Shown here: positions 1-64,000 of the stretch, piece by piece
Position numbering within the stretch: position 1 is the stretch's first letter
How the letters are laid out: every line of letters starts with the position of its first letter
DNA from: Mytilus trossulus
Lineage: Eukaryota
DNA length: 64,000 nucleotides
NCBI RefSeq assembly: GCF_036588685.1
Contig: NC_086382.1
Location: 32,922,001 to 32,986,000, forward strand
Direction: 5' to 3'
Position numbers and translations under genes: made by a program
The notes under the pieces: generated by a model
What the model was told of the DNA's origin: nothing
What the model saw: the letters and a program-made list of their open reading frames with translations, nothing else
Database searches by the model: none

Positions 1-60
1 AGTTGATTGTCATCCCCTCGTTTTAATTTGATTAATTCCTTTTCCGGCATTGTTGAAGAT

Positions 61-189
61 CAACTTCGGTACGCTAGCCAAGGATTACGACCCACTACCC
101 TCCTCTACACCTCTGAAGCCAATAGTAACGATCCAGGGGGAGAGGAAGGAAGGAAGTGGGTCGTAACTCTTGGCAAGCACAGATGGTTG
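61..189. mobile_element. Short palindromic MITE-like hairpin
   Basis: CCAAGGATTACGACCCACT (78-96) is an inverted match to AGTGGGTCGTAACTCTTGG (155-173). Pyrimidine-rich and purine-rich inner arms also pair. Confidence 0.55.
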
Positions 190-549
190 AAAATAAACGT
201 TTAACAATGGTCAATGTTTCAGTAAAGATATTAGAGAAGCTTTGATAAATTTGAAAAATGATATTCATAATCACTCTATTGTTGGTATTTTCCTGGTCTC
301 CCGGGTATTGTTTTTTTTATAAGGAACATGCATGAACATTTAATAAAAAGAATGAAAATTCAAAAGAACTATGACTTAATTTAATATTTAAAAAAAGGGG
401 GAGGGCAATCAAATCAAATTAATAAAATATTGATGAAGTAAAACCGGACAACTGACCCTTGAATTTAAGGGTCCTGGGTGATTTCCAGATCGATACTTGG
501 CGTCATCCGTTATTGGTATGTGATAGTTATTCATATGCATATGATTATC

Positions 550-558
550 TCACGTGAC
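550..558 (+). promoter_or_regulatory. CLEAR/E-box-like motif TCACGTGAC upstream of gene 1
   Basis: 9/10 match to GTCACGTGAC (MiT/TFE site), about 120 bp upstream of the ATG at 676. Confidence 0.35.
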
Positions 559-675
559 CTTGGTAAAACACTTAAATAACTACATATGTATATCTACCAT
601 GTCTTCACAAGCTTTTGTAGTTTTCAGAAAAATAGCAGTTTTAATATTTTCTTCCTGAAATATATACGATCAACA

Positions 676-751
676 ATGGACGTTACATATAGGAGCACCA
701 TATTTCTAGTGGTTGTCTGCTATGCAGCAGTAAACTCTAAACCTGGAATTG
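676..751 (+). CDS. Gene 1 exon 1: signal peptide of a CD164/porimin-like sialomucin; model join(676..751,2167..3674), 527 aa
   Basis: ACAATGG start, MDVTYRSTIFLVVVCYAAVNSKPGI hydrophobic leader, then G|GTAGGT phase-1 donor that is in frame with the acceptor at 2167. Confidence 0.8.
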
Positions 752-1730
752 GTAGGTCAGTTTTAAACATATTTAAATTTCAAGTTATTGCTCAACTCGC
801 TATTTTTATTACTTTTTTATTTAAAGGTTATTGTTGTAAATTTACAATATTAATTTTAAACTCTTTGTTTCTTTTATTGTGTATATTATTGATCTTGTTG
901 TTATTTTTTATTTTCATTTCGTTATGTTGTGTCACATACTATAAATATGTAGTTTTATGGCAATGAAATTGAATTGAATTGAATTGTTAAAATGAAATGC
1001 GGTTAAAACGTGTATTTCTAACACGAATACCATGGGCATGAAAATGCTCTTTTTTTTTTTAGACCCCAAACAAATTAATATCGTACCAATTCTCTAAAAA
1101 TGCAGTTGATCAATCGATTTTAAATTAAATTTATTCTGGGTTTTTCTTAAAAGATAATTGCATGTGATTTTCATCAGTAAAATTTAAAATCGCATAATAT
1201 TCAAAAACGAAGTTGCCACATCCGTGTTCATCCTCAACCTTTATATATGTTATGTATTATCATCAAAAACAACTTTCATTTCAATATTAATAATGAACAC
1301 AAATGCTTTCATTTAAGACGGAAACCGTCTAAGATTTAACTAAAATACTACAAAAGTGGAGATTTCAGTAATTTAGCATGACTTAATGATGCAAGTACCC
1401 GATATATGTGCATTGTATTGTCAAAAACAGCCAATATTATTTTATGTAGCAAAAGCATTCTACTTTCTAATAAATAACTAAAAGCTTACATTTTACCATT
1501 TTTTAAAAACTGCTATAATTTGGGGCCAAAAGGGGTTTTTACTGGACCTACTCCTTTCCGCAGTAAAAGGGAAGTCGTTGATTTATCATAATATATATAT
1601 AATAGACAAGCAAAAATAAGTGTGTATAGGTGAGAAAAATAACAAATATGTAGAAATACTAAGTGAAAGTGTTTTGATACTAGTTTAGATACAAATACAT
1701 AAAATCATTTTTTTTTTATATTATATAGAT

Positions 1731-2021
1731 ATAGGAAGATGTGGTGTGAGTGCAAATGAGACAACTCTCCATCACAATAACAATTTAAAAAAGTAAACCA
1801 TTATAGGTCAATGTACGGTCTTCAACACGGAGCCTTGGCTCACACCGAACAACAAGCTATAAAATAAAGGGCCCCAAAAATTACTAGTGTAAAACCATTC
1901 AAATGGGAAAACCAACGGTCTAATCTATATTAAAAAAAACGAGAAACGAGAAACAGGTATAAAATACATAAACAAACGACAACTACTGTACATCAGATTC
2001 CTGACTTAGGACAGGTGCATA
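1731..2021 (+). repeat. Abundant dispersed repeat (AGATGTGGTATGAGTGCCAATGAGACAAC family)
   Basis: The same sequence or fragments recur at ~4810-5070 (-), 9230 (-), 19030-19250 (-), 20433, 21600-21850 (-), 24070-24290 (-), 32063, 33265, 33883, 37245, 41010 (-) and 49520 (-). Confidence 0.8.
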
Positions 2022-2166
2022 GACTAGAAAAAATATAGTAATACACTACCTGGTCTAAAGAAGGGATAAAAGACACAGCGAATATGCTTAAGACTTAAAA
2101 AGATTTTCTGTTAATCAATCAGTTGAGATTTCAATTCTTTTAAGTTATTTTTTTTGTACCTTTCAG

Positions 2167-3674
2167 CAACGAAGCATGTCAATCGCATTGAAGCAGCAAC
2201 TGTCAGACAAACAGCAACCGACGAAAACACGTCAGCTAGTTCTGCAACGACTACAAGAAACTCAAACGTTACTGGTCAGACAACCGAACTCTCTAATGTT
2301 ACCATTCAAACAACGATAACTCCAAATATCACGACCACGAAAAATTCTAACATTACTGTAGAGCCAACAACTCAAAATGCAAATGTTACAATGGAACCTG
2401 TAACTAAGGCCTCAAACGTGACACTAGAACCAACAACGAAAAACCTAAAATGTACAGTAGAACCAACAACCACAAACCAAAATGTGACAGTAGAACCAAC
2501 AACTAATAACCCAAATGGTACAGTAGAACCAACAACGAAAAACCCGAACGTTACAGTAGAACCAACAACCACACACCCAAATGTTACAGTAGAACCAACA
2601 ACTAAAAACCCAAATGTAACAGTAGAACCAACAACCACAAACCCCAATGTTACAGTAGAACCAACAACAAGAAATTCAAATATTACAGTAGAACCAACAA
2701 CTACAAACCCAAATGTTACAGTTGTACCAACAACAAGAAATCCAAATATTACAGGAGAACCAACAACCACAAACCCAAATGTTACAATAGAACCAACAAC
2801 CACAAACCCAAATGTAACAGTAGAACCAACAACAAGAAATCTAAATATAACAGTAGAACCAACAACCACAAAACCAAATGTTACAGTAGAACCAACAACA
2901 AGAAATCCAAATATTACAGTAGAACCAACAACCACAAACCCAAATGTTACAGTACAACCAACAACCACACACCAAAATGTGACTGTAGAACCAACAACCA
3001 CACACCCAAATGTGACTGTAGAACCAACAACCACAACCCCAAATGTTACAGTACAACCAACAACCACACACCCCAATGTTACTGCAGAACCAACAACCAC
3101 AAAACAAAATATAACAGTAGAACCAACAACTAAAAACCCAAATGTTACAGAAGAACCAACAACTAAAAACCCAAATGTTACAGTAGAACCAACAACCACC
3201 AACCCAAATGTTACAGTAGAACCAACAACGAAAAACCCAAATGTAACCGTAGAACCAACAACCACACACCCAAATGTGACTGTAGAACCAACAACCACAC
3301 ACCCAAATGTGACTGTAGAACCAACAACCACAACCCCAAATGTGACTGTAGAACCAAAAACCACACACCCAAATGTTACTGTAGAACCAACAACGAAAAA
3401 CCCAAATGTTACAGTAGAACCAACAACGAAAAACCCAAATGTGACAGTAGAACCTTCAACTCGCCCAAGTAATATGTCTACACCAATGTCAACTCCAAAA
3501 ACGAATCCACATCCAACAACACATGCAATGCCGACCACTACAAAGAAGTATAAATTTAATAGTGTCAGTTTTGTAGAAGGAATAGTTTTAGGAGTCGGAG
3601 TATCAGTTGTTATACTAATTATTGTCTACGTTTTGAAATGCAGAAAACGTGATGCCGGTTACGAAAGACTGTGA
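2167..3674 (+). CDS. Gene 1 exon 2: mucin stalk with 11-aa repeats, TM helix and GYERL tail (CD164/endolyn/TMEM123-like type I membrane mucin)
   Basis: Polypyrimidine tract + CAG acceptor at 2166. Open frame to TGA at 3674. Ends KFNSVSFVEGIVLGVGVSVVILIIVYVLKCRKRDAGYERL, resembling the CD164 FDxxSFxGG-TM-YxxL end. Confidence 0.92.
2343..3464 (+). repeat. Coding 33-bp tandem repeat, 34 copies (consensus NPNVTVEPTTT)
   Basis: 34 x 33 bp = 1122 bp counted from the translation, with no indels. Confidence 0.95.
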
Positions 3675-4369
3675 ACCTAACAATTTATTAGAATAGTCCT
3701 TTTTGTAATCTCATTTGCTTAATACTGATTTTATATTTATATATAAGACCACTATATTTATTCATAATGTCATCGTCTTACTATGTGAATTCCAATGATC
3801 ATTACATATGTATGTAAAAGAAGGAGTTCATTACTAGTATACAAATCCTTTGAGCAGATTGACAAAACTCAAAAGCAAAGGAACAGTGCTTTTATTTTCG
3901 TGCTTTATGTTAAAAGTGAAAGTGAGATTTTCAGCACATGAACAGATACACATTAATACATTTCAGACGGATCATCAACGGGAACAGCAGTGAAATATTA
4001 TATTTTTCAATGATTCATTTTTATATGATTTACAATTTGTTTTTGTTATATAAAATATTTCATAAACAGAGTTTTGTTAGCTTTTTATCAATTAATAGTT
4101 GAATGATGATTTTGTGTGACTTTACTTGTCTTCCATTGGTAAATATTTCATTCATGTTCAGACGAGAGCACTTTAACAAAAATGCAATAGGGTTGTCCTT
4201 CTATAGAGGGTCATCCGACATTATGAGATGTAAATAGTAAATAAATGCCGCTGGAAAATCAGGGTATTTTACATAAGAACAGAAACCCAGTCTTACAACA
4301 TTTATGGACCGCTCAAAGAGTCGCAAGTGTTTTTGACATGCAGAGAGCGAAGCACGAATTCACAACTAA

Positions 4370-4571
4370 CAGTCCAACATGTCACCTTATCTGACACATT
4401 AATTGGACTCAGAGCCGACCAGTCTTTGCCCTAACTCCTTAATTAATGCTGCGCGCTGAGCAGATAAGCAGCAAATATCAATTTCAAAGTTTTAGCTGAC
4501 TCGGTCGTGTTGAAACCCAACAACTTCCGCACTCGAGACAAGCACGCTACCAAAAACACTGCTGAGGCGGT
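4370..4571 (-). mobile_element. Degenerate tRNA-derived SINE (mollusc Meta-type central domain)
   Basis: The minus strand reads ACCGCCTC..GGTAGCGTGCTTGTCTCGAGTGCGG..GGGTTTCAAC (A/B-box-like head), then AATTGATATTTGCTGCTTATCTGCTCAGCGCGCAGCATTAA..GGAGTTAGGGCAAAGACTGG. Family assignment is from recall. Confidence 0.65.
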
Positions 4572-5387
4572 TACATAGTTTTCCTTCACAATGTTATCAA
4601 CATTTGATCATAATTTGCTATGTTTTTTCGCTATAATTTGTTTCCCTTGATTTATTATACAATTCTGTACAGATTCTAGAATTGAAGATTAGATATCAAT
4701 CAAATATGCAATATAATGTAATGGTTTTATTTTGGTTTAAAATGCAAGTGGCTTCATTCATGTTTATTCTCGAATCATATTTTCTATGTATAATTATTAT
4801 CAATTGAAATCCCGCTAACATGTTTAACCCCGCCACATTATGTATGCATGTGCCTGTCCCAAGTCAGGAGCCTGTAATTCAGTGGTTGTCATTTGTTTAT
4901 GTGTTGCATATTTTTTTTATGTTCATTTTTTGTACATAAATAAGGCCGTTAGTTTTCTCGTTTAAATTGTTTTACAAGGTCATTTCGTGGCCTTTTATAG
5001 CTGAATATGCGGTATGGACTTTGCTCATTGTTGAAGACTGTACGGTGACCTACACTAATTGTTAATTTCTTTGTCCTTTATAAGTATTTAAATCTTAGTA
5101 AGATTTAACACAAGTGCGGCCACTTCAAATTTAGACCAAAACTGTCTAATAATTAGCACAAATGCTAGAATTGTTGAGATTTCAGTAATTTTTCATGAGT
5201 AAATTATGCTAATACTATATACATGTCCATTGATTTGTCCAAAAACAGCACATATCCATGTAACAAAAGTATGCTACTTCAAACTTATAAGCTAAAAGTT
5301 TTATAAATTTCCTGTTTACAAAACTTTATTTTTTTTGGAAAACCTAGGATTTTCTTATCCAAGGCAAAGATTACCGTAGTCGTATTT

Positions 5388-5582
5388 GAGAGGGAGAGGG
5401 GGTCCTGATCCCAGTATCCCGGGCTAAAAAACACCTGATCCCGAAATCCCGGGCTCAAAAACACGAAATCCTGAGGTCTCGAAATTCGAAAAACAGAATT
5501 CCCGGACCCAAAACGGTCAATCCCGAAATCCCGAGCTTAAAAACACCCGATCCCGGAGTCCCAATATAGGTCCTTCCCCTTT
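5388..5582. mobile_element. Small GC-rich insertion (ATCCCG repeats) inside the retrozyme unit
   Basis: Flanked by direct GTATTT repeats (5382-5387 and 5583-5588). Absent from the other retrozyme copies. Confidence 0.6.
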
Positions 5583-5667
5583 GTATTTGGCACATTTTTT
5601 CGAAATTTTGGGTCCTCAGTGTTTTTTAACTTTGAACTTGTTTGGCTTTATGAATATTTTGATATGA

Positions 5668-5711
5668 GCGTCACTGATGAGTCTCATGTGGATGAAACGC
5701 GCGTCTGGCGT
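5668..5711 (+). ncRNA. Type I hammerhead ribozyme (best-preserved copy; predicted cleavage after C5705)
   Basis: Stem I GCGTCA/TGGCGT, core CTGATGA, stem II GTCT-catgt-GGAT, GAA, palindromic stem III ACGCGCGT, GTC triplet. Confidence 0.85.
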
Positions 5712-6030
5712 ACTAGATTATAATTCTTGTATCTTTGATAACTATTTACACCACTGGGTCGATGCCACTGCTGGTGGATGTTTCGTCCCTGAGGGTATCA
5801 CCAGCCCAGTTGTCAATACTTCGTTGTTGACATAAATATCAATAATGTGGTCATTATTATAAATTTCCTTTACAAAACTTTGATTTTTCGAAAAACTAAG
5901 GATTATCTTATCCCAGGCATAAATAAATTTAAATTACCTTAGGCGTATTTGGCACAACTTTTTGGGAATTTTGGATACTCAATGCTCTTCAACTTTGTAC
6001 TTGTTTGGCTTTATAAATATTTTGATATGA

Positions 6031-6074
6031 GCGTCACTGATGAGTCTTATGTAGACGAAAAGCTCGTCTGGCAT
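6031..6074 (+). ncRNA. Type I hammerhead ribozyme, stem III degenerate
   Basis: GCGTCA CTGATGA GTCT-tatgt-AGAC GAAA AGCTCGTC TGGCAT. Confidence 0.7.
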
Positions 6075-6641
6075 ACTAAATTATAATCCTGGTACCTTTT
6101 ATAACTATTAACAACTTTATATAAATACCATATCTGTTGGGGCCAAAAAAGGCTAAACATAAATAGTAGTGGTAAAATTCAAGTGTGGTCTTGTATCTTG
6201 CAAATCTTGAGATAATCTGACAGGTGCCTACAATTTAAGAAAATCAGGTTCTGAAGACTTTTGTCTGACACCCCGAGAGACACTTTATATTTTGATGAAA
6301 AATTAGTTTTAAAAACACTAAATTTTAACTAAAAAGCAATATTTGATAAAATTCCTTGACAGAAATTCAATTTTATATAAATCATACTAGGGAATGTCGT
6401 CAAAGTAGGGTTTTTATCCAGAAATTTGCATATGAAGCCTCAAAATCTGCAACACGAAAAACTAAGGAGAGGTGTTCGAGAAAACAGATCACTGAAAACG
6501 TCTACTTCTGCTTGCAGGAAATAGATCATGTTTCGGTTTCTTCCGTGAAATACATTATATGGTACTAACAATTCTCAAAAAAGAAATTTTGATACTTGAA
6601 CTGATCTTGATCGTTTTTCTTCGCTTCAAAACCGCCACTCC

Positions 6642-6998
6642 CAAAGCCTAACAAGTACAAAGTTGGAGAGTATTGAGGACCAAAAATTCCATAAAGTTGT
6701 GCCATATACGGGTAAGGTAATCTATTCCTGGGATAAGTAAATTCTTAGTTTTTAGAAAAGTTCAATGTTTTGTATAAACAGGAAATTCTTATAAAATTGA
6801 CCATATAATTGATATTCAGGTCAACACCGAAGTGCTGACTGCTGGGCTAATGACACCCCCGTGGACGAAGCGTCCACCAGCAGTGGCATCGACCCAGTGA
6901 TGTAAATAGTTATCAAAGGTACCAGGACATAACTTAATACGCCATACGCGCGTTTCGTCACCATAAGAATCATCAGTGACGCTCAGATCAAAAAAAAA
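6642..6998 (-). mobile_element. Retrozyme-like monomer (~355 bp), inverted relative to 5300-6107
   Basis: The reverse complement matches the 363-bp unit, e.g. CACTGGGTCGATGCCACTGCTGGTGGA. Confidence 0.8.
6939..6982 (-). ncRNA. Type I hammerhead ribozyme, stem II degenerate, GTA triplet
   Basis: Minus strand: GCGTCA CTGATGA TTCTTATGGTGAC GAAA CGCGCGTA TGGCGT. Confidence 0.7.
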
Positions 6999-7660
6999 AT
7001 ATGCTACTGAATTAAACTGACATGCTTTATGGAGTAAATCATTTCGCTCTAAATGGAACGAATCAAGCAACAGCAAAAACACGAACAGATCATTCATAAA
7101 AATAAAGATATATTTGGAGACAAATATCCACCAAATTCCAAAGGAAGTGGATGTAAGCAATTATAGGCAACCGTACGGCCTTCGATAATGAAAAATACAT
7201 ACCATAGCGTCGGCTATAATAAGCCCCGACAGGAAAAATGAGTATCAACTGAAAAAAGTAATGGCCTCATTTCTTACAATACAATTTACGAAAAAAGCAA
7301 ATGAGAGACATGCACCAACAATACTAACTGAACTACAAGCTACTGACTTGGAAGTGGCACATACATAATGTTGTTTTTCTATTTGTCTACTGTGATTTAT
7401 AAAAAAGAATGTATGTTCAATGAAATAAAACAATACTAGTAATGATGTAAGAATACTTTTAGCACAAAGAACTCGTTTTTTACATTCTACAAATCATATA
7501 CGCATACGTAGCAGGATAAATCGACACCATGTTGACTTTAATAGGACATTAATTTTTTCCTAATATCCAGTGTCAAATCCATCTGCCGGTATGATAAAAA
7601 AAAAAGAAGGAACGATAATATATACGGAAACGAACAACATGACAACAGAAGTATCACCAG

Positions 7661-7854
7661 AACTACAACAATCCCACAACAGACAACAGGGTCCAGTCAT
7701 GATTTGTTGATGCCCTATAATCAACCAAATGTTTCCAACAAAATGGGGAACCGCACAAGAGACTACAACAATCCGACAACAGACAACAGGGTCCAGTCAT
7801 GATTTTGTGATGCCATATAATCAACCAAATGTTTCCAACAAAATGGGGAACCGC
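7661..7854. repeat. Direct tandem duplication, 2 x ~100 bp
   Basis: ACTACAACAATCC..AGACAACAGGGTCCAGTCATG..AAATGGGGAACCGC occurs twice. Confidence 0.85.
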
Positions 7855-8007
7855 CCCCCCTGGATCTTCCTATAGCAGTATATGTATCTATTCCTGCAAT
7901 TACACCATCCTTTCAAAAATCTTGGATCCGTCACTGATACTGAATAGAACATGTAAGTCATTCGGACTCTATTCATGACAGAACTTTACTAGTGTAACAT
8001 GTAGAAC

Positions 8008-8151
8008 ATTAACCGTCGGGTGCAGTCTCCATTAGGTTAATACTACAGAAGCTCTTCAAGGCCATGTACTATACTATTATAACATGAAGATTATTAACCG
8101 TCGGGTGCAGTCTCCATTAGGTTAATACTACAGATGCTCTTCAGGGTCATG
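8008..8151. repeat. Direct duplication of a ~57-bp unit upstream of gene 2
   Basis: ATTAACCGTCGGGTGCAGTCTCCATTAGGTTAATACTACAGA at 8008 and 8093. Confidence 0.85.
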
Positions 8152-8483
8152 AATATATTTTGTTATCATTATATAGATTAGACTAAAACTGTCTGTCGCA
8201 ACATTTATCACATAATAAATTAGTCACTTGCTCGAATTTAGGTATATAGATATATTTAGTTCTTACGTACATTAACTCGCTGATAGGACATTTTTCCCCA
8301 TATCTAAATGCGTCTGATGAATTACACACACAATAGATGTGTAAATACGATTTTATCTTCATTATCTATTAAAATCACGAGATACTCTCTTCAAACTTTA
8401 ACCTTACTAGTTACTGCAGGTGGATATAAGTCGGGGTATTTTACACACAAGTAGAAGAATTTTGAGTTGTAAAAATTAACATC

Positions 8484-8550
8484 ATGATGAAAGTGTGTGT
8501 TGTATTAGCCTTTTTTATTGTGTCTGGTTGTGTGGCACCTCCAACAATTG
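8484..8550 (+). CDS. Gene 2 exon 1: signal peptide; model join(8484..8550,9730..10262), 199 aa
   Basis: MMKVCVVLAFFIVSGCVAPPTI then G|GTAAGA phase-1 donor, in frame with exon 2. Confidence 0.88.
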
Positions 8551-9729
8551 GTAAGATTAAGGACTAACCATTATTTCTTATGAATTATCAAACCCCCTTT
8601 TCCCTTCTCCTTCCTTTCTCCTTCAATTTTTAAACGCTCTACCCTTAATGTATTCCTGTGTCATTGAGACATCATTCATCTTAACTTTATAGATTATTTT
8701 TCTACTAATTGACGTTTGAACAGCAAGCTGACTCTATTTCTATTGAAATATGGCACTATGTATAACGAATTGTTTCTTTTTATTAGTTCGGGACCTTTTA
8801 TAGCCGACCGTATACTTAAAACTTTTAATTTTCGTTCGTTGGCGCAACATCAAATGAAATATCTTACGGTATGAAGGAGAAAATACAATATCTTATTCCA
8901 GCAAGGGCGTTTTTGGAATGTACTCCCCTTTTTCTAAATGTTTTGTTAATTTTTCAAATTAATAGTTCTTAATATTTATTAACTCTTCAAAATATTCCTA
9001 TAGTTATTCATAATATTTTACAATAACATGGTATTTATGATGACTCCAATCTCTGTACCCATTTTTACGGTCAGTCTTATTTTCCACGTCGAAAATCAGC
9101 CGTTAATAGGAGGAGCATTACAAACCCTACTTTTATTGCAAATACGTATGGATAACATGCAGCAAGAACATATCAAATATGTAAAACTAAGCTTAAAAAT
9201 GTAAAATACATGTTTATGTCATTTTGGTCTATTGGTGATGGTTGTCTCATTGGCAATCATACCATATCTTCTTTTTTATATTACTTGTTATTTGCATATT
9301 ACAAATCTTATATCCATATATTGAGGAGCAAATCAACACAAGGTTGCCTTTGTTGACTGCTGCACACATTTTTTAAATTTTATTTTACCTATTGTAAAAT
9401 TGAAAATGGAAATGGGGAATGTGTCAAAGCGACAACAACCCAACCATAGAGCAGACAATTGTGTATGTTTGTTTTGTTCACGCAACGTTGTCAATATAAT
9501 GAAATTTGATGCGACTGTCATACAAGTGAGAGGTTTAGCTAGCTATAAAACCAGGTTCAGAAAAAATGTCTATACGAAGTCAAGAATGTGACAGTTGTAA
9601 TCCATTCGTTTGAAGTGTTTGAGCTTTTGCTTATAGGGACTTTCATTTTTGAATTTTCCTCGGAGTTCAGTATTTTTGTGATTTTACTTTTTTTTTACAT
9701 TTTCTTATACATTTAATCTTCTCTTTTAG

Positions 9730-10262
9730 GAGTAATCACTGCCGATATGAAAACAGAAGCAACGGTAGTATCGTCCCAAACTAACGATATGACAACAGTA
9801 GTAACAACAGAACAACAGATGACAACAAAACCACAACAAATGACAACACACAGTCAAACAACAGTCAATCCCGTTACTTCAATGTCAATGACAACAGAGT
9901 CAATGATGACAAATAATACTTTGCCACCTTCGTCAGAAACCACAGCCAATCAAATGTCGACACAATCCTCAAACATGTCTACTGTCACAATGATGACAGA
10001 AGTACCATCAAACATGTCGTCTGCGGGACAAATGACAACGATGCCGGCTACTATGACAACAGCAGGAAAGGTGACGGCGCACCACCCAACAACCCCATCA
10101 CCGAAACCAACCACACAAAAACCAGAAACAACCAAAAAATCTAAATTTCAAGGAGGAACATTCGTCGGAGGAATGTTTTTAGGAATAGCACTTGCGTGTA
10201 TCGTTTCAGCAATAGTATACTTTCTTAAATGTAGAAATCAAAGCTATGGGAAAGTCAATTAA
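9730..10262 (+). CDS. Gene 2 exon 2: Met/Thr-rich mucin stalk, TM helix and YGKVN tail (CD164/porimin-like)
   Basis: TCTTCTCTTTTAG acceptor. Ends KFQGGTFVGGMFLGIALACIVSAIVYFLKCRNQSYGKVN*. Confidence 0.92.
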
Positions 10263-11026
10263 AATCAGACAAGAATATACATCTTGTAAGATGTTATATC
10301 GAATTTCTATACATTAGAATAGGAAACAAGAACAATTTTAAAAACATTTTGAAATACGAATATTTGTTTTAGATGGCACAGTAGATCTGTAATGTTTTGA
10401 AACATAATGAACATATCTTTTGACTTTGTCGTTGATCGACGTTTTTGTAAAAAAATATTTAAAAAGTGTATTTGTTGGTTTATATGTTGTTTATGTTGTT
10501 ACGTGCATAAAATTAAAATGGTTTCAAAATAATTTCCCGCCTATATATTATATGTTTGTTTCGTTTCAGTTATTTTTCAGAGGATTATTAATACCCTTAT
10601 ATTGCAAAGAGTCACCAAAGGTATCATAGAGACTATTTATTATGTAGAACGTCAGACATAAAATTAAGAATGCAAACGGGGAATGTGTCAAAAAGACAAC
10701 AACACGACCAAAGTGCATAAAACAGCATATAACACTAACTGGTCTTCAACACAGTGTGAAAATCCCACACCCGGAGATGGGCTTCAGCTAGCCCCTCAAC
10801 AAAAATGTATGATTGTTTAGTAAAAATGGACGTCATAATAAACTTCAAAACTCACCTATGAAAAAACCCAAAATCAAACAAATAAGAATAACGAAGACTA
10901 AAGCTTATTGGAGTAGACGCAGAAATGCGGAGGAGTACACACTTGCATAAATTTCTAGCCAATACAGATCAAACAAACACAGTGCAATACGCACAATAAA
11001 ACTCAGTTCAAAAGACGTCCGAGTTC

Positions 11027-11188
11027 CAAGGGCGGATCCAGCAATTTTAAAAAGGGGAGGTTCCTAACCCAGGAGAAAAGGGGGGGGGGGGGGTTCCAAC
11101 TACATGTCCCCATTCAAATGCATTGATCGTCCAAAAAAGGGGGTTCCAACCCCCGGACCCCCCCCCCCCCCTTCTGGATCCGCGCCTG
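11027..11188. mobile_element. Short MITE with GCGGATCCAG/CTGGATCCGC termini
   Basis: Imperfect TIRs CAAGGGCGGATCCAG and CTGGATCCGCGCCTG. Flanks GAGTTC and GAGTAC resemble a TSD. Related fragments at ~7860, 15945, 22720, 28240 and 32985-33129. Confidence 0.65.
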
Positions 11189-12961
11189 GAGTACAATGCC
11201 AGGAACGGTACAACAGAAGAAACTAACAAAATGACATTAAAACATAAGTTAACAAAGGACTACTAGCAGTTATGTCTTCATCATATGAAAGTTAAGCATA
11301 CTCCCTCACGTTAGGAGTTTAGTTTCATACAATTATAAAATATATGAGAAAAACAAATCCGTTAGAATGTCAACACGTGGTTTTAGAATAAATCTGAAAC
11401 AAAGACCATATGAGTGAATCAATTTTAATTCCAATATACAAATGTATGCAATATTCAGTGAAATACCTGACAACTGAATAGTAACCATTTTCCTTTTGAA
11501 TAAGTCAGTCCAAAGGTTTAGTTAGCTTTTGGGGTGACTGACTTTTTATTCAATCCAAATGTATTACCATAAATGTTGGATGTGAAATACCTGAATACAG
11601 ATGTACATGAGAAATAAATTTTGAGAGTTTTTCGATGTTGCTTGAAAAGAAAATTATCTCGTGGATAAATGGTATATCATTTGTATATAAAACAGCTGAG
11701 GGATGGAGCAGGGTTGTCAACTTAAGGGTATGAAAATTAGGCGTGCTATTTTCCATATCTCGTCAGTATTAGTTGATTAAAGTGATATTCGCCAAACAAA
11801 GCGGAATAACTCAGATGTATTTTGTTAAACAGGGCAGTTCCCTTACAGGGATAAAATGAAACCAAAACATAAAATGTTAATGCTTTTATGATATTTGAAA
11901 TATGTGAAAAGAAACAGATTGATCAAGTTTAAATAATCACTACTCATTGCATAAATGACACCATTATTATCTGGTATACTACATCAGTGTCAAATAAAAT
12001 GTCCAAATTTAAGGTCCCAGAGAAGGAAAATATTAAGTTTTCTTCTTGGTTTGAAGGTGCTCATCTTGTCTTTTGTATCTTTTGTTGTTATTTAAAGTTT
12101 ATATTTGTATCATAACTCATAAGTGTATCATGTGCTGCTTTCTTTAGAACGAAGTGGCGTTTGTTTTATACGTATTCAATGTTTGCAGTTATTTTTTTTT
12201 TAGTAAAATAGAAAATAAATTTACCCAGTTTCGTTTGCAAGAATCCCATCGTAATCACTTTTATTAGAGTAAATATTTTCCTTCAAGATATTAAAATATG
12301 AAATATGTTTCTCCTTGAAATTGTCTCCTTTGATGCATTATAAAGAAATCTTTATTATTTAATTACAGTCAATATTTTTACACTTCACTAATTACAAAAT
12401 GTACAAGTGAACAGAATTCATATATATGAGAATCATTATATTATCACACATTTGTTAGTGTGTACATTTACAATTAAATATAAAGGATCAACACAGTTAG
12501 CACCCATTATTTCATCGCGTTAAATAATTTTTATGGATACACAAATATGAATAACTTTATAAATTATTCAACAATAGAATGAAATAGAAATATTAAACAA
12601 ATAAAATGCAACTAAAACATTATAAAGTTGGTTCTTCAAAACAAATATAATTGCAAAACATAAAATGATAAAATACCGCTACTCAATGTATATTATAATG
12701 TAATAAAGTTAAAACTTTTTTTTCACAACATATTGTACTCATACCTAATGAAGGCAAACTGAAGGTGTGTGTACCGAACCGACCCAGACAATGGTAAACG
12801 TAGACAGAGACGTGTTCGACCCTAATGAGTTGAACCAATGTACTGCTACAGCCATTTCGAATGCCATGTATAACACTCGGACATAATACTCCGTGATAGT
12901 TATACAAATATTTCACTGGGAGGGTAAATTTCGCTGCATGTTTACCTTTGATGGTTAGCTT

Positions 12962-13926
12962 GGCGAGCGAGAGAGCAAAAAGAGCGAAAGAGTGAGTGGG
13001 TGAGTGAGTGAGCGAGCGAGAGAGAGTGACAACTCGCTCGAGTGAGAGCGAGCGAGAGAGAGTGACAGCTCGCTCGAGTGAGAGCGAGCGAGAGTGAAGC
13101 GAGAGAGAGTGAAGCGAGAGAGAGTGAAGCGAGAGAGCGCGAAGCGAGAGAGCGCGAGAGAGAGCGCGAGAGAGAGTGAGAGCGCGAGTGAGAGCGCGAG
13201 AGAGAGTGAGAGTGAGAGTAAGAGTGAGAGTGCGAGAGAGAGCGCGCGAGAGAGCGCGCGAGAGAGAGCGCGAGAGTGAGAGCGCGAGAGTGAGAGAGAG
13301 AGTGAGAGAGACAGTGAGAGTGAGAGAGTGAGAGAGAGAGTGAGAGAGACAGTGAGAGTGAGAGCGAGAGAGATAGAGAGAGAGAGTGAGAGAGATAGTG
13401 TGAGTGGAGAGCGGCGAGAGTGAGAGTGAGTGAGAGCGAGCGAGTAGCGCGCGAGAGCGAGAGAAAGAGAGCGCGAGAGTGACAGTGAGAGCGAGTGTGA
13501 GCGAGAGAAGAGAAGAGTGAGAGCGAGCGAGAGAAGAGTGAGAGAGAAGAGAGAGGGAGTGAGGGCGNNNNNNNNNNNNNNNNNNNNNNNNNNNNNNNNN
13601 NNNNNNNNNNNNNNNNNNNNNNNNNNNNNNNNNNNNNNNNNNNNNNNNNNNNNNNNNNNNNNNNNNNNNNNNNNNNNNNNNNNNNNNNNNNNNNNNNNNN
13701 NAGCGAAAGGGAGCAAGGAAGGGAGTGTGAGAGAGAGCGAAAGACAGTGAGAGGAGTGAAAGAGAGCAAGGGAGGGAGTGAGAGAGCGAGAGCGAAACGC
13801 AGCAAGGCAGCTAGGGAGGGAGTAAGAGCGGAAGACAGTGTGAGAGAGAGCGGGAGCAAGGGGGCAGTGAGTGAGAGCGAAAGAGAATGTGAGAGAGCGA
13901 AAGAGAGTGAGTGTGAGAGAGTGAGA
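12962..13926. repeat. GA-rich compound microsatellite (GA/GAGT/GAGC)n containing an assembly gap
   Basis: Direct reading of the sequence. N run at 13568-13701. Confidence 0.95.
13568..13701. other. Assembly gap (134 N)
   Basis: Run of N. Confidence 1.
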
Positions 13927-13935
13927 AATTTTTAT

Positions 13936-14705
13936 TACATGAGTGAAAAAAGTTTAGCAACAAAAATATGAAATCAAATTCATAACAACATATAATTTTA
14001 ATAATAACAAAATGGAACTATGACATTTCAGAAGCAACATAAATGTTCATCACATCATTGGATTTTCTTTGTATGGAACGCGGGAGGGTCAAAATGCGGA
14101 AATGAGTATAGTGTTAGTCAAAATCAATTTCCCAGCCATTCCCTAAGTGCACCAATGAAAGATTGGCAGACACACCAGCAACTGCTCGTAGTTAATGCAC
14201 TACTTTTGTGGCCGGACAAATATGGCACGTGTTGACGTAAAGCGAAGGTAGCGCTCCTCCCTTGATAGTTTTTCGTCTACGAGATATCGACCTCAACTGT
14301 GCAGATGCAATTTGTCGATATCTGTTTGTAAGTCTCTAAACTGTTGCCGTATGCACATTAAATCGAGCCACGATTTCAGCAACACTCATTCCGGCATCAA
14401 CCATTCCAAGAGCTTTCTGACGGTTATTTTCGGGGGGAGGCCTGGTTGACGCCCTATGCAATTTTTTCAAAGTTGTATGTTTTTTCTTACCAATTGTGTG
14501 TTTCTGAACGTTAATGAAAAAGTGATTTTTAATATCGTTTTTAAAGTACAGGTACAGAAGATAAAACATTAATGACACGCATGCAAAGCTGAAATGGCGC
14601 GAAATAAATCACCATGAAAAAAGTAGGACTTTTTTTAATTACAGGAAAAAACTAAGGAATATATCAATGATGTTTGCGTTGCTAAACTTTTTTTGGCTCA
14701 GTATA
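13936..14705 (-). mobile_element. Internally deleted Tc1/mariner transposon relic
   Basis: Inverted ends share AAAAAAGTTTAGCAAC (13946 and 14678). The minus strand encodes a Tc1-like N-terminal HTH ENNRQKALGMVDAGMSVAEIVARFNVHTATV*RLTNRYRQ, then after a frameshift EERYLRFTS. Confidence 0.75.
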
Positions 14706-16671
14706 GTTGTGAGTTAGAAAGACATATTCATATATATATTGCATTAGACTAAAACGTCACGCACGCTGTTCCTACAACCCCTATGACTTAAAACAGAATC
14801 TTCGAAATTTCCTCCGCAAAACAAAATAAAATGTTAACAAACAATAACCACTATAAAAACGAATTCAGTATATGTTTTCCTTTATGTTCTTTATAGCTCT
14901 TGAGGATTAAAACAACAAAGCTAAGTGAAAAATACGGATGTCCAACGTTACATTTTTGAACAACAGTTTTATCTCTTATGTATAGTGATCCTATTTCTTT
15001 TTCTCTCATCTTTCCGAAACTTGGCAGAAGCAACGAAGTGTGTCAGTTCTTGGTTAAATTGAAGCCGTTCTTTTGTCGAATTTTGTTTGACTCGGTAGCT
15101 GCATTTTAAGCTGGAATAAGAAAAATGTCCAATGACGTTTTTGGTTGACTTAACGGCTGAAAGGTAGTTCTATAAGTAGACATAGCTAAAAATGTCTAAG
15201 AAATGTGAGATAATTATAACATCTACCGAAAGAACAAACATTTGCCTCATTGTTCGTGAGTTCAAAGTGTAAATATAGCGTCAAATTATTGCCGTTATCA
15301 GTGAACAAAATGCGCTGTGTTGTATGAAGTTTTTTTGGCAATGCTGTACGACAAAAGGATTAATGGATGGATATTGGTATAACATTACCCCTCGGATATT
15401 GGTATAACATTACCCCTCGTAGATTATATTATACTACTCCCAGGCACGTGCAATACACTATTTTACTCGCGACAATATTTACAAATAGTAATGTAATAAC
15501 AATATCTAGTGACATAATAATACTAAGCGAACACGATGAAGTAACATCGTGAGGATAAATATTTCGACTCAAAAAATGGTTCTCGTTAGTGTCATAAAAT
15601 TTATATTTATTTTTTGAGTAATTAATATAATCATCAATTTTATTAAAAAGTTCAGTGACAAAATATGACTTGAAAAAGATAGATCGATGGTTTTACAATG
15701 TGTGTTGCGTTTTATGAAAAAATGTTGCTCCAATAATCGAAAAGATAGCTTAATTACTAAAAAATTATTTTAATGAGATAAAATACAATTTTGAACTCAT
15801 TTTTGCCATAAGCACGTGTACTAGTTTAGTGACGCATCCAGAACTTTTCATAAAAGGAGGCACTCCATCCATGCTTCAGTGATTCCCTATATAATCAACC
15901 AAATTTTTGCCACGAAAAGGGGGGACGGGCCCCTAGCCCCGTCCCCCTGGATTCGTCTATGTAGTCTTTAACGACACCAGTAAGGTACACGTAAGATATT
16001 ATTAATAAGTAATTTCTAATCATTCCAATTTATATTTGAGTATTAGAAAACATTCTTTATTCTAATCCTTTTCTTAATATACACAGAAAACAAAAACAAA
16101 GCCAAAGGCAAATCAGTTCCAGTAAGGACTGTTTGATTCATTCTCTTGTGCACACAATAAATTTTATCGTATAAAATCACGTGCAAGGTTTTCTAGAAGC
16201 AGTGAAATCGTAATAAAATAAAAGATGAAGGTTTTTATCACTGATATACAATTTTGTTTCTTTATTTTCATCATGATACATACAATAATCTCATGCATTA
16301 AATGAAACCTCCCAAACAACACCAACGGTTGTGTAACGTACCAACCGTACCTGATACGTAGCAAATCTGGAAACCTCTATTAAAGAAGTTCAAACCTCGT
16401 ATACTAAATACTGTGACAAGCGATTTTATTTTTATATTATGATTTCAAGAAAAAAATCGTATCATTTTAAAAGCTGATGTTTGATCTGATTTGTTACTAT
16501 TTTATACATTAATTTCTGAGCTTTTCAAATAAAGAAATAAACAATGCATACACTTCCATGGTTAAACATCATGTACAAAACCTTCATTAGGTGCGTTAGA
16601 ACCGGTAGCGGGCCGGGGCTCGGGAGTGGTGAATTCTAGGCAAAAATTGATGATACACCAAGATGGTGTCC

Positions 16672-16910
16672 CCAGTACATTAATGCTTCATCCGCACTAT
16701 CATTTTCTAGGTTCAGTGGACCCTGAAAATGGGACAAGAACTAAAATTAGAAAGACCATATCATAAGGAACATGTGTAATAAGTTTCAAGAGAACTTCAA
16801 CTTCTTCAAAAACTACCTCGACCAAAAACTTTAATCCGAAGCGGGACAGACGGACAAACGGACGGACGCAAAGACCAGAAGACATAATGCCTATCAACGG
16901 GGCTGAAAAA
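16672..16910 (-). mobile_element. Short HINE/DINE-like non-autonomous element with GTCC microsatellite
   Basis: Reverse complement of the copies at 48908-49165 and 62785-63075. Confidence 0.65.
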
Positions 16911-17329
16911 AAGAAAATAATAGAGGGCATACCGACATGCATGGGTAATCCGCAAATAAAAGGTTGATTCGTCACTCAAACATGTTGAATAACAAATGTG
17001 GTGTCACTTTATATAGATATAAAACATAAGATGTGGCATATCCAGCTATAAAAGACCACGAAATGGCAATGTAAAACAACTCAAACGAGAAAACTAATGG
17101 TCTAATTTATGTACAAATTTTATTTTTCTAATTTATACTTTCAGAAGTTTGCACCACTATAATATTCATTCCACTCCTACTCCACTGTGTGTGATACTTA
17201 GCTCATATCTATTAAATGTTACGTTAATTATCAATAAGTTTATACATAATCTAAAGTCAATGAACAACACAAAGTCCAGTATTGTAATTTTGAAATGTAG
17301 ATAAAATATATCTACACTCAACAATAAAC

Positions 17330-17369
17330 ATGAATACTTTAAAAGTCATCTTGTCGATCTTTTTTTCAG
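17330..17369 (+). CDS. Gene 3 exon 1: first part of the signal peptide; model join(17330..17369,18388..18923), 191 aa
   Basis: AAACATG start, MNTLKVILSIFFS, then a consensus CAG|GTAAGT phase-1 donor in frame with exon 2. Confidence 0.85.
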
Positions 17370-18387
17370 GTAAGTCAAATTTACATGTAATTCAATTTTT
17401 GGGGTACATATTCTTTAAAAAGATTCCTCGAAAATTCAAAACATAAAAAATATTATCAACTTTGCCAGCCGTATATGAAAATAAGTACATGCGGAATAAT
17501 TGCTAATGTCACAACTTTAGTTTATATAGATAAAGGCAACACTAGTATACCGCTGTTCGAAATTCGCAAATCGATAGAGAAAAAACAAACAAATCCGGGT
17601 TACAAACTAAAACTGAGGGAAACGTATGAAATATAACAGAACTACGACACAACAGAAACACAACACCAAAAATTTAATACACACAGAAACGAACTATAAT
17701 GTTACGATAGCCATTTTCCTGACTTGGTACAGGGCATTTTATGAAAAATTGTGGGTTGGACCTGGTTTTGTGGCATGCCTAACCTCCCGCTTTAATAACA
17801 ATTGTTAATTATAACATTTAAATGACAACATTACGTATATGCATTATAGCAGAGACCAAATAATGTAAATGTCAATTATCGGTCATCATATTTCCTTCAA
17901 CAATGAGCAAGACCTATACCACATATCAATCTATACCATATGCTTCGAAATGATAAATAAATAAACTATCAAAACATGAGAACTAATGACCCGATTAATG
18001 TACTAAAAATAAACGAAAGGCAAATATGATATACAGTAAGTTTTCAAAAAATATTACACAATATACATTTTGAAAGTATGTCTTATCAGATATACAAAAC
18101 ACAAATGTATAGATAATTTTTGTCCTTGGTGTCGTTGTGTTATTGTTGCATTGGCGTTCACTAAAACCCTCTTTTTAAAATATTTTTATTTTAACATTAA
18201 ATTTCAACACAAGTCTACCAAAGAACTGTAGTTTTAAATGAGTTTAAGCTTGCATAAACTGCTGAAACTACTGGTTATTTACAAAATTACCTAATTAGAT
18301 ATTCAACGAAACAATATAATGTGATAAAATATTTGCTTTTCACGTTTGGGCTTCATATCTCTTCTACGGTTTTTCCATTTTTTTCAG

Positions 18388-18923
18388 GGATCATTACACT
18401 AACTGCTTCTTCGTCAAATGGTCCAACTTTAGCTGACATTGATGAATCAAATGACACTACCACTCAGTCCGCTCAAGCTACAACACATGGAATACCAGTG
18501 TCATCCCATGCCACATCTTCCGATTCATCAGCAGGTACCACACATGGAAACACAACCAATAAACCTTACATAACTGATACGACGGAAAATCCGGATTACT
18601 CGTCTGCTTCAACAGCCGTTAGTACATCAGGTGCTCCAAAAACATCAAATCCGTCGGCTGTTCCAGAAACGTCAAATCCGACAACTGTCCCAGATAAAAC
18701 AACAATTACTGTACCATCTACATCGGGTAATCCAACAACACGTGTTCCATCGTCGGGCGATGGTTCTGGATTTAGTGGTTTATCCTTTGGAATCGGTATT
18801 CTGGGAGGTGTTATAGCAGTATGTGTGTCAATACTTCTTGTTTTTCTTTATCGACGTCGGTTTCCATATGAAACTTTATCAAATTTTGACTCAACATCTT
18901 CAATAAACTTTTTGAAAGACTGA
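18388..18923 (+). CDS. Gene 3 exon 2: Ser/Thr-rich mucin stalk, TM helix and extended YETL tail (porimin/CD164-like)
   Basis: TTTTTTTCAG acceptor. Ends GFSGLSFGIGILGGVIAVCVSILLVFLYRRRFPYETLSNFDSTSSINFLKD*. Confidence 0.9.
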
Positions 18924-20111
18924 GTTGTAACATAGATCTGAGATGTTATATTAGATTTTTTATTTCAATACATTAACATAATTATATATAAACATGAACT
19001 GTCTTCTTTTTTTTTAATTGGTAGCATGTGCCTTTTATAGCCGACTTTACTATATATTTGTCTCATTGTTGAAGGTCGTACTGTTGCATCTAATTGCTTA
19101 CATCCACTGCATTTGAACTTAATATGTGCATAGTTGTCTCATTGTTGAAGGTCGTACTGTTGCATCTAATTGCTTACATCCACTGCATTCGAACTTAATA
19201 TGTGCATAGCTGTCTCATTGGCAAACATACCACATCTCCTTATTTTCATATCAAAAACATACATAATTTCTTTAAAACATTTCAAATTTCGTATCAGAAG
19301 AGATAAATTATGATTCATGGACATAGGTTGATAGTCCAAATTTAAATTCGTTTGTGTAAAGCATTCAATGCAGGTTCAAAAAAGTTCTTGGAGGTCTAGT
19401 GTCTTTAGAATAAAGAATAAATGAAACGAAACGAAACAAAAAATAATGGACATAAAAATAAAGATATTCGAAAAATGTGGCGCTCTAATATAAAGAATGG
19501 CGAATATTTGCCAAAACAATATAAACTATTAAAAAATACAGAAATTTTGGACACCTCATGTCAGAACCTCGATTATCAGGTGCAAAATAATAATAAGACA
19601 TAAAGCACAATGCGTGGCTGAAAGACCAAACAAAGTCCACTAGGTACACGGTTTTTTTTAAAGGTGGATGTTTGTTTGAGAGGGAGTATAATTAAATAGG
19701 TTTTCAATGACATACCTTCGACTTATTTTTTTTGTATTATTGAAAGCCTTATTTATTCTGATGTTTTGCTTTGAACTCGGTTTTCGTAGCTACTAGTACT
19801 CTGTGTTTTGGCTTTTTGTTTGTTTTCCCCGGATCTGATGAGTGAAGCATTGTTTGTTCTGATGTTGTACAACTTCAAATAATTTGGAAAGGGTTAAATG
19901 CGCACAAAAATGTTTAACTCTGCCATATTGTGTCTGTCCCAAAAACGGGCCAGCTATGTAACAGTGATGTTGTCTGTGGTTGTCTATTGTTATACTGTGG
20001 GGGGGGGGGTGAGGGGGATTATGACAAGAGTAATAGAAAGAATGCTACAGACTCATCAGATCACTACTAATAAGCACAAAAAAACCAACTGGTGGATAGT
20101 CACATTGTCAA

Positions 20112-20380
20112 TATTAATGGTCATTTTTACATAAATTTACAGTTTGCAAAAGTATGAATTATTCGAAATACCGTCAAGGATTTTCTTATCTCGGGCAAAG
20201 ATAACCTTAGCCGTATTTGGCACAACTTTCATTTAAATTTTGGGTCATCGTTGCTCTTCAACTTTGTAATTGTTTTGGCTTTCTCGCTATTTTGATCTGA
20301 GCGTCACTGATGAGTCTTATATGTAGACGAAACGCGCGTCAGGAGTATTAAATTATAAGCCTGGTACATTTGATAACTAA
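20112..20380 (+). mobile_element. Partial retrozyme-like unit
   Basis: Homologous to 5840-6107. Confidence 0.75.
20301..20346 (+). ncRNA. Type I hammerhead ribozyme, 3' strand of stem I degenerate
   Basis: GCGTCA CTGATGA GTCT-tatatgt-AGAC GAAA CGCGCGTC AGGAGT. Confidence 0.7.
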
Positions 20381-20727
20381 TTATATCTATATTTTATCCA
20401 AATCATGAATCATTAAAAGTGATGTATATATATAAGAAGATGTGGTATGAGTGCCAATGAGACAACTCTCCATCCAAGTCACAATCTGTAATTAAAAGTA
20501 AACCACTATAGGTCAAAATAGTATACGTTTCTTCAACACGAAGCCTTGGCTCACACGGAACAGCAATTCATAGAGGATCCCCAAACAATAACTAGTGTAA
20601 TACCATTGACGGGAAGACCAACGGTCTAACCTATATAAAAACGATAAAGGAAAACACAACCTATATTTTAATCAATTCGTGAATCATTCAACAATTTTAC
20701 CTTACAAATTGCAATGTATTCCTTTAA

Positions 20728-21311
20728 GGTGGTATGGGTGTCTTCCTCCATCTTGGATTGTAAAAAACAGAGGTCCAGATTTTCTATCAAGTTAGCAAAA
20801 TTTGATGCAGGAATGAAGATTTTAAATGTGAATATTCATTTAAAAGAACCAATTAATAAAATATAACTTATCATTTTTAATTATACCTGCAAATGTTGAT
20901 TATTTTTGGTTGTTTTTAATTCTTTTAAAATTGGCATTTTTAGGGGAAGTAACTCGAAAATAGTGCATTTTCTGAACGATTCTACATGGAATTTTCCTAT
21001 TTTGTATTTAAGCCGGAAAAAACGTGAGGTGACCCTATCTTTTCTTTTGATATTCTCAAGGTATTGTCTGAAAGCTATCTTTTCCTTAAGTATTTAACAA
21101 TTCTATCATTTTGTTTAGTTTCTAATAACAAAATGGTGTTTCCCACCGTATAATCCATACAAAATGTGTCATTTTGTCACGTCCTGTAGCTTGAGAAAAT
21201 GCGCGGTGACCTATCATTTTTATTATATTTTTCAACATATATTAATAGATATTACGTTTTGGCAAAGTATGAACAAGTTCTATCATTTTTATTTTAGACT
21301 CCCATACCACC
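20728..21311. mobile_element. Non-autonomous DNA transposon, Kolobok-like (TTAA target)
   Basis: TIRs GGTGGTATGGGTGTCT and AGACTCCCATACCACC, flanked by TTAA and CTAA. Confidence 0.7.
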
Positions 21312-22149
21312 CTAAATAAACTTATCTTCCATGATACATTGCAATTTTTTGCCAAAAAACCCCTATTTTTAATAGTAAAATGGGTCTCCTTAATATCAAC
21401 TCTTTTCTTGCATTTCGAATGGAAACAAATAAATGATTAACTTGAACGGCATATAATCTGTCGCAGATTGTATAGAACCATGAATTTGCATATGTTTACG
21501 AGTCGATACCCGTATCTTGGCATTGCACAAGGTCATGGTTTTCTCTGACTGTTAATGACGTATTTTTACTAAATCCATTTCAACCAGCCTAACCTAGCCA
21601 CCATCTGTATGTGCTTATTAGTCAGGAACCTGCAATTTGGTGGTTGTCGTTTGTTGCTGTATATCATATTTGTTTTTCGTTCATTATTCTATACATACAT
21701 CTGATCGTTTGAATTGTTTTACATTTGCCATTTCAGCCTGGGCCTTTCATAGCTGACTATGTGGTATTAATTTTACTCATTGTTAAAGGCCGTACAAGTA
21801 CCTGTAGTTGTTAATTTCTGTGTCATTTGGTCTCTTACAGAGAGTTAATTCATTATCTTCTTCAGTGTTTACTCATGCTCAGGTTGTCGTGTTTATCTAA
21901 ATGTACTCTAGATTGAGTATAGGCTAACGCTTGCATTCTTTTTTTATGCGGTTGACCTTCTTGCATTGTAACACGGAAAATTTAGTATCGCATTCGTGTA
22001 AAATCTATTAATCAAATTGTTTGATTATCATTAAATTGTTATCCTTAAATAAATTAACAAGATTAAAATGCATACTCTTCTACGTAACAAATTATCTATC
22101 AGTAAAATGAAAAATGAATGATTACGTAGATTTTGTTATCATCTTATAT

Positions 22150-22159
22150 GTCACATGAC
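22150..22159 (+). promoter_or_regulatory. CLEAR/M-box-like motif GTCACATGAC upstream of gene 4
   Basis: 9/10 match to GTCACGTGAC, about 45 bp upstream of the ATG at 22202. Confidence 0.35.
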
Positions 22160-22201
22160 CGCGAGGACAGTAACAAAGTACAACCCTTTTTACCATCCAC
22201 C

Positions 22202-22295
22202 ATGAACGGCAACGGCCAACTTTTGTGTATTGTCATTTTAGGCGCCTGCATATCAATAATTAATGGAGCTACTGTCCCATCATTAGTGTCATCAG
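22202..22295 (+). CDS. Gene 4 exon 1: signal peptide; model join(22202..22295,23367..23749), 158 aa
   Basis: Kozak-like CCACCATG start, MNGNGQLLCIVILGACISIINGATVPSLVSS, then a CAG|GTAAGC phase-1 donor. Confidence 0.9.
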
Positions 22296-23020
22296 GTAAG
22301 CAGGTACCGAGAAAATTCAAGAGCGTAAATATTTGTTACACAGTAATGGTTTACTAAAGCGTAACATTGGTGTTCCTTATTTCATTTCTTGAAATATAAA
22401 CAAACAAGAAATAAATGGGTTGCAGTTCCTGTTTCTATAAATGTCAGCATTGTATACCAGCCAAAAGAGGATATTAAGCCTAGTTATGTGTCAACTTTAA
22501 ACTTTTAATGCCCCTGTAACTTAAATGTCTGTAGTAAGTATTCTGTTTTAATAAAATAGCGTTCAATATGTTGAACCTTCAAATAAAAATAAGTAAGACA
22601 ACTATCTTCATAATCCAAATGAAAAAGTTGTAAGGAGATCATCGTACAACCTTTAACAAGTGGAGCAAATACCATCCTATATAGTCCACTATGAGAGATA
22701 ATTAAAATCTATTAACACAGAGGCGGATTTAGGGCCGGGAGGGTGCAGTGGAATCAATTGATTGCACATTGTGTTTTTCTGGTAATACAGAATCATCGAA
22801 TTTTCACTACAACACTAGTACTCGATTTATAGTGTAGGTGGTCCTTTTGATAAAGATTTAGAGAACACTCGGTCTTTTCTAAGTGTATATTTATACTCCT
22901 ATCATAGAGATATATCTAAATCAAATATATCTCGACATCTCAAAAATTCAGTAAGACAATTATAGTGCAAACTATTTGAAAAACTTTTATGAGAATGTTA
23001 TAGATTTAGTGAAAAACTGT

Positions 23021-23261
23021 TTACAGCAGAATGCATTGAGTGTAAAGGTAAAGGTGATATATTTTTTTAGCTGGCTTGCTAGGTAAACTACCCTTCTTTA
23101 AGAGTAGACTAGTCCAACAGATATCCAATATATCTGTCTGTAGGACTAGACTACTCCAAAGGGAGGGTAGTATACCAAACATAATAATGACCAGTTCAGC
23201 TTACAAGCAAGCTTACCAAAGATTCTAAATTTACCTACACTCTTAATGCATTCTGCTGTAA
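23021..23261. mobile_element. Palindromic foldback MITE in the gene 4 intron
   Basis: TTACAGCAGAATGCATT pairs with AATGCATTCTGCTGTAA, and the inner arms GAGTAGACTAGTCC and GGACTAGACTACTC also pair. Confidence 0.65.
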
Positions 23262-23366
23262 TAACCTATGCCGATTTTTACTAAACAACAACAAATTATT
23301 CAAAAGCTAGGCTTGGAAATCAGATGTTAATCGTACCTTATATTTAGATTTACTTTGATCTTTCAG

Positions 23367-23749
23367 CTGTTGTGTCTGCAAGTAGTGGCAATGATACATC
23401 TATCGCACCAGCAGAAACGACAGTAAACCCTGGTACCGTAACAACAGGAACAGGGACAACATTGAATGCCCAGACAACACAACCAACAAATCCCGGAGGT
23501 ACAACACAAGTAACAACACCATTAACACCGGCCAAGGAAACTACACAACCTCCAACCAAACCCGTTGTTTCTACAGGAACAACACCAAATAAACCAACCA
23601 CAACCATAAAACCAGCTGAAGGACGTAAATTTGACGGACCATCTTTTGGTGGTGGTTTCGGTTTAGCGGCTGGCTTAGTTATAATATTTGGAATTGGATA
23701 TTGCTGTTATACAAGACGAAAATCAAGTGGTGGATATAGCCAGTATTAA
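23367..23749 (+). CDS. Gene 4 exon 2: Thr/Pro/Gly mucin stalk, TM helix and GYSQY tail (CD164/porimin-like)
   Basis: TCTTTCAG acceptor. Ends RKFDGPSFGGGFGLAAGLVIIFGIGYCCYTRRKSSGGYSQY*, the closest match here to the FDxxSFxGG family motif. Confidence 0.92.
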
Positions 23750-24411
23750 TAATGTAGTGAATGCTATAAGATTGAAATTATTAACAACCATATGTTCTGT
23801 TTTATATGTGGACTTTAAATGTTTTGAAGTTTTTATATCCAAATTGAACTTCTAGAACACGGCAGTTAAAAAAGGATCTCATTTCGTCCACTGTTATTCT
23901 TGTTTTGACATGAATACTGTATCAATGGAGATTGTATTAATTAAATGTTTTACGTTATTTATTTATGTACAATTACATTTAAAGTGCATCAGCGACGCCA
24001 AAAAGGGGATTGAAAAATTTCAGTGCATTATATTAATGTTATTTAATGTGAAATCATCCCGAGACAAATATGTTGTTCATAAGTGTTTCTCGTTTTTTTT
24101 ATATAGATTAAACCGTTGTTTTCCTGTTTGAATGGTTCACACTAGTCATTTTGGGGTCCTTTATAGCTTGCTGTTCGGTGTGATCCAAATTAATGATCTG
24201 TGTTGAAGACCGTTCTTTGATCTATAATGGTTTTTCTTTGCGGTGACTTGGATGGAGAATAGCCTAGTCTCATTGGCACTCAAACCACAATTTAAATACG
24301 CCACGAAACGAACCAAAATAAGTCACCTGAGCATGCGTTATGCCCAATCCATCCACACCTTTGAATAAAAACCCGTTTTCTATTTGTATGATTTTAGATG
24401 ATTTGTTTATT

Positions 24412-25369
24412 GGCAGTGTCTGCGCGTACCCGCATCCGGGTACGAATAGTCAAATTGCCGTTCTAGGCTGCGCGTACCCACATCCGGTTTTCTAATAAAA
24501 GGCCATCGAATCGGGAATGAAACGTGAAATATGTAAGAAAATTATCGATAGTATAGGGATTTCGTGTAGAACGAGTGAAGAATATGAAAAAATAATATTT
24601 TCAAATTGTATTTATTAATTAGAATTAAATGCACAATGATGGAAAATGAAACTGTACAGTCCCTGAAAAGAAAAAAGTAAAATAAAACTACTAAAATTAA
24701 AGCTGGAGTTTATAAAAATTAAAGAAGCAAGTTATAATATCAATTTAAACCAATTACAAAAGATTCATGTAACTAATTAAGATTTGGAACACATTTTACA
24801 TATCAAATATGATTGTTTTGGCACGGATTTCAACCCGGCTGCACAAATGTTGCCAGCTTCCGTTCACGTTTCATTAATCATTATTACTTGCTTCTTTAAA
24901 TTCTAATTTTTATAAACTCATGCTTTAATTTTAGTAGTTTTATATATTTTTAAATTTTAGTTTCTGTTTAACATTTTACTTAAAGATTATTTTAAAATAT
25001 CATATGGGTGTATTTTTAATTTATAAAAAAATTATTCTTTAAATTTGCATTAAAATTTTATAATAGTATTAATTTCTATCATGTTTTTCTTTTACAGGGA
25101 CTGTACAGGTTCATTTTCCATCATTGTGCATTTAATTTTGCAATGATTATTATGTATCATTATTTAATAAATACAATTTGAAAATATTATTTTTCATACT
25201 TTTCACTCGTTGTACACGATATCCCCATTTTATCGATAATTTCCGTAGATATTTCACGTTTTATACCCGATCCAATGGCATTTTATTAGAAAACCGGATG
25301 TGGGTACGCGCAGCCTAGAACGGCAATTTGACTATTCGTACCCGCATGCGGGTACGCGCAGACACTGCC
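24412..25369. mobile_element. Foldback / Mutator-like non-autonomous element, 958 bp, 9-bp TSD
   Basis: TIRs of >250 bp (GGCAGTGTCTGCGCGTACCCGCAT... / ...ATGCGGGTACGCGCAGACACTGCC). Perfect TSD TTGTTTATT at 24403-24411 and 25370-25378. Confidence 0.9.
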
Positions 25370-25948
25370 TTGTTTATTTCTGATAGAGTGACGTACGTCT
25401 TTATTTTATGTCCGTTTTGAGACTGGACAGAAAGAAGAAAAAACCAGTATGTATACGTTTTGTTTAGTTTGGAAGATTGGTTGCTATCGGCTGAGGTTCC
25501 TGTACACATTATATAATTTTTTAGAATTTGAGGTGTTCGGCGGTGTTCGGTGGTGTGCTGTGGTGTTCGGTGGTGAAAAGACCCACCCTATATATGACAT
25601 ATATGTCCTTGTACAGAGATACAAAGTATGAAGATGAAAAAATCACTCTCTTTCATTCTACTTTCTTTAAATGGAATAGAAAGGTCAGTCTTTCTGTGAT
25701 AAAAGAAGGAGAGAAAAATCAGTGATAAAGAAAGTGAGAGAAAGTCACTGTTAGATTTCCCGCCAATAAAAGCTAATCTGGTACCTATTAAATTATCTGG
25801 TATCTGAACTAGTTTAAACCAGGTTATACCAAAACATCTGAGATCTTCCGAATAGAAATTTACGTCAGCGGAAACTAAATCGAAAGTTGAAAAGTCGCAC
25901 TACAATCGCAGAAGTTCCTGTTGTCAGAAGTTTAAGACAAGTGTAAAG

Positions 25949-26027
25949 ATGTCGATCCCGTATTTTGTCAGTGTTATATTGATATTCTGTTTCACACTGT
26001 CGACCTTTCCTACCAGTAATGGAGAAC
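25949..26027 (+). CDS. Gene 5 exon 1: signal peptide of a multi-exon Cys-rich CD164/endolyn-like glycoprotein (3' end lies outside the window)
   Basis: MSIPYFVSVILIFCFTLSTFPTSNGE then C|GTAAGT phase-1 donor. Confidence 0.85.
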
Positions 26028-27337
26028 GTAAGTGACCTACAAAACTCAAATAAAAACAAGTGACACGTGTGTGCTGGTGTGTGACAAATAAAATTTGTTG
26101 TCACCTGATGATACATGGTCATCATAAGTTATTTATGTAATTTTAACCTTGAATCACACCTGTGTACACAGCAATGAGCAATTCTGCTAATTCTCAGTCC
26201 AGACATATCTAAAATTCTGCTAGAAAATCATAACAACTTTTTAGGGGTATATTTGAAATCGTTTAGAAATTTAACATTTACTGTTTACAAACATCTTCAA
26301 AAAATCTAGTTTGTTGGCACCAATGAGTTGTTCTTACCTGGGACAATGGTGTAACAGCGCAAAAAAATTAGAACAAACTAATGAAAAACATTTAAAGACA
26401 AACAAGAATGAGAAACATTAACTCGAATAATTACAGCGCCCCCTGTCCTCCAGAGTGTCATTGTCCTCCAGAGTGATCGAAGTGATCGTAATATAAAGAC
26501 TGGATGATTCGGGTTAGAGAAACATAAAAAAATATATGACTAACACTCAATTACAGGCTCCTTACTTGGGACACCCCTAAAAGGCACTGGCGCACATATA
26601 CAATGTAGAATGTGATGAGGTTAAACTAGTTTAAAGGTGCTGAACCTCCCCTAACCAGAGACAGCTAGTGGTGTAACAGTACAACATACATGACATAAAA
26701 ACAAACCTAAAAAATCAAGGGCTCAACTACTGTCTTATTAGATGGATATACAAACAGAAATACATCTGACAAATACAGGGAGAACATGGTAGGATACTTA
26801 CAATGTATACATCCCCACAGCAAAATTACATCACCCTTCCAATCGATTTACACATTAAGGGTAAAGAGGTCATAAACAGTCAAAGAAAACATGACTTTGT
26901 GCAATGCCATGATACATGTATTGGAGACTCAGTCTGAGGTACATGCATGTATGTTTAATTTCCATGAAGGTCAGTGAAGGTACAATGTACACCAAATGTA
27001 GAACTGAGTTGCTGCTACATTGTATGTAGAGTTACAATGTTTGTCGAGAACAAGTCGGTGAAGGTAGAACTGAGTTGCTACTATGTAGAGTTACAATGAG
27101 AACAGGGTTCTCTGCAAATATTTCATTTAGCATCCTAGGAAAAACAGGCAAATTTGAAATGCCATGTTGTTTCTAAAAATAAACTTAAGCATCACAGCCA
27201 TATTATGTTATAATCAATTCAGATAGCATCACAATCAATAAATATAGCATCATATTATCAAGATGCTAAAAGGCCTTGCATTGGGGATAACACTGAAAAG
27301 TAACTATTTAAACCTTAGTATCCATGTATAAATAGCA

Positions 27338-27525
27338 GGCATGGGGTAATCCTAATCAGTAATCGTAATCAGCTGTAATCGATTACATTTTGCAGTAAAA
27401 TCCTACATGTATGTAATCAGTAATGATTATGTAATCGATTACATTGCAAAAAACAGGGGTAATCATGATTACTTTCAGATTACTTTAAGATTACATTCAT
27501 ATGATTACTTGCTGATTACAATTTA
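27338..27525. repeat. GTAATC/GATTAC motif cluster, probable DNA-transposon terminus
   Basis: Many direct and inverted GTAATC motifs following CAGGCATGGG. Confidence 0.5.
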
Positions 27526-30500
27526 AATCTTGTATATATATGAAAATAGTTTTTGAAAGACAAGTTGAAAATAAGAAAATGTAAAGCTTGAAAGAAAAAT
27601 TATGGAAGTAGTATTCACAATTATGGGACCTTGTTTAATGTGATAAATTGTATCATCTATGTAACAAATTTGTATAACGAAGTGTTTTATTTTGTTAACA
27701 GTTTACCAAGGAAATTGCCTCTCCAATATTTCGTTGTGAGATTGATCTCTTATGAGACAAGAATATGCCTTGAAAGCATTTTTTCCCTTGATAGAAAACT
27801 TCTGATATTAACTCCAAAAGGAAATCCTTTTCTTCAGAATGGCAGTAACTTGGGGCTATGGGCAAGTCGTGGAAAGATAGGCAATACCATTTACAATGTA
27901 CCAAAAGATAAAACATAAAACAAAACATAATGACATGAGTTCAATATGAAAATGAGACCATGCTGCTTAAAACAATATTTCCACAACCTCTTTCCTTTTT
28001 TTCATCAATAAATATGTATTGCAATCACAAAAGAGAGCAGAAGAGTCTTACTATATTTTGAAGGGAACTGACAAAACAAAAAAAACACACCACCATCACA
28101 TATGTAGAGTTGGGGTAAAATCACCAATGAGAAAACTGGACACCAGAGTTCAAATGAAGTTGTCTGAATTTTAGCGAAAAAACGCAACTGACAACTGTAC
28201 ACTCTTCAACAACAACCCCCCCCCCCCCCCCCCCCCCCCCTGGATCCGCCAATGATAATTAGTCTGTTCAGGGTGAAATATTCTCTGCAAAATATGTAAC
28301 TGTTTGAAAATTAAGTTGAAATAAGAAAATTTCATCTTTTATTTCATATTTGATTGTTCCAAAATCAATGAAAGTCTTCTACATGTACATGTTACAATAT
28401 CTACACTTTTATTAGGTTGATTTCTATTAACACAGCTCATATGTTAATGACAGATACTAGGAAACTACTAATTCTTCCTTGTATCATGTTTAAAGAGAAT
28501 ACATGATATAAAGTATTGATCAATATTTGTTGTAAATTCTGACTCTCCATTTATTTATTATCATCTTCATTATCAACCTTGAGGATCTTGTTTAAAACAG
28601 GAAACTGAGTTATTGAATTTAAATCTATTTTCATTCATTTATGATTGATTGGTGAACAAGATGTATTATATTTAAGCCTTTAATCCAATTTAAAAAAATA
28701 TGCCTTTAAATTTTATTTTTTTTGGCAGCATTAGCAATGATTGATTTTTATCAATTTCAAATCCCTTTAAAAATGAGCAAAAACTGTTTCATACTATTTG
28801 ATTTGGCTAACATTTTATTAAACTTTATAAGCAGCAACGAAAATATAAATCACATCTGACACTAATGTCATTTAAGAAAACAAAATTTACTTGATTGAAC
28901 ATTTATAAGAATTTTAAAATTTATCTTTCCGGATACATATATATTATAATACATGTAATATAATAATTATTATCTTAATTTGACAGTAAAAGAAAATTCA
29001 GACATTCTTAGTTTTATAATATAAATATCCTAGAAATGACATGAATGACCAATGGCAAATTTTTTGTTTTTCAACCAAAACTGTGATAAGTTTGATTACA
29101 AGTTTGTTTTTTTAAATAATTTCGATTAAAGAGACTTTAATTTTAGTTTGAAAAACATTAAAGAACTTGATTTGAAATCTAGTTGTAAAAACTGAAAACA
29201 TTTCTTATGTACTTATAAAGAGTTCAGAGTGCACTCTTTATATATGTACATTATACAACATTTATTGTGTTTAGTTTATAAGTATGTCTGCCTTAGACTT
29301 GTAGGACATCAGATAATTAATTGCAAAGTTGGTGACGTGAGACCTTCAACTTAAGTAGGAAGATTTAAGTCATGTGATGTTATTACTTTGATTTAACAGC
29401 AATCAATGTTGACTTCATCATTCTATTTGCGTGCGTTATAGCTAATTTCCTAATGCTTGTAGAGTAAAGCTTTGGTTGGCTAGCTAACTTTGTAAATGTT
29501 ACCTCAAGCTTTGTAACTAAGATTGACATCATCAAACAATATATATATATATAGGCATAATTAAACCTGTATATATTATATTTAAATTTTTATTGGAAGC
29601 TATTTCAATTACAATTGTACAATATACATACAAAGCAAGCAAACTAACCAAAGTCTTGCTCTACATGCAGTAGTAAATAAGCTGTAAAGGCAAAATTATG
29701 TTATTTTTTTGATTGACCAGTAGGATCATAGAAGATTCTTTAATATTAAGTTCTGAAATAAAATTGGTTTGCTTGAATAATGCGGAATGTTACAGTGTGT
29801 ACATATATATATGATCCCAGACATGTGATTCATCTAGAGGGAGTCAAAATCTCTTGATTTTAAACCTTCTTCCATCCTTCACATTTTTAATCATTCAAAT
29901 CTTCTGTTTTAACTTTTTTCAAAATTTCAAACACTGTGCGACATCAATGTAAACAAAAAATGAAGACTGACAATTTTTTTAGGCCAATTTTTTTGGGCAT
30001 CAATAATTGTCAGTCTTTATTTTTTGTTAACATCGATGTCACCATGAATTGCATGTATGTTATTTTGTGTCACTGATGCAGGTAATATTTTATGCATGTA
30101 AATCAAAGAACTGGTGCATTTGTAATCCCTCAGTACTTCAGCCTAGTATTAATATTTGGCACTGGAGTTTACTATTAAAATAGAACAATCAATATCCAGC
30201 CAAAAAATGACTTATGAGACACTATCTATCAAGTGTTTTCCTTAAAATTATTTTCCAGTTGTAGGTAAAATGTAGGTAAAATTAGGAAGTTAGATACTAA
30301 TCAACTTATAAAATCAAAATTTTCTTCATTCAGCTACATGTATGTTATCAACAAAAAGTAGTTGAACTTTAAACTATTATTCAAGGATTAGTATGACATT
30401 TTGATGATTTAGGTATATTTGTAAAAATAGTCACTAGAGATCAAATTATTTTGTGCAATTTTAATAAGATGTAACTCAAGCAGAACTTTATAACTCATCT

Positions 30501-31490
30501 TTTGAAATCAGTATCCTGTTGATAGTTTCACAATTTTGTCATTGAATTGATACTTGTATGGCATTTCTAAAATACTATCTTTTATATTAATATTATCCTT
30601 TTTATTTACTGTACAGATTTTTTAGAGAAAAAATAAAATGATTGAGTTTATTCATTAATAGAATCAGACATTTTGAAGATTTTGTGAAGCAAGATAATCT
30701 TATTTTTTTTTAACTATCTGATTGAAAGCATATCTGACATGTCTGACATGTACACATTCATGACATTGTTTTCGTAGGAAGGTTGTTAATATAAGGAAAT
30801 AGACATTAAAAAAATATGTGTAAAAATAAAAAAAAACTTTAGAATCTATTCTTAGTATTTTGTTTTACTTGACTTGATAAGGAAATTGCATTGTTAGTTG
30901 ATAGTAGATATGTGAAAGTCTTGAAGTCTTTTTAAAACTTTGGGTGAAATTGAGCTTGTATCTTATAGTATACTGTAGATTCATTTATGTTCTGAATTTA
31001 AATTTTCGTGGATATTTAATTCCTAAAAGACTGTATAACACGCTATCAGAAAGAAACTATATAAGTACTTCGTTTTACATTTTAAATCATGATTAACCTA
31101 TACCCACTAAATCCATGAAATGAAATTTGATCCACAGTACACACTGTCCTTGGTTGAAAACACTATGTTGACGCCAAGATGTCCGTCAGGTTTTTTCTGT
31201 GTTATTTGAATACTCTTCTGTAAAATTTCAAGGTCATAGCAGGCACGGGCATGTAGCAGGAATTTACAATCATACTCAACTTTAGCAGTTTCAATTAAAA
31301 CAGAACATCCACTTTAACAATGCTTATTTTTTTTCAGTTGGGGAGAGGGAGGGAGGGTGGTGGTCCCTGGATTTTTTAGGAACCCCTTGAACCTCCTGGC
31401 TCCCTTTATGCAGGGTTGTCTATATTTCACATATTCAGAACTTGTGGTCATAATTGTTGTCACACAGTCCATTACAGTCTTCTGAATGTC

Positions 31491-31990
31491 ATATCGTCGC
31501 TGTTATGCAAAAACCTCGTATCTCAATTTTTTGCAGAAATCTTTTTATCGATTATTTAGGATTAAATATGTATGTTCCACTGTATGCGAAAATATCTGAT
31601 CTTCTAACCAATCGTTAATCCGAATTCTGACATGTGACGAAAAAGTGTAGTCGGATTGATGAGACATTTTGTTGTGAGAAAATATCGTATCTCAAAAGAA
31701 AAACACTTTGCACGGCAGCTGACATTATAACACGTACAGTTTTATCAATTTTAGATTCTCAAAGCTAATATATTAGCTTAAAAATAATGAAAAGCTTTGA
31801 AAATACAATATAGGTGCAGAAATTTTTGCTCGTCTTGGTAATTGATTGGTTAAAAGATAAGATATTTTCGCATACAGTGGAACATACATATTTAATTCTA
31901 AATAATCGATAAAAAGATTTCAGTTTTTACTGCCTGGTGTAAAATTATCAAAACCATAGATACGAGGTTTTTGCATAACAGCGACGATAT
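31491..31990. mobile_element. MITE with ~33-bp outer TIRs and ~60-bp inner inverted arms
   Basis: ATATCGTCGCTGTTATGCAAAAACCTCGTATCT pairs with AGATACGAGGTTTTTGCATAACAGCGACGATAT. Inner arms 31537-31597 and 31860-31921. Confidence 0.85.
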
Positions 31991-32867
31991 GATTTATTAT
32001 AATTGCATATGGTCAGATCATATGTTTTTGTACATCATTTGAATTGGTTATGTATATAGATATAAGAAGATGTGGTATGAGCATGATTACTCATCATGAG
32101 TGCCAATGAGACATGCATGCTTTTTCAATGATAATTGTGACGTCACAATGCATTCTTTAAAGTGTGAAAAAACTATAAAAGGAGGATACTGAAAGCCATA
32201 TGATCAGGAAGTTTAAATGCTGTCATGCTAATTTTCAAAAAAAAAATCTATTAGTATAAAATTAAACCAGAAATAACCAGTTTATACATGAGCAGTTTTA
32301 AAATAGATTTAAAAAATAAATAAAGCTACAATGTACTTGTATACATGTACATGTATAAGTCTAAGATTACATTGTATAATTATTAAACATATTGTATTTA
32401 TCACCTTGATTAGCATATTTATCTACAAAAGGCTAATCAATTTCATATTTCATACCTATCTTAGAATTATCATATATCCTTGTTTCTAAGAGTACTATGA
32501 ATACATGTTTACCTTTATATCCAAATTAGAAATATTTTTATTTGCCCAAACCCTATCCAAAGGTTGGGTCATAGGGTAGGTAGGTACATTGTGTAGACAG
32601 GCATTTAATTTTTTCAGCAAAGATAAATTGAAGAACAAGATGTTTTATAGTTTTGAGTAGGAAGCTATTTAGAATTACAAAAGTTCTAAATTTTCCCATT
32701 AGAATCAGAATAAATCTATCATGCCATGCCCTCTATGCTCATTTTAACATGGGTAGTCTTTATGTTTATCAATATTTCACATCTGGCTTACAATTGTTAT
32801 AAAGATATTAATTCCACCGTCTTTTTTATTTGATTTACCCATGATTATGATCTTTCTGTAATTTCAG

Positions 32868-32969
32868 CTGTTAGCTGTGAAACGCAAAACCAAACAGCCT
32901 GCTGTAAATATGCAGAATGTGCATACATCAACTGCACAAATGTTACTGAAGTTACAACTTACCATGAAG
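32868..32969 (+). CDS. Gene 5 exon 2 (102 nt): Cys domain 1, first half
   Basis: TTTCAG| (P)VSCETQNQTACCKYAECAYINCTNVTEVTTYHE G|GTAAGT; phase 1-1. Confidence 0.88.
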
Positions 32970-35376
32970 GTAAGTCCACATTACACAGAGGCAGATTTAG
33001 AGGAGGTGGGGGACCAGGACCCCTCTTTTGTTGGAAAAATGGGTTGATTATATAGAGAATCACTGAAGCCTGAGTACTCTATATGGCAGTCTCAGTGCCC
33101 CTCTTTGAATATTTCTAGATCTGCCACTGTTACATGTACCACGAAAAAAACAGAATTTGGGTCTTGGGAAAGGTGGGTCATTAACTATGAACAGGTCTGA
33201 TGTTTAAACCCAATTCCATTAAAATATAACATTGAGTTTAGAAACACTCAAACTTTGCATATAAAAAAGAAGGTGTGGTTTAATTGACTATAAGACGCCT
33301 CTTCACAAGAGATTAAATGACACAGAAATTAACAACTATAGATTACTGTACAGCCTTCAACAAAAAGCAAAGCCCACACTTTACAGTCAGCTATAAAAGG
33401 CCACAAAATGACAAATGTATGTTGTGTTATGAAAATTATATTTTGAAATGAAAACTGCGTACACAATGTGTTCTTATTGGTCAAGGTTATAAGTCATCAA
33501 AGATGCTGACATGGCTGAAGGGAATTAGAATTCAAATGTTATCATTGATCTGTCCATCAATCCATTGTTTGCCTTTTTTCTTCATCGAACTTTATTCACT
33601 GCCTGACAATAGTTAATTCTCAAATCTTATCAAAATGCATTAGTGACAGTTTTTGGGTTGATGTTTAGATAATCAATAACTGAAGATAGTTCATCCTTAA
33701 TGATAATATATTTGTCTTTATAAAATACATCTGAACTTCCTTTAACTTTTTAAAGACTGCCCAAGTTCATATTGCTATCACTGTAAAGGAGAATTATCTT
33801 TAACTAAAGGAAATAAAAAGGACTTAAAAGATTTCCTTAATTTATATACATCTTCCACTCAACAATGTTAACATATATAGATATAAGGAGATGTGGTATG
33901 AGTGCCAATGAGACAACTTATCTAATAGTATATGAGGAAATTTTATCATGTCATAAAATATCTGTTTCCCTGCACTGTCAAGTGACTGTCTAATTCATAA
34001 AACACATGTTACTTACATGAAAGTATTAATATCATTATCAATTTATTATCAACAGCAATATTTTTCTGAAACATCAATTCCATATCTGTTACTGTCATGG
34101 AATATGCTAAAATGAGGAATAAGTTTGTAATTCAAATTTTATTAAAGCACAGTAAAAAAAATAAATTTAGAATTAGAAACATGACTCATGAGCAAACTTT
34201 CACAGCTCTGGCCATAACCATGATAACATCAACTACTGCTTGATAATTATGTAACAGCACTAGCTCCATATTTTATATTTTGTATTGTGACAATGTTTGA
34301 TATCTTCTGGTCAGGTTTACTGCTGGTATATTGATATACATTTTTGTCTTGCCTTGTCAGTTGCCAATAAGTGAGACATATTTGTCATTTAATTTCTATG
34401 GAGATTGTTTGGTCCTGTACCCTCAGTCATGGTTCATTGACCTTGAATGCTTTTCATAATTTATATGTTGATGTAAAAAATGTACCGTTGCTATTTTAAC
34501 TTTTACATTTGTATTTTACTATCAAAATAAAATAGTTTATTTGCCCTCGTTTTCATGGACATCCTAGAGTCACTGTGAAGTTTTAAGAATTAGCTACTAT
34601 ATATGATTAATTATAGAAGCTACCATATTTTCTGTAAAAATGGTTGTAAGTCCCCCCTTATATAAACATTACACACAGAATATTAGTCTTTAATATTCGA
34701 CTTTTCCAACAGACCCCACGAAACCCAAACAATATGGGAAAAGGTTACAATTTTACCTTCGCAATATATGAAAAGGTATACATATTTTAAAAAATTAAAA
34801 TTATATGAAAAGTGTGGGGTAACAGAACCCCAGCAACGCCCCAATAAATTAAGTATTAAAGAGGCCCCCCAGGCTAATAAAGATATATGTGTTATGACCA
34901 TTTAAAACAATGCCTGTTTTGTTTCCTTCTGGGTAGGTAGTTAAAACAGTTTTCCATTTTATTGGCTTGTCTATGACAATCACATTGTGACATATGTCTT
35001 AGATAAAGATGGGAAATAATAAAAAAAAAAATTGTTATCTGCTTGTTTTCAAGAAATTTTGATTTGAATATGGGAATTATGTTAATTTTTTGGGGGGAAT
35101 TTTCAAAAAGGAAAAGTTATACATTAACTAGTCAAATTGAGTTATGGCCAAATCTCTTTATTAGTATAGCTGCAGGAAACCAACAAATAGTTTTTGATTT
35201 GCCATTTCAAAATACAATGCATTTTGGGTAATAATTTTAAAACTGTATGCCAAAATGTTGTGATTGGTTAAAATCACTCTTAACAATGGAAATTCATCCA
35301 ATGATAATTCAGATTCTAAAATGTTCAATTGAAATGCTAATGGATACTTTGAGTCTCTGTTTAATTTGTTTTTCAG

Positions 35377-35445
35377 GTTGTCATGCCAAAGTCAACTTAA
35401 CTAAACTAGAAGGCGTTTGCAAGAAAGACACTGTTAAAACTATTT
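35377..35445 (+). CDS. Gene 5 exon 3 (69 nt): Cys domain 1, second half
   Basis: TTTTTCAG| (G)CHAKVNLTKLEGVCKKDTVKTI T|GTAAGT; phase 1-1. Confidence 0.88.
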
Positions 35446-36015
35446 GTAAGTTGTTATATTGAACAATACAAGTTCTTCACTGCATAATACAACAATTTAA
35501 ATGTATATATATATTGAGCATTTGTATCTAAACAAAACATCAGTTTAGAGATTATGAAATTCTAAATAGAAAAAAATGGCCACAACAATAAAATGTGCTC
35601 AGAGTGGTGTTAAACACCCATCAATAAACTAGTCATGTAATGCAATGAAGAGTCAAAGAAAAGAGGAGCAAACGGTACCAGAGAGACATACAATGTCAAA
35701 TTAAAAAACCAACAGACAAGCTAAGGCTAACAAAGAAAAAGACAAACAGACAAACAATTGTCCACAAAACACAACATAGAAAAATAAAGACTATTTTATG
35801 AGCAAAATTATTGAAAGTTTTATGTTGTTTTTTTCTGCCAAAAATGAAATTTGAATTGTGACTGTGACTTTCTTTGTATGCTTCTGTGTGTAAAAGCTAG
35901 GAAGAAACTCATTAAGATATTTCTTTGATTTAATATGACAAAACATGCTTGACAATGATATTCACAGTATGCAAGAGAATATGAATATATATTTTTGATT
36001 GGTTTTTTCTTTCAG

Positions 36016-36033
36016 GTTCAGGTCCAGAAGCAG
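36016..36033 (+). CDS. Gene 5 exon 4 (18-nt micro-exon): (C)SGPEA
   Basis: TTTTTTCTTTCAG| GTTCAGGTCCAGAAGCAG |GTATGT. Completes the split TGT codon for Cys 8. Confidence 0.78.
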
Positions 36034-37309
36034 GTATGTACAATATATGAGTGTCAGCTTGGGGGTTTCCTTCATTTCTGTATTCTTTAACTTTGATGCC
36101 ATTTCTTTCTATTCTTTTTGCCTCTTATTCTCTTTTGGTTATATTTGAGCACCTCTTTATTCTCTGGTCTTTATTTTTTTCTTTCAATTTTTCTCTATTT
36201 TTAGGCAGTTAAGCTGCCTTATGCGAGCACCCTGGTTTTGTGTGCTACCCAATAAATGCTGAAATACGTGCCATTGTTATCATCTAGCTGACTACTATAT
36301 TATTTATAACTTATTGGACATTTTTTCATACTTTTCATTCTGGATTACAAAAAATATGACCAGAAAAACCTTAAATGATCGTCGATTTTCCCAAAAGTTT
36401 TGAAGTTGCACATAGGAAGTAGAGCACATTAGGAATCCTTATGTAGTTTAAAAACCCCTGAGCTTTTGTCTAAGATGTCAAATAACAAATGTATGAAATA
36501 TTTAATCGCCGAAAATCTCTAATGACAAGATGTTAAGATTTCCCAAATTGCAAAAGTCGTAGGAATATTGTTTGTCGTCAATACGTAGTCAACTACGTAT
36601 ACATACGTCAGTATAAGTTCAACTGATCACGCTGTTGGCGACAATTTTGAATTAGAAGACGAAATTTTCGTATCTTTTCAATTAGGACGCAGGGGTTCAA
36701 ATTAGGGGTGGTCCGATGTCTGCGACCCTCCACTTTTGCAGTCGGACTTCTTACTTGGTTACTAGCTACGCCCGACATGCCCGAAGGACCTTAGAAGAAA
36801 AAAATAACTTTGCAAACATTTTTACCCAAAGTTTCCTAATAAACGATCTCAAACTCATTTTCATCATTACTAATCATGACAGCGATGTTCAATTTTTTCA
36901 ATCGCTAGCTTTATACAGAAAATCGCCGATAAATAATGTGTAAATCCGAGCAAAATCGTACCTCACTATTGGTCAATAACAAACCAAAATAAAGAAAAAG
37001 CAGAAAATATTTTGTACACCAATTTTAATGTCAAAATCAAATACAATGTGACAGCTGGGAACAGTTTTTCTACCAATATATATGTTCCTGGTATTAAACA
37101 GTATAAATTTTCTTTATCAGTGATAAATGTTGGTAATGCATGTTAAATGCTTTTCAAGTTAAACATATTTCTGCAATTTCAAGGGGTATTTTTTTTTCTT
37201 TAATACTTCCAGTTAAAAAAGCTGGAAGTTTCTTATATAAAAAAAGAAAGATGTGGTATGATTGCCAATGAGACAACTATCCACAAGAGACCAATATGAC
37301 CAAAACTTG

Positions 37310-37830
37310 GTAACGGTCAAGATCCCCCATCCTAAACCATATATATTCATATATGGGACAATATAACAAATCATATGAAATATAGGTGGATGTCGTGGGA
37401 GAATTTATAACGGTCAAGATCCACAATCTTAAACAATATATATTTATGTATGGGACAATATTACAAATCAAATGAATTATAAGGGGTCCCTATGGTCACT
37501 GTACACCCTCCTGTTTGAGAACTTGGAAAAATTCCAGATCATCACCCCTTGACCATATATATACTCATGTATAAGACTACATAACAAATCAAATGAAATA
37601 TAGGGGAAGTCCCTATGGTCAGCCTACCCGTAAGGTTTAAGAACATTGAAACAGATGGGATCCCCAAACTCTAAATTAAATGAAATATAGGGAGAGTCCC
37701 TGCAGTCACCCTACCCCTCCTGAATGAGAAATTGGAAACAGTCGAGCTCCCACCTTTAAATTAAACCATATATATTCATGTATGAGAACTAATCAAATGA
37801 AATATAGGGAGTGTCCTTAGGGTCAATCTC
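37310..37830. repeat. Degenerate ~100-125-bp tandem repeat, ~5 copies
   Basis: Recurrent AACCATATATATTCATGTAT..ACAAATCAAATGAAATATAGGG. Confidence 0.65.
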
Positions 37831-39177
37831 ATAGGCGACACATATGCATATCACTTTGCTAGACCCCAAAACCTGTCATTTTATTCCAAACTTAGACATT
37901 ATGGACCTGGGGTGAAGGTAAGAGTCATTTACATTTACTATGGACAGGTCAGTCAGACCTCACCGTTGATCCCTGTAGTAGTAAACATTTGTCTGATTTG
38001 TAACTTTTGTACAACACAAACTTCGTTTTCTTTCCATGGAAGCAAGTCCATTCATACTTTTACAAGCTCGTACTAAAGTCAACTTGAACCACTAACAGTC
38101 AACTAATATGAACAATTACGATCAACTAGAAGAACTGCAATCATTGCAAATTTGTACCATTGCTGACTCATGAAAGACGCATGACCATTCATGGTCATGT
38201 GCGTTGCTATTGAACTCCTTGATAAAATATGAATTATTTGCCTTAATGATTAATTCATTAAATGAACATAAATGTACAATTATATATAAATGTTTAATGT
38301 TTGTTCTTTTAAATCTTTAAAAAAAGGTTGAAGCAACATTGCTACAGTTTTTATAATTGTGTTTGCCTTGGTTTTTGGTTAACTGCCTACAGTGCTTACA
38401 GCGCTTTGATTTATATTTTGTGCTCACTATTCTCTACTTTTTAAACCCCCATCCACACCTTCAGTCTCAAGTATATTCAATGTGAAAATAAAAAATGTAT
38501 TTGTAAGAGCTTTAGAAACAGGACCAAAAGCAAGGCTTGCTGATCTTTCCTCCAGACAATGTATATTTAATGTTTTTATCCTGCAATTTACACTCGGTAC
38601 TTGAGCTTATGTTGCTTAAATTCAGACAATTGTCAGTGGTTTTTCCAAAGAAATCAACATATTGAAATGCAGACAGGGAAGAGGACATGTAAATGAACTG
38701 TTACCACGAAAAAAATATTCACATTACCGCTTGCTCAATATGGAAGCATGTAACAGGAGACTTAGAAAAAAACATCTACAAATTTCCATTGTTCATGTAC
38801 AAGTTAGATTGATGGAGCATCATGCATGTATATTGTACATTGTTCTATCATATATTCAAATTGTTATTTTCAAAAATTTAGATGAAAATTTTAACATCAA
38901 AGAGATTTTTAATTGGACGTGTGTGTGCCTAATCTAAGTTGAAATAAAATCAATCAAAATAAAATAGCTACAAAGCATAATTTGCTTATTACTTTTCCAT
39001 CAAATGAATAAAATACTGTATAGCAAGCTGCAAGCACAACAACATGTGAAATAAAAATTGGTAAGATGTGATTGGGTAAGCTGAAACTAGTTCATGTACA
39101 CGAAGTGTAAATATAACTAAAAGCAGATATAAAATATAAATTCAAATGAATTACTTATTTGTATCACTATTTTACAG

Positions 39178-39285
39178 TAGATAAATGCGGCTTAGTAAAA
39201 ACTGAAACAGACTGTTGTAACACCACTGCCAATGCTGGTTGTGCTTGGTTAGGAGCTTGTGCCAACAGCACAATGAAACTTAACG
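39178..39285 (+). CDS. Gene 5 exon 5 (108 nt; NAGNAG alternative start at 39181): Cys domain 2, first half
   Basis: TTTTACAG| (V)DKCGLVKTETDCCNTTANAGCAWLGACANSTMKLN G|GTAAGT; phase 1-1. Confidence 0.88.
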
Positions 39286-39306
39286 GTAAGTGTCTATAAA
39301 CTGCAT

Positions 39307-39739
39307 TATACTGCAAATCAGCTATTTTACTATACAGATAAAGCTATATGTATAAACGTAAGCTTTATACGTCAATGACCCCAACTAACCTATAAGCCCC
39401 GCCTCCTTATTGTATTTCATCAACACGTCACGACCATGACAACGTAAAGTAACAATGGTCAAACTTTTATGAATTTAAACTTTTATGTCTTCAAATTGGT
39501 TATTTATATACCATGGTTATCAAATGTTATCAATTAAGTTCATTTTCCCTTTCTAATTCCTTAATATGTCAATATTTTACCGCCTGGACTACGCTCATAG
39601 GGAAATACCCCAAAATGGTACCCCAAGAGGGAAATTCCAAACACTTTTTTTAATAATCGGTAGAACCTCGCATTTTCCCGTTTCTAAGCCTCATACAAAT
39701 AAATTTCATATTTCAAGACACTATACGTATATTGTCTAA
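39307..39739 (+). repeat. Dispersed repeat; inverted copy at 53405-53975
   Basis: Close reverse-complement match over ~400 bp. Confidence 0.8.
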
Positions 39740-40201
39740 GTGTTTGTCAGCACCATACACTTTAGCTGAAAAAAAGATATCTTTGTAAATTCTTTTGATA
39801 TAACTCTCTTTCTAGATGGCAATTGTTCTTATGTTATGTATTAATACACTTAATTAAAATATTGCAACTAATGTTTACAACCTATTATATATAAAGATAT
39901 ATTGATATTTTTGTTAGAATACATTATTGATGAGCATGATCAAAAGATCTAGAACTAAAACGTTTTTATTAACCAACTTCCTTTAAATATTGATAGCTAT
40001 ATAAGTATTTGATTGGTTCAGACTGCCCATGTGACAGTACCTTTTTAACATGGAAATTCTGAGATTGTTAGATATAATGGGATCTCTATAAAAAGGGTTT
40101 GGTATATATTTATTATTTTGCTAATTTTGGGCACTTTGATATGCAAATAAAGTATTTGTTTTGTTTGTTATTACTAACCATATTTTTGTATTATGTTTTA
40201 G

Positions 40202-40258
40202 CTTGCTACAATGCCACTGATTTACCAAAACGTTGTAATAATGAATCCACAGATTCAT
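40202..40258 (+). CDS. Gene 5 exon 6 (57 nt): Cys domain 2, second half
   Basis: TGTTTTAG| (A)CYNATDLPKRCNNESTDS T|GTAAGT; phase 1-1. Confidence 0.88.
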
Positions 40259-41046
40259 GTAAGTTTGATTTTAACCTCATTTTTTAAGGTCAAAGTTAAC
40301 AGACATGACAGACCTCAAATGAAAGCACTTCTTAGAGTTGACTTTATTAGTCAGAAAGATTTACTATATTAGCTAAAATGGAGGTATTGAGGTAACTTTA
40401 AGAGGAAATCACAAGAATTGTTTTGATGGTAGTTCATTATGTTTTATTCTTGTATGATTTTAAAAATGAGCAAAAGAACTTGCAAGAAAGCCTTTAAACA
40501 CAAAGAAGCTTTGGAATACTTCATGGAAGACCCCTCTGTTTTAAAAAAATTAGTTGAGCATTGCCCTAAAAGTTAGAAGTTGTAGGTGCATTTTTAAAAC
40601 AAATTCCACAACGAGCAAAGATATACATAGTTTTCGATACTGAGAATTTCTTCTGAATTTCATCTTTTAACTTGTGGTGCTCTTTATTGCAAAACTCTAG
40701 GACTGAAAATACGCATAAACTATGAGTATTTCAGTATGACAATTTTGATAATAAAATTTGTGTGTGAATTAGCAGCTGATGAAGTGTCGAAAACAAGAGA
40801 AAAAAAAGATTTACAGCATCAGTATTGAGAATTTTCTATTCTAAAAGTATCATACATTTCTTAACTGTTTGGAATAATGATGACAATCATAAACATGATA
40901 AAGGCTGTATGTATCCTTTACTCTATATATGATTTGTAAAATGATTTGTAAAATGATTTGTAAAATGTATAGTGATAGTCTATGGTGACCTATAGTTGAT
41001 AATTTTGTGTGGAGAGTTGTCTCATTGGCAATCATACCAAATCTTC

Positions 41047-42829
41047 TTTTTAGCTCACCTGGCCCAAAGGCCCAAGTGAGCTTTTCCCATCACTTTGCGT
41101 CCGTCGTCGTTGTTAACTTTTACAAAAATCTTCTCCTCTGAAACTACCCAGCCAAATTTAACCAAACTTGGCCACAATCATCATTAGGGTATCTAGTTTA
41201 AAAAATGTGTCAGATGACCCGGTCAACCTACAAAGATGGCCACCACGGCTAAAAATAGATCATAGGGGTAAAATGCAGTTTTTGGCTTATAACTCAAAAA
41301 CCAAAGCATTTAGAGCAAATCTGACATGGGGTAATATTGTTTATCAGGTCAAAATCTATCTTCCCTGAAATTTTCAGATGTATCGGACAACCCCTTGTTG
41401 GGTTGCTGCCCCTGAATTCGTAATTTTAAGGAAAATTTTGCTGTTTTTGGTTATTATCTTGAATATTATTATAGATAGAGATAAACTGTAAACAGCAATA
41501 ATGTTCAGCAAAGTAAGATTTACAAATAGATCAACATGGCCGAAATGGTCAGTTGACCCCTTTAGGAGTTATTGCCCTTTATAGTCAATTTTTAACCATT
41601 TTTCGTAAATCTTAGTTATCTTTTACCAAAATCTTCTCCTCTGAAACAACTGGGCCAAATTAAACCAAACTTGGCCACAACTATCATTCAGGTATCTAGT
41701 TAAAAAAATGTGTAGCGTGACCCAGTCAACCAACCAAGATGGCCGCCACAGCTAAAAATAGAACATAGGGGGAAAATGCAGTTTTTGGTTTATAACTCAA
41801 AAACCAAAGTATAAAGTTCAAATCTGACAGGAGTAAAATTGTTTATCAGGTCAAAATCTATATGCCCTGAAATTTTCAGATGAATCGGACAACCCCTTGT
41901 TGGGTTGCTGCCCCTGAACTGGTAATTTTAGGGAAATTTTGCTGTTTTTTGTTATTATCTTGAATATTATTATAGATAGAGATAAACTGTAAACAGCAAT
42001 AATGTTCAGCAAAGTAAGATTTACAAATAAGTCAACATTACCGAAATGGTCAGTTGACCCCTTTAGGAGTTATTGTCCTTTATAGTCAATTTTTAACCAT
42101 TTTTCATAAATCTTAGTAATCTTTTACAAAAATCTTCTTCTCTGATACTACTGGGCCAAATCAAACCAAACTTGGCCACAATCATCATTAGAGTATATAG
42201 TTTAAAAAATGTGTGGCGTGACCTGGTCAACCAACCAAGATGACCGCCATGGCTAAAAATAGAACATAAGGGTAAAATTCAGTTTTTGGCTTATAACTCA
42301 AAAACCAAAGCATTTTAAGCAAATCTGACATGAATTTAATTTGTTTATCAGGTTAAAATCTATATGCCCTGAAATTTTCAGATGAATCGGACAACCCGTT
42401 GTTGGGTTGTTGCCCCTGAACTGGTAATTTTAAGGAAATTTGGCTGTTTTTGGTTATTATCTTGAATATTATTATAGATAGAGATAAACTGTAAAAATTA
42501 ATAAATGTTGGCAAAGTAAGATCTACAAATAAGTCAACATGACCGAAATTGTCAGTTGACCACTTAAGCAGTTATTGCCCTTTATAGTCAAGTTCTAACC
42601 ATTTTTCGTAAATCTTAGTAATCTTTTACAAAAATCTTCTCTGAAACTACTGAGCCAAGTTAATTATAGATAGAGATAATTGTAACCAGCTAGAATGTTA
42701 AGTAAATTAAGATGTCTAAACACATCACCTTCACCAAAACACAATTTTGTCATGAATCCATCTGCGTCCTTTGTTTAATATTCACATAAACCAAGGTGAG
42801 CGACACAGGCTCTTTAGAGCCTCTAGGTT
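41047..42829 (+). mobile_element. Helentron-associated (HINE-like) element, family 1, with ~3.3 internal ~500-bp tandem units
   Basis: Starts TTTTAGCTCACCT followed by (GTC)n. Has subterminal IR AGGTGAGC, 3' hairpin AGGCTCTTTAGAGCCT and a T-run insertion site. Confidence 0.8.
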
Positions 42830-42890
42830 ATATTTGCAGAAAAATTAAATTGAAATGTATTTAAATTTGTACTTTTATTTTATTTTTCAG

Positions 42891-42899
42891 GTCTAACTA
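42891..42899 (+). CDS. Gene 5 exon 7 (9-nt micro-exon): (C)LT
   Basis: ACTTTTATTTTATTTTTCAG| GTCTAACTA |GTAAGT. Needed to complete Cys 8 of domain 2 and to avoid a stop codon. Confidence 0.75.
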
Positions 42900-44011
42900 G
42901 TAAGTTTATACAATACAATACAGCACATTGGGTTACAATAGTAGTTGCTTGCCTTTCCTGAGCACCTTATATAATTCTTAGTTTTTAGGTAAAGATTGCA
43001 TGAAATGCAATCTAAACCTTATTGGACTGACTTGATATATAAATCTTCCATGACTTATCACTACCTTTTTGATACAAAAAATATAGTGCATTTATCATAA
43101 CATCCTATCCATGAACATTTCCAGATATTTATCATTGTAATATATGTTCATATATTCATGGCACAAAATGATGTTAGACTTCAATGCCAAGGAAATATTT
43201 TTATCTTTTGCAAGGTGCAGGAATCTTAATATCTGTTCTAAAATTATAAATGATGTCATTGTTAAAGTCATTTCAATTTATCAGTTGGAGTTATCCAATG
43301 CAATATTTAATTTTACTTTCCACTGTTAAATTGAAGCAATCTTTATTGTTCAGTACTTACAATAACATTGCCTGGTTTGGTTCCATTTGTGTACTCTTTA
43401 GTTTTCAATGTTAGTGTTTTGTGGAGTAGTTAATATTATTGTAACAGCAGTTTTGGTTGTCATAAGTTTTAATGTCCCCTTAAATCTATTTAGCTCATCT
43501 TGTACCGAAGGCCAGTGAGCTTTTCCAATCTATTGCTGTCCATTGTCAGTTGTTGTCCATTGTCTGTGTTAAATTTTACAAAAATCTACTCCTCTGAAAC
43601 TCCTTGGCCGATTTTAACCAAACTTTACCACAATCTTTATGGTATCTTGTTTACATATGAGTCCTATTCACCATCTTGCTAAGCAATATGACTGCCATGG
43701 AAGGAAATAGCAAATAGGGGTAGAACGTAAAGATTATCTTATATCTTGAAAACACTAGATTTTTTTTTACATGGGCAGAAGTTAATGCCCTTTAATGATT
43801 TTTTAAAACAATTTTTGGCATTTTTGCCTATTTTCTTATAACTATAATAGATTGGGAGACCACATCTACGATTAAGCTTCAAAGGAGGAAATCATTCAGA
43901 GACTCCTGAATAGAATATTTGTCCTTAAATGATGATTTTTACCAATTTGCATGTTTTTGCATTATATCTTATGATACATATATATATATATATATATACT
44001 TTCATTTGGAA

Positions 44012-47000
44012 TTTTTATACGACCGCAAAATTTGAAAAAAATTTCGTCGTATATTGCTATCACGTTGGCGTCGTCGTCGTCACATATGAGTGAATAGAAA
44101 TCTATGAAATTTTAACACAAGGTTTATGACCACAAAAGAAAGGTTGGTATTGATTTTGGGAGTTTAGGTTCCAACAGTTTAGGAATAAGGGGCCAAAAAA
44201 GGGACCCAAATGAGCATTTTTCTTGGTTTTCGCACCATAACGTTAGTATAAGTAAATAGAAATCTATGAAATTTAAACACAATGTTTATGACCATAAAAG
44301 GAAGGTTGGTATAGATTTTGGGAGTTTTGGTCCCAACAGAATAAGGGGCCCAAAGGGGCCAAAATTAAACTTTGTTTGATTTCATCAAAAATTGAATAAA
44401 TGGGGTTCTTTGATATGCCAAATCTAACTGTGTATGTAGATTCTTCATTTTTGTTCCTGTTTTCAAATTGGTCTACATTAAAGTCCATAGGGTCCAAAAT
44501 TAAACTTAGTTTGATTTTAACAAAAATTGAAATCTTGGGGTTCTTTGATATGCTGAATCCAAACATGTACTTAGATTTTTGATTATGGGCCCAGTTTTCA
44601 AGTTGGTCCAAATCAGGATCTAAAATTAGTATATTAAGTATTGTGCAATAGCAAGTCTTTTCAATTGCACAGTATTGCGCAATGGCAAGAAATATCTAAT
44701 TGCACAATATTCTGAAATAGCAATTTTTATACGACCGCAAATTTTGAAAAAAAATTTGTCGTATATTGCTATCACGTTGGCGTCGTCGTCGTCGTCGTCG
44801 TCCGAATACTTTTAGTTTTCGCACTCTAACTTTAGTAAAAGTGAATATAAATCTATAAAATTTTATCACAAGGTTTATGACCACAAAAGGAAGGTTGGTA
44901 TTGATTTTGGGAGTTTTGGTCCCAACATTTTAGGAATTAGGGGCCAAAAAGGGCCCAAATAAGCATTTTCTTGGTTTTCGCACTATAACTTTAGTTTAAG
45001 TTAATAGAAATCTATGAAATTTTGACACAAGGTTTATGACCACAAAAGAAAGGTTGGGATTGATTTTGGGAGTTTTGGTTTCGATAGTGTAGGAATTAGG
45101 GGCCAAAAAAGGGCCCAAATAAGCATTATTCTTGGTTTTCGCACAAGAACTTTAGTTTAAGTGAATAGAAAATAATGAAATTTATACACAATGTTTATGA
45201 CCACAAAAGGAAGGTTGGTATTGATTTAAGGAGTTAAGGTCCCAACAGTTTAGGAATAAGGGGCCAAAAGGGACCCAAATAAGCATTTTTCTTGGTTTTC
45301 GCACCATAACTTTAGTATAAGTAAATAGAAATCTATGAAATTTAAACACAAGGTTTATGACCATAAAAGGAAGGTTGGTATTGATTTTGGGAGTTTTGGT
45401 CCAAACAGTTTAGGAATAAGGGGCCCAAAGGGTCCAAAATTAAACTTTGTTTGATTTCATCAAAATTGAATAATTGGGGTTCTTTGATATGCTGAATCTA
45501 ACTGTGTATGTAGATTTTTAACTTTCGGTCCCGTTTTCAAATTGGTCTACATTAAGGTCCAAAGGGTCCAAAATTAAACTTCGTTTGATTTTGACAAAAA
45601 ATTAATCGGTTGGGTTCTTTGATATGCTGAATCTAAAAATGTACTTAGATTCTTGATTATGGGCCCAGTTTTCAAGTTGGTCCAAATCGGGGTCCAAAAT
45701 TAAACTTTGTTTGATTTCATCAAAAATTGAATAAATGGGGTTCTTTGATATGCCAAATCTAACTGTGTATGTAGATTCCTCATTTTTATACGACCGCAAA
45801 TTTTGAAAAATTTTTCGTCGTTTATTGCTATCACGTTGGCGTCGTCGTCGTCCGAATACTTTTAGTTTTCGCACTCTAACTTTAGTAAAAGTGAATAGAA
45901 ATCTATGAAATTTTAACACAAGGTTTATGACCATAAAAGAAAGGCTGGTATTGATTTTGGGAGTTTTGGTCCCAACATTTTAGGAATTAGGGACCAAAAA
46001 GGGCCCAAATAAGCATTTTCTTGGTTTTCGCACTATAACTTTAGTTTAAGTTAATAGAAATCTATGAAATTTTGACACAAGGTTTATAACCACAAAATAA
46101 AGGTTGGGATTGATTTTGGGAGTTTTATTTTCAACAGTTTAGGAATTGGGGGCCAAAAAAGGGCCCAAATAAGCATTATTCTTGGTTTTCGCACAATAAC
46201 TTTAGTTAAAGTAAATAGAAATCAATGAAATTTAAACACAATGTTTATGACCACAAAAGGAAGGTTGGTATTGATTTTGGGAGTTTCGGTCCCAACAGTT
46301 TAGGAATTAGGGGCCAAAAAGGGACCCAAATAAGCATTTTTCTTGGTTTTCGCACCATAGTGTTAGTATAAGTAAATAGAAATCTATGAAATTTAAACAC
46401 AAGGTTTATGACTATAAAAGGAAAATTGGTATTGATTTTGGAAGTTTTGGTCCCAACAGTTAAGGAAAAAGGGGCCCAAAGGGTCCAAAATTAAACTTTG
46501 TTTGATTTCATCAAAATTGAATAATTGGGGTTCTTTAATATGCCGAATCTAACTGTGTATGTAGATTCTTAATTTTTGGTCCCGTTTTCAAATTGGTCTA
46601 CATTAAGGTCCAAAGGGTCCAAAATTAAACTTAGTTTGATTTTAACAAAAATTGAAACCTTGGGGTTCTTTGATATGCTGAATCCAAAAATGTACTTAGA
46701 TTTTTGATTATTGGCCCAGTTTTCAAGTTGGCCCAAATCGGGGTCCAAAATTAAACATTGTTTGATTTCATCAAAAATTGAATAATTGGGGTTCTTTGAT
46801 ATGCCAAATCTAACTGTGTATGTAGATTCTTAATTTTTGGTCCAGTTTTAAAATTGGTCTAAATTAAAGTGCAAAGGGTCCAAAATTAAACTAAGTTTGA
46901 TTTTAACAAAAATTAAATTCTTGGGCCTCTTTGATATGCTGAATCTAAACATGTACTTAGATTTTTGATTATGGGCCCAGTTTTCAAGTTGGTCCAAATC

Positions 47001-48607
47001 AGGATCTAAAATTATTATATTAAGTATTGTGCAATAGCAAGTCTTTTCAATTGCACAGTATTGTGCAATGGCAAGAAATATCTAATTTCACAATATTGTG
47101 AAATAGCAAATTTTTTTTTAATTAAGAGTTATCTTTCTTTGTCCAGTATAGTAAGCAAGAAATATCTGCAAGAATTTTTTTTAATTGGAGTTATCTTTCT
47201 TTGTCCAGAATCAACTTAAATCTTTGTTATATACAATATACAATGTATATTCACTTTTTACTACCAACTGATAAATTTAAATAATCTTTACCATTCAGTG
47301 ATAACAAGCAGTTTTTTACATCATGTATTAAAATGAGTAGTAATTGTTGCAAACTCCATTAGAATATTTTAATTGAAATTAGTTTTGGAATAAGGGAAAG
47401 GGGGATGTGAATAAAAAATTGGGTTAAATTTTTCTCATTTGAAATTTCATAAATAAAAAGAAAATTTCTTCAAACATTTTTTTGAGAGGATTAATATTCA
47501 ACAGCATAGTGAATTGCTCTAAGAGAAAACAAAAATTTTAAGTTCATTTAAATACATTCATTCTGTGTCAGAAACCTATGCTGTGTCAACTATTTAATCA
47601 CAATCCAAATTTAGAGCGGAATCCAGCTTGAATGTTGTGTCCATACTTGCCCCAACCGTTCAGGGTTCAACCTCTGCGGTCGTATAAAGCTACACCCTGC
47701 GGAGCATCTGGTTGGTCTTGTTTTCAAATTGGTCTACATTAAAGTCCAAAGGGTCCAAAATTAAACTTAGTTTGATTTTAACAAAAATTGAAATCTTGGG
47801 GTTCTTTGATATGCTGAATCCAAACATGTACTTAGATTTTTGATTCTGGGCCCAGTTTTCAAGTTGGTCCAAATCAGGATCTAAAATTATTATATTAAGT
47901 TTTGTGCAATAGCAAGTCTCTTCAATTGCACAGTATTGCGCAATGGCAAGAAATATCTTATTGCAAAATATTGTGAAATAGCAATTTTGTTTTTAATTAG
48001 AGTTATCTTTCTTTGTCCAGAATAGTAAGCAAGAAATATCTAATTGTAAGAATTTTTTTTATTTGGAGTTATCTTTCTTTGTCCAGAATCAACTTAAATC
48101 TTTGTTATATATACAATATACAATGTATATTCACTTTTTACTACCAACTGATAAATTAAAATAATCTTTACCATTCAGTGATAACAAGCAGTTTTTTTAC
48201 ATCTTAATATTTTATGATGTATTTAAATGAGTAGTAATTGTTGCAAACTCCATTAGAAATTTTAATTGAGATTAGTTTTGGAATAAGGGAAAGGGGGATG
48301 TGATTAAAAAAATTGGGTTCAATTTTTCTCATTTGAAATTTCATAAATAAAAAGAAAATTTCTTCAAACATTTTTTTGAGAGGATTAATATTCAACAGCA
48401 TAGTGAATTGCTCTAAGAGAAAACAAAAATTTTAAGTTCATTAGAACACATTCATTCTGTTTCAGAAACCTATGCTGTGTCAACTATTTAATCACAATCC
48501 AAATTTAGAGCTGAATCCAGCTTGAATGTTGTGTCCATACTTGCCCCAACCGTTCAGGGTTCAACCTCTGCGGTCGTATAAAGCTACACCCTGCGGAGCA
48601 TCTGGTT
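44012..48607 (+). mobile_element. Nested stack of HINE-like family 2 elements (heads at 44012, 44724, 45783; tails at 47713, 48607)
   Basis: Head TTTTTATACGACCGCA + (GTC)n. Tail TGCGGTCGTATAAAGCTACACCCTGCGGAGCATCTGGTT. Internal ~120-bp tandem units. Confidence 0.85.
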
Positions 48608-48748
48608 TCTTTTGCCTCTGATCTTTATACAATCTATATGATTAATACTTGTTTAGAAAAAATGTGCATGGGCCTAGTGATTAAATAATTGTTACCTGGC
48701 ATGATTGAAAAATATATTGTAATGTTTATCTTATTTATTTTGTATTAG

Positions 48749-48757
48749 AATTAAAAG
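48749..48757 (+). CDS. Gene 5 exon 8 (putative 9-nt micro-exon): (K)LK
   Basis: TTATTTATTTTGTATTAG| AATTAAAAG |GTAAGG; phase 1-1. Not required for frame, so less certain. Confidence 0.55.
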
Positions 48758-48907
48758 GTAAGGTATTGTATACATTCTATATTGTATGTTATTGGTTATG
48801 AAAAAAACACATTTTCATTCATAATTTTTTTTTCACATGTTTTGTGTTATGATTTAACCAAATTAATGCTGATAATGCTGCTTTAAGTTCCAGAAAACTA
48901 ATATGGT

Positions 48908-49165
48908 TTTGATGACCCACCTATGGGCATTATGTGTCTGTTCTTTCATCCCTCCGTCTGTCGATCCCTTTTAAGGTAAAATTTTGATCAGAGTAGTTTT
49001 TGGTGAAGTTGAAGTCCTATCAACTTCAAGTACATGTGATCCCTATGTTTTTATCTTTCTAATTTTAATGCTAAATTAGAGTTTTGCCCCAATTTCACAG
49101 TCCACTGAACATAGAAAATGATAGTGCGAGTGGGGCATTGATTTACCATGAACAAATTCTTGTTT
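48908..49165 (+). mobile_element. Short HINE/DINE-like element
   Basis: Homologous to 62785-63075 and to 16672-16910 (-). Confidence 0.6.
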
Positions 49166-50059
49166 GAGATTGAACTAACAACATAATTTAATAATGTTAT
49201 CTGCCTTTTATTTTGTTACTCTATTACACATAGTTATTGTATTAATTTCAAAACCCCACAACACTATAATTTGTAGAGGCTGAAGTACAGATTTATCTGT
49301 ATGTATGGTAACCGTAAAACCAAGATGATCTAACAATAGTACTATGACAATTATATTTCTTTGACATCCATATATGATTTTGGTTACAAGTAAACTATCC
49401 TCAATATATGGTGTTGCAATGTCTTTTTAATACATCACAATTTGGACAAAAACTACTTTAAAAATATTGTGAAAATTTTTGGTAATGTTTTAAAACCATT
49501 TGGCAAACAAGCTATCTTGTGGAGAGCTGTCTCATTGGCAATCATACCACATCTTCTTTTTGTGTGAGCATATATTCATAACATACAAAACATAGTTCCA
49601 ATAAAATAGTATCTTTTTCAGAAAATTAACAATTAAAGGTCACTTAATGGCCTATTATATAACAAAATGATAAATATACACAATACTACATGTTAAAATG
49701 CTATATTTTGATTGGTTTTTAACGAGGGAGACATTTAACTCTGTCCATGAATAACATTCTATTAATTTTCAAAGAGACACTTTATCATTTATGTGCTTTT
49801 TAGGTAAAGATTGCATGAATGAAATGCAATCTAAACCTTATGGGACTGACTTGATACCTAAATGTTCCAAGGCTTATGGCTTATCACTACCTTAGGCTTT
49901 TTTTATACTCAAAATATAGTGCATTAGTCATAACGTTCTATACATCCTATCCATGAAATTTATCGATGTAAAAAATTCTCAGATATTCAAGGGGGAAAAT
50001 TATGTTACACTTGTCAAGATAATTTTATACTGTAACTTTTGCAAGTTGCAGGAATCTAA

Positions 50060-50827
50060 TACTGTGAAAGTACTTTAATTCGTGGGTATCAATTTTCGTG
50101 GTTTGAGCAATATTTACATGTTCGTGGGTTTTTAAATTCGTGGATTTTAGTTTTCAAAAAAAAAAAAAAAAAGTGAAAAAATTAAAGCCTTTAGACACGC
50201 TGGATTGAAGGAAATTGCAAAGTAAACATTGAACCGTGTAAATCCTAGTGACAACATAAACCCAAGATAGAGTGATCAACAGATTAAAGACCATGCAAGG
50301 TGTAAATTAGGCCATAAACATTTCACCTAAAGAAAACAGCAACATAAACAAATGTGATAAACGTGTCTTAAATTGTCAAATGATTTTTTTCATAATCAAG
50401 CCCAGCATGAAATTATAATTTCCCACGTGTACGAAAACTATGAGGATATAAAATGAACACTTTATCATACATTGTCATACTAGCATATCAATACCGGAAA
50501 TCTGACTTTCATCATCAAAAACATTTTTTATGAGAATTAAAAAATCAAAAGTTGTACAGTTTAGGTTATTAAAGATTAAATGAGTATAATCTTGCATGAA
50601 GGTGTAGTTCTAGAGTGTGACTGCTATTATCGGTAAATTATTTTCCGATTTGGCGTTATTCAATACATTCTTTAGATCATATCAGTAGTCAAACTTACAT
50701 AAGGGTCTTTCTTGACTTTGTTTGGACAATGGTTATTTTATTTCGTTGGACACTTAAATTGGTGGATAAAGTCAACCACGAAAACCACGAAAATTGGTAC
50801 CCCACGAATAAAAGTACTTTCACAGTA
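50060..50827. mobile_element. Tc1/mariner-type MITE with TA target duplication
   Basis: TA-CTGTGAAAGTACTTT..TTCGTGGG pairs with CCCACGAA..AAAGTACTTTCACAG-TA. An empty site is visible in the paralogous segment at 43220-43243 (GGAATCTTAATATCTGTTCT). Confidence 0.88.
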
Positions 50828-51054
50828 TCTGTTCTCAAAATAGAATGGTGTCATTGTTAAAATCATCTTTGAAAAATTTGGAGTTATCTTCCTTTGTCTA
50901 GAATTGCTGTTAAATCAACTACCACCAATGCAAAAATTTATTTAACTTCCCACTGATGTATTGAAGCAATCTTTACCGTTCACTGCTTAATAATATCAGA
51001 GCAATCAGTATCATAATTTGAACAACACATACCTAACTACATGTAGGAAATGAA

Positions 51055-51664
51055 TAGAGCAGATTGTAACCCCTCAAAAACATTGTCAACCTTGGCTTTT
51101 CCTAAGTTGACAATGTTTTCTCTGGGTAACATTCTGCTCTATCACCTTCTCAGCTTTGGCTTTTCCCCAAGTTGGAAATGTTTTCTCAGGGTAACAATAT
51201 GCTCTAGCACCATAAGTTGACAATGTTTTCTCAGGGTAACAATATGCTCTAGCACCCTAAGTTGACAATGTTTTCTAAGGGTAACAATCTGCTCTATCAC
51301 CCTAATTTGACAATGTTTTCTAAGGGTAACAATATGCTCTAGCACCCTAAGTTGACAATGTTTTCTAAGGGTAACAATATGCTCTAGCAATCTAAGTTGA
51401 CAATATTTTCTCAGGGTAACATTCTGCTCTATCGCCTAAGTTGACAATGTTTTCTAAGGGTAACATTCTGCTCTATCACCCTAAGTTGACAATGTTTTCT
51501 AAGGGTAACAATATGCTCTAGCAATCTAAGTTGACAATATTTTCTCAGGGTAACAGTCTGCTCTATCGCCCTAAGTTGACAATATTTTCTCAGGGTAACA
51601 TTCTGCTCTATCGCCCTAAGTTGACAATGTTTTCTAAGGGTAACATTCTGCTCTATCACCCTCT
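51055..51664. repeat. 45-bp minisatellite (~12 copies) preceded by one inverted copy
   Basis: Unit CTAAGTTGACAATGTTTTCTAAGGGTAACAATATGCTCTAGCACC. Inverted arm at 51055-51090. Confidence 0.9.
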
Positions 51665-51706
51665 ATATGTACTACTGCTGATGAAAGTTAATTGTTTTCT
51701 TATCAG

Positions 51707-51823
51707 GAACCTGTAAATCTTTCATTAAGAAGGAGGAATGCTGTAACACCACCTTCACCCAGTTAACAGATTGTTTGTTCTATGAGTGTAAAAATAAGAC
51801 AGATCCTACAAAGAGTATCAGTG
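51707..51823 (+). CDS. Gene 5 exon 9 (117 nt): Cys domain 3, first half
   Basis: TTTTCTTATCAG| (G)TCKSFIKKEECCNTTFTQLTDCLFYECKNKTDPTKSIS G|GTATGT; phase 1-1. Confidence 0.88.
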
Positions 51824-52028
51824 GTATGTACATTATCTATTGTGTTGATGGTGTCAAAAACTGGCTATTTTAAATTTTGAATCAATTTTTAACCTGTTTT
51901 CGTAGTAAATATCGTAATTGATTTTATTAAAGTAATGTGGAGATTTACTAATTTAAGGGTTATTTTTTAACCGTCTGATTAAAAAAGTTCAGATTTTTTG
52001 TAATGTTGAATTCTCTCTTTATTATGAG

Positions 52029-52846
52029 TAATAGGAAAACTATTTGATATGTGCGTACCTTGCAAGGTCCTCATGTCTGTCAGACAGTTTTCACTTGACC
52101 TCGACCTCATTTCATGGACCAGTGAACAAGGTTAAGTTTTGGTTGTCAAATCCATATCTCAGATACTATAACCAATAGGGCTTGTATATTCCGTGTATGG
52201 AAGGACTGTAAGGTGTACATGTCCAACTGGCAGGTGTCTTCTGACCTTGACCTCATTTTCATGGTTCAGTGGTTATAGTTAAGTTTTTTTGTGTTTTGGT
52301 ATGTTTTTCTCATACTAAATGCAACAGGTATACTATATTTGTTGTATGGAATGATTGTAAGGTGTACATGTCTAGCGGGCAGATGTCATGTGACCTTGAC
52401 CTCATCTTCATGGTTCAGTGGTCAAAGTTAAGTTTTTGAGTTATGGTCTTTTTATCTAATACTATATGCCATAGGTCAACTATATTTGGTGTATGGAAAT
52501 ATTTTATGATGTTTATGTCAGTCACGCAGGTTTTATTTGACCGTGACCTCAATTTCACGGTTCATTGCACAGTGTTAAGTTTTTTGTGTTTTGGTCTATT
52601 TTTCTTCAACTATAAGTAATAGGTCAACTATATATGTTGTAAAGAAGCATTGTTAGCTGTACATGTCTGCCTGGCATGGTTCATCTGACCTTGACCTCAT
52701 TTTTAAGGTTCATTGGTCTTTGTTTAGTTATCTTGATTAATGGTAAGTTTATGTGACAGTTGTAATAAAGCTTCATACTTAGGACTATCAACATAATATC
52801 AATGATTAGTACAGAAGGCGAGACAGTTCAGCGTGTGCACTCTTGT
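52029..52846 (+). mobile_element. HINE-like fragment with ~150-bp TGACCTTGACCTCATTTTCATGG tandem units
   Basis: About five units, ending AGGCGAGAC..AGCGTGTGCACTCTTGT. Confidence 0.6.
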
Positions 52847-53279
52847 GAGTAAATATCTAACATTTTGCATAATTCAGGACCTTTGCTGTAAGTGTTATGT
52901 AGAAAAATATGGTTATGTTAGACACTTGTGGATAGGGTTTTAATTTATAACTATTTTATCTTCTACTTAATAATTGATATTATATACCTGCCAGTTTAAA
53001 AAAAAATCTAATGTCAATTTTTAAGCTATCCAAAGCAGACAAAATGCATCTCTTTTACAGTTTTTTTTTTTTTAGTTTATCACTGAATGGTTTTGAATCA
53101 GTATATAGTTGTTTAAATGTAATTTTCAATACTTGGATGTTTTTTTTTAAATTTTAGTTTATTAAATTGAGAGTTTTAAGTTTTTGAGGAAACCTTGGGA
53201 ACTCCTATAAACTGGGAAAGTTGACAGGTCTTAAATTAAGTGAAAAGCTTATAATTATTCTTTTATTTTATAAATTCAG

Positions 53280-53351
53280 GTTGTTTCAATAAATCAGACC
53301 AAGCTGTGATAAATAAAACCTGTGATTTGACAGAAAAAGTTAACCAAACTT
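53280..53351 (+). CDS. Gene 5 exon 10 (72 nt): Cys domain 3, second half
   Basis: ATTCAG| (G)CFNKSDQAVINKTCDLTEKVNQT T|GTAAGT; phase 1-1. Confidence 0.88.
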
Positions 53352-53404
53352 GTAAGTATTAATTTGGACATACCTCCTGTTAGAGCAATTATATCTGTTT
53401 ATAA

Positions 53405-53975
53405 TTAGACAATATACGTATAGTGTCTTGAAATATGAAATTTATTTGTATGAGGCTTAGAAAAGGGAAAATGCAAGGTTCTACCGAGCATTTTCCTGTT
53501 ACGTGCTGAATACAAATAATTTCATATTTCAAGACACTATACGTATATTGTCTTTATACTGAAATCGAAAAAAAAAGTGAAAAATGAAAAAAAATTAGGT
53601 AACAAAAATTGTTAAAAAAAGTGATTGGAATTTCCCTCTTGGGGTACCATTTTGGGATATTTCCCTATGAGCGTAGTCCAGGCGGTAAGACATCGACATA
53701 TTAAGGAATTAGAAAGGGAAAATGAACTTAATTAATAACATTTGATAAACATGGTATATAAATAACCAATTTGAAGACATAAAAGTTTAAATTCATAAAA
53801 GTCTGACCATTGTTACTTTACGTTGTCATGGTCATGACATGACATTGTTGATGAAATACAGTAGTTCTGGTAAGAAGGGGGGGCTTATAGGTTAGTTGAG
53901 GTCATTGATGTATAAAGCTAACGTTTATACATATAGATTTATCTGTATAGTAAAATAGCTGATTGCAGTATAAAG
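53405..53975 (-). repeat. Inverted copy of the 39307-39739 repeat, with a terminal ~145-bp palindrome
   Basis: AGACAATATACGTATAGTGTCTTGAAATATGAAAT pairs with ATTTCATATTTCAAGACACTATACGTATATTGTCT. Confidence 0.75.
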
Positions 53976-54333
53976 CAATATTTATGTTTCCTTTACCAAC
54001 AACAACAATACTTTATTTTAAGAGGGTTACACAGTAAGCTATAAAACTAATCTTCCTCAGGCCCTCATCATAAAAAATCAAACGAAATGCAAACATATAC
54101 ATTCCATACATTAGTATAAAAAGTCAAGTATGATATAAATAATGTTCAATACAACTTGATAAAATGTGATGAAAAAATAAACATGATGACATGATCAGTT
54201 TTTAATATTATTTATACAGATAGGTTGATTTCAATAAATAATCTGTATTTATAAGAATTAATATTTGTCTCTCATTTTTCTGGCATATGCAATATCATTA
54301 TTGAACCATTCAGGACCTGAGGTTGTCTGTCTC

Positions 54334-57300
54334 TTTTTAGCTCACCTGGCCTAAAAGGCCATGTGAGCTTTTCTCATCACTTGGCGTCCGTCGTCGTCTG
54401 TCGTCGTTAACAATTTTTCAAACATCTTCTTCTCTGAAGCTACTGAATGGATTTGGATGAAACTTAGCATGATTGTTCCTTAGAGTATCCTGCACAAAGT
54501 GTGTGCTTTGATTTTTGATCTGTCAAAAAACATGGCCGCCGTTACTAAAAATAGAACATAGGGGTCAAATGCAGTTTTTGGCTTATATCTCAAAAACTAA
54601 AGCATTTAGAGCAAATCTGACATGGGGTAAAAATGTTCATTAGCTGAAGATCTATCAGCCCTGAAATTTTCAGATGAATCAAACAAACCATTGTTGGGTT
54701 GCTGCCACTTAATTGGTAATTTTAAGGAAATTTTGCAGTTTTTATACGACCGCTCCTCGTATATTGCTATCACGTTGGCGTCGTCGTCGTCGTCGTCGTC
54801 GTCCGAATACTTTCAGTTTTCGCACTCTAACTTTAGTAAAAGTGAATAGAAATCTATGAAATTTTAGCACAAGGTTTATGACCATAAAAGGAAGGCTGGT
54901 ATTGATTTTGGGAGTTTTGGTCCCAACATTTTAGGAATTAGGGGCCAAAAAGGGCCCAAATAAGCATTTTCTTGGTTTTCGCACTATAACTTTAGTTTTA
55001 GTTAATAGAAATCTATGAAATTTTGACACAAGGTTTATGACCACAAAAGAAAGGTTGGGATTGATTTTGGGAGTTTTGGTTTCAACAGTTTAGGAATTAG
55101 GGGCCAACAAAGGGCCCAAATAAGCATTATTCTTGGTTTTCACACAATAACTTTAGTTAAAGTAAATAGAAATCAATGAAATTTAAACACAATGTTTATG
55201 ACCACAAAAGGAAGGTTGGTATTGATTTTGGGAGTTTCGGTCCTAACAGTTTAGGAATTAGGGGCCAAAAAGGGACCCAAATAAGCATTGTTCTTGGTTT
55301 TCGCACCATAGCGTTAGTATAAGTAAATAGATATCTATGAAATTTAAACACAAGGTTTATGACTATAAAAGAAAGGTTGATATTGATTTTGGGAGTTTTG
55401 GTCCCAACAGTTAAGGAAAAAGGGGCCCAAAGGGTCAAAAATTAAACTTTGTTTGATTTCATCAAAATTGAATAATTGGGGTTCTTTAATATGCCGAATC
55501 TAACTGTGTATGTAGATTCTTAATTTTTGGTCCCGTTTTCAAATTGGTCTACATTAAGGTCCAAAGGGTCCAAAATTAAACTTAGTTTGATTTTAACAAA
55601 AATTGAAACCTTGGGGTTCTTTGATATGCTGAAACTAAAAACGTACTTAGATTTTTGATTATTGGCCCAGTTTTCAAGTTGGCCCAAATCGAGATCCAAA
55701 ATTAAACATTGTTTGATTTCATTAAAAATTGAATAATTGAGGTTCTTTGATATGCCAAATCTAACTGTGTATGTAGATTCTTAATTTTTGGTCCAGTTTT
55801 AAAATTGGTCTAAATTAAAGTGCAAAGGGTCCAAAATTAAACTAAGTTTGATTTTAACAAAAATTAAATTCTTGGGCCTCTTTGATATGCTGAATCTAAA
55901 CATGTACTTAAATTTTTGATTATGGGTCCAGTTTTCAAGTTTGTCCAAATCAGGATCTAAAATTATTATATTAAGTATTGTGCAATAGCAAGTCTTTTCA
56001 ATTGCACAGTATTGTGCAATGGCAAGAAATATCTAATTTCACAATATTGTGAAATAGCAAATTTTTTTTAAATTAAGAGTTATCTTTCTTTGTCCAGTAT
56101 AGTAAGCAAGAAATATCTGCAAGATTTTTTTTTAATTGGAGTTATCTTTCTTTGTCCAGAATCAACTTAAATCTTTGTTATATACAATATACAATGTATA
56201 TTCACTTTTTACTACCAACTGATAAATTTAAATAATCTTTACCATTCAGTGATAACAAGCAGTTTTTTTACATCTTAATATTTTATGATGTATTTAAATG
56301 AGTAGTAATTGTTGCAAACTCCATTAGAATATTTTAATTGAAATTAGTTTTGGAATAAGGGAAAGGGGGATGTGATTAAAGAATTGGGTTCAATTTTTCT
56401 CATTTGAAATTTCATAAATAAAAAGAAAATTTCTTCAAACATTTTTTTGAGAGGATTAATATTCAACAGCATAGTGAATTGCTCTAAGAGAAAACAAAAA
56501 TTTTAAGTTCATTTGAATACATTCATTCTGTGTCAGAAACCTATGCTGTGTCAACTATTTAATCACAATCCAAATTTAGAGCGGAATCCAGCTTGAATGT
56601 TGTGTCCATACTTGCCCCAACCGTTCAGGGTTCAACCTCTGCGGTCGTATAAAGCTACGCCCTGCGGAGCATCTGGTTGGTCATTATCTTGAATATTATT
56701 ATAGATAAAGATAAACTGTAAACAGCAAAAATGATCAGCAAAGTAAGATCTACAAATAAGTTAATATGACAAAAATTGTCAATTGACCCCTTAAGGGGTT
56801 ATTGTCCTTTAATGACAATTTTTCACAATTTATTCATCATATTTGCTGACTTTAAAAAATCTTCTCCTCTGAAACTACTGAATGGATTTGGATGAAACTT
56901 AGCATGATTGTTCCTTAGATTATCCTGCACAAAGTGTGTGCTTCGATTTTTGATCCATCAAAAAACATGGCCGCCGTTACTAAAAATAGAACATAGGGGT
57001 CAAATGCAGTTTTTGGCTTATATCTCAAAAACTAAAGCATTTAGAGCAAATCTGACATGGGGTAAAAATGTTCATTAGCTGAAGATCTATCAGCCCTGAA
57101 ATTTTCAGATGAATCAAACAAACCATTGTTGGGTTGCTGCCACTTAATTGGTAATTTTAAGGAAATTATGCAGTTTTTGGTCATTATCTTGAATATTATT
57201 ATAGATACAGATAAACTGTTAACATCAAAAATTATTAGCAAAGTAAGATCTACAAATAAGTTAATATGACCAAAATTGTCAACTGACCCCTTAAGGGGTT

Positions 57301-58643
57301 ATTGTCCTTTAATGACAATTTTTCACAATTTGTTCATCATATTTGCTAACTTTAAAAAATCTTCTCCTCTGAAACTACTGAATGGATTTGGATGAAACTT
57401 AGTATGATTGTTCCTTAGATTATTCTGCACTAAATGTGTGCTTCGATTTTTGATCCATAAAAAAACATGGCCGCCGTTACTTAAAATAGAACATAGGGGT
57501 CAAATGCAGTTTTTGGCTTATATCTCAAAAATGAAAGCATTTAGAGCAAATCTGAGATGGAGTTAAAATGTTCATTAGGTCAATATGTATCAGCCCTGAA
57601 ATTTTCAGATGAATCAAACAACCCATTGTTGGGTTGCTGCCACTTAATTGGTAATTTTAAGGAAATTTTGCAGTTTTTGGTCATTATCTTGAATATTATT
57701 ATAGATAAAGATAAACTGTAAATAGTAAAAATGATCAGCAAAGTAAGATCTACAAATAAGTCATTTGATCAAAATTGTCAATTGACCCCTTAAGGGGCTA
57801 TTGTCCTTTAATGACAATTTTTCACAATTTATTCATCATATTTGCTGACTTTAAAAAATCTTCTCCTCTGAAACTACTGAATGGATTTGGATGAAACTTA
57901 GTATGATTGTTCCTTAGATTATTCTGCACTAAGTGTGTGCTTCGATTTTTGATCCATCAAAAAACATGGCCGCCGTTACTTAAAATAGAACATAGGGGTC
58001 AAATGCAGTTTGGCTTATATCTCAAAAATGAAAGCATTAAGAGCAAATCTGAGATGGAGTTAAAATGTTCATTAGGTCAATATGTATCAGCCCTGAAATT
58101 TTCAGATGAATCAAACCACCCATTGTTGGGTTGCTGCCACTTAATTGGTAATTTTAAGGAAATTTTGCGGTTTTTGGTCATTATCTTGAATATTATTATA
58201 GATACAGATAAACTGTTAATAGCAAAAATGTTAAGCAAAGTAAGATCTACAAATAAGTCAATTTGATCAAAATTGTCAATTGACCTCTTATGAAGTTATT
58301 GCCCTTTAAAGACTTTTTTCACAATTTGTTCATCATGTTGACTTACTTTAAAAATCTTCTCCTTTGAAACTGCTGTATCAATTTCAGCCAAACTTAGGCT
58401 AAATGAGTTTCAGAGTTTCAGAGTATCTAGTATAAATTTTATATTTCATTTCCTTGTATATCAAGAAACATAGCTCCTATGGCTAAAATAGAACATAGGA
58501 GAAAATATTTTTTTTTTGCTTTTGAAGATAATATGATGATTCAAAGAACATTTAAATAAATTGAAAAGCCAAAATAATGATTGATGAGAGATTAAACCAA
58601 AAAAAATCAGGTGAGCGATTCAGGCTCTTGAGAGCCTCTTGTT
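54334..58643 (+). mobile_element. HINE-like family 1 element with ~500-bp tandem units, interrupted by a family 2 element
   Basis: TTTTTAGCTCACCTGGCC ... CAGGTGAGCGATTCAGGCTCTTGAGAGCCTCTTGTT. Confidence 0.8.
54739..56678 (+). mobile_element. Full-length HINE-like family 2 element nested in family 1
   Basis: The host unit GCAGTTTTTGGTCATTATC is split into GCAGTTTTT-[element]-GGTCATTATC. Confidence 0.85.
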
Positions 58644-58829
58644 ACTCTTTTAGTAACAATTGGTGCATGTTTATCTAGAACTGCATTAGATATGTCACAC
58701 CACATCTGAATACATGTATTTGGCTGACTTTCATGATAAAACTCCAGTAGCAGTTATTTAAAGCAGTTGAAATGCTGTGTTAATCAAGTAATTTAAATTT
58801 ATTTTTATGAAATTTATATCAGGAGATGT

Positions 58830-61800
58830 CAGGGCCGTAACTAGCCTCGTCTAATAGTGAGGCAAATATATATACGCCGAGCAGATCGAGGCAAAAAAAA
58901 TTGGCGAGGGGTCTGGGGACCGCTTAAGGCCCCCACAAGCTCTGAGAAAAATAACGCAAAATCGTGCATTCTGAGAGTTTCCAGAACTCTTTCTGACATT
59001 GAAACGCAATTAATTTTTAGCTAATTTTCTGACAATATTCTGGTCTCAACGCAAAACCATAGATTCATTTCAATTTAAGACATTTTGGTTTTATGGACAA
59101 CATTTAAAGACAGATATAAAATTGAGAATGGAAAGAGACAGCAACCCGACCATAGAATAGACAACAGCATAAGTTCACCAACAAGTCTTCAATGACCTCT
59201 TCAATACAGCGAGAGATTTCCGCACCCCGAGGCGTCTTTCAGCTGGCCCCTAACAAATATGTATACTAGTTCAGTGGTAACAAACACCATACTTAACTCC
59301 AAATTGTTCACAAGAAATTAAAATTAAAAATGATACAAGACTAACAAAGGCTAGAGGCTCCTGACTTGGGACAGGCACAAACATGCGGCGGGGTTAAACA
59401 TGTTTATGAGTTATCAACCCTCCCTCTATACCTCTAGTCAATGTAGAAAAGTAGGATAAAGCAAAAATCGTAATTCTCATAATCATTTATTCCGGATCTC
59501 TCCGTCTGTTCTGGTCTTATATTGTGCTTAGACTTTGGTGATTTTTTTATGACTAGATTTAAATATAGTGACAGTGCAGTATCATACTTTAAGTACTAGT
59601 ATACTGCTTAAGTCAACACTAGGGACCATCTTGACCCTGTTTTACGGTATTAATGATTCTTTTATTGTTGAAGACCCTCCAGCAACTTTGACCATTGATC
59701 ATTAGTATCTTATCTATGCATCAACTTTGTGTGCGATTAGGTTTCGTGCACATTTACTCAATATTCCTTTATTTTCTGTTAAAGGGTCTGAAAATGGAAG
59801 TTAATGCAAGTTTAACCCTTCAATGTAAAAAGTCATATGATTGGTTTTTTTTCAAATTATTTGATACCTGGAAATTGGTGACCTTACTTATTTAGCTATT
59901 TAGTTTTATCTACCAAAAAAAAAAGCCAGTTTTTATACGGCTGCAAAATTTGAAAAATTTTTCGTCGTATATTGCTATCATACTGGCGTCGTCGTCGTCG
60001 TCCAAATACTTTTAGTTTTCGCACTCTAACTTTAGTAAAAGTGAATAGAAATCTATGAAATTTTAACACAAGGTTTATGACCACAAAAGGAAGGTTGTTA
60101 TTGATTTTGGGAGTTTTGGTCCCAACAGTATAGGAATTAGGGGCCAAAAAGGGCCCAAATAAGCATTTTCTTGGTTTTCGCACTATAACTTTAGTATAAG
60201 TAAATAGAAATCTATGAAATTTAAACACAAGGTTTATGATCATAAAAGGAAGGTTGGTATTGATTTTGGGAGTTTTGGTCCCAACAGTTTAGGAATAAGG
60301 GGCTCAAAGGGTCCAAAATTAAACTTTGTTTGATTTCATCAAAATTGAATAATTGGGGTTCTTTGATATGCTGAATCTAACTGTGTATGTAAATTCTGAA
60401 CTTTTGGTCCCGTTTTCAAATTGGTCTACATTAAGGTCCAAAGGGTCCAAAAAAATGAATTGGTTGGGTTCTTTGATATGCTGAATCTAAAAATGTACTT
60501 AGATTCTTGATTATTGGCCCCGTTTTCAAGTTGGTCCAAATCGGGGTCCAAAATTAAACTTTGTTTAATTTCATCAAAAATTGAATAAATGGGGTTCTTT
60601 GATATGCCAAATCTAACTGTGTATGTAGATTCTTCATTTTTGGTCCTGTTTTCAAATTGGTCTACATTAAAGTCCAAAGGGTCCAAAATAAAACTTAGTT
60701 TGATTTTAACAAAAATTGAAATCTTGGGGTTCTTTGATATGCTGAATCCAAACATGTACTTAGATTTTTGATTATGGGCCCAGTTTTTAAGGTGGTCCAA
60801 ATCAGGATCTAAAATTATTATATTAAGTATTGTTCAATAGCAAGTCTTTTCAATTGCACAGTATTGCGCAATGGCAAGAAATTTCTAATTGCACAATATT
60901 GTGAAATAGCAATTTTTTTTTTAAATAGAGTTATCTTTCTTTGTCCAGAATCAACAAGAAATATCTAATTTCACAATATTGTGCAATAGCAAGAATTTTT
61001 TTTAATTGGAGTTATCTTTCTTTGTCCAGAATCAACTTAAATCTTTGTTATATACAATATACAATGTATATTGTATATAACAAAGATGTTTCTTTTTTCT
61101 AAATGTAGCCTTTATTAAAATTGTTACATTTTTTGTAGGCTAAAAGATTTGCAGAAGGGGTTTTCACACATGATTACCCAAAACCAGAATGTCTTTCATG
61201 TTATGAACCAAATATACAATGTATATTCACTTTTTACTACCAACTGATAAATTAAAATAATCTTTACCATTCAGTGATAACAAGCAGTTTTTTTACATCT
61301 TAATATATTATGATGTATTTAAATGAGTAGTTATTGTTGCAAACTCCATTAGAAATTTTAATTGAGATTAGTTTTGGAATAAGGGAAAGGGGGATGTGAT
61401 TAAAAAAAATTGGGTTCAATTTTTCTCATTTGAAAATTCATAAATAAAAAGAAAATTTCTTCAAACATTTTTTTGAGAGGATTAATATTCAACAGCATAG
61501 TGAATTGCTCTAAGAGAAAACAAAAATTTAAAGTTCATTAGAACACATTCATTCTGTGTCAGAAACCTATGCTGTGTCAACTATTTAATCACAATCCAAA
61601 TTTAGAGCTGAATCCAGCTTGAATGTTGTGTCCATACTTGCCCCAACCATTCAGGGTTCAACCTCTGCGGTCGTATAAAGCTACGCCCTGCGGAGCATCT
61701 GGTTTATTCTTTGATATCAAGTTTAATTCTCCATGCAGAAAAGACCATTTTTTTCTGTGTCTTGTTATTCTTGTAGCATCGTATATTCTTAAAAGATCTG

Positions 61801-62175
61801 AAAATATTTTCTCGCACAATATCTGGACATCGGTGGACATGCAACATTGCAAAACCACACGTTTACAAAGAAAAATCAACACTCAGACTATAGTCATAAA
61901 GTAGGACAATAAATGAACAAATGACAAACCCGGGACACAGACTGAGTACAAACAGTAGACCATCAACTCAGAAAACTTACAGTAAAAAAGAAACATGGAT
62001 AACAAAAAACATGCTGGGGCGACACCAGAGAGTGAAGAGAACTTGCTTCTTGCTAGACACTTTCCGTGAAAACAATTCGATATTAAGACAATCTTTTGTT
62101 TCAGTTTTTTCTCTTTTTTTTAAATTTCTAACATGAGGCATTTGCCTCATTTGCCTCAATGTAGTTACGGCCCTG
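58830..62175. mobile_element. Non-autonomous TIR element with 5-bp TSD, carrying nested insertions
   Basis: Perfect 14-bp TIRs CAGGGCCGTAACTA and TAGTTACGGCCCTG, with GATGT on both sides. Confidence 0.8.
59930..61704 (+). mobile_element. HINE-like family 2 element
   Basis: Same head and tail as 54739-56678. Confidence 0.85.
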
Positions 62176-62784
62176 GATGTCTTGGAAAAGTTTGATTTGG
62201 GGGGGGGGGGGATTTTTCAAAGAAGCTGTGTCACCTAGAAAAATAAATTGTATGGAAACTTGTATTAAAATCATCTAAATGTACACAAAGGTTGATGTAA
62301 GCAATTATAGACAACCATACCACCTTCAACAATAAAAAAATACTATATTGTATAGTTGACTTTGAAAGATGCGAAATAATTCAAATGAGAAAAGTTACAG
62401 CCTATTTTATAAAAAAACAATTTACAAAACATATATAATAAGTCTAGGAGTATTATGAAATTAATTTCAAAGGTTTACTGAAGATTTATTGATATTCTTT
62501 GAATATTTATTGGAATTTGTGGGTACATGGGAACCACATATTCAAATGGTGAACGAATTACAAATTTTACAAGGGAATGTAGGCAGACTTTAACAAAACT
62601 ACCAAATTAAATACCTATAAACATGCCAGTTTACAATAAATAAAAGAATCAGCAAAATTTGAGAGGACTTAGAAAATGTTCCAATCAATTATTTTTTACT
62701 TGTTTGATTAGTGATATTCATTGCGGATATAGATTATCTGGTAAATTGTATTGTAAGCACTCTAAAGCCCACTGCTATGAAACT

Positions 62785-63075
62785 TTTTTATGCCACAATT
62801 ATGGGCATTATGTTTTTTGGTCTGTGCATCCATTTGTCCGTCCGTTTGTTTAGCTGTCATTCCTTCGTCCATCTGTCCTGCTTCAGGTTAAGTTTTTGGT
62901 CAAGGTAGTTTTTGATGAAGTTGAAGTCAAATCAACTTGAAACTTAGTACACATGTTCCTTATGATGTGATATTTCTAATTTTAATGCCAAATTAGAGTT
63001 TTTACTCTACTTTCATGAAACATAGAAAATGATAATGCAGATGGGGCATTCATGTACTAGGGACATATTCTTGTT
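62785..63075 (+). mobile_element. Short HINE/DINE-like element
   Basis: TTTTTATGCCAC..(GTCC-like)n..TGGGGCAT..GGACATATTCTTGTT. Confidence 0.6.
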
Positions 63076-63463
63076 TACAGGTGTTATGCCTCTTGGAAAT
63101 TAAAAATTTTATGGAAAATATTGCTATCTCTAAAGCAATCTTTTGCCATTGCTTTTTAAAATATATTTAACCCTTACCATTTTGGAACAGTAATATAACT
63201 GCCTTACCCAAAATGATAGTATTTGCGGCAATAATAATAATTGCCTCCAATGGTTCTCCATACTTCAAGAGATTAATAAGATACAATTTTAAGGTTTAAG
63301 GCACATTTTGAGCTCGCGTACGATCTTGGAAAATTGAAATCAGATAAGAATTTAGTATGACAATGTGTTTATTCCTTTTTTGATGGAAGGAGACTCCCTA
63401 TTATATATATGGTACAAATTTAATGATAACAAATATTTAAAGAGATTTTATATTTATTGCTAG

Positions 63464-63490
63464 GTGATGCAACACCAGTTGGTCCTACAG
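63464..63490 (+). CDS. Gene 5 exon 11 (27-nt micro-exon): (C)DATPVGPT; the gene continues beyond the window
   Basis: TATTTATTGCTAG| GTGATGCAACACCAGTTGGTCCTACAG |GTAAGT. Completes Cys 8 of domain 3. Confidence 0.8.
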
Positions 63491-64000
63491 GTAAGTGATG
63501 TGGTAGAAACAATTACAAGGGAGGTAATCAGAAATGTTTAAAAGGGAGGTTATCATAAACATATATAAGGAAGGTAATCATAATCATCAACAAGGGAGGT
63601 AATAGACTATTTTCATATTACCGACTTTTGACTCAAACAATTTGAGGGGAAATTTTACTATTCAGATGCATTTCTCTTGTAAAGAGAATACAAAGCAGTA
63701 AATTTTCCCAGAGAATTGTAAAGATTGAAAGCTTAATGTTACTTTTGTACCTTGCTCTAACTTGACTTTGGTCCCAGGATGTCCTAGGTAACCTGTCCAA
63801 AAATAAAAACTTTGAAAAATTAGTCTTATTTTAACATTTACAAGGGAGGTAATCGTAAACATTTACAAGGGAGGTAATGAGTAGTTTAAATACAGGTTTT
63901 AGATAACCATAAGTTTTGATGGGTGTAGCTATTTTATGATGATAACATGGTATTCAGAAGAGTATGACTTCAACATGCTGATGACATCATGATAGATATG

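Follow-up and report, generated by a model that had tools for sequence, protein, structure and literature searches.

Introduction

The closest described relative of the genes treated here is CD164 (endolyn, MGC-24, sialomucin core protein 24), with which they share a signal peptide, a mucin stalk, an F-D-x-x-S-F-x-G-G motif, one transmembrane (TM) helix, and a short tail that has a Y-x-x-hydrophobic signal at its C-terminus. The Cys-poor PF05283 members TMEM123 (porimin) and CD164L2 are likewise small mucins of type I; they have the same anchor but lack the Cys-rich domain. In vertebrates, the CD164-family genes are scattered over different chromosomes. Vertebrate CD164 contains a single Cys-rich domain, and human CD164 that has lost the YHTL motif remains trapped at the cell surface (PMC4510537). 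In the human genome, one 540-kb interval at 6q21 contains both CD164 and PPIL6 (PMC11370542).

Here, we describe a stretch of 64,000 nucleotides from Mytilus trossulus (the window; NC_086382.1, 32,922,001 to 32,986,000, forward strand) together with its surroundings. It probably represents a single CD164/MGC-24-family locus, made up of a PPIL6-like gene, five small membrane-mucin genes and a CD164 orthologue, with a shared trafficking anchor. Whereas the vertebrate family genes are dispersed, all mussel members are found in one locus. The tandem array is an orderly family expansion, partly unannotated, and not a novel type of system. The literature searched yielded no CD164 paper on Mytilus or oysters, in agreement with the preliminary description, to which no such cluster was known from bivalves.

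Results

The locus reads on one strand from the PPIL6-like gene through g0, just upstream of the window, and g1 to g4, to the mussel CD164 orthologue. A profile search of the whole 1.3-Gb genome retrieved seven anchor exons, all of them at C10:32918129-33008070 (91 kb), on one strand and downstream of the PPIL6-like gene. These seven matches had E-values of 1e-18 or better and the next match only 0.016; the array is therefore far from a chance arrangement, and the local tandem expansion first suggested from the window holds. The original count of five genes was too low. There are at least six, with g0, a paralogue of g1, sitting 5.9 kb upstream of the window (ATG at window position -5236), and position 63490, previously taken as the end of the fifth gene, is only the last in-window exon of the CD164-like gene. 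The upstream cyclophilin exons (window positions -17728 and -14920, + strand) best match PPIL6 among solved structures, with 64 bits (next 61) and 65 bits (next 50). The PPIL6 linkage of CD164 known from human 6q21, where the two genes are immediately adjacent, is thus present in the mussel.

Frames, donors and acceptors confirmed that g1-g4 are four co-oriented two-exon genes of one architecture on the + strand, with the Cys-rich multi-exon gene downstream. In each, a signal exon is followed by a phase-1 intron and a single exon encoding the mucin stalk, an F-x-x-x-S/T-F-x-x-G motif, the TM helix, and a tail with Tyr. All four donors leave one base of a split codon, and every acceptor is preceded by a pyrimidine tract. 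The long open frames carry the motif near their end, with the stop 29-41 codons past the last motif residue. The intron models of g3 and g4, and only these, are supported by annotated M. trossulus and M. galloprovincialis proteins. The hydrophobic N-terminal exons were called as signal peptides by inspection.

Exon 1 of g1 (676-751, +; donor G/GTAGGT, phase 1) contains the start codon and the predicted signal peptide MDVTYRSTIFLVVVCYAAVNSKPGI, and is 84% identical to exon 1 of g0. Its exon 2 (2167-3674, +) encodes a comb-like N-x-T stalk, with an array of 33-nt repeats at 2413-3454, the anchor at 3552-3671, and the stop codon at 3672-3674. In g2, exon 1 (8484-8550, +; donor G/GTAAGA, phase 1) encodes the predicted signal peptide MMKVCVVLAFFIVSGCVAPPTI, and exon 2 (9730-10262, +) a Met/Thr stalk, the anchor KFQGGTFVGG-TM-KCRNQSYGKVN, and a stop. 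The first 13 codons of the predicted g3 signal peptide, MNTLKVILSIFFS, form exon 1 (17330-17369, +; donor G/GTAAGT, phase 1) and match the N-terminus of M. galloprovincialis VDI29418.1; exon 2 (18388-18923, +) has a Ser/Thr stalk, the anchor GFSGLSFGIG-TM-RRRFPYETL with a 17-residue extension, and a stop. For g4, exon 1 (22202-22295, +; donor G/GTAAGC, phase 1) encodes a predicted signal peptide from the RefSeq start, and an alternative in-frame ATG at 22148 is used by the M. galloprovincialis models. Together with exon 2 (23367-23749, +; Thr/Pro/Gly stalk, anchor KFDGPSFGGG-TM-RRKSSGGYSQY, stop), it reproduces XP_063401922.1 (P0152). The consecutive M. galloprovincialis entries VDI29417-19 are orthologues of g3 and g4. 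An unstranded assembly gap (13568-13701) falls in a degenerate (GA)n microsatellite, spanning 13076 to about 13925, and is intergenic, lying past the g2 stop (10262) and ahead of the g3 start (17330). It contacts no predicted exon and hence leaves every reading frame unaffected.

Pfam MGC-24 (PF05283, gathering cut-off 28.5 bits) recognized g0 (41.6 bits), g1 (29.3), g2 (34.2), and the two terminal anchor exons of the CD164-like gene, t1 (36.0) and t2 (46.3), with g3 (16.6) and g4 (16.0-16.2) below the cut-off. We also used an independent profile of 138 family anchors, from which every Mytilus small-gene relative was left out. It gave 50.8 bits for g0, 36.9 for g1, 36.7 for g2, 49.4 for g4, and 14.8 for g3; segment-shuffled control sequences reached at most 9.5-13.9 bits. 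By this profile g4 appears as a clear family member, and the proposed CD164/MGC-24 membership stands for g1, g2 and g4, as well as for g0 and both terminal exons, but by sequence g3 is borderline. An hhalign comparison of g3 with the family anchors gave a probability of 95%, placing FSGLSF on FDGASF and PYETL on NYHTL. With g3 omitted from the profile, its genome-wide E-value was 0.31, yet it was the second-best non-member match in 1.3 Gb and lay inside the array. Its membership rests mainly on position and architecture.

The juxtamembrane motifs were found on the + strand at the places first reported: KFNSVSFVEG at 3552-3581, KFQGGTFVGG at 10143-10172, GFSGLSFGIG at 18768-18797, and KFDGPSFGGG at 23627-23656. 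In g0-g4, t1 and t2, the alignment puts the motif in register directly before the single C-terminal TM helix. The stalks, as expected of the family, follow a signal peptide and are mucin-like and rich in Ser/Thr/Pro (34-41% Ser+Thr), and residue percentages bear out their differing compositions: N 14% and T 31% in g1, with 38 N-x-S/T sequons, M 12% and T 27% in g2, S 19% and T 22% in g3, and T 30%, P 14% and G 9% in g4. Family members are also expected to carry a Tyr-x-x-hydrophobic signal at the C-terminus or close to it, and this is present as YDRM (g0), YERL (g1), YGKV followed by N (g2), YETL followed by 17 residues (g3), YHTL (t1), and YHQM (t2); the exception is g4, with the non-canonical YSQY. 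All four window genes thus have the Tyr tail ascribed to them, with YSQY of g4 and YGKVN of g2 departing from the canonical Y-x-x-hydrophobic C-terminus. The g0 and g1 tails, KCRKSDAGYDRM and KCRKRDAGYERL, have about 12 residues and end in A-G-Y-x-x-hydrophobic. They appear to resemble the tail of LAMP-1, with the G-Y-x-x-hydrophobic lysosomal signals of LAMP-1/LAMP-2, but g0 and g1 lack the LAMP lumenal domain, and the likeness is one of likely function, not of family membership.

The Cys-rich gene corresponds to RefSeq XP_063404365.1, annotated as "sialomucin core protein 24-like", and extends 22 kb beyond the window. It has five CD164-type eight-Cys modules, the last aligning to Pfam positions 23-60, and two alternative terminal anchor exons, t1 (NYHTL) and t2 (NYHQM). 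Exon 1 (25949-26027, +; donor C/GTAAGT, phase 1), with a predicted signal peptide, lies outside the RefSeq model and shares 58% identity with P0162, a full-length relative, at the N-terminus of the latter. Module A is encoded by a first-half exon at 32868-32969 (+, 102 nt, phase 1-1) and a second-half exon (GCHAK...C...) at 35377-35445 (+, 69 nt, phase 1-1), which resembles GCHAKTDVAGITAVC of P0003. Its eighth Cys would come from a tentative 18-nt micro-exon (36016-36033, +; C-SGPEA), corresponding to CDGPEV of P0003. Module B follows at 39178-39285 (+, 108 nt, phase 1-1) and 40202-40258 (+, 57 nt, phase 1-1, with a lone T at its end); the M. edulis RefSeq model P0159 begins within the latter exon, in a different frame. 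Splice signals alone suggest a tentative 9-nt micro-exon at 42891-42899 (+), without which the junction from module B to module C reads T+GA, a stop. Module C consists of exons at 51707-51823 (+, phase-1 acceptor 51707, 117 nt; RefSeq acceptor 51688) and 53280-53351 (+, 72 nt), the latter an exact spliced match to XP_063404365.1. A 27-nt linker exon (63464-63490, +) is the last inside the window, and eight further exons, including the two alternative terminal ones, reach window coordinate 86070.

Discussion

A Cys-rich domain between mucin regions, the mark of CD164 proper, is found in the CD164-like gene only. The stalks of g0-g4 have 0-1 Cys, and these genes are therefore not CD164 orthologues; they differ from CD164 in having a single mucin region and two exons. 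The orthologue itself has five modules of phase 1-1 exon pairs, against three in the relatives from other molluscs, and further differs from CD164 by its two alternative anchor exons.

The small genes probably originated by tandem duplication beside CD164, possibly, as first suggested, through copies of the first and last exons of an ancestral CD164-like gene. For g0 and g1 tandem duplication is visible as a colinear duplication of about 6 kb, with DNA about 80% identical (72-83% through promoter, intron and flank). In an anchor tree resting on 41 columns, g0-g3 fell together, g4 grouped with Cys-less members from Mya, Mercenaria and Potamilus, among them the UniRef "Porimin" KAK3576962.1 of Potamilus streckersoni, and the anchors of the Cys-rich gene joined canonical CD164. 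The TM/tail segments do not form the one cluster that was anticipated. As they are not one clade, the term lineage-specific fits g0-g3 at most, and g4 probably derives from an older Cys-less lineage common to other bivalves. That the anchor is kept as the stalks diverge was borne out by comparison with M. galloprovincialis, in which identity is 100% (g4) and 94% (g3) for the anchor, and 85% (g4) and 88% (g3) for the stalk. For the g0/g1 pair, dN/dS comes to about 0.4 in the anchor, against about 1.2 in the distal stalk, on 15-23 substitutions.

In our reading, each small gene encodes a type I membrane mucin: exon 1 supplies a cleavable signal peptide, and the stalk is disordered, open to heavy glycosylation, and different in composition from gene to gene. 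The conserved juxtamembrane motif K-F-[DNQ]-G-x-S-F-x-G-G leads into a Gly-rich TM helix and a cytosolic tail of 11-23 residues, with a basic stop-transfer patch and the Tyr-x-x-hydrophobic signal at or near its C-terminus. By analogy with endolyn NYHTL, the tail may be read by AP-2/AP-3 adaptors. From their tails, we infer lysosomal or endocytic sorting of the small mucins, which would cycle from the cell surface to endosomes and lysosomes, presenting differing glycan displays on a common trafficking anchor.

It is possible, though rather unlikely, that the small genes encode plasma-membrane glycocalyx or adhesion mucins, with Tyr tails that are not lysosomal and an anchor preserved for its part in membrane insertion, dimerisation or association with lipid rafts, not in sorting. 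The tails of g4 (GGYSQY) and g2 (SYGKVN) depart from the canonical signal, g3 continues for 17 residues past YETL, and its look-alikes in the protein atlas are the cell-surface proteins Mucin-15, Mucin-21, SMAGP and glycophorin. However, g0, g1, g3, t1 and t2 have a canonical Y-x-x-L/M 6-11 residues past the membrane, and in all of these except g3 it forms the extreme C-terminus, like that of endolyn (PMC4510537). In addition, the g4 tail is identical in M. trossulus and M. galloprovincialis, and the g3 tail nearly so. The same look-alikes, generic membrane mucins without any CD164 match, fit a reading of g3 as an unrelated small membrane mucin, in the array by chance, with a convergent Gly-rich TM helix and a common YxxL signal. 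Its 16.6 Pfam bits, against genome-wide noise reaching 18-20 bits, its leave-one-out E-value of 0.31 and its long branch in the anchor tree point the same way. Nevertheless, we find this very doubtful: g3 is one of the two best non-member matches in 1.3 Gb, inside a 91-kb array that makes up about 7e-5 of the genome. It is flanked by g2 and g4 on their strand, shares their phase-1, two-exon structure, with motif, helix and Tyr in register, and its M. galloprovincialis orthologue reaches a Pfam E-value of 4.8e-4.

Some of g0, g1 and g2 might be unexpressed or decaying duplicates, leaving g3, g4 and the CD164-like gene as the only working genes. Exon 2 of g0 and of g2 had no match among 5.8 billion proteins, so that both genes seem to lack annotation and may be silent; two relatives, P0053 and P0154, resemble ORFs called on unspliced genomic contigs. 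Those searches, though, reach only database entries with 0.55-1.75 times the length of the query and perform poorly on low-complexity sequence. Each frame stays intact across its 176-501 codons, the signal exons and splice signals are preserved, and the g0/g1 anchor keeps its low dN/dS despite about 20% divergence in the introns. Decay is thus quite unlikely, and g0-g2 are presumably expressed.

A family locus with one shared anchor remains our preferred reading. A bolder extension of it, which we consider unlikely, is a mytilid-specific combinatorial system of one anchor and many glycan displays. Here, a fast-evolving g0-g3 clade between PPIL6 and CD164 would be joined by a CD164 gene that combines as many as five in-frame Cys-module cassettes and swaps its whole anchor and sorting signal (NYHTL/NYHQM) through alternative terminal exons. 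If this were true, a cell could set both the glycan surface that it displays and its destination, surface or lysosome. Such a system might serve the defence of haemocytes or the gut epithelium, and might show presence/absence variation between individuals.

Gene structure and extent of the array

The array formed by the small membrane mucin genes is a real, well-defined expansion of a known family, partly unannotated and larger than first described, and not a new kind of system. In the window it comprises four co-oriented two-exon genes, g1 to g4. The four juxtamembrane motifs quoted in the preliminary description all lie on the plus strand, each in the last part of a long open frame, and our re-reading agrees with it on motif positions and stalk compositions for all four genes. 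Each frame encodes, in order, a segment rich in Ser, Thr and Pro, then the motif, a hydrophobic helix and a short basic tail with Tyr, followed by a stop. Ahead of each there is a start codon with a hydrophobic, signal-like segment and a consensus donor that splits a codon after its first base; the acceptors match the phase of the donor and are preceded by a pyrimidine tract, and all four introns are phase 1. The predicted exons, all on the plus strand, lie at 676-751 and 2167-3674 (g1), 8484-8550 and 9730-10262 (g2), 17330-17369 and 18388-18923 (g3), and 22202-22295 and 23367-23749 (g4). The stalk of g1 carries 38 N-x-S/T sequons, in a comb built of a 33-nt tandem repeat with about 32 copies. 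An assembly gap (N run, 13568-13701) is embedded in a degenerate (GA)n tract that begins at 13076 and extends to about 13925. Both lie downstream of the g2 stop and ahead of the g3 start, and the gap is crossed by no predicted exon or frame.

The anchor, that is motif, helix and Tyr tail together, served to delimit the array. Scans of the mussel's own genome found seven anchor exons and no others, all at C10:32918129-33008070. Instead of the five genes proposed earlier, the array thus includes a sixth member, g0, upstream of the window, and two terminal anchor exons, t1 and t2, downstream of it. The two-exon g0 is a paralogue of g1, with its ATG at window position -5236 and its stop after -3719 (-5236 to -3716, on the flanking piece L010), and its comb is shorter than that of g1 (12 vs 38 sequons). 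The two loci are colinear, with 72-83% DNA identity in promoter, intron, exon and 3' flank. They are a tandem duplication, the copies lying 5.9 kb apart; the whole unit of about 6 kb was copied, at about 80% DNA identity.

Family membership

Four of the five small genes, g0, g1, g2 and g4, are members of the CD164/MGC-24 family. Against the Pfam MGC-24 model, with its cut-off of 28.5 bits, the anchors of g0 (41.6 bits), g1 (29.3), g2 (34.2), t1 (36.0) and t2 (46.3) score above it. The CD164 assignment of the preliminary description is therefore borne out by Pfam for g1 and g2, but not for g3 (16.6 bits) and g4 (16.0 bits), although g4 reaches 49.4 bits on an independent profile. This profile was made from 138 family anchors, with every relative of the Mytilus small genes excluded, and gave 50.8 bits for g0, 36.9 for g1, 36.7 for g2, 14.8 for g3, 82.2 for t1 and 87.7 for t2. 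Controls in which pre-motif, motif, helix and tail were each shuffled separately scored at best 9.5-13.9 bits on it. Two weak Pfam hits on contig C4 were rejected as further members, with 6-11 bits on the family anchor profile.

The membership of g3 is borderline when judged by its sequence alone. Aligned to the family anchors with hhalign, it gave a probability of 95%, with FSGLSF placed on FDGASF and PYETL on NYHTL. When the six other local anchors were used as a profile against the whole genome, g3 scored 21.6 bits (E 0.31) and ranked second among non-members, being the sole non-member also matching the motif. For g3, a protein atlas gave nothing but generic membrane mucins. A chance resemblance is nevertheless very unlikely, since, of the two top-ranking hits at noise level across 1.3 Gb, one falls inside a 91-kb array, on the same strand and with the same exon structure. 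We thus regard g3 as a probable, divergent family member.

Annotated counterparts

Exons were queried one at a time, and whole proteins were used only as database entries. A profile built from all seven anchors had 533 matches (E <=0.001) among 1.84 billion representative proteins, and in the 150 of these listed the match lies nearly always at the protein C-terminus. The g4 gene is already annotated as XP_063401922.1, an annotation model (not reads) whose sequence our two predicted exons reproduce. Its RefSeq name, 'levansucrase-like' (22202-23749), is surely a misnomer. Relatives of g4 in other bivalves are called 'hepatitis A virus cellular receptor 1-like' or 'integumentary mucin A.1-like'; such names stem from similarity in low-complexity mucin sequence and obscure the family. 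In M. galloprovincialis, again as annotation models and not reads, g4 has the orthologues XP_076076692.1 and VDI29419.1, and g3 has VDI29418.1 and VDI29417.1. VDI29417.1 to VDI29419.1 are consecutive numbers from one 241-kb contig, and VDI29418.1 opens with a stretch that corresponds to our predicted exon 1 of g3. Homologue searches with exon 2 of g0 and of g2, these two only, matched no protein, so both genes seem to be unannotated.

Two database proteins were rejected as evidence of splicing. P0154, from a 939-nt Logan contig, had been considered a spliced g3 transcript, yet its N-terminus is translated intron upstream of the acceptor; P0053 was set aside on the same ground. A g4-like protein (P0025) and a g2-like protein (P0157), both from ENA, are each recorded with a longest contig of 60,737 bases, possibly one and the same. 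If so, the linkage of g2 to g4 may have been kept in a more distant mussel, at 43-54% identity.

Origin and constraint

The anchor tree has 41 columns only and is hence no more than a guide; in it, g0 to g3 form one group (SH-aLRT 98) together with mussel-like sequences and the g3 orthologue of M. galloprovincialis. In the same tree g4 joins first its Mytilus relatives and next the Cys-less proteins from Mya arenaria, Mercenaria mercenaria and Potamilus streckersoni, the last of which bears the UniRef name 'Porimin', and t1 and t2 are placed with molluscan multi-Cys CD164 proteins of the canonical type. Trichoplax also has a small Cys-less member. The presence of Cys-less members in other bivalves and Trichoplax indicates that the small Cys-less form is old. 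The lineage-specific expansion proposed earlier therefore holds as a candidate for the g0-g3 group only, and not for g4, given its grouping with other bivalves in the 41-column tree. It had also been suggested that the first and last exons of an ancestral gene were duplicated. The similarity of the small genes to t1 and t2 extends about 10-12 residues beyond the motif on its upstream side and dies away near the t1/t2 exon start, which is compatible with this origin but no proof of it.

Upstream of the array, on the plus strand, lie two exons of a PPIL6-like cyclophilin (window -17728, L009:2272-2415, and window -14920, L009:5080-5217). PPIL6 was the best match of both among solved structures, by margins of 3 bits and 15 bits, and in the protein atlas the PPIL6-like exon matched generic cyclophilin only. 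We take PPIL6 and CD164 to be immediate neighbours at human 6q21, and the two may have stayed linked in both mussel and human. Both human genes are contained in one 540-kb interval at 6q21 (PMC11370542). The linkage places the array at the apparent ancestral locus of CD164, where the small genes are flanked by PPIL6 on one side and CD164 on the other.

A comparison of M. trossulus with M. galloprovincialis shows 39/39 identical residues in the g4 anchor and 74/87 in its stalk; for g3 the values are 47/50 and 113/128. The dN/dS between g0 and g1 is about 0.4 in the last 40-75 codons and about 1.2 in the first 60 codons of exon 2, both values coming from few substitutions. This pattern fits working genes in which the anchor would be constrained and the stalk free or diversifying.

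The Cys-rich CD164-like gene

The most interesting side feature is a modular CD164 gene with alternative anchors, which follows g4. Its RefSeq protein XP_063404365.1 ('sialomucin core protein 24-like', 269 aa) has an exact spliced fit on the genome (plus strand), with exons at 51688-51823, 53280-53351 and 63464-63490 in the window and, past it, at 64361-64474, 66156-66203, 68576-68647, 77740-77841, 78905-78970, 79768-79788 and 85928-86070. The end of the array formerly set at 63490 is thus an exon of this gene, whose exons continue to 86070. The six-base start exon (40378-40383) is merely the first solution of the aligner. The M. trossulus and M. edulis RefSeq models have no signal peptide, and open either with an exon of six bases or, in another frame, within exon 40202-40258. 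A PDB sequence search with the protein gave no hit.

Further exons were found upstream on the plus strand: a signal exon (25949-26027) similar to the N-terminus of full-length relatives, module A (32868-32969, 35377-35445 and a micro-exon at 36016-36033) and module B (39178-39285 and 40202-40258). All are phase 1-1 and in frame, given a phase 1 acceptor for module C at 51707 as opposed to 51688 in RefSeq. The gene therefore probably runs from 25949 to 86070 on the plus strand and encodes five eight-Cys modules (A to E), each of two exons in the predicted model; relatives known as transcripts have three. A single T is left over at the end of the second-half module exons, so that the eighth Cys requires a next exon starting with GT or GC. 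Skipping the micro-exons creates TAA (A2 to B, 35445/39178) or TGA (B2 to C, 40258/51707), and a candidate 9-nt micro-exon lies at 42891-42899 (plus strand).

The terminal exons t1 (window 83065-83216, L012:9065-9216; tail ...NYHTL) and t2 (window 85928-86073, L013:1928-2073; tail ...NYHQM), both on the plus strand, share nearly identical first bases, CTGC[TA]GCACCATC, and each encodes a linker, motif, helix, tail and stop. They are 98-100% conserved among Mytilus species. The same exons upstream are followed by t1 in isoform X3 of M. galloprovincialis (P0160) and by t2 in the models of M. trossulus, M. edulis and M. coruscus. Hence t1 and t2 are alternative terminal exons, each with its own helix and sorting signal.

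Repeated ORF fragments recur on both strands in the long introns of this gene (44273-48700, 55196-57241 and 59896-61800), for example NYYIKYCAIASLFNCTVL..., IQLECCVHTCPNRSGFNLCGRIKL... and MVINLV.KFHRF.FT.TKV.VRK..., and are probably dispersed repeats or transposon remnants. No RNA family was found with Rfam at gathering thresholds over the whole window (1-64000).

Proposed function and significance

The elements of type I topology and a shared anchor are present, with Tyr-x-x-hydrophobic signals 6-11 residues past the helix, except for the non-canonical YSQY of g4. The signal stands at the very C-terminus in g0, g1, t1 and t2 and one residue short of it in g2, and is followed by 17 residues in g3. 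The YHTL signal of CD164 is read by AP-2/AP-3 and directs the protein's endocytosis and its transport to endosomes and lysosomes; CD164 without it is trapped at the surface (PMC4510537). The mussel proteins would likewise present glycosylated stalks on a common endocytic/lysosomal anchor, and the CD164-like gene, through its two terminal exons, would have two variants of the sorting signal.

Searches of our literature library for CD164, sialomucin or porimin in Mytilus, oyster and bivalves returned nothing relevant. The known working of CD164-type proteins is unchanged by the array. For mussels it defines a single-locus CD164 family, and the shared PPIL6-CD164 linkage suggests that its Cys-less small members arose at the ancestral CD164 locus by tandem duplication. 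With a conserved anchor and a stalk free to change, these genes are a compact natural experiment in mucin stalk diversification, and the alternative anchor exons would allow the choice of a sorting signal by splicing to be tested.

What the first reader, a model, noticed from the sequence alone, without database searches (positions are those of the whole stretch)
25949..63490. Hidden gene with three tandem 8-Cys CD164/PSI-like domains built from phase-1 exon modules
Seen: 11 exons (79,102,69,18,108,57,9,9,117,72,27 nt; 667 nt over 37.5 kb) give MSIPYFVSVILIFCFTLSTFPTSNGE-PVSCETQNQTACCKYAECAYINCTNVTEVTTYHEGCHAKVNLTKLEGVCKKDTVKTICSGPEA-VDKCGLVKTETDCCNTTANAGCAWLGACANSTMKLNACYNATDLPKRCNNESTDSCLTKLK-GTCKSFIKKEECCNTTFTQLTDCLFYECKNKTDPTKSISGCFNKSDQAVINKTCDLTEKVNQTCDATPVGPT. 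Each module is C-x7/8-CC-x4-9-C-x4/5-C-x9-12-C-x9-12-C-x7-9-C, encoded as long exon + short exon + micro-exon. There are 13 N-glycosylation sequons. Known (recalled): vertebrate CD164 has one 8-Cys domain with CxxC, encoded by two exons between two mucin domains. Inference: this is a CD164 relative whose domain was triplicated by exon-module duplication, with CxxC contracted to vicinal CC and no visible N-terminal mucin. Family assignment rests on Cys spacing and neighbourhood, because the C-terminus is outside the window.
Basis: partly seen in the sequence, partly recalled or inferred. Interest (0 to 1): 0.82.

Follow-up and report, generated by a model that had tools for sequence, protein, structure and literature searches.

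The report
Five-domain CD164-like mussel sialomucin gene
This is a real Mytilus trossulus gene for a CD164/endolyn-type membrane glycoprotein with five (not three) tandem 8-cysteine domains, which the public annotation already names in part but splits into two genes, probably because two 9-base exons link the halves.

Summary
All 11 exons are at the stated coordinates with the stated lengths and translation (667 nt, 13 sequons). The genome is Mytilus trossulus. Two RefSeq proteins reproduce nine of the 11 exons exactly: LOC134687835 ('uncharacterized': signal peptide + modules 1-2) and XP_063404365.1 ('sialomucin core protein 24-like': modules 3-5 + tail). Both tails pass Pfam MGC-24 (36 and 46 bits; cut-off 28.5). 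The full model has 18 exons, 413 codons, all introns in phase 1. The modules match the vertebrate CD164 Cys domain profile-to-profile (score 27.3; shuffles 9.0 +/- 2.0), and predicted structures hit PSI domains almost exclusively (Z 2.5-4.4). The two 9-nt micro-exons are unproven. Multi-module CD164 proteins occur across molluscs. It is a new architectural variant of a known family and an annotation correction, of moderate interest.

The parts
25949..26027 (+). Exon 1: start codon and signal peptide (26 codons + 1 nt, phase 1)
   Evidence: Identical to residues 1-26 of RefSeq P0027. Hydrophobic core with Kyte-Doolittle 3.13 and a GTAAGT donor.
32868..32969 (+). Module 1 long exon (Cys1-Cys5)
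   Evidence: Module profile 48 bits. In P0027.
35377..35445 (+). Module 1 short exon (Cys6, Cys7, first base of the Cys8 codon)
   Evidence: In P0027.
36016..36033 (+). Linker micro-exon K1, 18 nt: supplies the GT that completes Cys8, then SGPEA
   Evidence: In RefSeq P0027 and P0026 and in M. coruscus P0002. A homologous CDGPE linker occurs in transcript-derived P0013.
39178..39285 (+). Module 2 long exon
   Evidence: 53.5 bits. In P0027. The predicted fold matches PSI domains.
40202..40258 (+). Module 2 short exon, ends with the T of the Cys8 codon
   Evidence: In P0027.
40259..40286 (+). Intron read-through used by RefSeq LOC134687835 (Cys + KFDFNLIF + TAA): an annotation artefact or a minor secreted isoform
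   Evidence: P0027 ends this way. The equivalent tails in M. coruscus and M. galloprovincialis differ in length and sequence.
40378..40383 (+). ATGGAG before a GT: source of the 'ME' start of RefSeq XP_063404365.1; not supported
   Evidence: The RNA contig uses acceptor 51707, not the 51686 acceptor that this start needs.
42891..42899 (+). Candidate 9-nt micro-exon K2a (completes Cys8 of module 2, then L, T)
   Evidence: Pyrimidine-rich acceptor and GTAAGT donor. It is the only 9-nt candidate in the intron under stringent criteria. It lies in unique DNA. Transcript use is not shown.
48749..48757 (+). Candidate 9-nt micro-exon K2b (K, L, K, then the G of the next Gly codon)
   Evidence: Good acceptor and a GTAAGG donor, in phase with K2a and M3L. 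Nearly unique DNA. Transcript use is not shown. K2a->M3L without K2b also stays in frame.
51707..51823 (+). Module 3 long exon
   Evidence: In P0001. A 450-nt RNA contig (run X4, depth 165) matches 51707-51825 with no mismatch and leaves the genome exactly at 51707.
53280..53351 (+). Module 3 short exon
   Evidence: In P0001. The joint 51822->53279 (GT..AG) is in contigs of all four runs.
63464..63490 (+). Linker micro-exon K3, 27 nt. The gene continues outside the window, on C10: M4L 32986361-32986474, M4S 32988156-32988203, K4 32990576-32990647, M5L 32999740-32999841, M5S 33000905-33000970, K5 33001768-33001788, T1 33005065-33005216, T2 33007928-33008073
   Evidence: K3 is in P0001. All except T1 are identical to P0001. 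The T1-type tail is used by M. galloprovincialis isoform X3, P0010.

Best explanation
This is one gene of about 57-60 kb in Mytilus trossulus (C10:32947949-33008073). It has 18 exons and all introns are in phase 1. It encodes a type I membrane glycoprotein of about 413 aa in the CD164/endolyn (MGC-24, PF05283) family. The order is: signal peptide, five tandem 8-Cys modules, a short T/P-rich stalk, the FDGxSFIGG juxtamembrane motif, one TM helix, and a short tail of about 14-15 residues that ends in NYHTL (exon T1) or NYHQM (alternative exon T2). Each module is built from a long exon (Cys1-5), a short exon (Cys6-7 plus the T of Cys8) and a linker exon that begins with GT and so completes Cys8. 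The modules are homologues of the single Cys-rich domain of vertebrate CD164 and probably adopt a PSI-like fold. By analogy with endolyn, the protein is a heavily N-glycosylated surface and endosomal receptor or adhesion molecule that cycles through its C-terminal YxxPhi signal. The five Cys domains form the ligand-binding part. Shown here: the exons, the family membership of the tail, the five modules, RNA splicing of M3L to M3S, and splicing of M3L to distant upstream sequence. Inferred: that the upstream partner is M2S via the 9-nt exons K2a and K2b (about 0.65 for this exact path), the PSI fold, and the function. RefSeq splits the gene into LOC134687835 and XP_063404365.1 at exactly this point.
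For: - Exon chain and phases.
- 16 of the 18 exons of the T2-ending form are identical to two RefSeq proteins on the same 78,455,819-bp contig.
- Pfam MGC-24 scores: T1 36 bits, T2 46 bits, P0001 50 bits with HMM 23-139 reaching into module 5. In the whole genome the model passes its cut-off only in this cluster.
- The tail is 50% identical to fish CD164 over 52 aa, E 3e-12.
- hhalign of 35 mollusc modules against 84 fish CD164 Cys domains gives score 27.3, P 4e-6. 200 column shuffles give 9.0 +/- 2.0 with a maximum of 17.1; the reversed control gives 7.0.
- The single-module Solemya protein has a CC-type module and matches the whole Pfam model, 66.8 bits.
- There are exactly five modules genome-wide.
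- One gene rather than two: the X4 RNA contig leaves the genome at 51707, not at RefSeq's 51686, with 331 further nt that lie on nothing in 47400-51706. P0001 has no in-frame Met other than its invented start. No signal-peptide exon lies between M2S and M3L, while the same scan recovers E1. Transcript-derived orthologues P0006, P0012, P0013, P0015 and P0017 are continuous from signal peptide to tail.
- M. edulis RefSeq P0009 begins inside exon M2S, read out of frame, and continues into M3L.
- PSI fold: 16 of the top 18 hits for P0001 and 13 of the top 14 for P0027 are PSI domains.
Against: - No read or contig was seen to contain the 18 nt of K2a + K2b. The letters of the 331-nt overhang were not printed.
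- No protein in two large collections bridges module 2 to module 3 in any Mytilus.
- Because every intron is in phase 1, K1->M3L (skipping module 2) and K2a->M3L (skipping K2b) are also in frame, and both fit the 331-nt overhang.
- RefSeq pipelines for two species and the M. coruscus annotation all end the 5' half by reading into the intron, which could be a real secreted isoform.
- Single module exons and the M1-M2 protein P0027 give no Pfam hit.
- Foldseek found nothing, and the VIA Z-scores are at most 4.4, in a range the tool itself calls common.
- The function rests entirely on analogy.
Confidence: 0.8

Rival explanations
1. One gene, but the main mRNA links the halves differently. Options are K2a alone (Cys-Leu-Thr-Arg), skipping module 2 altogether (K1->M3L, a four-module protein like the orthologue P0006), or another unrecognised small exon. 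This rival shares the core of the best explanation and differs only in the linker.
For: All these joins are in frame because every intron is in phase 1. The 331-nt overhang of the X4 contig fits K1+M1S+M1L+E1+63 nt of 5'UTR as well as it fits K2b+K2a+M2S+M2L+K1+M1S+61 nt. A related mytilid has four modules. M. galloprovincialis isoform X3 skips linker K3.
Against: K2a has the best splice signals in the intron and starts with the GT needed to restore Cys8, as every other linker exon does. K2b chains exactly in phase and ends with the G needed for the Gly codon. M2L and M2S are kept intact and conserved in three Mytilus species.
Confidence: 0.22
2. Two separate genes, as in RefSeq: a secreted two-module protein (LOC134687835) that ends in the intron after M2S, and a membrane three-module CD164-like protein (XP_063404365.1) with its own start.
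For: Three annotations (RefSeq for M. trossulus and M. galloprovincialis, and the M. coruscus annotation) give this split. No bridging protein is in the databases.
Against: The 3' gene would have no signal peptide. Its only start codon is an ATGGAG inside the intron joined to acceptor 51686, and the RNA contig does not use that acceptor. There is no alternative signal-peptide exon. The read-through tails differ in length and sequence between species. Orthologues from transcripts are single continuous proteins. M. edulis P0009 links M2S to M3L.
Confidence: 0.08
3. Only the tail is CD164-like. The Cys modules would be an unrelated, lineage-specific or generic PSI-type domain recruited in front of a CD164 anchor.
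For: Modules alone give no Pfam MGC-24 or PSI hit. Pairwise BLAST of the Cys regions is not significant, E 0.48. The profile match covers only 27 columns at 87% probability.
Against: The hhalign score is about 9 SD above shuffles. Pfam MGC-24 alignments extend from the tail into the last module in seven mollusc proteins, and cover the whole model in single-module Solemya. The position (directly N-terminal of stalk and TM), the 8-Cys count and the C-x4-C-T/N-glyco core are the same as in fish CD164.
Confidence: 0.08

Closest known systems
Vertebrate CD164 / endolyn / sialomucin core protein 24 (MGC-24), Pfam PF05283
   Same: Both are type I membrane proteins. Both have the juxtamembrane FDxxSFIGG motif, a single TM helix and a short tail ending in NYHTL. 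Both have an 8-Cys, N-glycosylated domain just outside the stalk, with the shared core C-x-[FW]-[VL]-N-C-T. PMC9239079 describes human CD164 as a 197-aa type I protein with two mucin domains flanking one cysteine-rich domain.
   Different: The mussel protein has five Cys domains instead of one, and a vicinal CC where all 120 fish sequences have CxxC. It has no N-terminal mucin domain, and mucin II is reduced to a 23-aa T/P-rich exon plus a short stalk. It has two alternative terminal exons (NYHTL or NYHQM). It is 413 aa against about 150-200.
Molluscan 'sialomucin core protein 24-like' predictions (M. edulis P0009, M. galloprovincialis P0010, M. coruscus 'CD164' P0011, Nucella P0014, Babylonia P0018, Solemya P0022, and unnamed transcript-derived P0006, P0012, P0013, P0015, P0017)
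   Same: They share the CC-type module, the linkers and the tail, and have 1 to 4 modules. These are orthologues or close paralogues.
   Different: None has five modules in one protein. The Mytilus entries are all truncated at the module 2/3 boundary. I found no paper on them.
PSI domain (plexin-semaphorin-integrin; Pfam PF01437)
   Same: Both are small domains of about 50 residues with 8 Cys. The predicted modules M2, M4 and M5 superpose on PSI domains of plexins A2/A4/C1, MET, RON, Sema4D/6A and integrin beta3 at Z 2.5-4.4, rmsd 1.8-3.7 A over 41-54 residues.
   Different: There is no sequence-level PSI hit and Foldseek finds nothing. The Cys spacing differs (CC, not CxxC or CxC). Disulfide connectivity was not examined. 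Modules M1 and M3 did not appear among the PSI rows.
Mucin-only CD164 relatives (porimin/TMEM123-like; insect 'mucin/porimin' and 'CD164 antigen')
   Same: They share the FDGxSFxGG-TM-YxxPhi anchor. The four neighbouring genes upstream in this cluster are of this type.
   Different: They have no Cys domain at all. The target gene is the only Cys-bearing member of the cluster.

Membership tests
CD164 / MGC-24 (PF05283) | Pfam MGC-24 model above its gathering score (28.5 bits) | tested here: met
   T1 36 bits, T2 46 bits. RefSeq P0001 50.1 bits, orthologue P0006 61.2 bits. Genome scan: T1 34.1 and T2 42.4 bits.
CD164 / MGC-24 (PF05283) | Juxtamembrane FDxxSFxGG motif, single TM helix, short tail ending in YxxPhi (NYHTL in endolyn) | tested here: met
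   Both terminal exons carry FDG[VA]SFIGG, a hydrophobic stretch of about 20 residues and a C-terminal NYHTL or NYHQM. 50% identity to the fish CD164 tail.
CD164 / MGC-24 (PF05283) | 8-Cys domain homologous to the CD164 cysteine-rich domain | tested here: met
   hhalign score 27.3, probability 87%, P 4e-6; shuffles 9.0 +/- 2.0, maximum 17.1. Pfam alignments run into the last module (HMM from position 22-29). Limits: only 27 columns align, and single modules have no Pfam hit.
CD164 / MGC-24 (PF05283) | Two mucin domains flanking the Cys domain (PMC9239079) | tested here: not met
   The signal peptide is followed directly by module 1. Only a 23-aa T/P-rich linker (K4) and a short stalk remain. 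This is architecture, not homology, and mollusc relatives share it.
CD164 / MGC-24 (PF05283) | N-terminal signal peptide (type I topology) | tested here: met
   Exon 1 has a hydrophobic core with Kyte-Doolittle 3.13 followed by a small/polar stretch. No dedicated signal-peptide predictor was available.
CD164 / MGC-24 (PF05283) | Intron inside the Cys domain at the same place as in vertebrate CD164 (two-exon Cys domain) | not tested
CD164 / MGC-24 (PF05283) | Endosomal/lysosomal sorting and heavy sialylated glycosylation | not testable with these tools
   Only the motifs are visible: 19 N-x-S/T sequons in the T2 form and the YxxPhi tail.
PSI domain (PF01437) | Sequence match to the Pfam PSI model | tested here: not met
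   No PSI hit at E <= 1 for P0001, P0002, P0006, P0027 or other relatives, nor at E <= 10 for single exons.
PSI domain (PF01437) | PSI fold | tested here: inconclusive
   Two AlphaFold2 models (modules at pLDDT about 66-86) give PSI domains as 16 of the top 18 and 13 of the top 14 hits among 48,161 chains. But Z is only 2.5-4.4 and Foldseek finds nothing.
PSI domain (PF01437) | PSI disulfide connectivity | not tested

The most novel reading that the evidence does not exclude
The linker exons act as splice-controlled switches. Every module ends on a lone T, and only the next linker exon (always starting with GT) turns it into Cys8. Skipping K2a gives TAA or TGA, and skipping K4 gives TAG, which would yield secreted two- or four-module proteins lacking the last Cys. 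Skipping K1 or K3 replaces Cys8 by Leu, as M. galloprovincialis isoform X3 does for K3. Reading into the intron after M2S gives a complete two-module secreted form. Together with two alternative sorting tails, one gene could then produce membrane, secreted and differently sorted multi-PSI receptors through micro-exon choice.
Probability: 0.2. Interest if true: 0.6.

Novelty: new variant of a known kind. Interest (0 to 1): 0.4.

Why it matters
- **Annotation:** it corrects an error repeated in at least three Mytilus genomes. One CD164-type gene is split into an 'uncharacterized' secreted protein and a truncated sialomucin with no signal peptide, very likely because two consecutive 9-nt exons escape spliced alignment.
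- **Architecture:** molluscs have turned the single Cys-rich domain of CD164 into arrays of up to five, while nearly losing the mucin domains. In humans that domain is the one required for LCMV entry (PMC9239079).
- **Fold:** the results give a testable fold assignment (PSI-like) for a domain with no solved structure. I found no paper linking CD164 to PSI.
- **Exon design:** the strict phase-1 design, with a Cys codon split at every module boundary, is a clean natural example of exon-shuffling-ready domain modules.

None of this overturns what is known. It extends a known family.

Tried and rejected
- **Pfam on single module exons:** no hit even at E <= 10. The exons are too short.
- **PDB sequence search with the module profile:** only placenta growth factor at E 0.25, a cystine-knot coincidence. 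Searches with P0006 and with fish CD164 found no solved relative.
- **Representative search:** apart from the mytilid proteins, the hits were bacterial BspA-type leucine-rich repeats sharing an FYNCTGLT motif, and one repetitive ORF. These are spurious.
- **Search for a protein bridging modules 2 and 3:** none found.
- **Read laying:** Only one call was allowed.
- **The look-up of encoding contigs:** Cross-species footprinting of K2a/K2b in M. edulis, M. galloprovincialis and M. coruscus could not be done.
- **Foldseek against PDB:** nothing, best E 1.3.
- **ESM Atlas on M1-M2:** best score 0.77, below its noise level.
- **Module tree:** 61 columns, mostly unresolved. Only M2 grouping with P0013 module 2 has support.
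- **Joined model:** Searches used single exons by reference or database protein ids. The joined 413-aa model was only checked for phase and junction codons locally.

Full report
**Observation.** The window is G000:C10:32922001-32986000 of a 1.3 Gb, 32-35% GC genome. After fixing boundaries, all 11 exons have the stated lengths, AG acceptors, GT donors (mostly GTAAGT) and phase 1. The 18-nt (36016-36033) and 27-nt (63464-63490) micro-exons have strong signals. The two 9-nt exons are GTCTAACTA at 42891-42899 and AATTAAAAG at 48749-48757. In a scan of the 11.4 kb intron for phase-1 exons with good signals, they are the only pair that chains in frame. Under stricter criteria 42891 is the only 9-nt AG...GT candidate. 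The sequon count of 13 is right.

**The gene continues beyond the window.** I fetched 40 kb upstream and 120 kb downstream. Two further long-exon modules lie at window-equivalent 64361-64474 and 77740-77841. Their short partners are at 66156-66203 and 78905-78970, with linker exons at 68576-68647 (a 23-aa T/P-rich piece) and 79768-79788. At 83065-83216 there is a phase-1 terminal exon with FDGVSFIGG, a TM helix and NYHTL-stop. A second terminal exon at 85928-86073 ends in NYHQM. The two share only 30 nt of DNA similarity, so the duplication is old. With T1 the model has 18 exons, 1242 nt and 413 codons. Every junction codon is sensible, and Cys8 of each module is rebuilt as T|GT. A profile of the five long exons hits only these five places in the whole genome (48-61 bits; next hit E 0.14). 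The five short exons are likewise the only significant hits in 224 kb.

**Identity and existing annotation.** A profile search of 1.84 billion representatives returned P0001, which is XP_063404365.1, 'sialomucin core protein 24-like [Mytilus trossulus]'. It lies on a contig of 78,455,819 bp, the length of C10. P0001 equals M3L-M3S-K3-M4L-M4S-K4-M5L-M5S-K5-T2 residue for residue after an odd start, 'ME-LIVFLSG'. P0027 (LOC134687835, 'uncharacterized', same contig) equals E1-M1L-M1S-K1-M2L-M2S and then reads through the donor into the intron (Cys-KFDFNLIF-stop). The same split is seen in M. galloprovincialis, where P0026 and P0010 carry adjacent LOC numbers, and in M. coruscus (P0002, and P0011 named 'CD164'). 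So the gene is not hidden. It is annotated in two pieces, and the 3' piece is already named CD164-like.

**One gene or two.** The 'ME' of P0001 comes from ATGGAG|GT at 40378-40383, inside the intron after M2S, joined to an acceptor at 51686. I laid Logan contigs of four runs on 47400-53399.
- The GT..AG joint 51822->53279 appears in all four runs, so these runs hold spliced RNA and M3L->M3S is real.
- In run X4 a 450-nt contig (depth 165) matches 51707-51825 without mismatch. Its other 331 nt lie on nothing in the 4.3 kb upstream.
- P0001 has no other in-frame Met.
- No signal-peptide exon exists between M2S and M3L, although the same scan recovers exon 1.
- Transcript-derived orthologues on 1.1-3 kb contigs (P0006, P0012, P0013, P0015, P0017) run from signal peptide through 3-4 modules to the tail in one ORF.
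- M. edulis P0009 starts inside M2S, read out of frame, and continues into M3L.

Together these make a single transcription unit very likely. The exact link is not shown. Because all introns are in phase 1, K2a->M3L and K1->M3L also stay in frame, whereas M2S->M3L and M2S->K2b give stop codons. K2a lies in unique DNA just past the end of a dispersed repeat, and K2b's flanks have one weak match elsewhere.

**Family.**
- Pfam MGC-24 scores 36 bits (T1), 46 (T2), 50 (P0001, HMM 23-139, reaching into module 5) and 61 (P0006). The cut-off is 28.5.
- In the whole genome the model passes its cut-off at five places, all in this cluster.
- The tail is 50% identical to fish CD164 over 52 aa.
- In fish CD164 the Cys domain occupies HMM positions of about 2-44. 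The single-module Solemya protein, which has the CC-type module followed by a real mucin domain, matches HMM 2-140 at 66.8 bits and bridges the two forms.
- A local profile-profile comparison of 35 mollusc modules with 84 distinct fish Cys domains (all 120 fish proteins have CxxC) gives score 27.3, 87% probability. 200 column shuffles give 9.0 +/- 2.0 (maximum 17.1) and the reversed control gives 7.0.
- Modules alone have no Pfam hit.

**Fold.** No CD164 structure is solved, by sequence search. AlphaFold2 models of P0001 and P0027 with small family alignments give modules at pLDDT about 66-86. Each has short helices, a beta-hairpin over the C-x4-C core, and then a helix. Foldseek finds nothing. 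VIA-align against 48,161 chains puts PSI domains at 16 of the top 18 places for P0001 and 13 of the top 14 for P0027. These are plexins, MET, RON, semaphorins, integrin beta3 and the isolated MET PSI domain 1ssl. Each hit covers one whole module (M4, M5 or M2) at Z 2.5-4.4, rmsd 1.8-3.7 A (4.7 A in one row), 41-59 residues. The Z-scores are low in absolute terms, and the consistency is the evidence. I rate the PSI-like fold as likely but not established.

**Mechanism.** By analogy with endolyn (established knowledge, and PMC9239079 for the architecture), this is a type I, heavily N-glycosylated protein with 19 sequons in the T2 form. Its C-terminal YxxPhi signal should drive endocytic and lysosomal cycling, and its Cys domains are the interaction surface. 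The mussel protein multiplies that surface fivefold and keeps only vestigial mucin. Function is inferred, not shown.

**Comparison and novelty.** Multi-module CD164-like proteins occur in mytilids, in the gastropods Nucella and Babylonia, and in unnamed transcriptome proteins. Insects have mucin-only forms. I found no paper on CD164 in Mytilus, and none linking CD164 with PSI. This is a new architectural variant of a known family, together with an annotation correction.

Noticed in passing
window 2127-3674, 9717-10262, 23348-23749 (+); L018 (window-equivalent -4378 to -3716): Four further terminal exons of mucin-only CD164/porimin-like genes lie in tandem upstream of the target, all on the + strand. 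Each has a T/S/P-rich repeat region, an F-x-G-x-SF-x-GG-like motif, a TM helix and a Yxx tail, and none has a Cys domain. Three pass Pfam MGC-24 in the genome scan. The 2127-3674 exon is the 11-aa N-x-T repeat 'comb' noted earlier.
   Followed up: partly
L006:9065-9216 and L004:1928-2073 (C10:33005065-33005216 and 33007928-33008073): There are two alternative last exons, ending in NYHTL and NYHQM, with the same phase-1 acceptor context (cag|CTGC). They share only 30 nt of DNA similarity. M. trossulus and M. edulis RefSeq models use the NYHQM exon, while M. galloprovincialis isoform X3 uses the NYHTL type.
   Followed up: partly
P0010 (M. galloprovincialis isoform X3), equivalent to window 53351 -> 64361: This predicted isoform skips linker exon K3, which turns Cys8 of module 3 into Leu (T|TG). 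By the same logic, skipping K2a or K4 gives stop codons, and skipping K1 or K5 gives Leu or Ser.
   Followed up: partly
window 47400-48600, 49000-49600 and 52000-53000: Intronic dispersed repeats are very abundant in the RNA contigs of all four runs (summed word depth up to about 4e5), far above the exons of the gene itself (about 80-350). These are probably transcribed transposable elements.
   Followed up: no
window 62784-63107: A repeat of about 290 bp has more than 40 copies at 80-85% identity on all large contigs (SINE-like).
   Followed up: no
window 54674-54715, 57109-57150, 57609-57650, 58106-58147: The same 42-nt ORF piece (ESN[KNH]PLLGCCHLI) with splice-like flanks recurs four times in the M3S-K3 intron, at a spacing of about 500 bp for the last three copies. 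It is probably a tandem or dispersed repeat, not exons.
   Followed up: no
L005/L008, window-equivalent 111743-121730: A long tandem array with a period of about 355 bp, seen as a ladder of identical weak hits in the local HMM scan.
   Followed up: no
window 13568-13701: A run of 134 N (assembly gap or masked). It was left alone.
   Followed up: no
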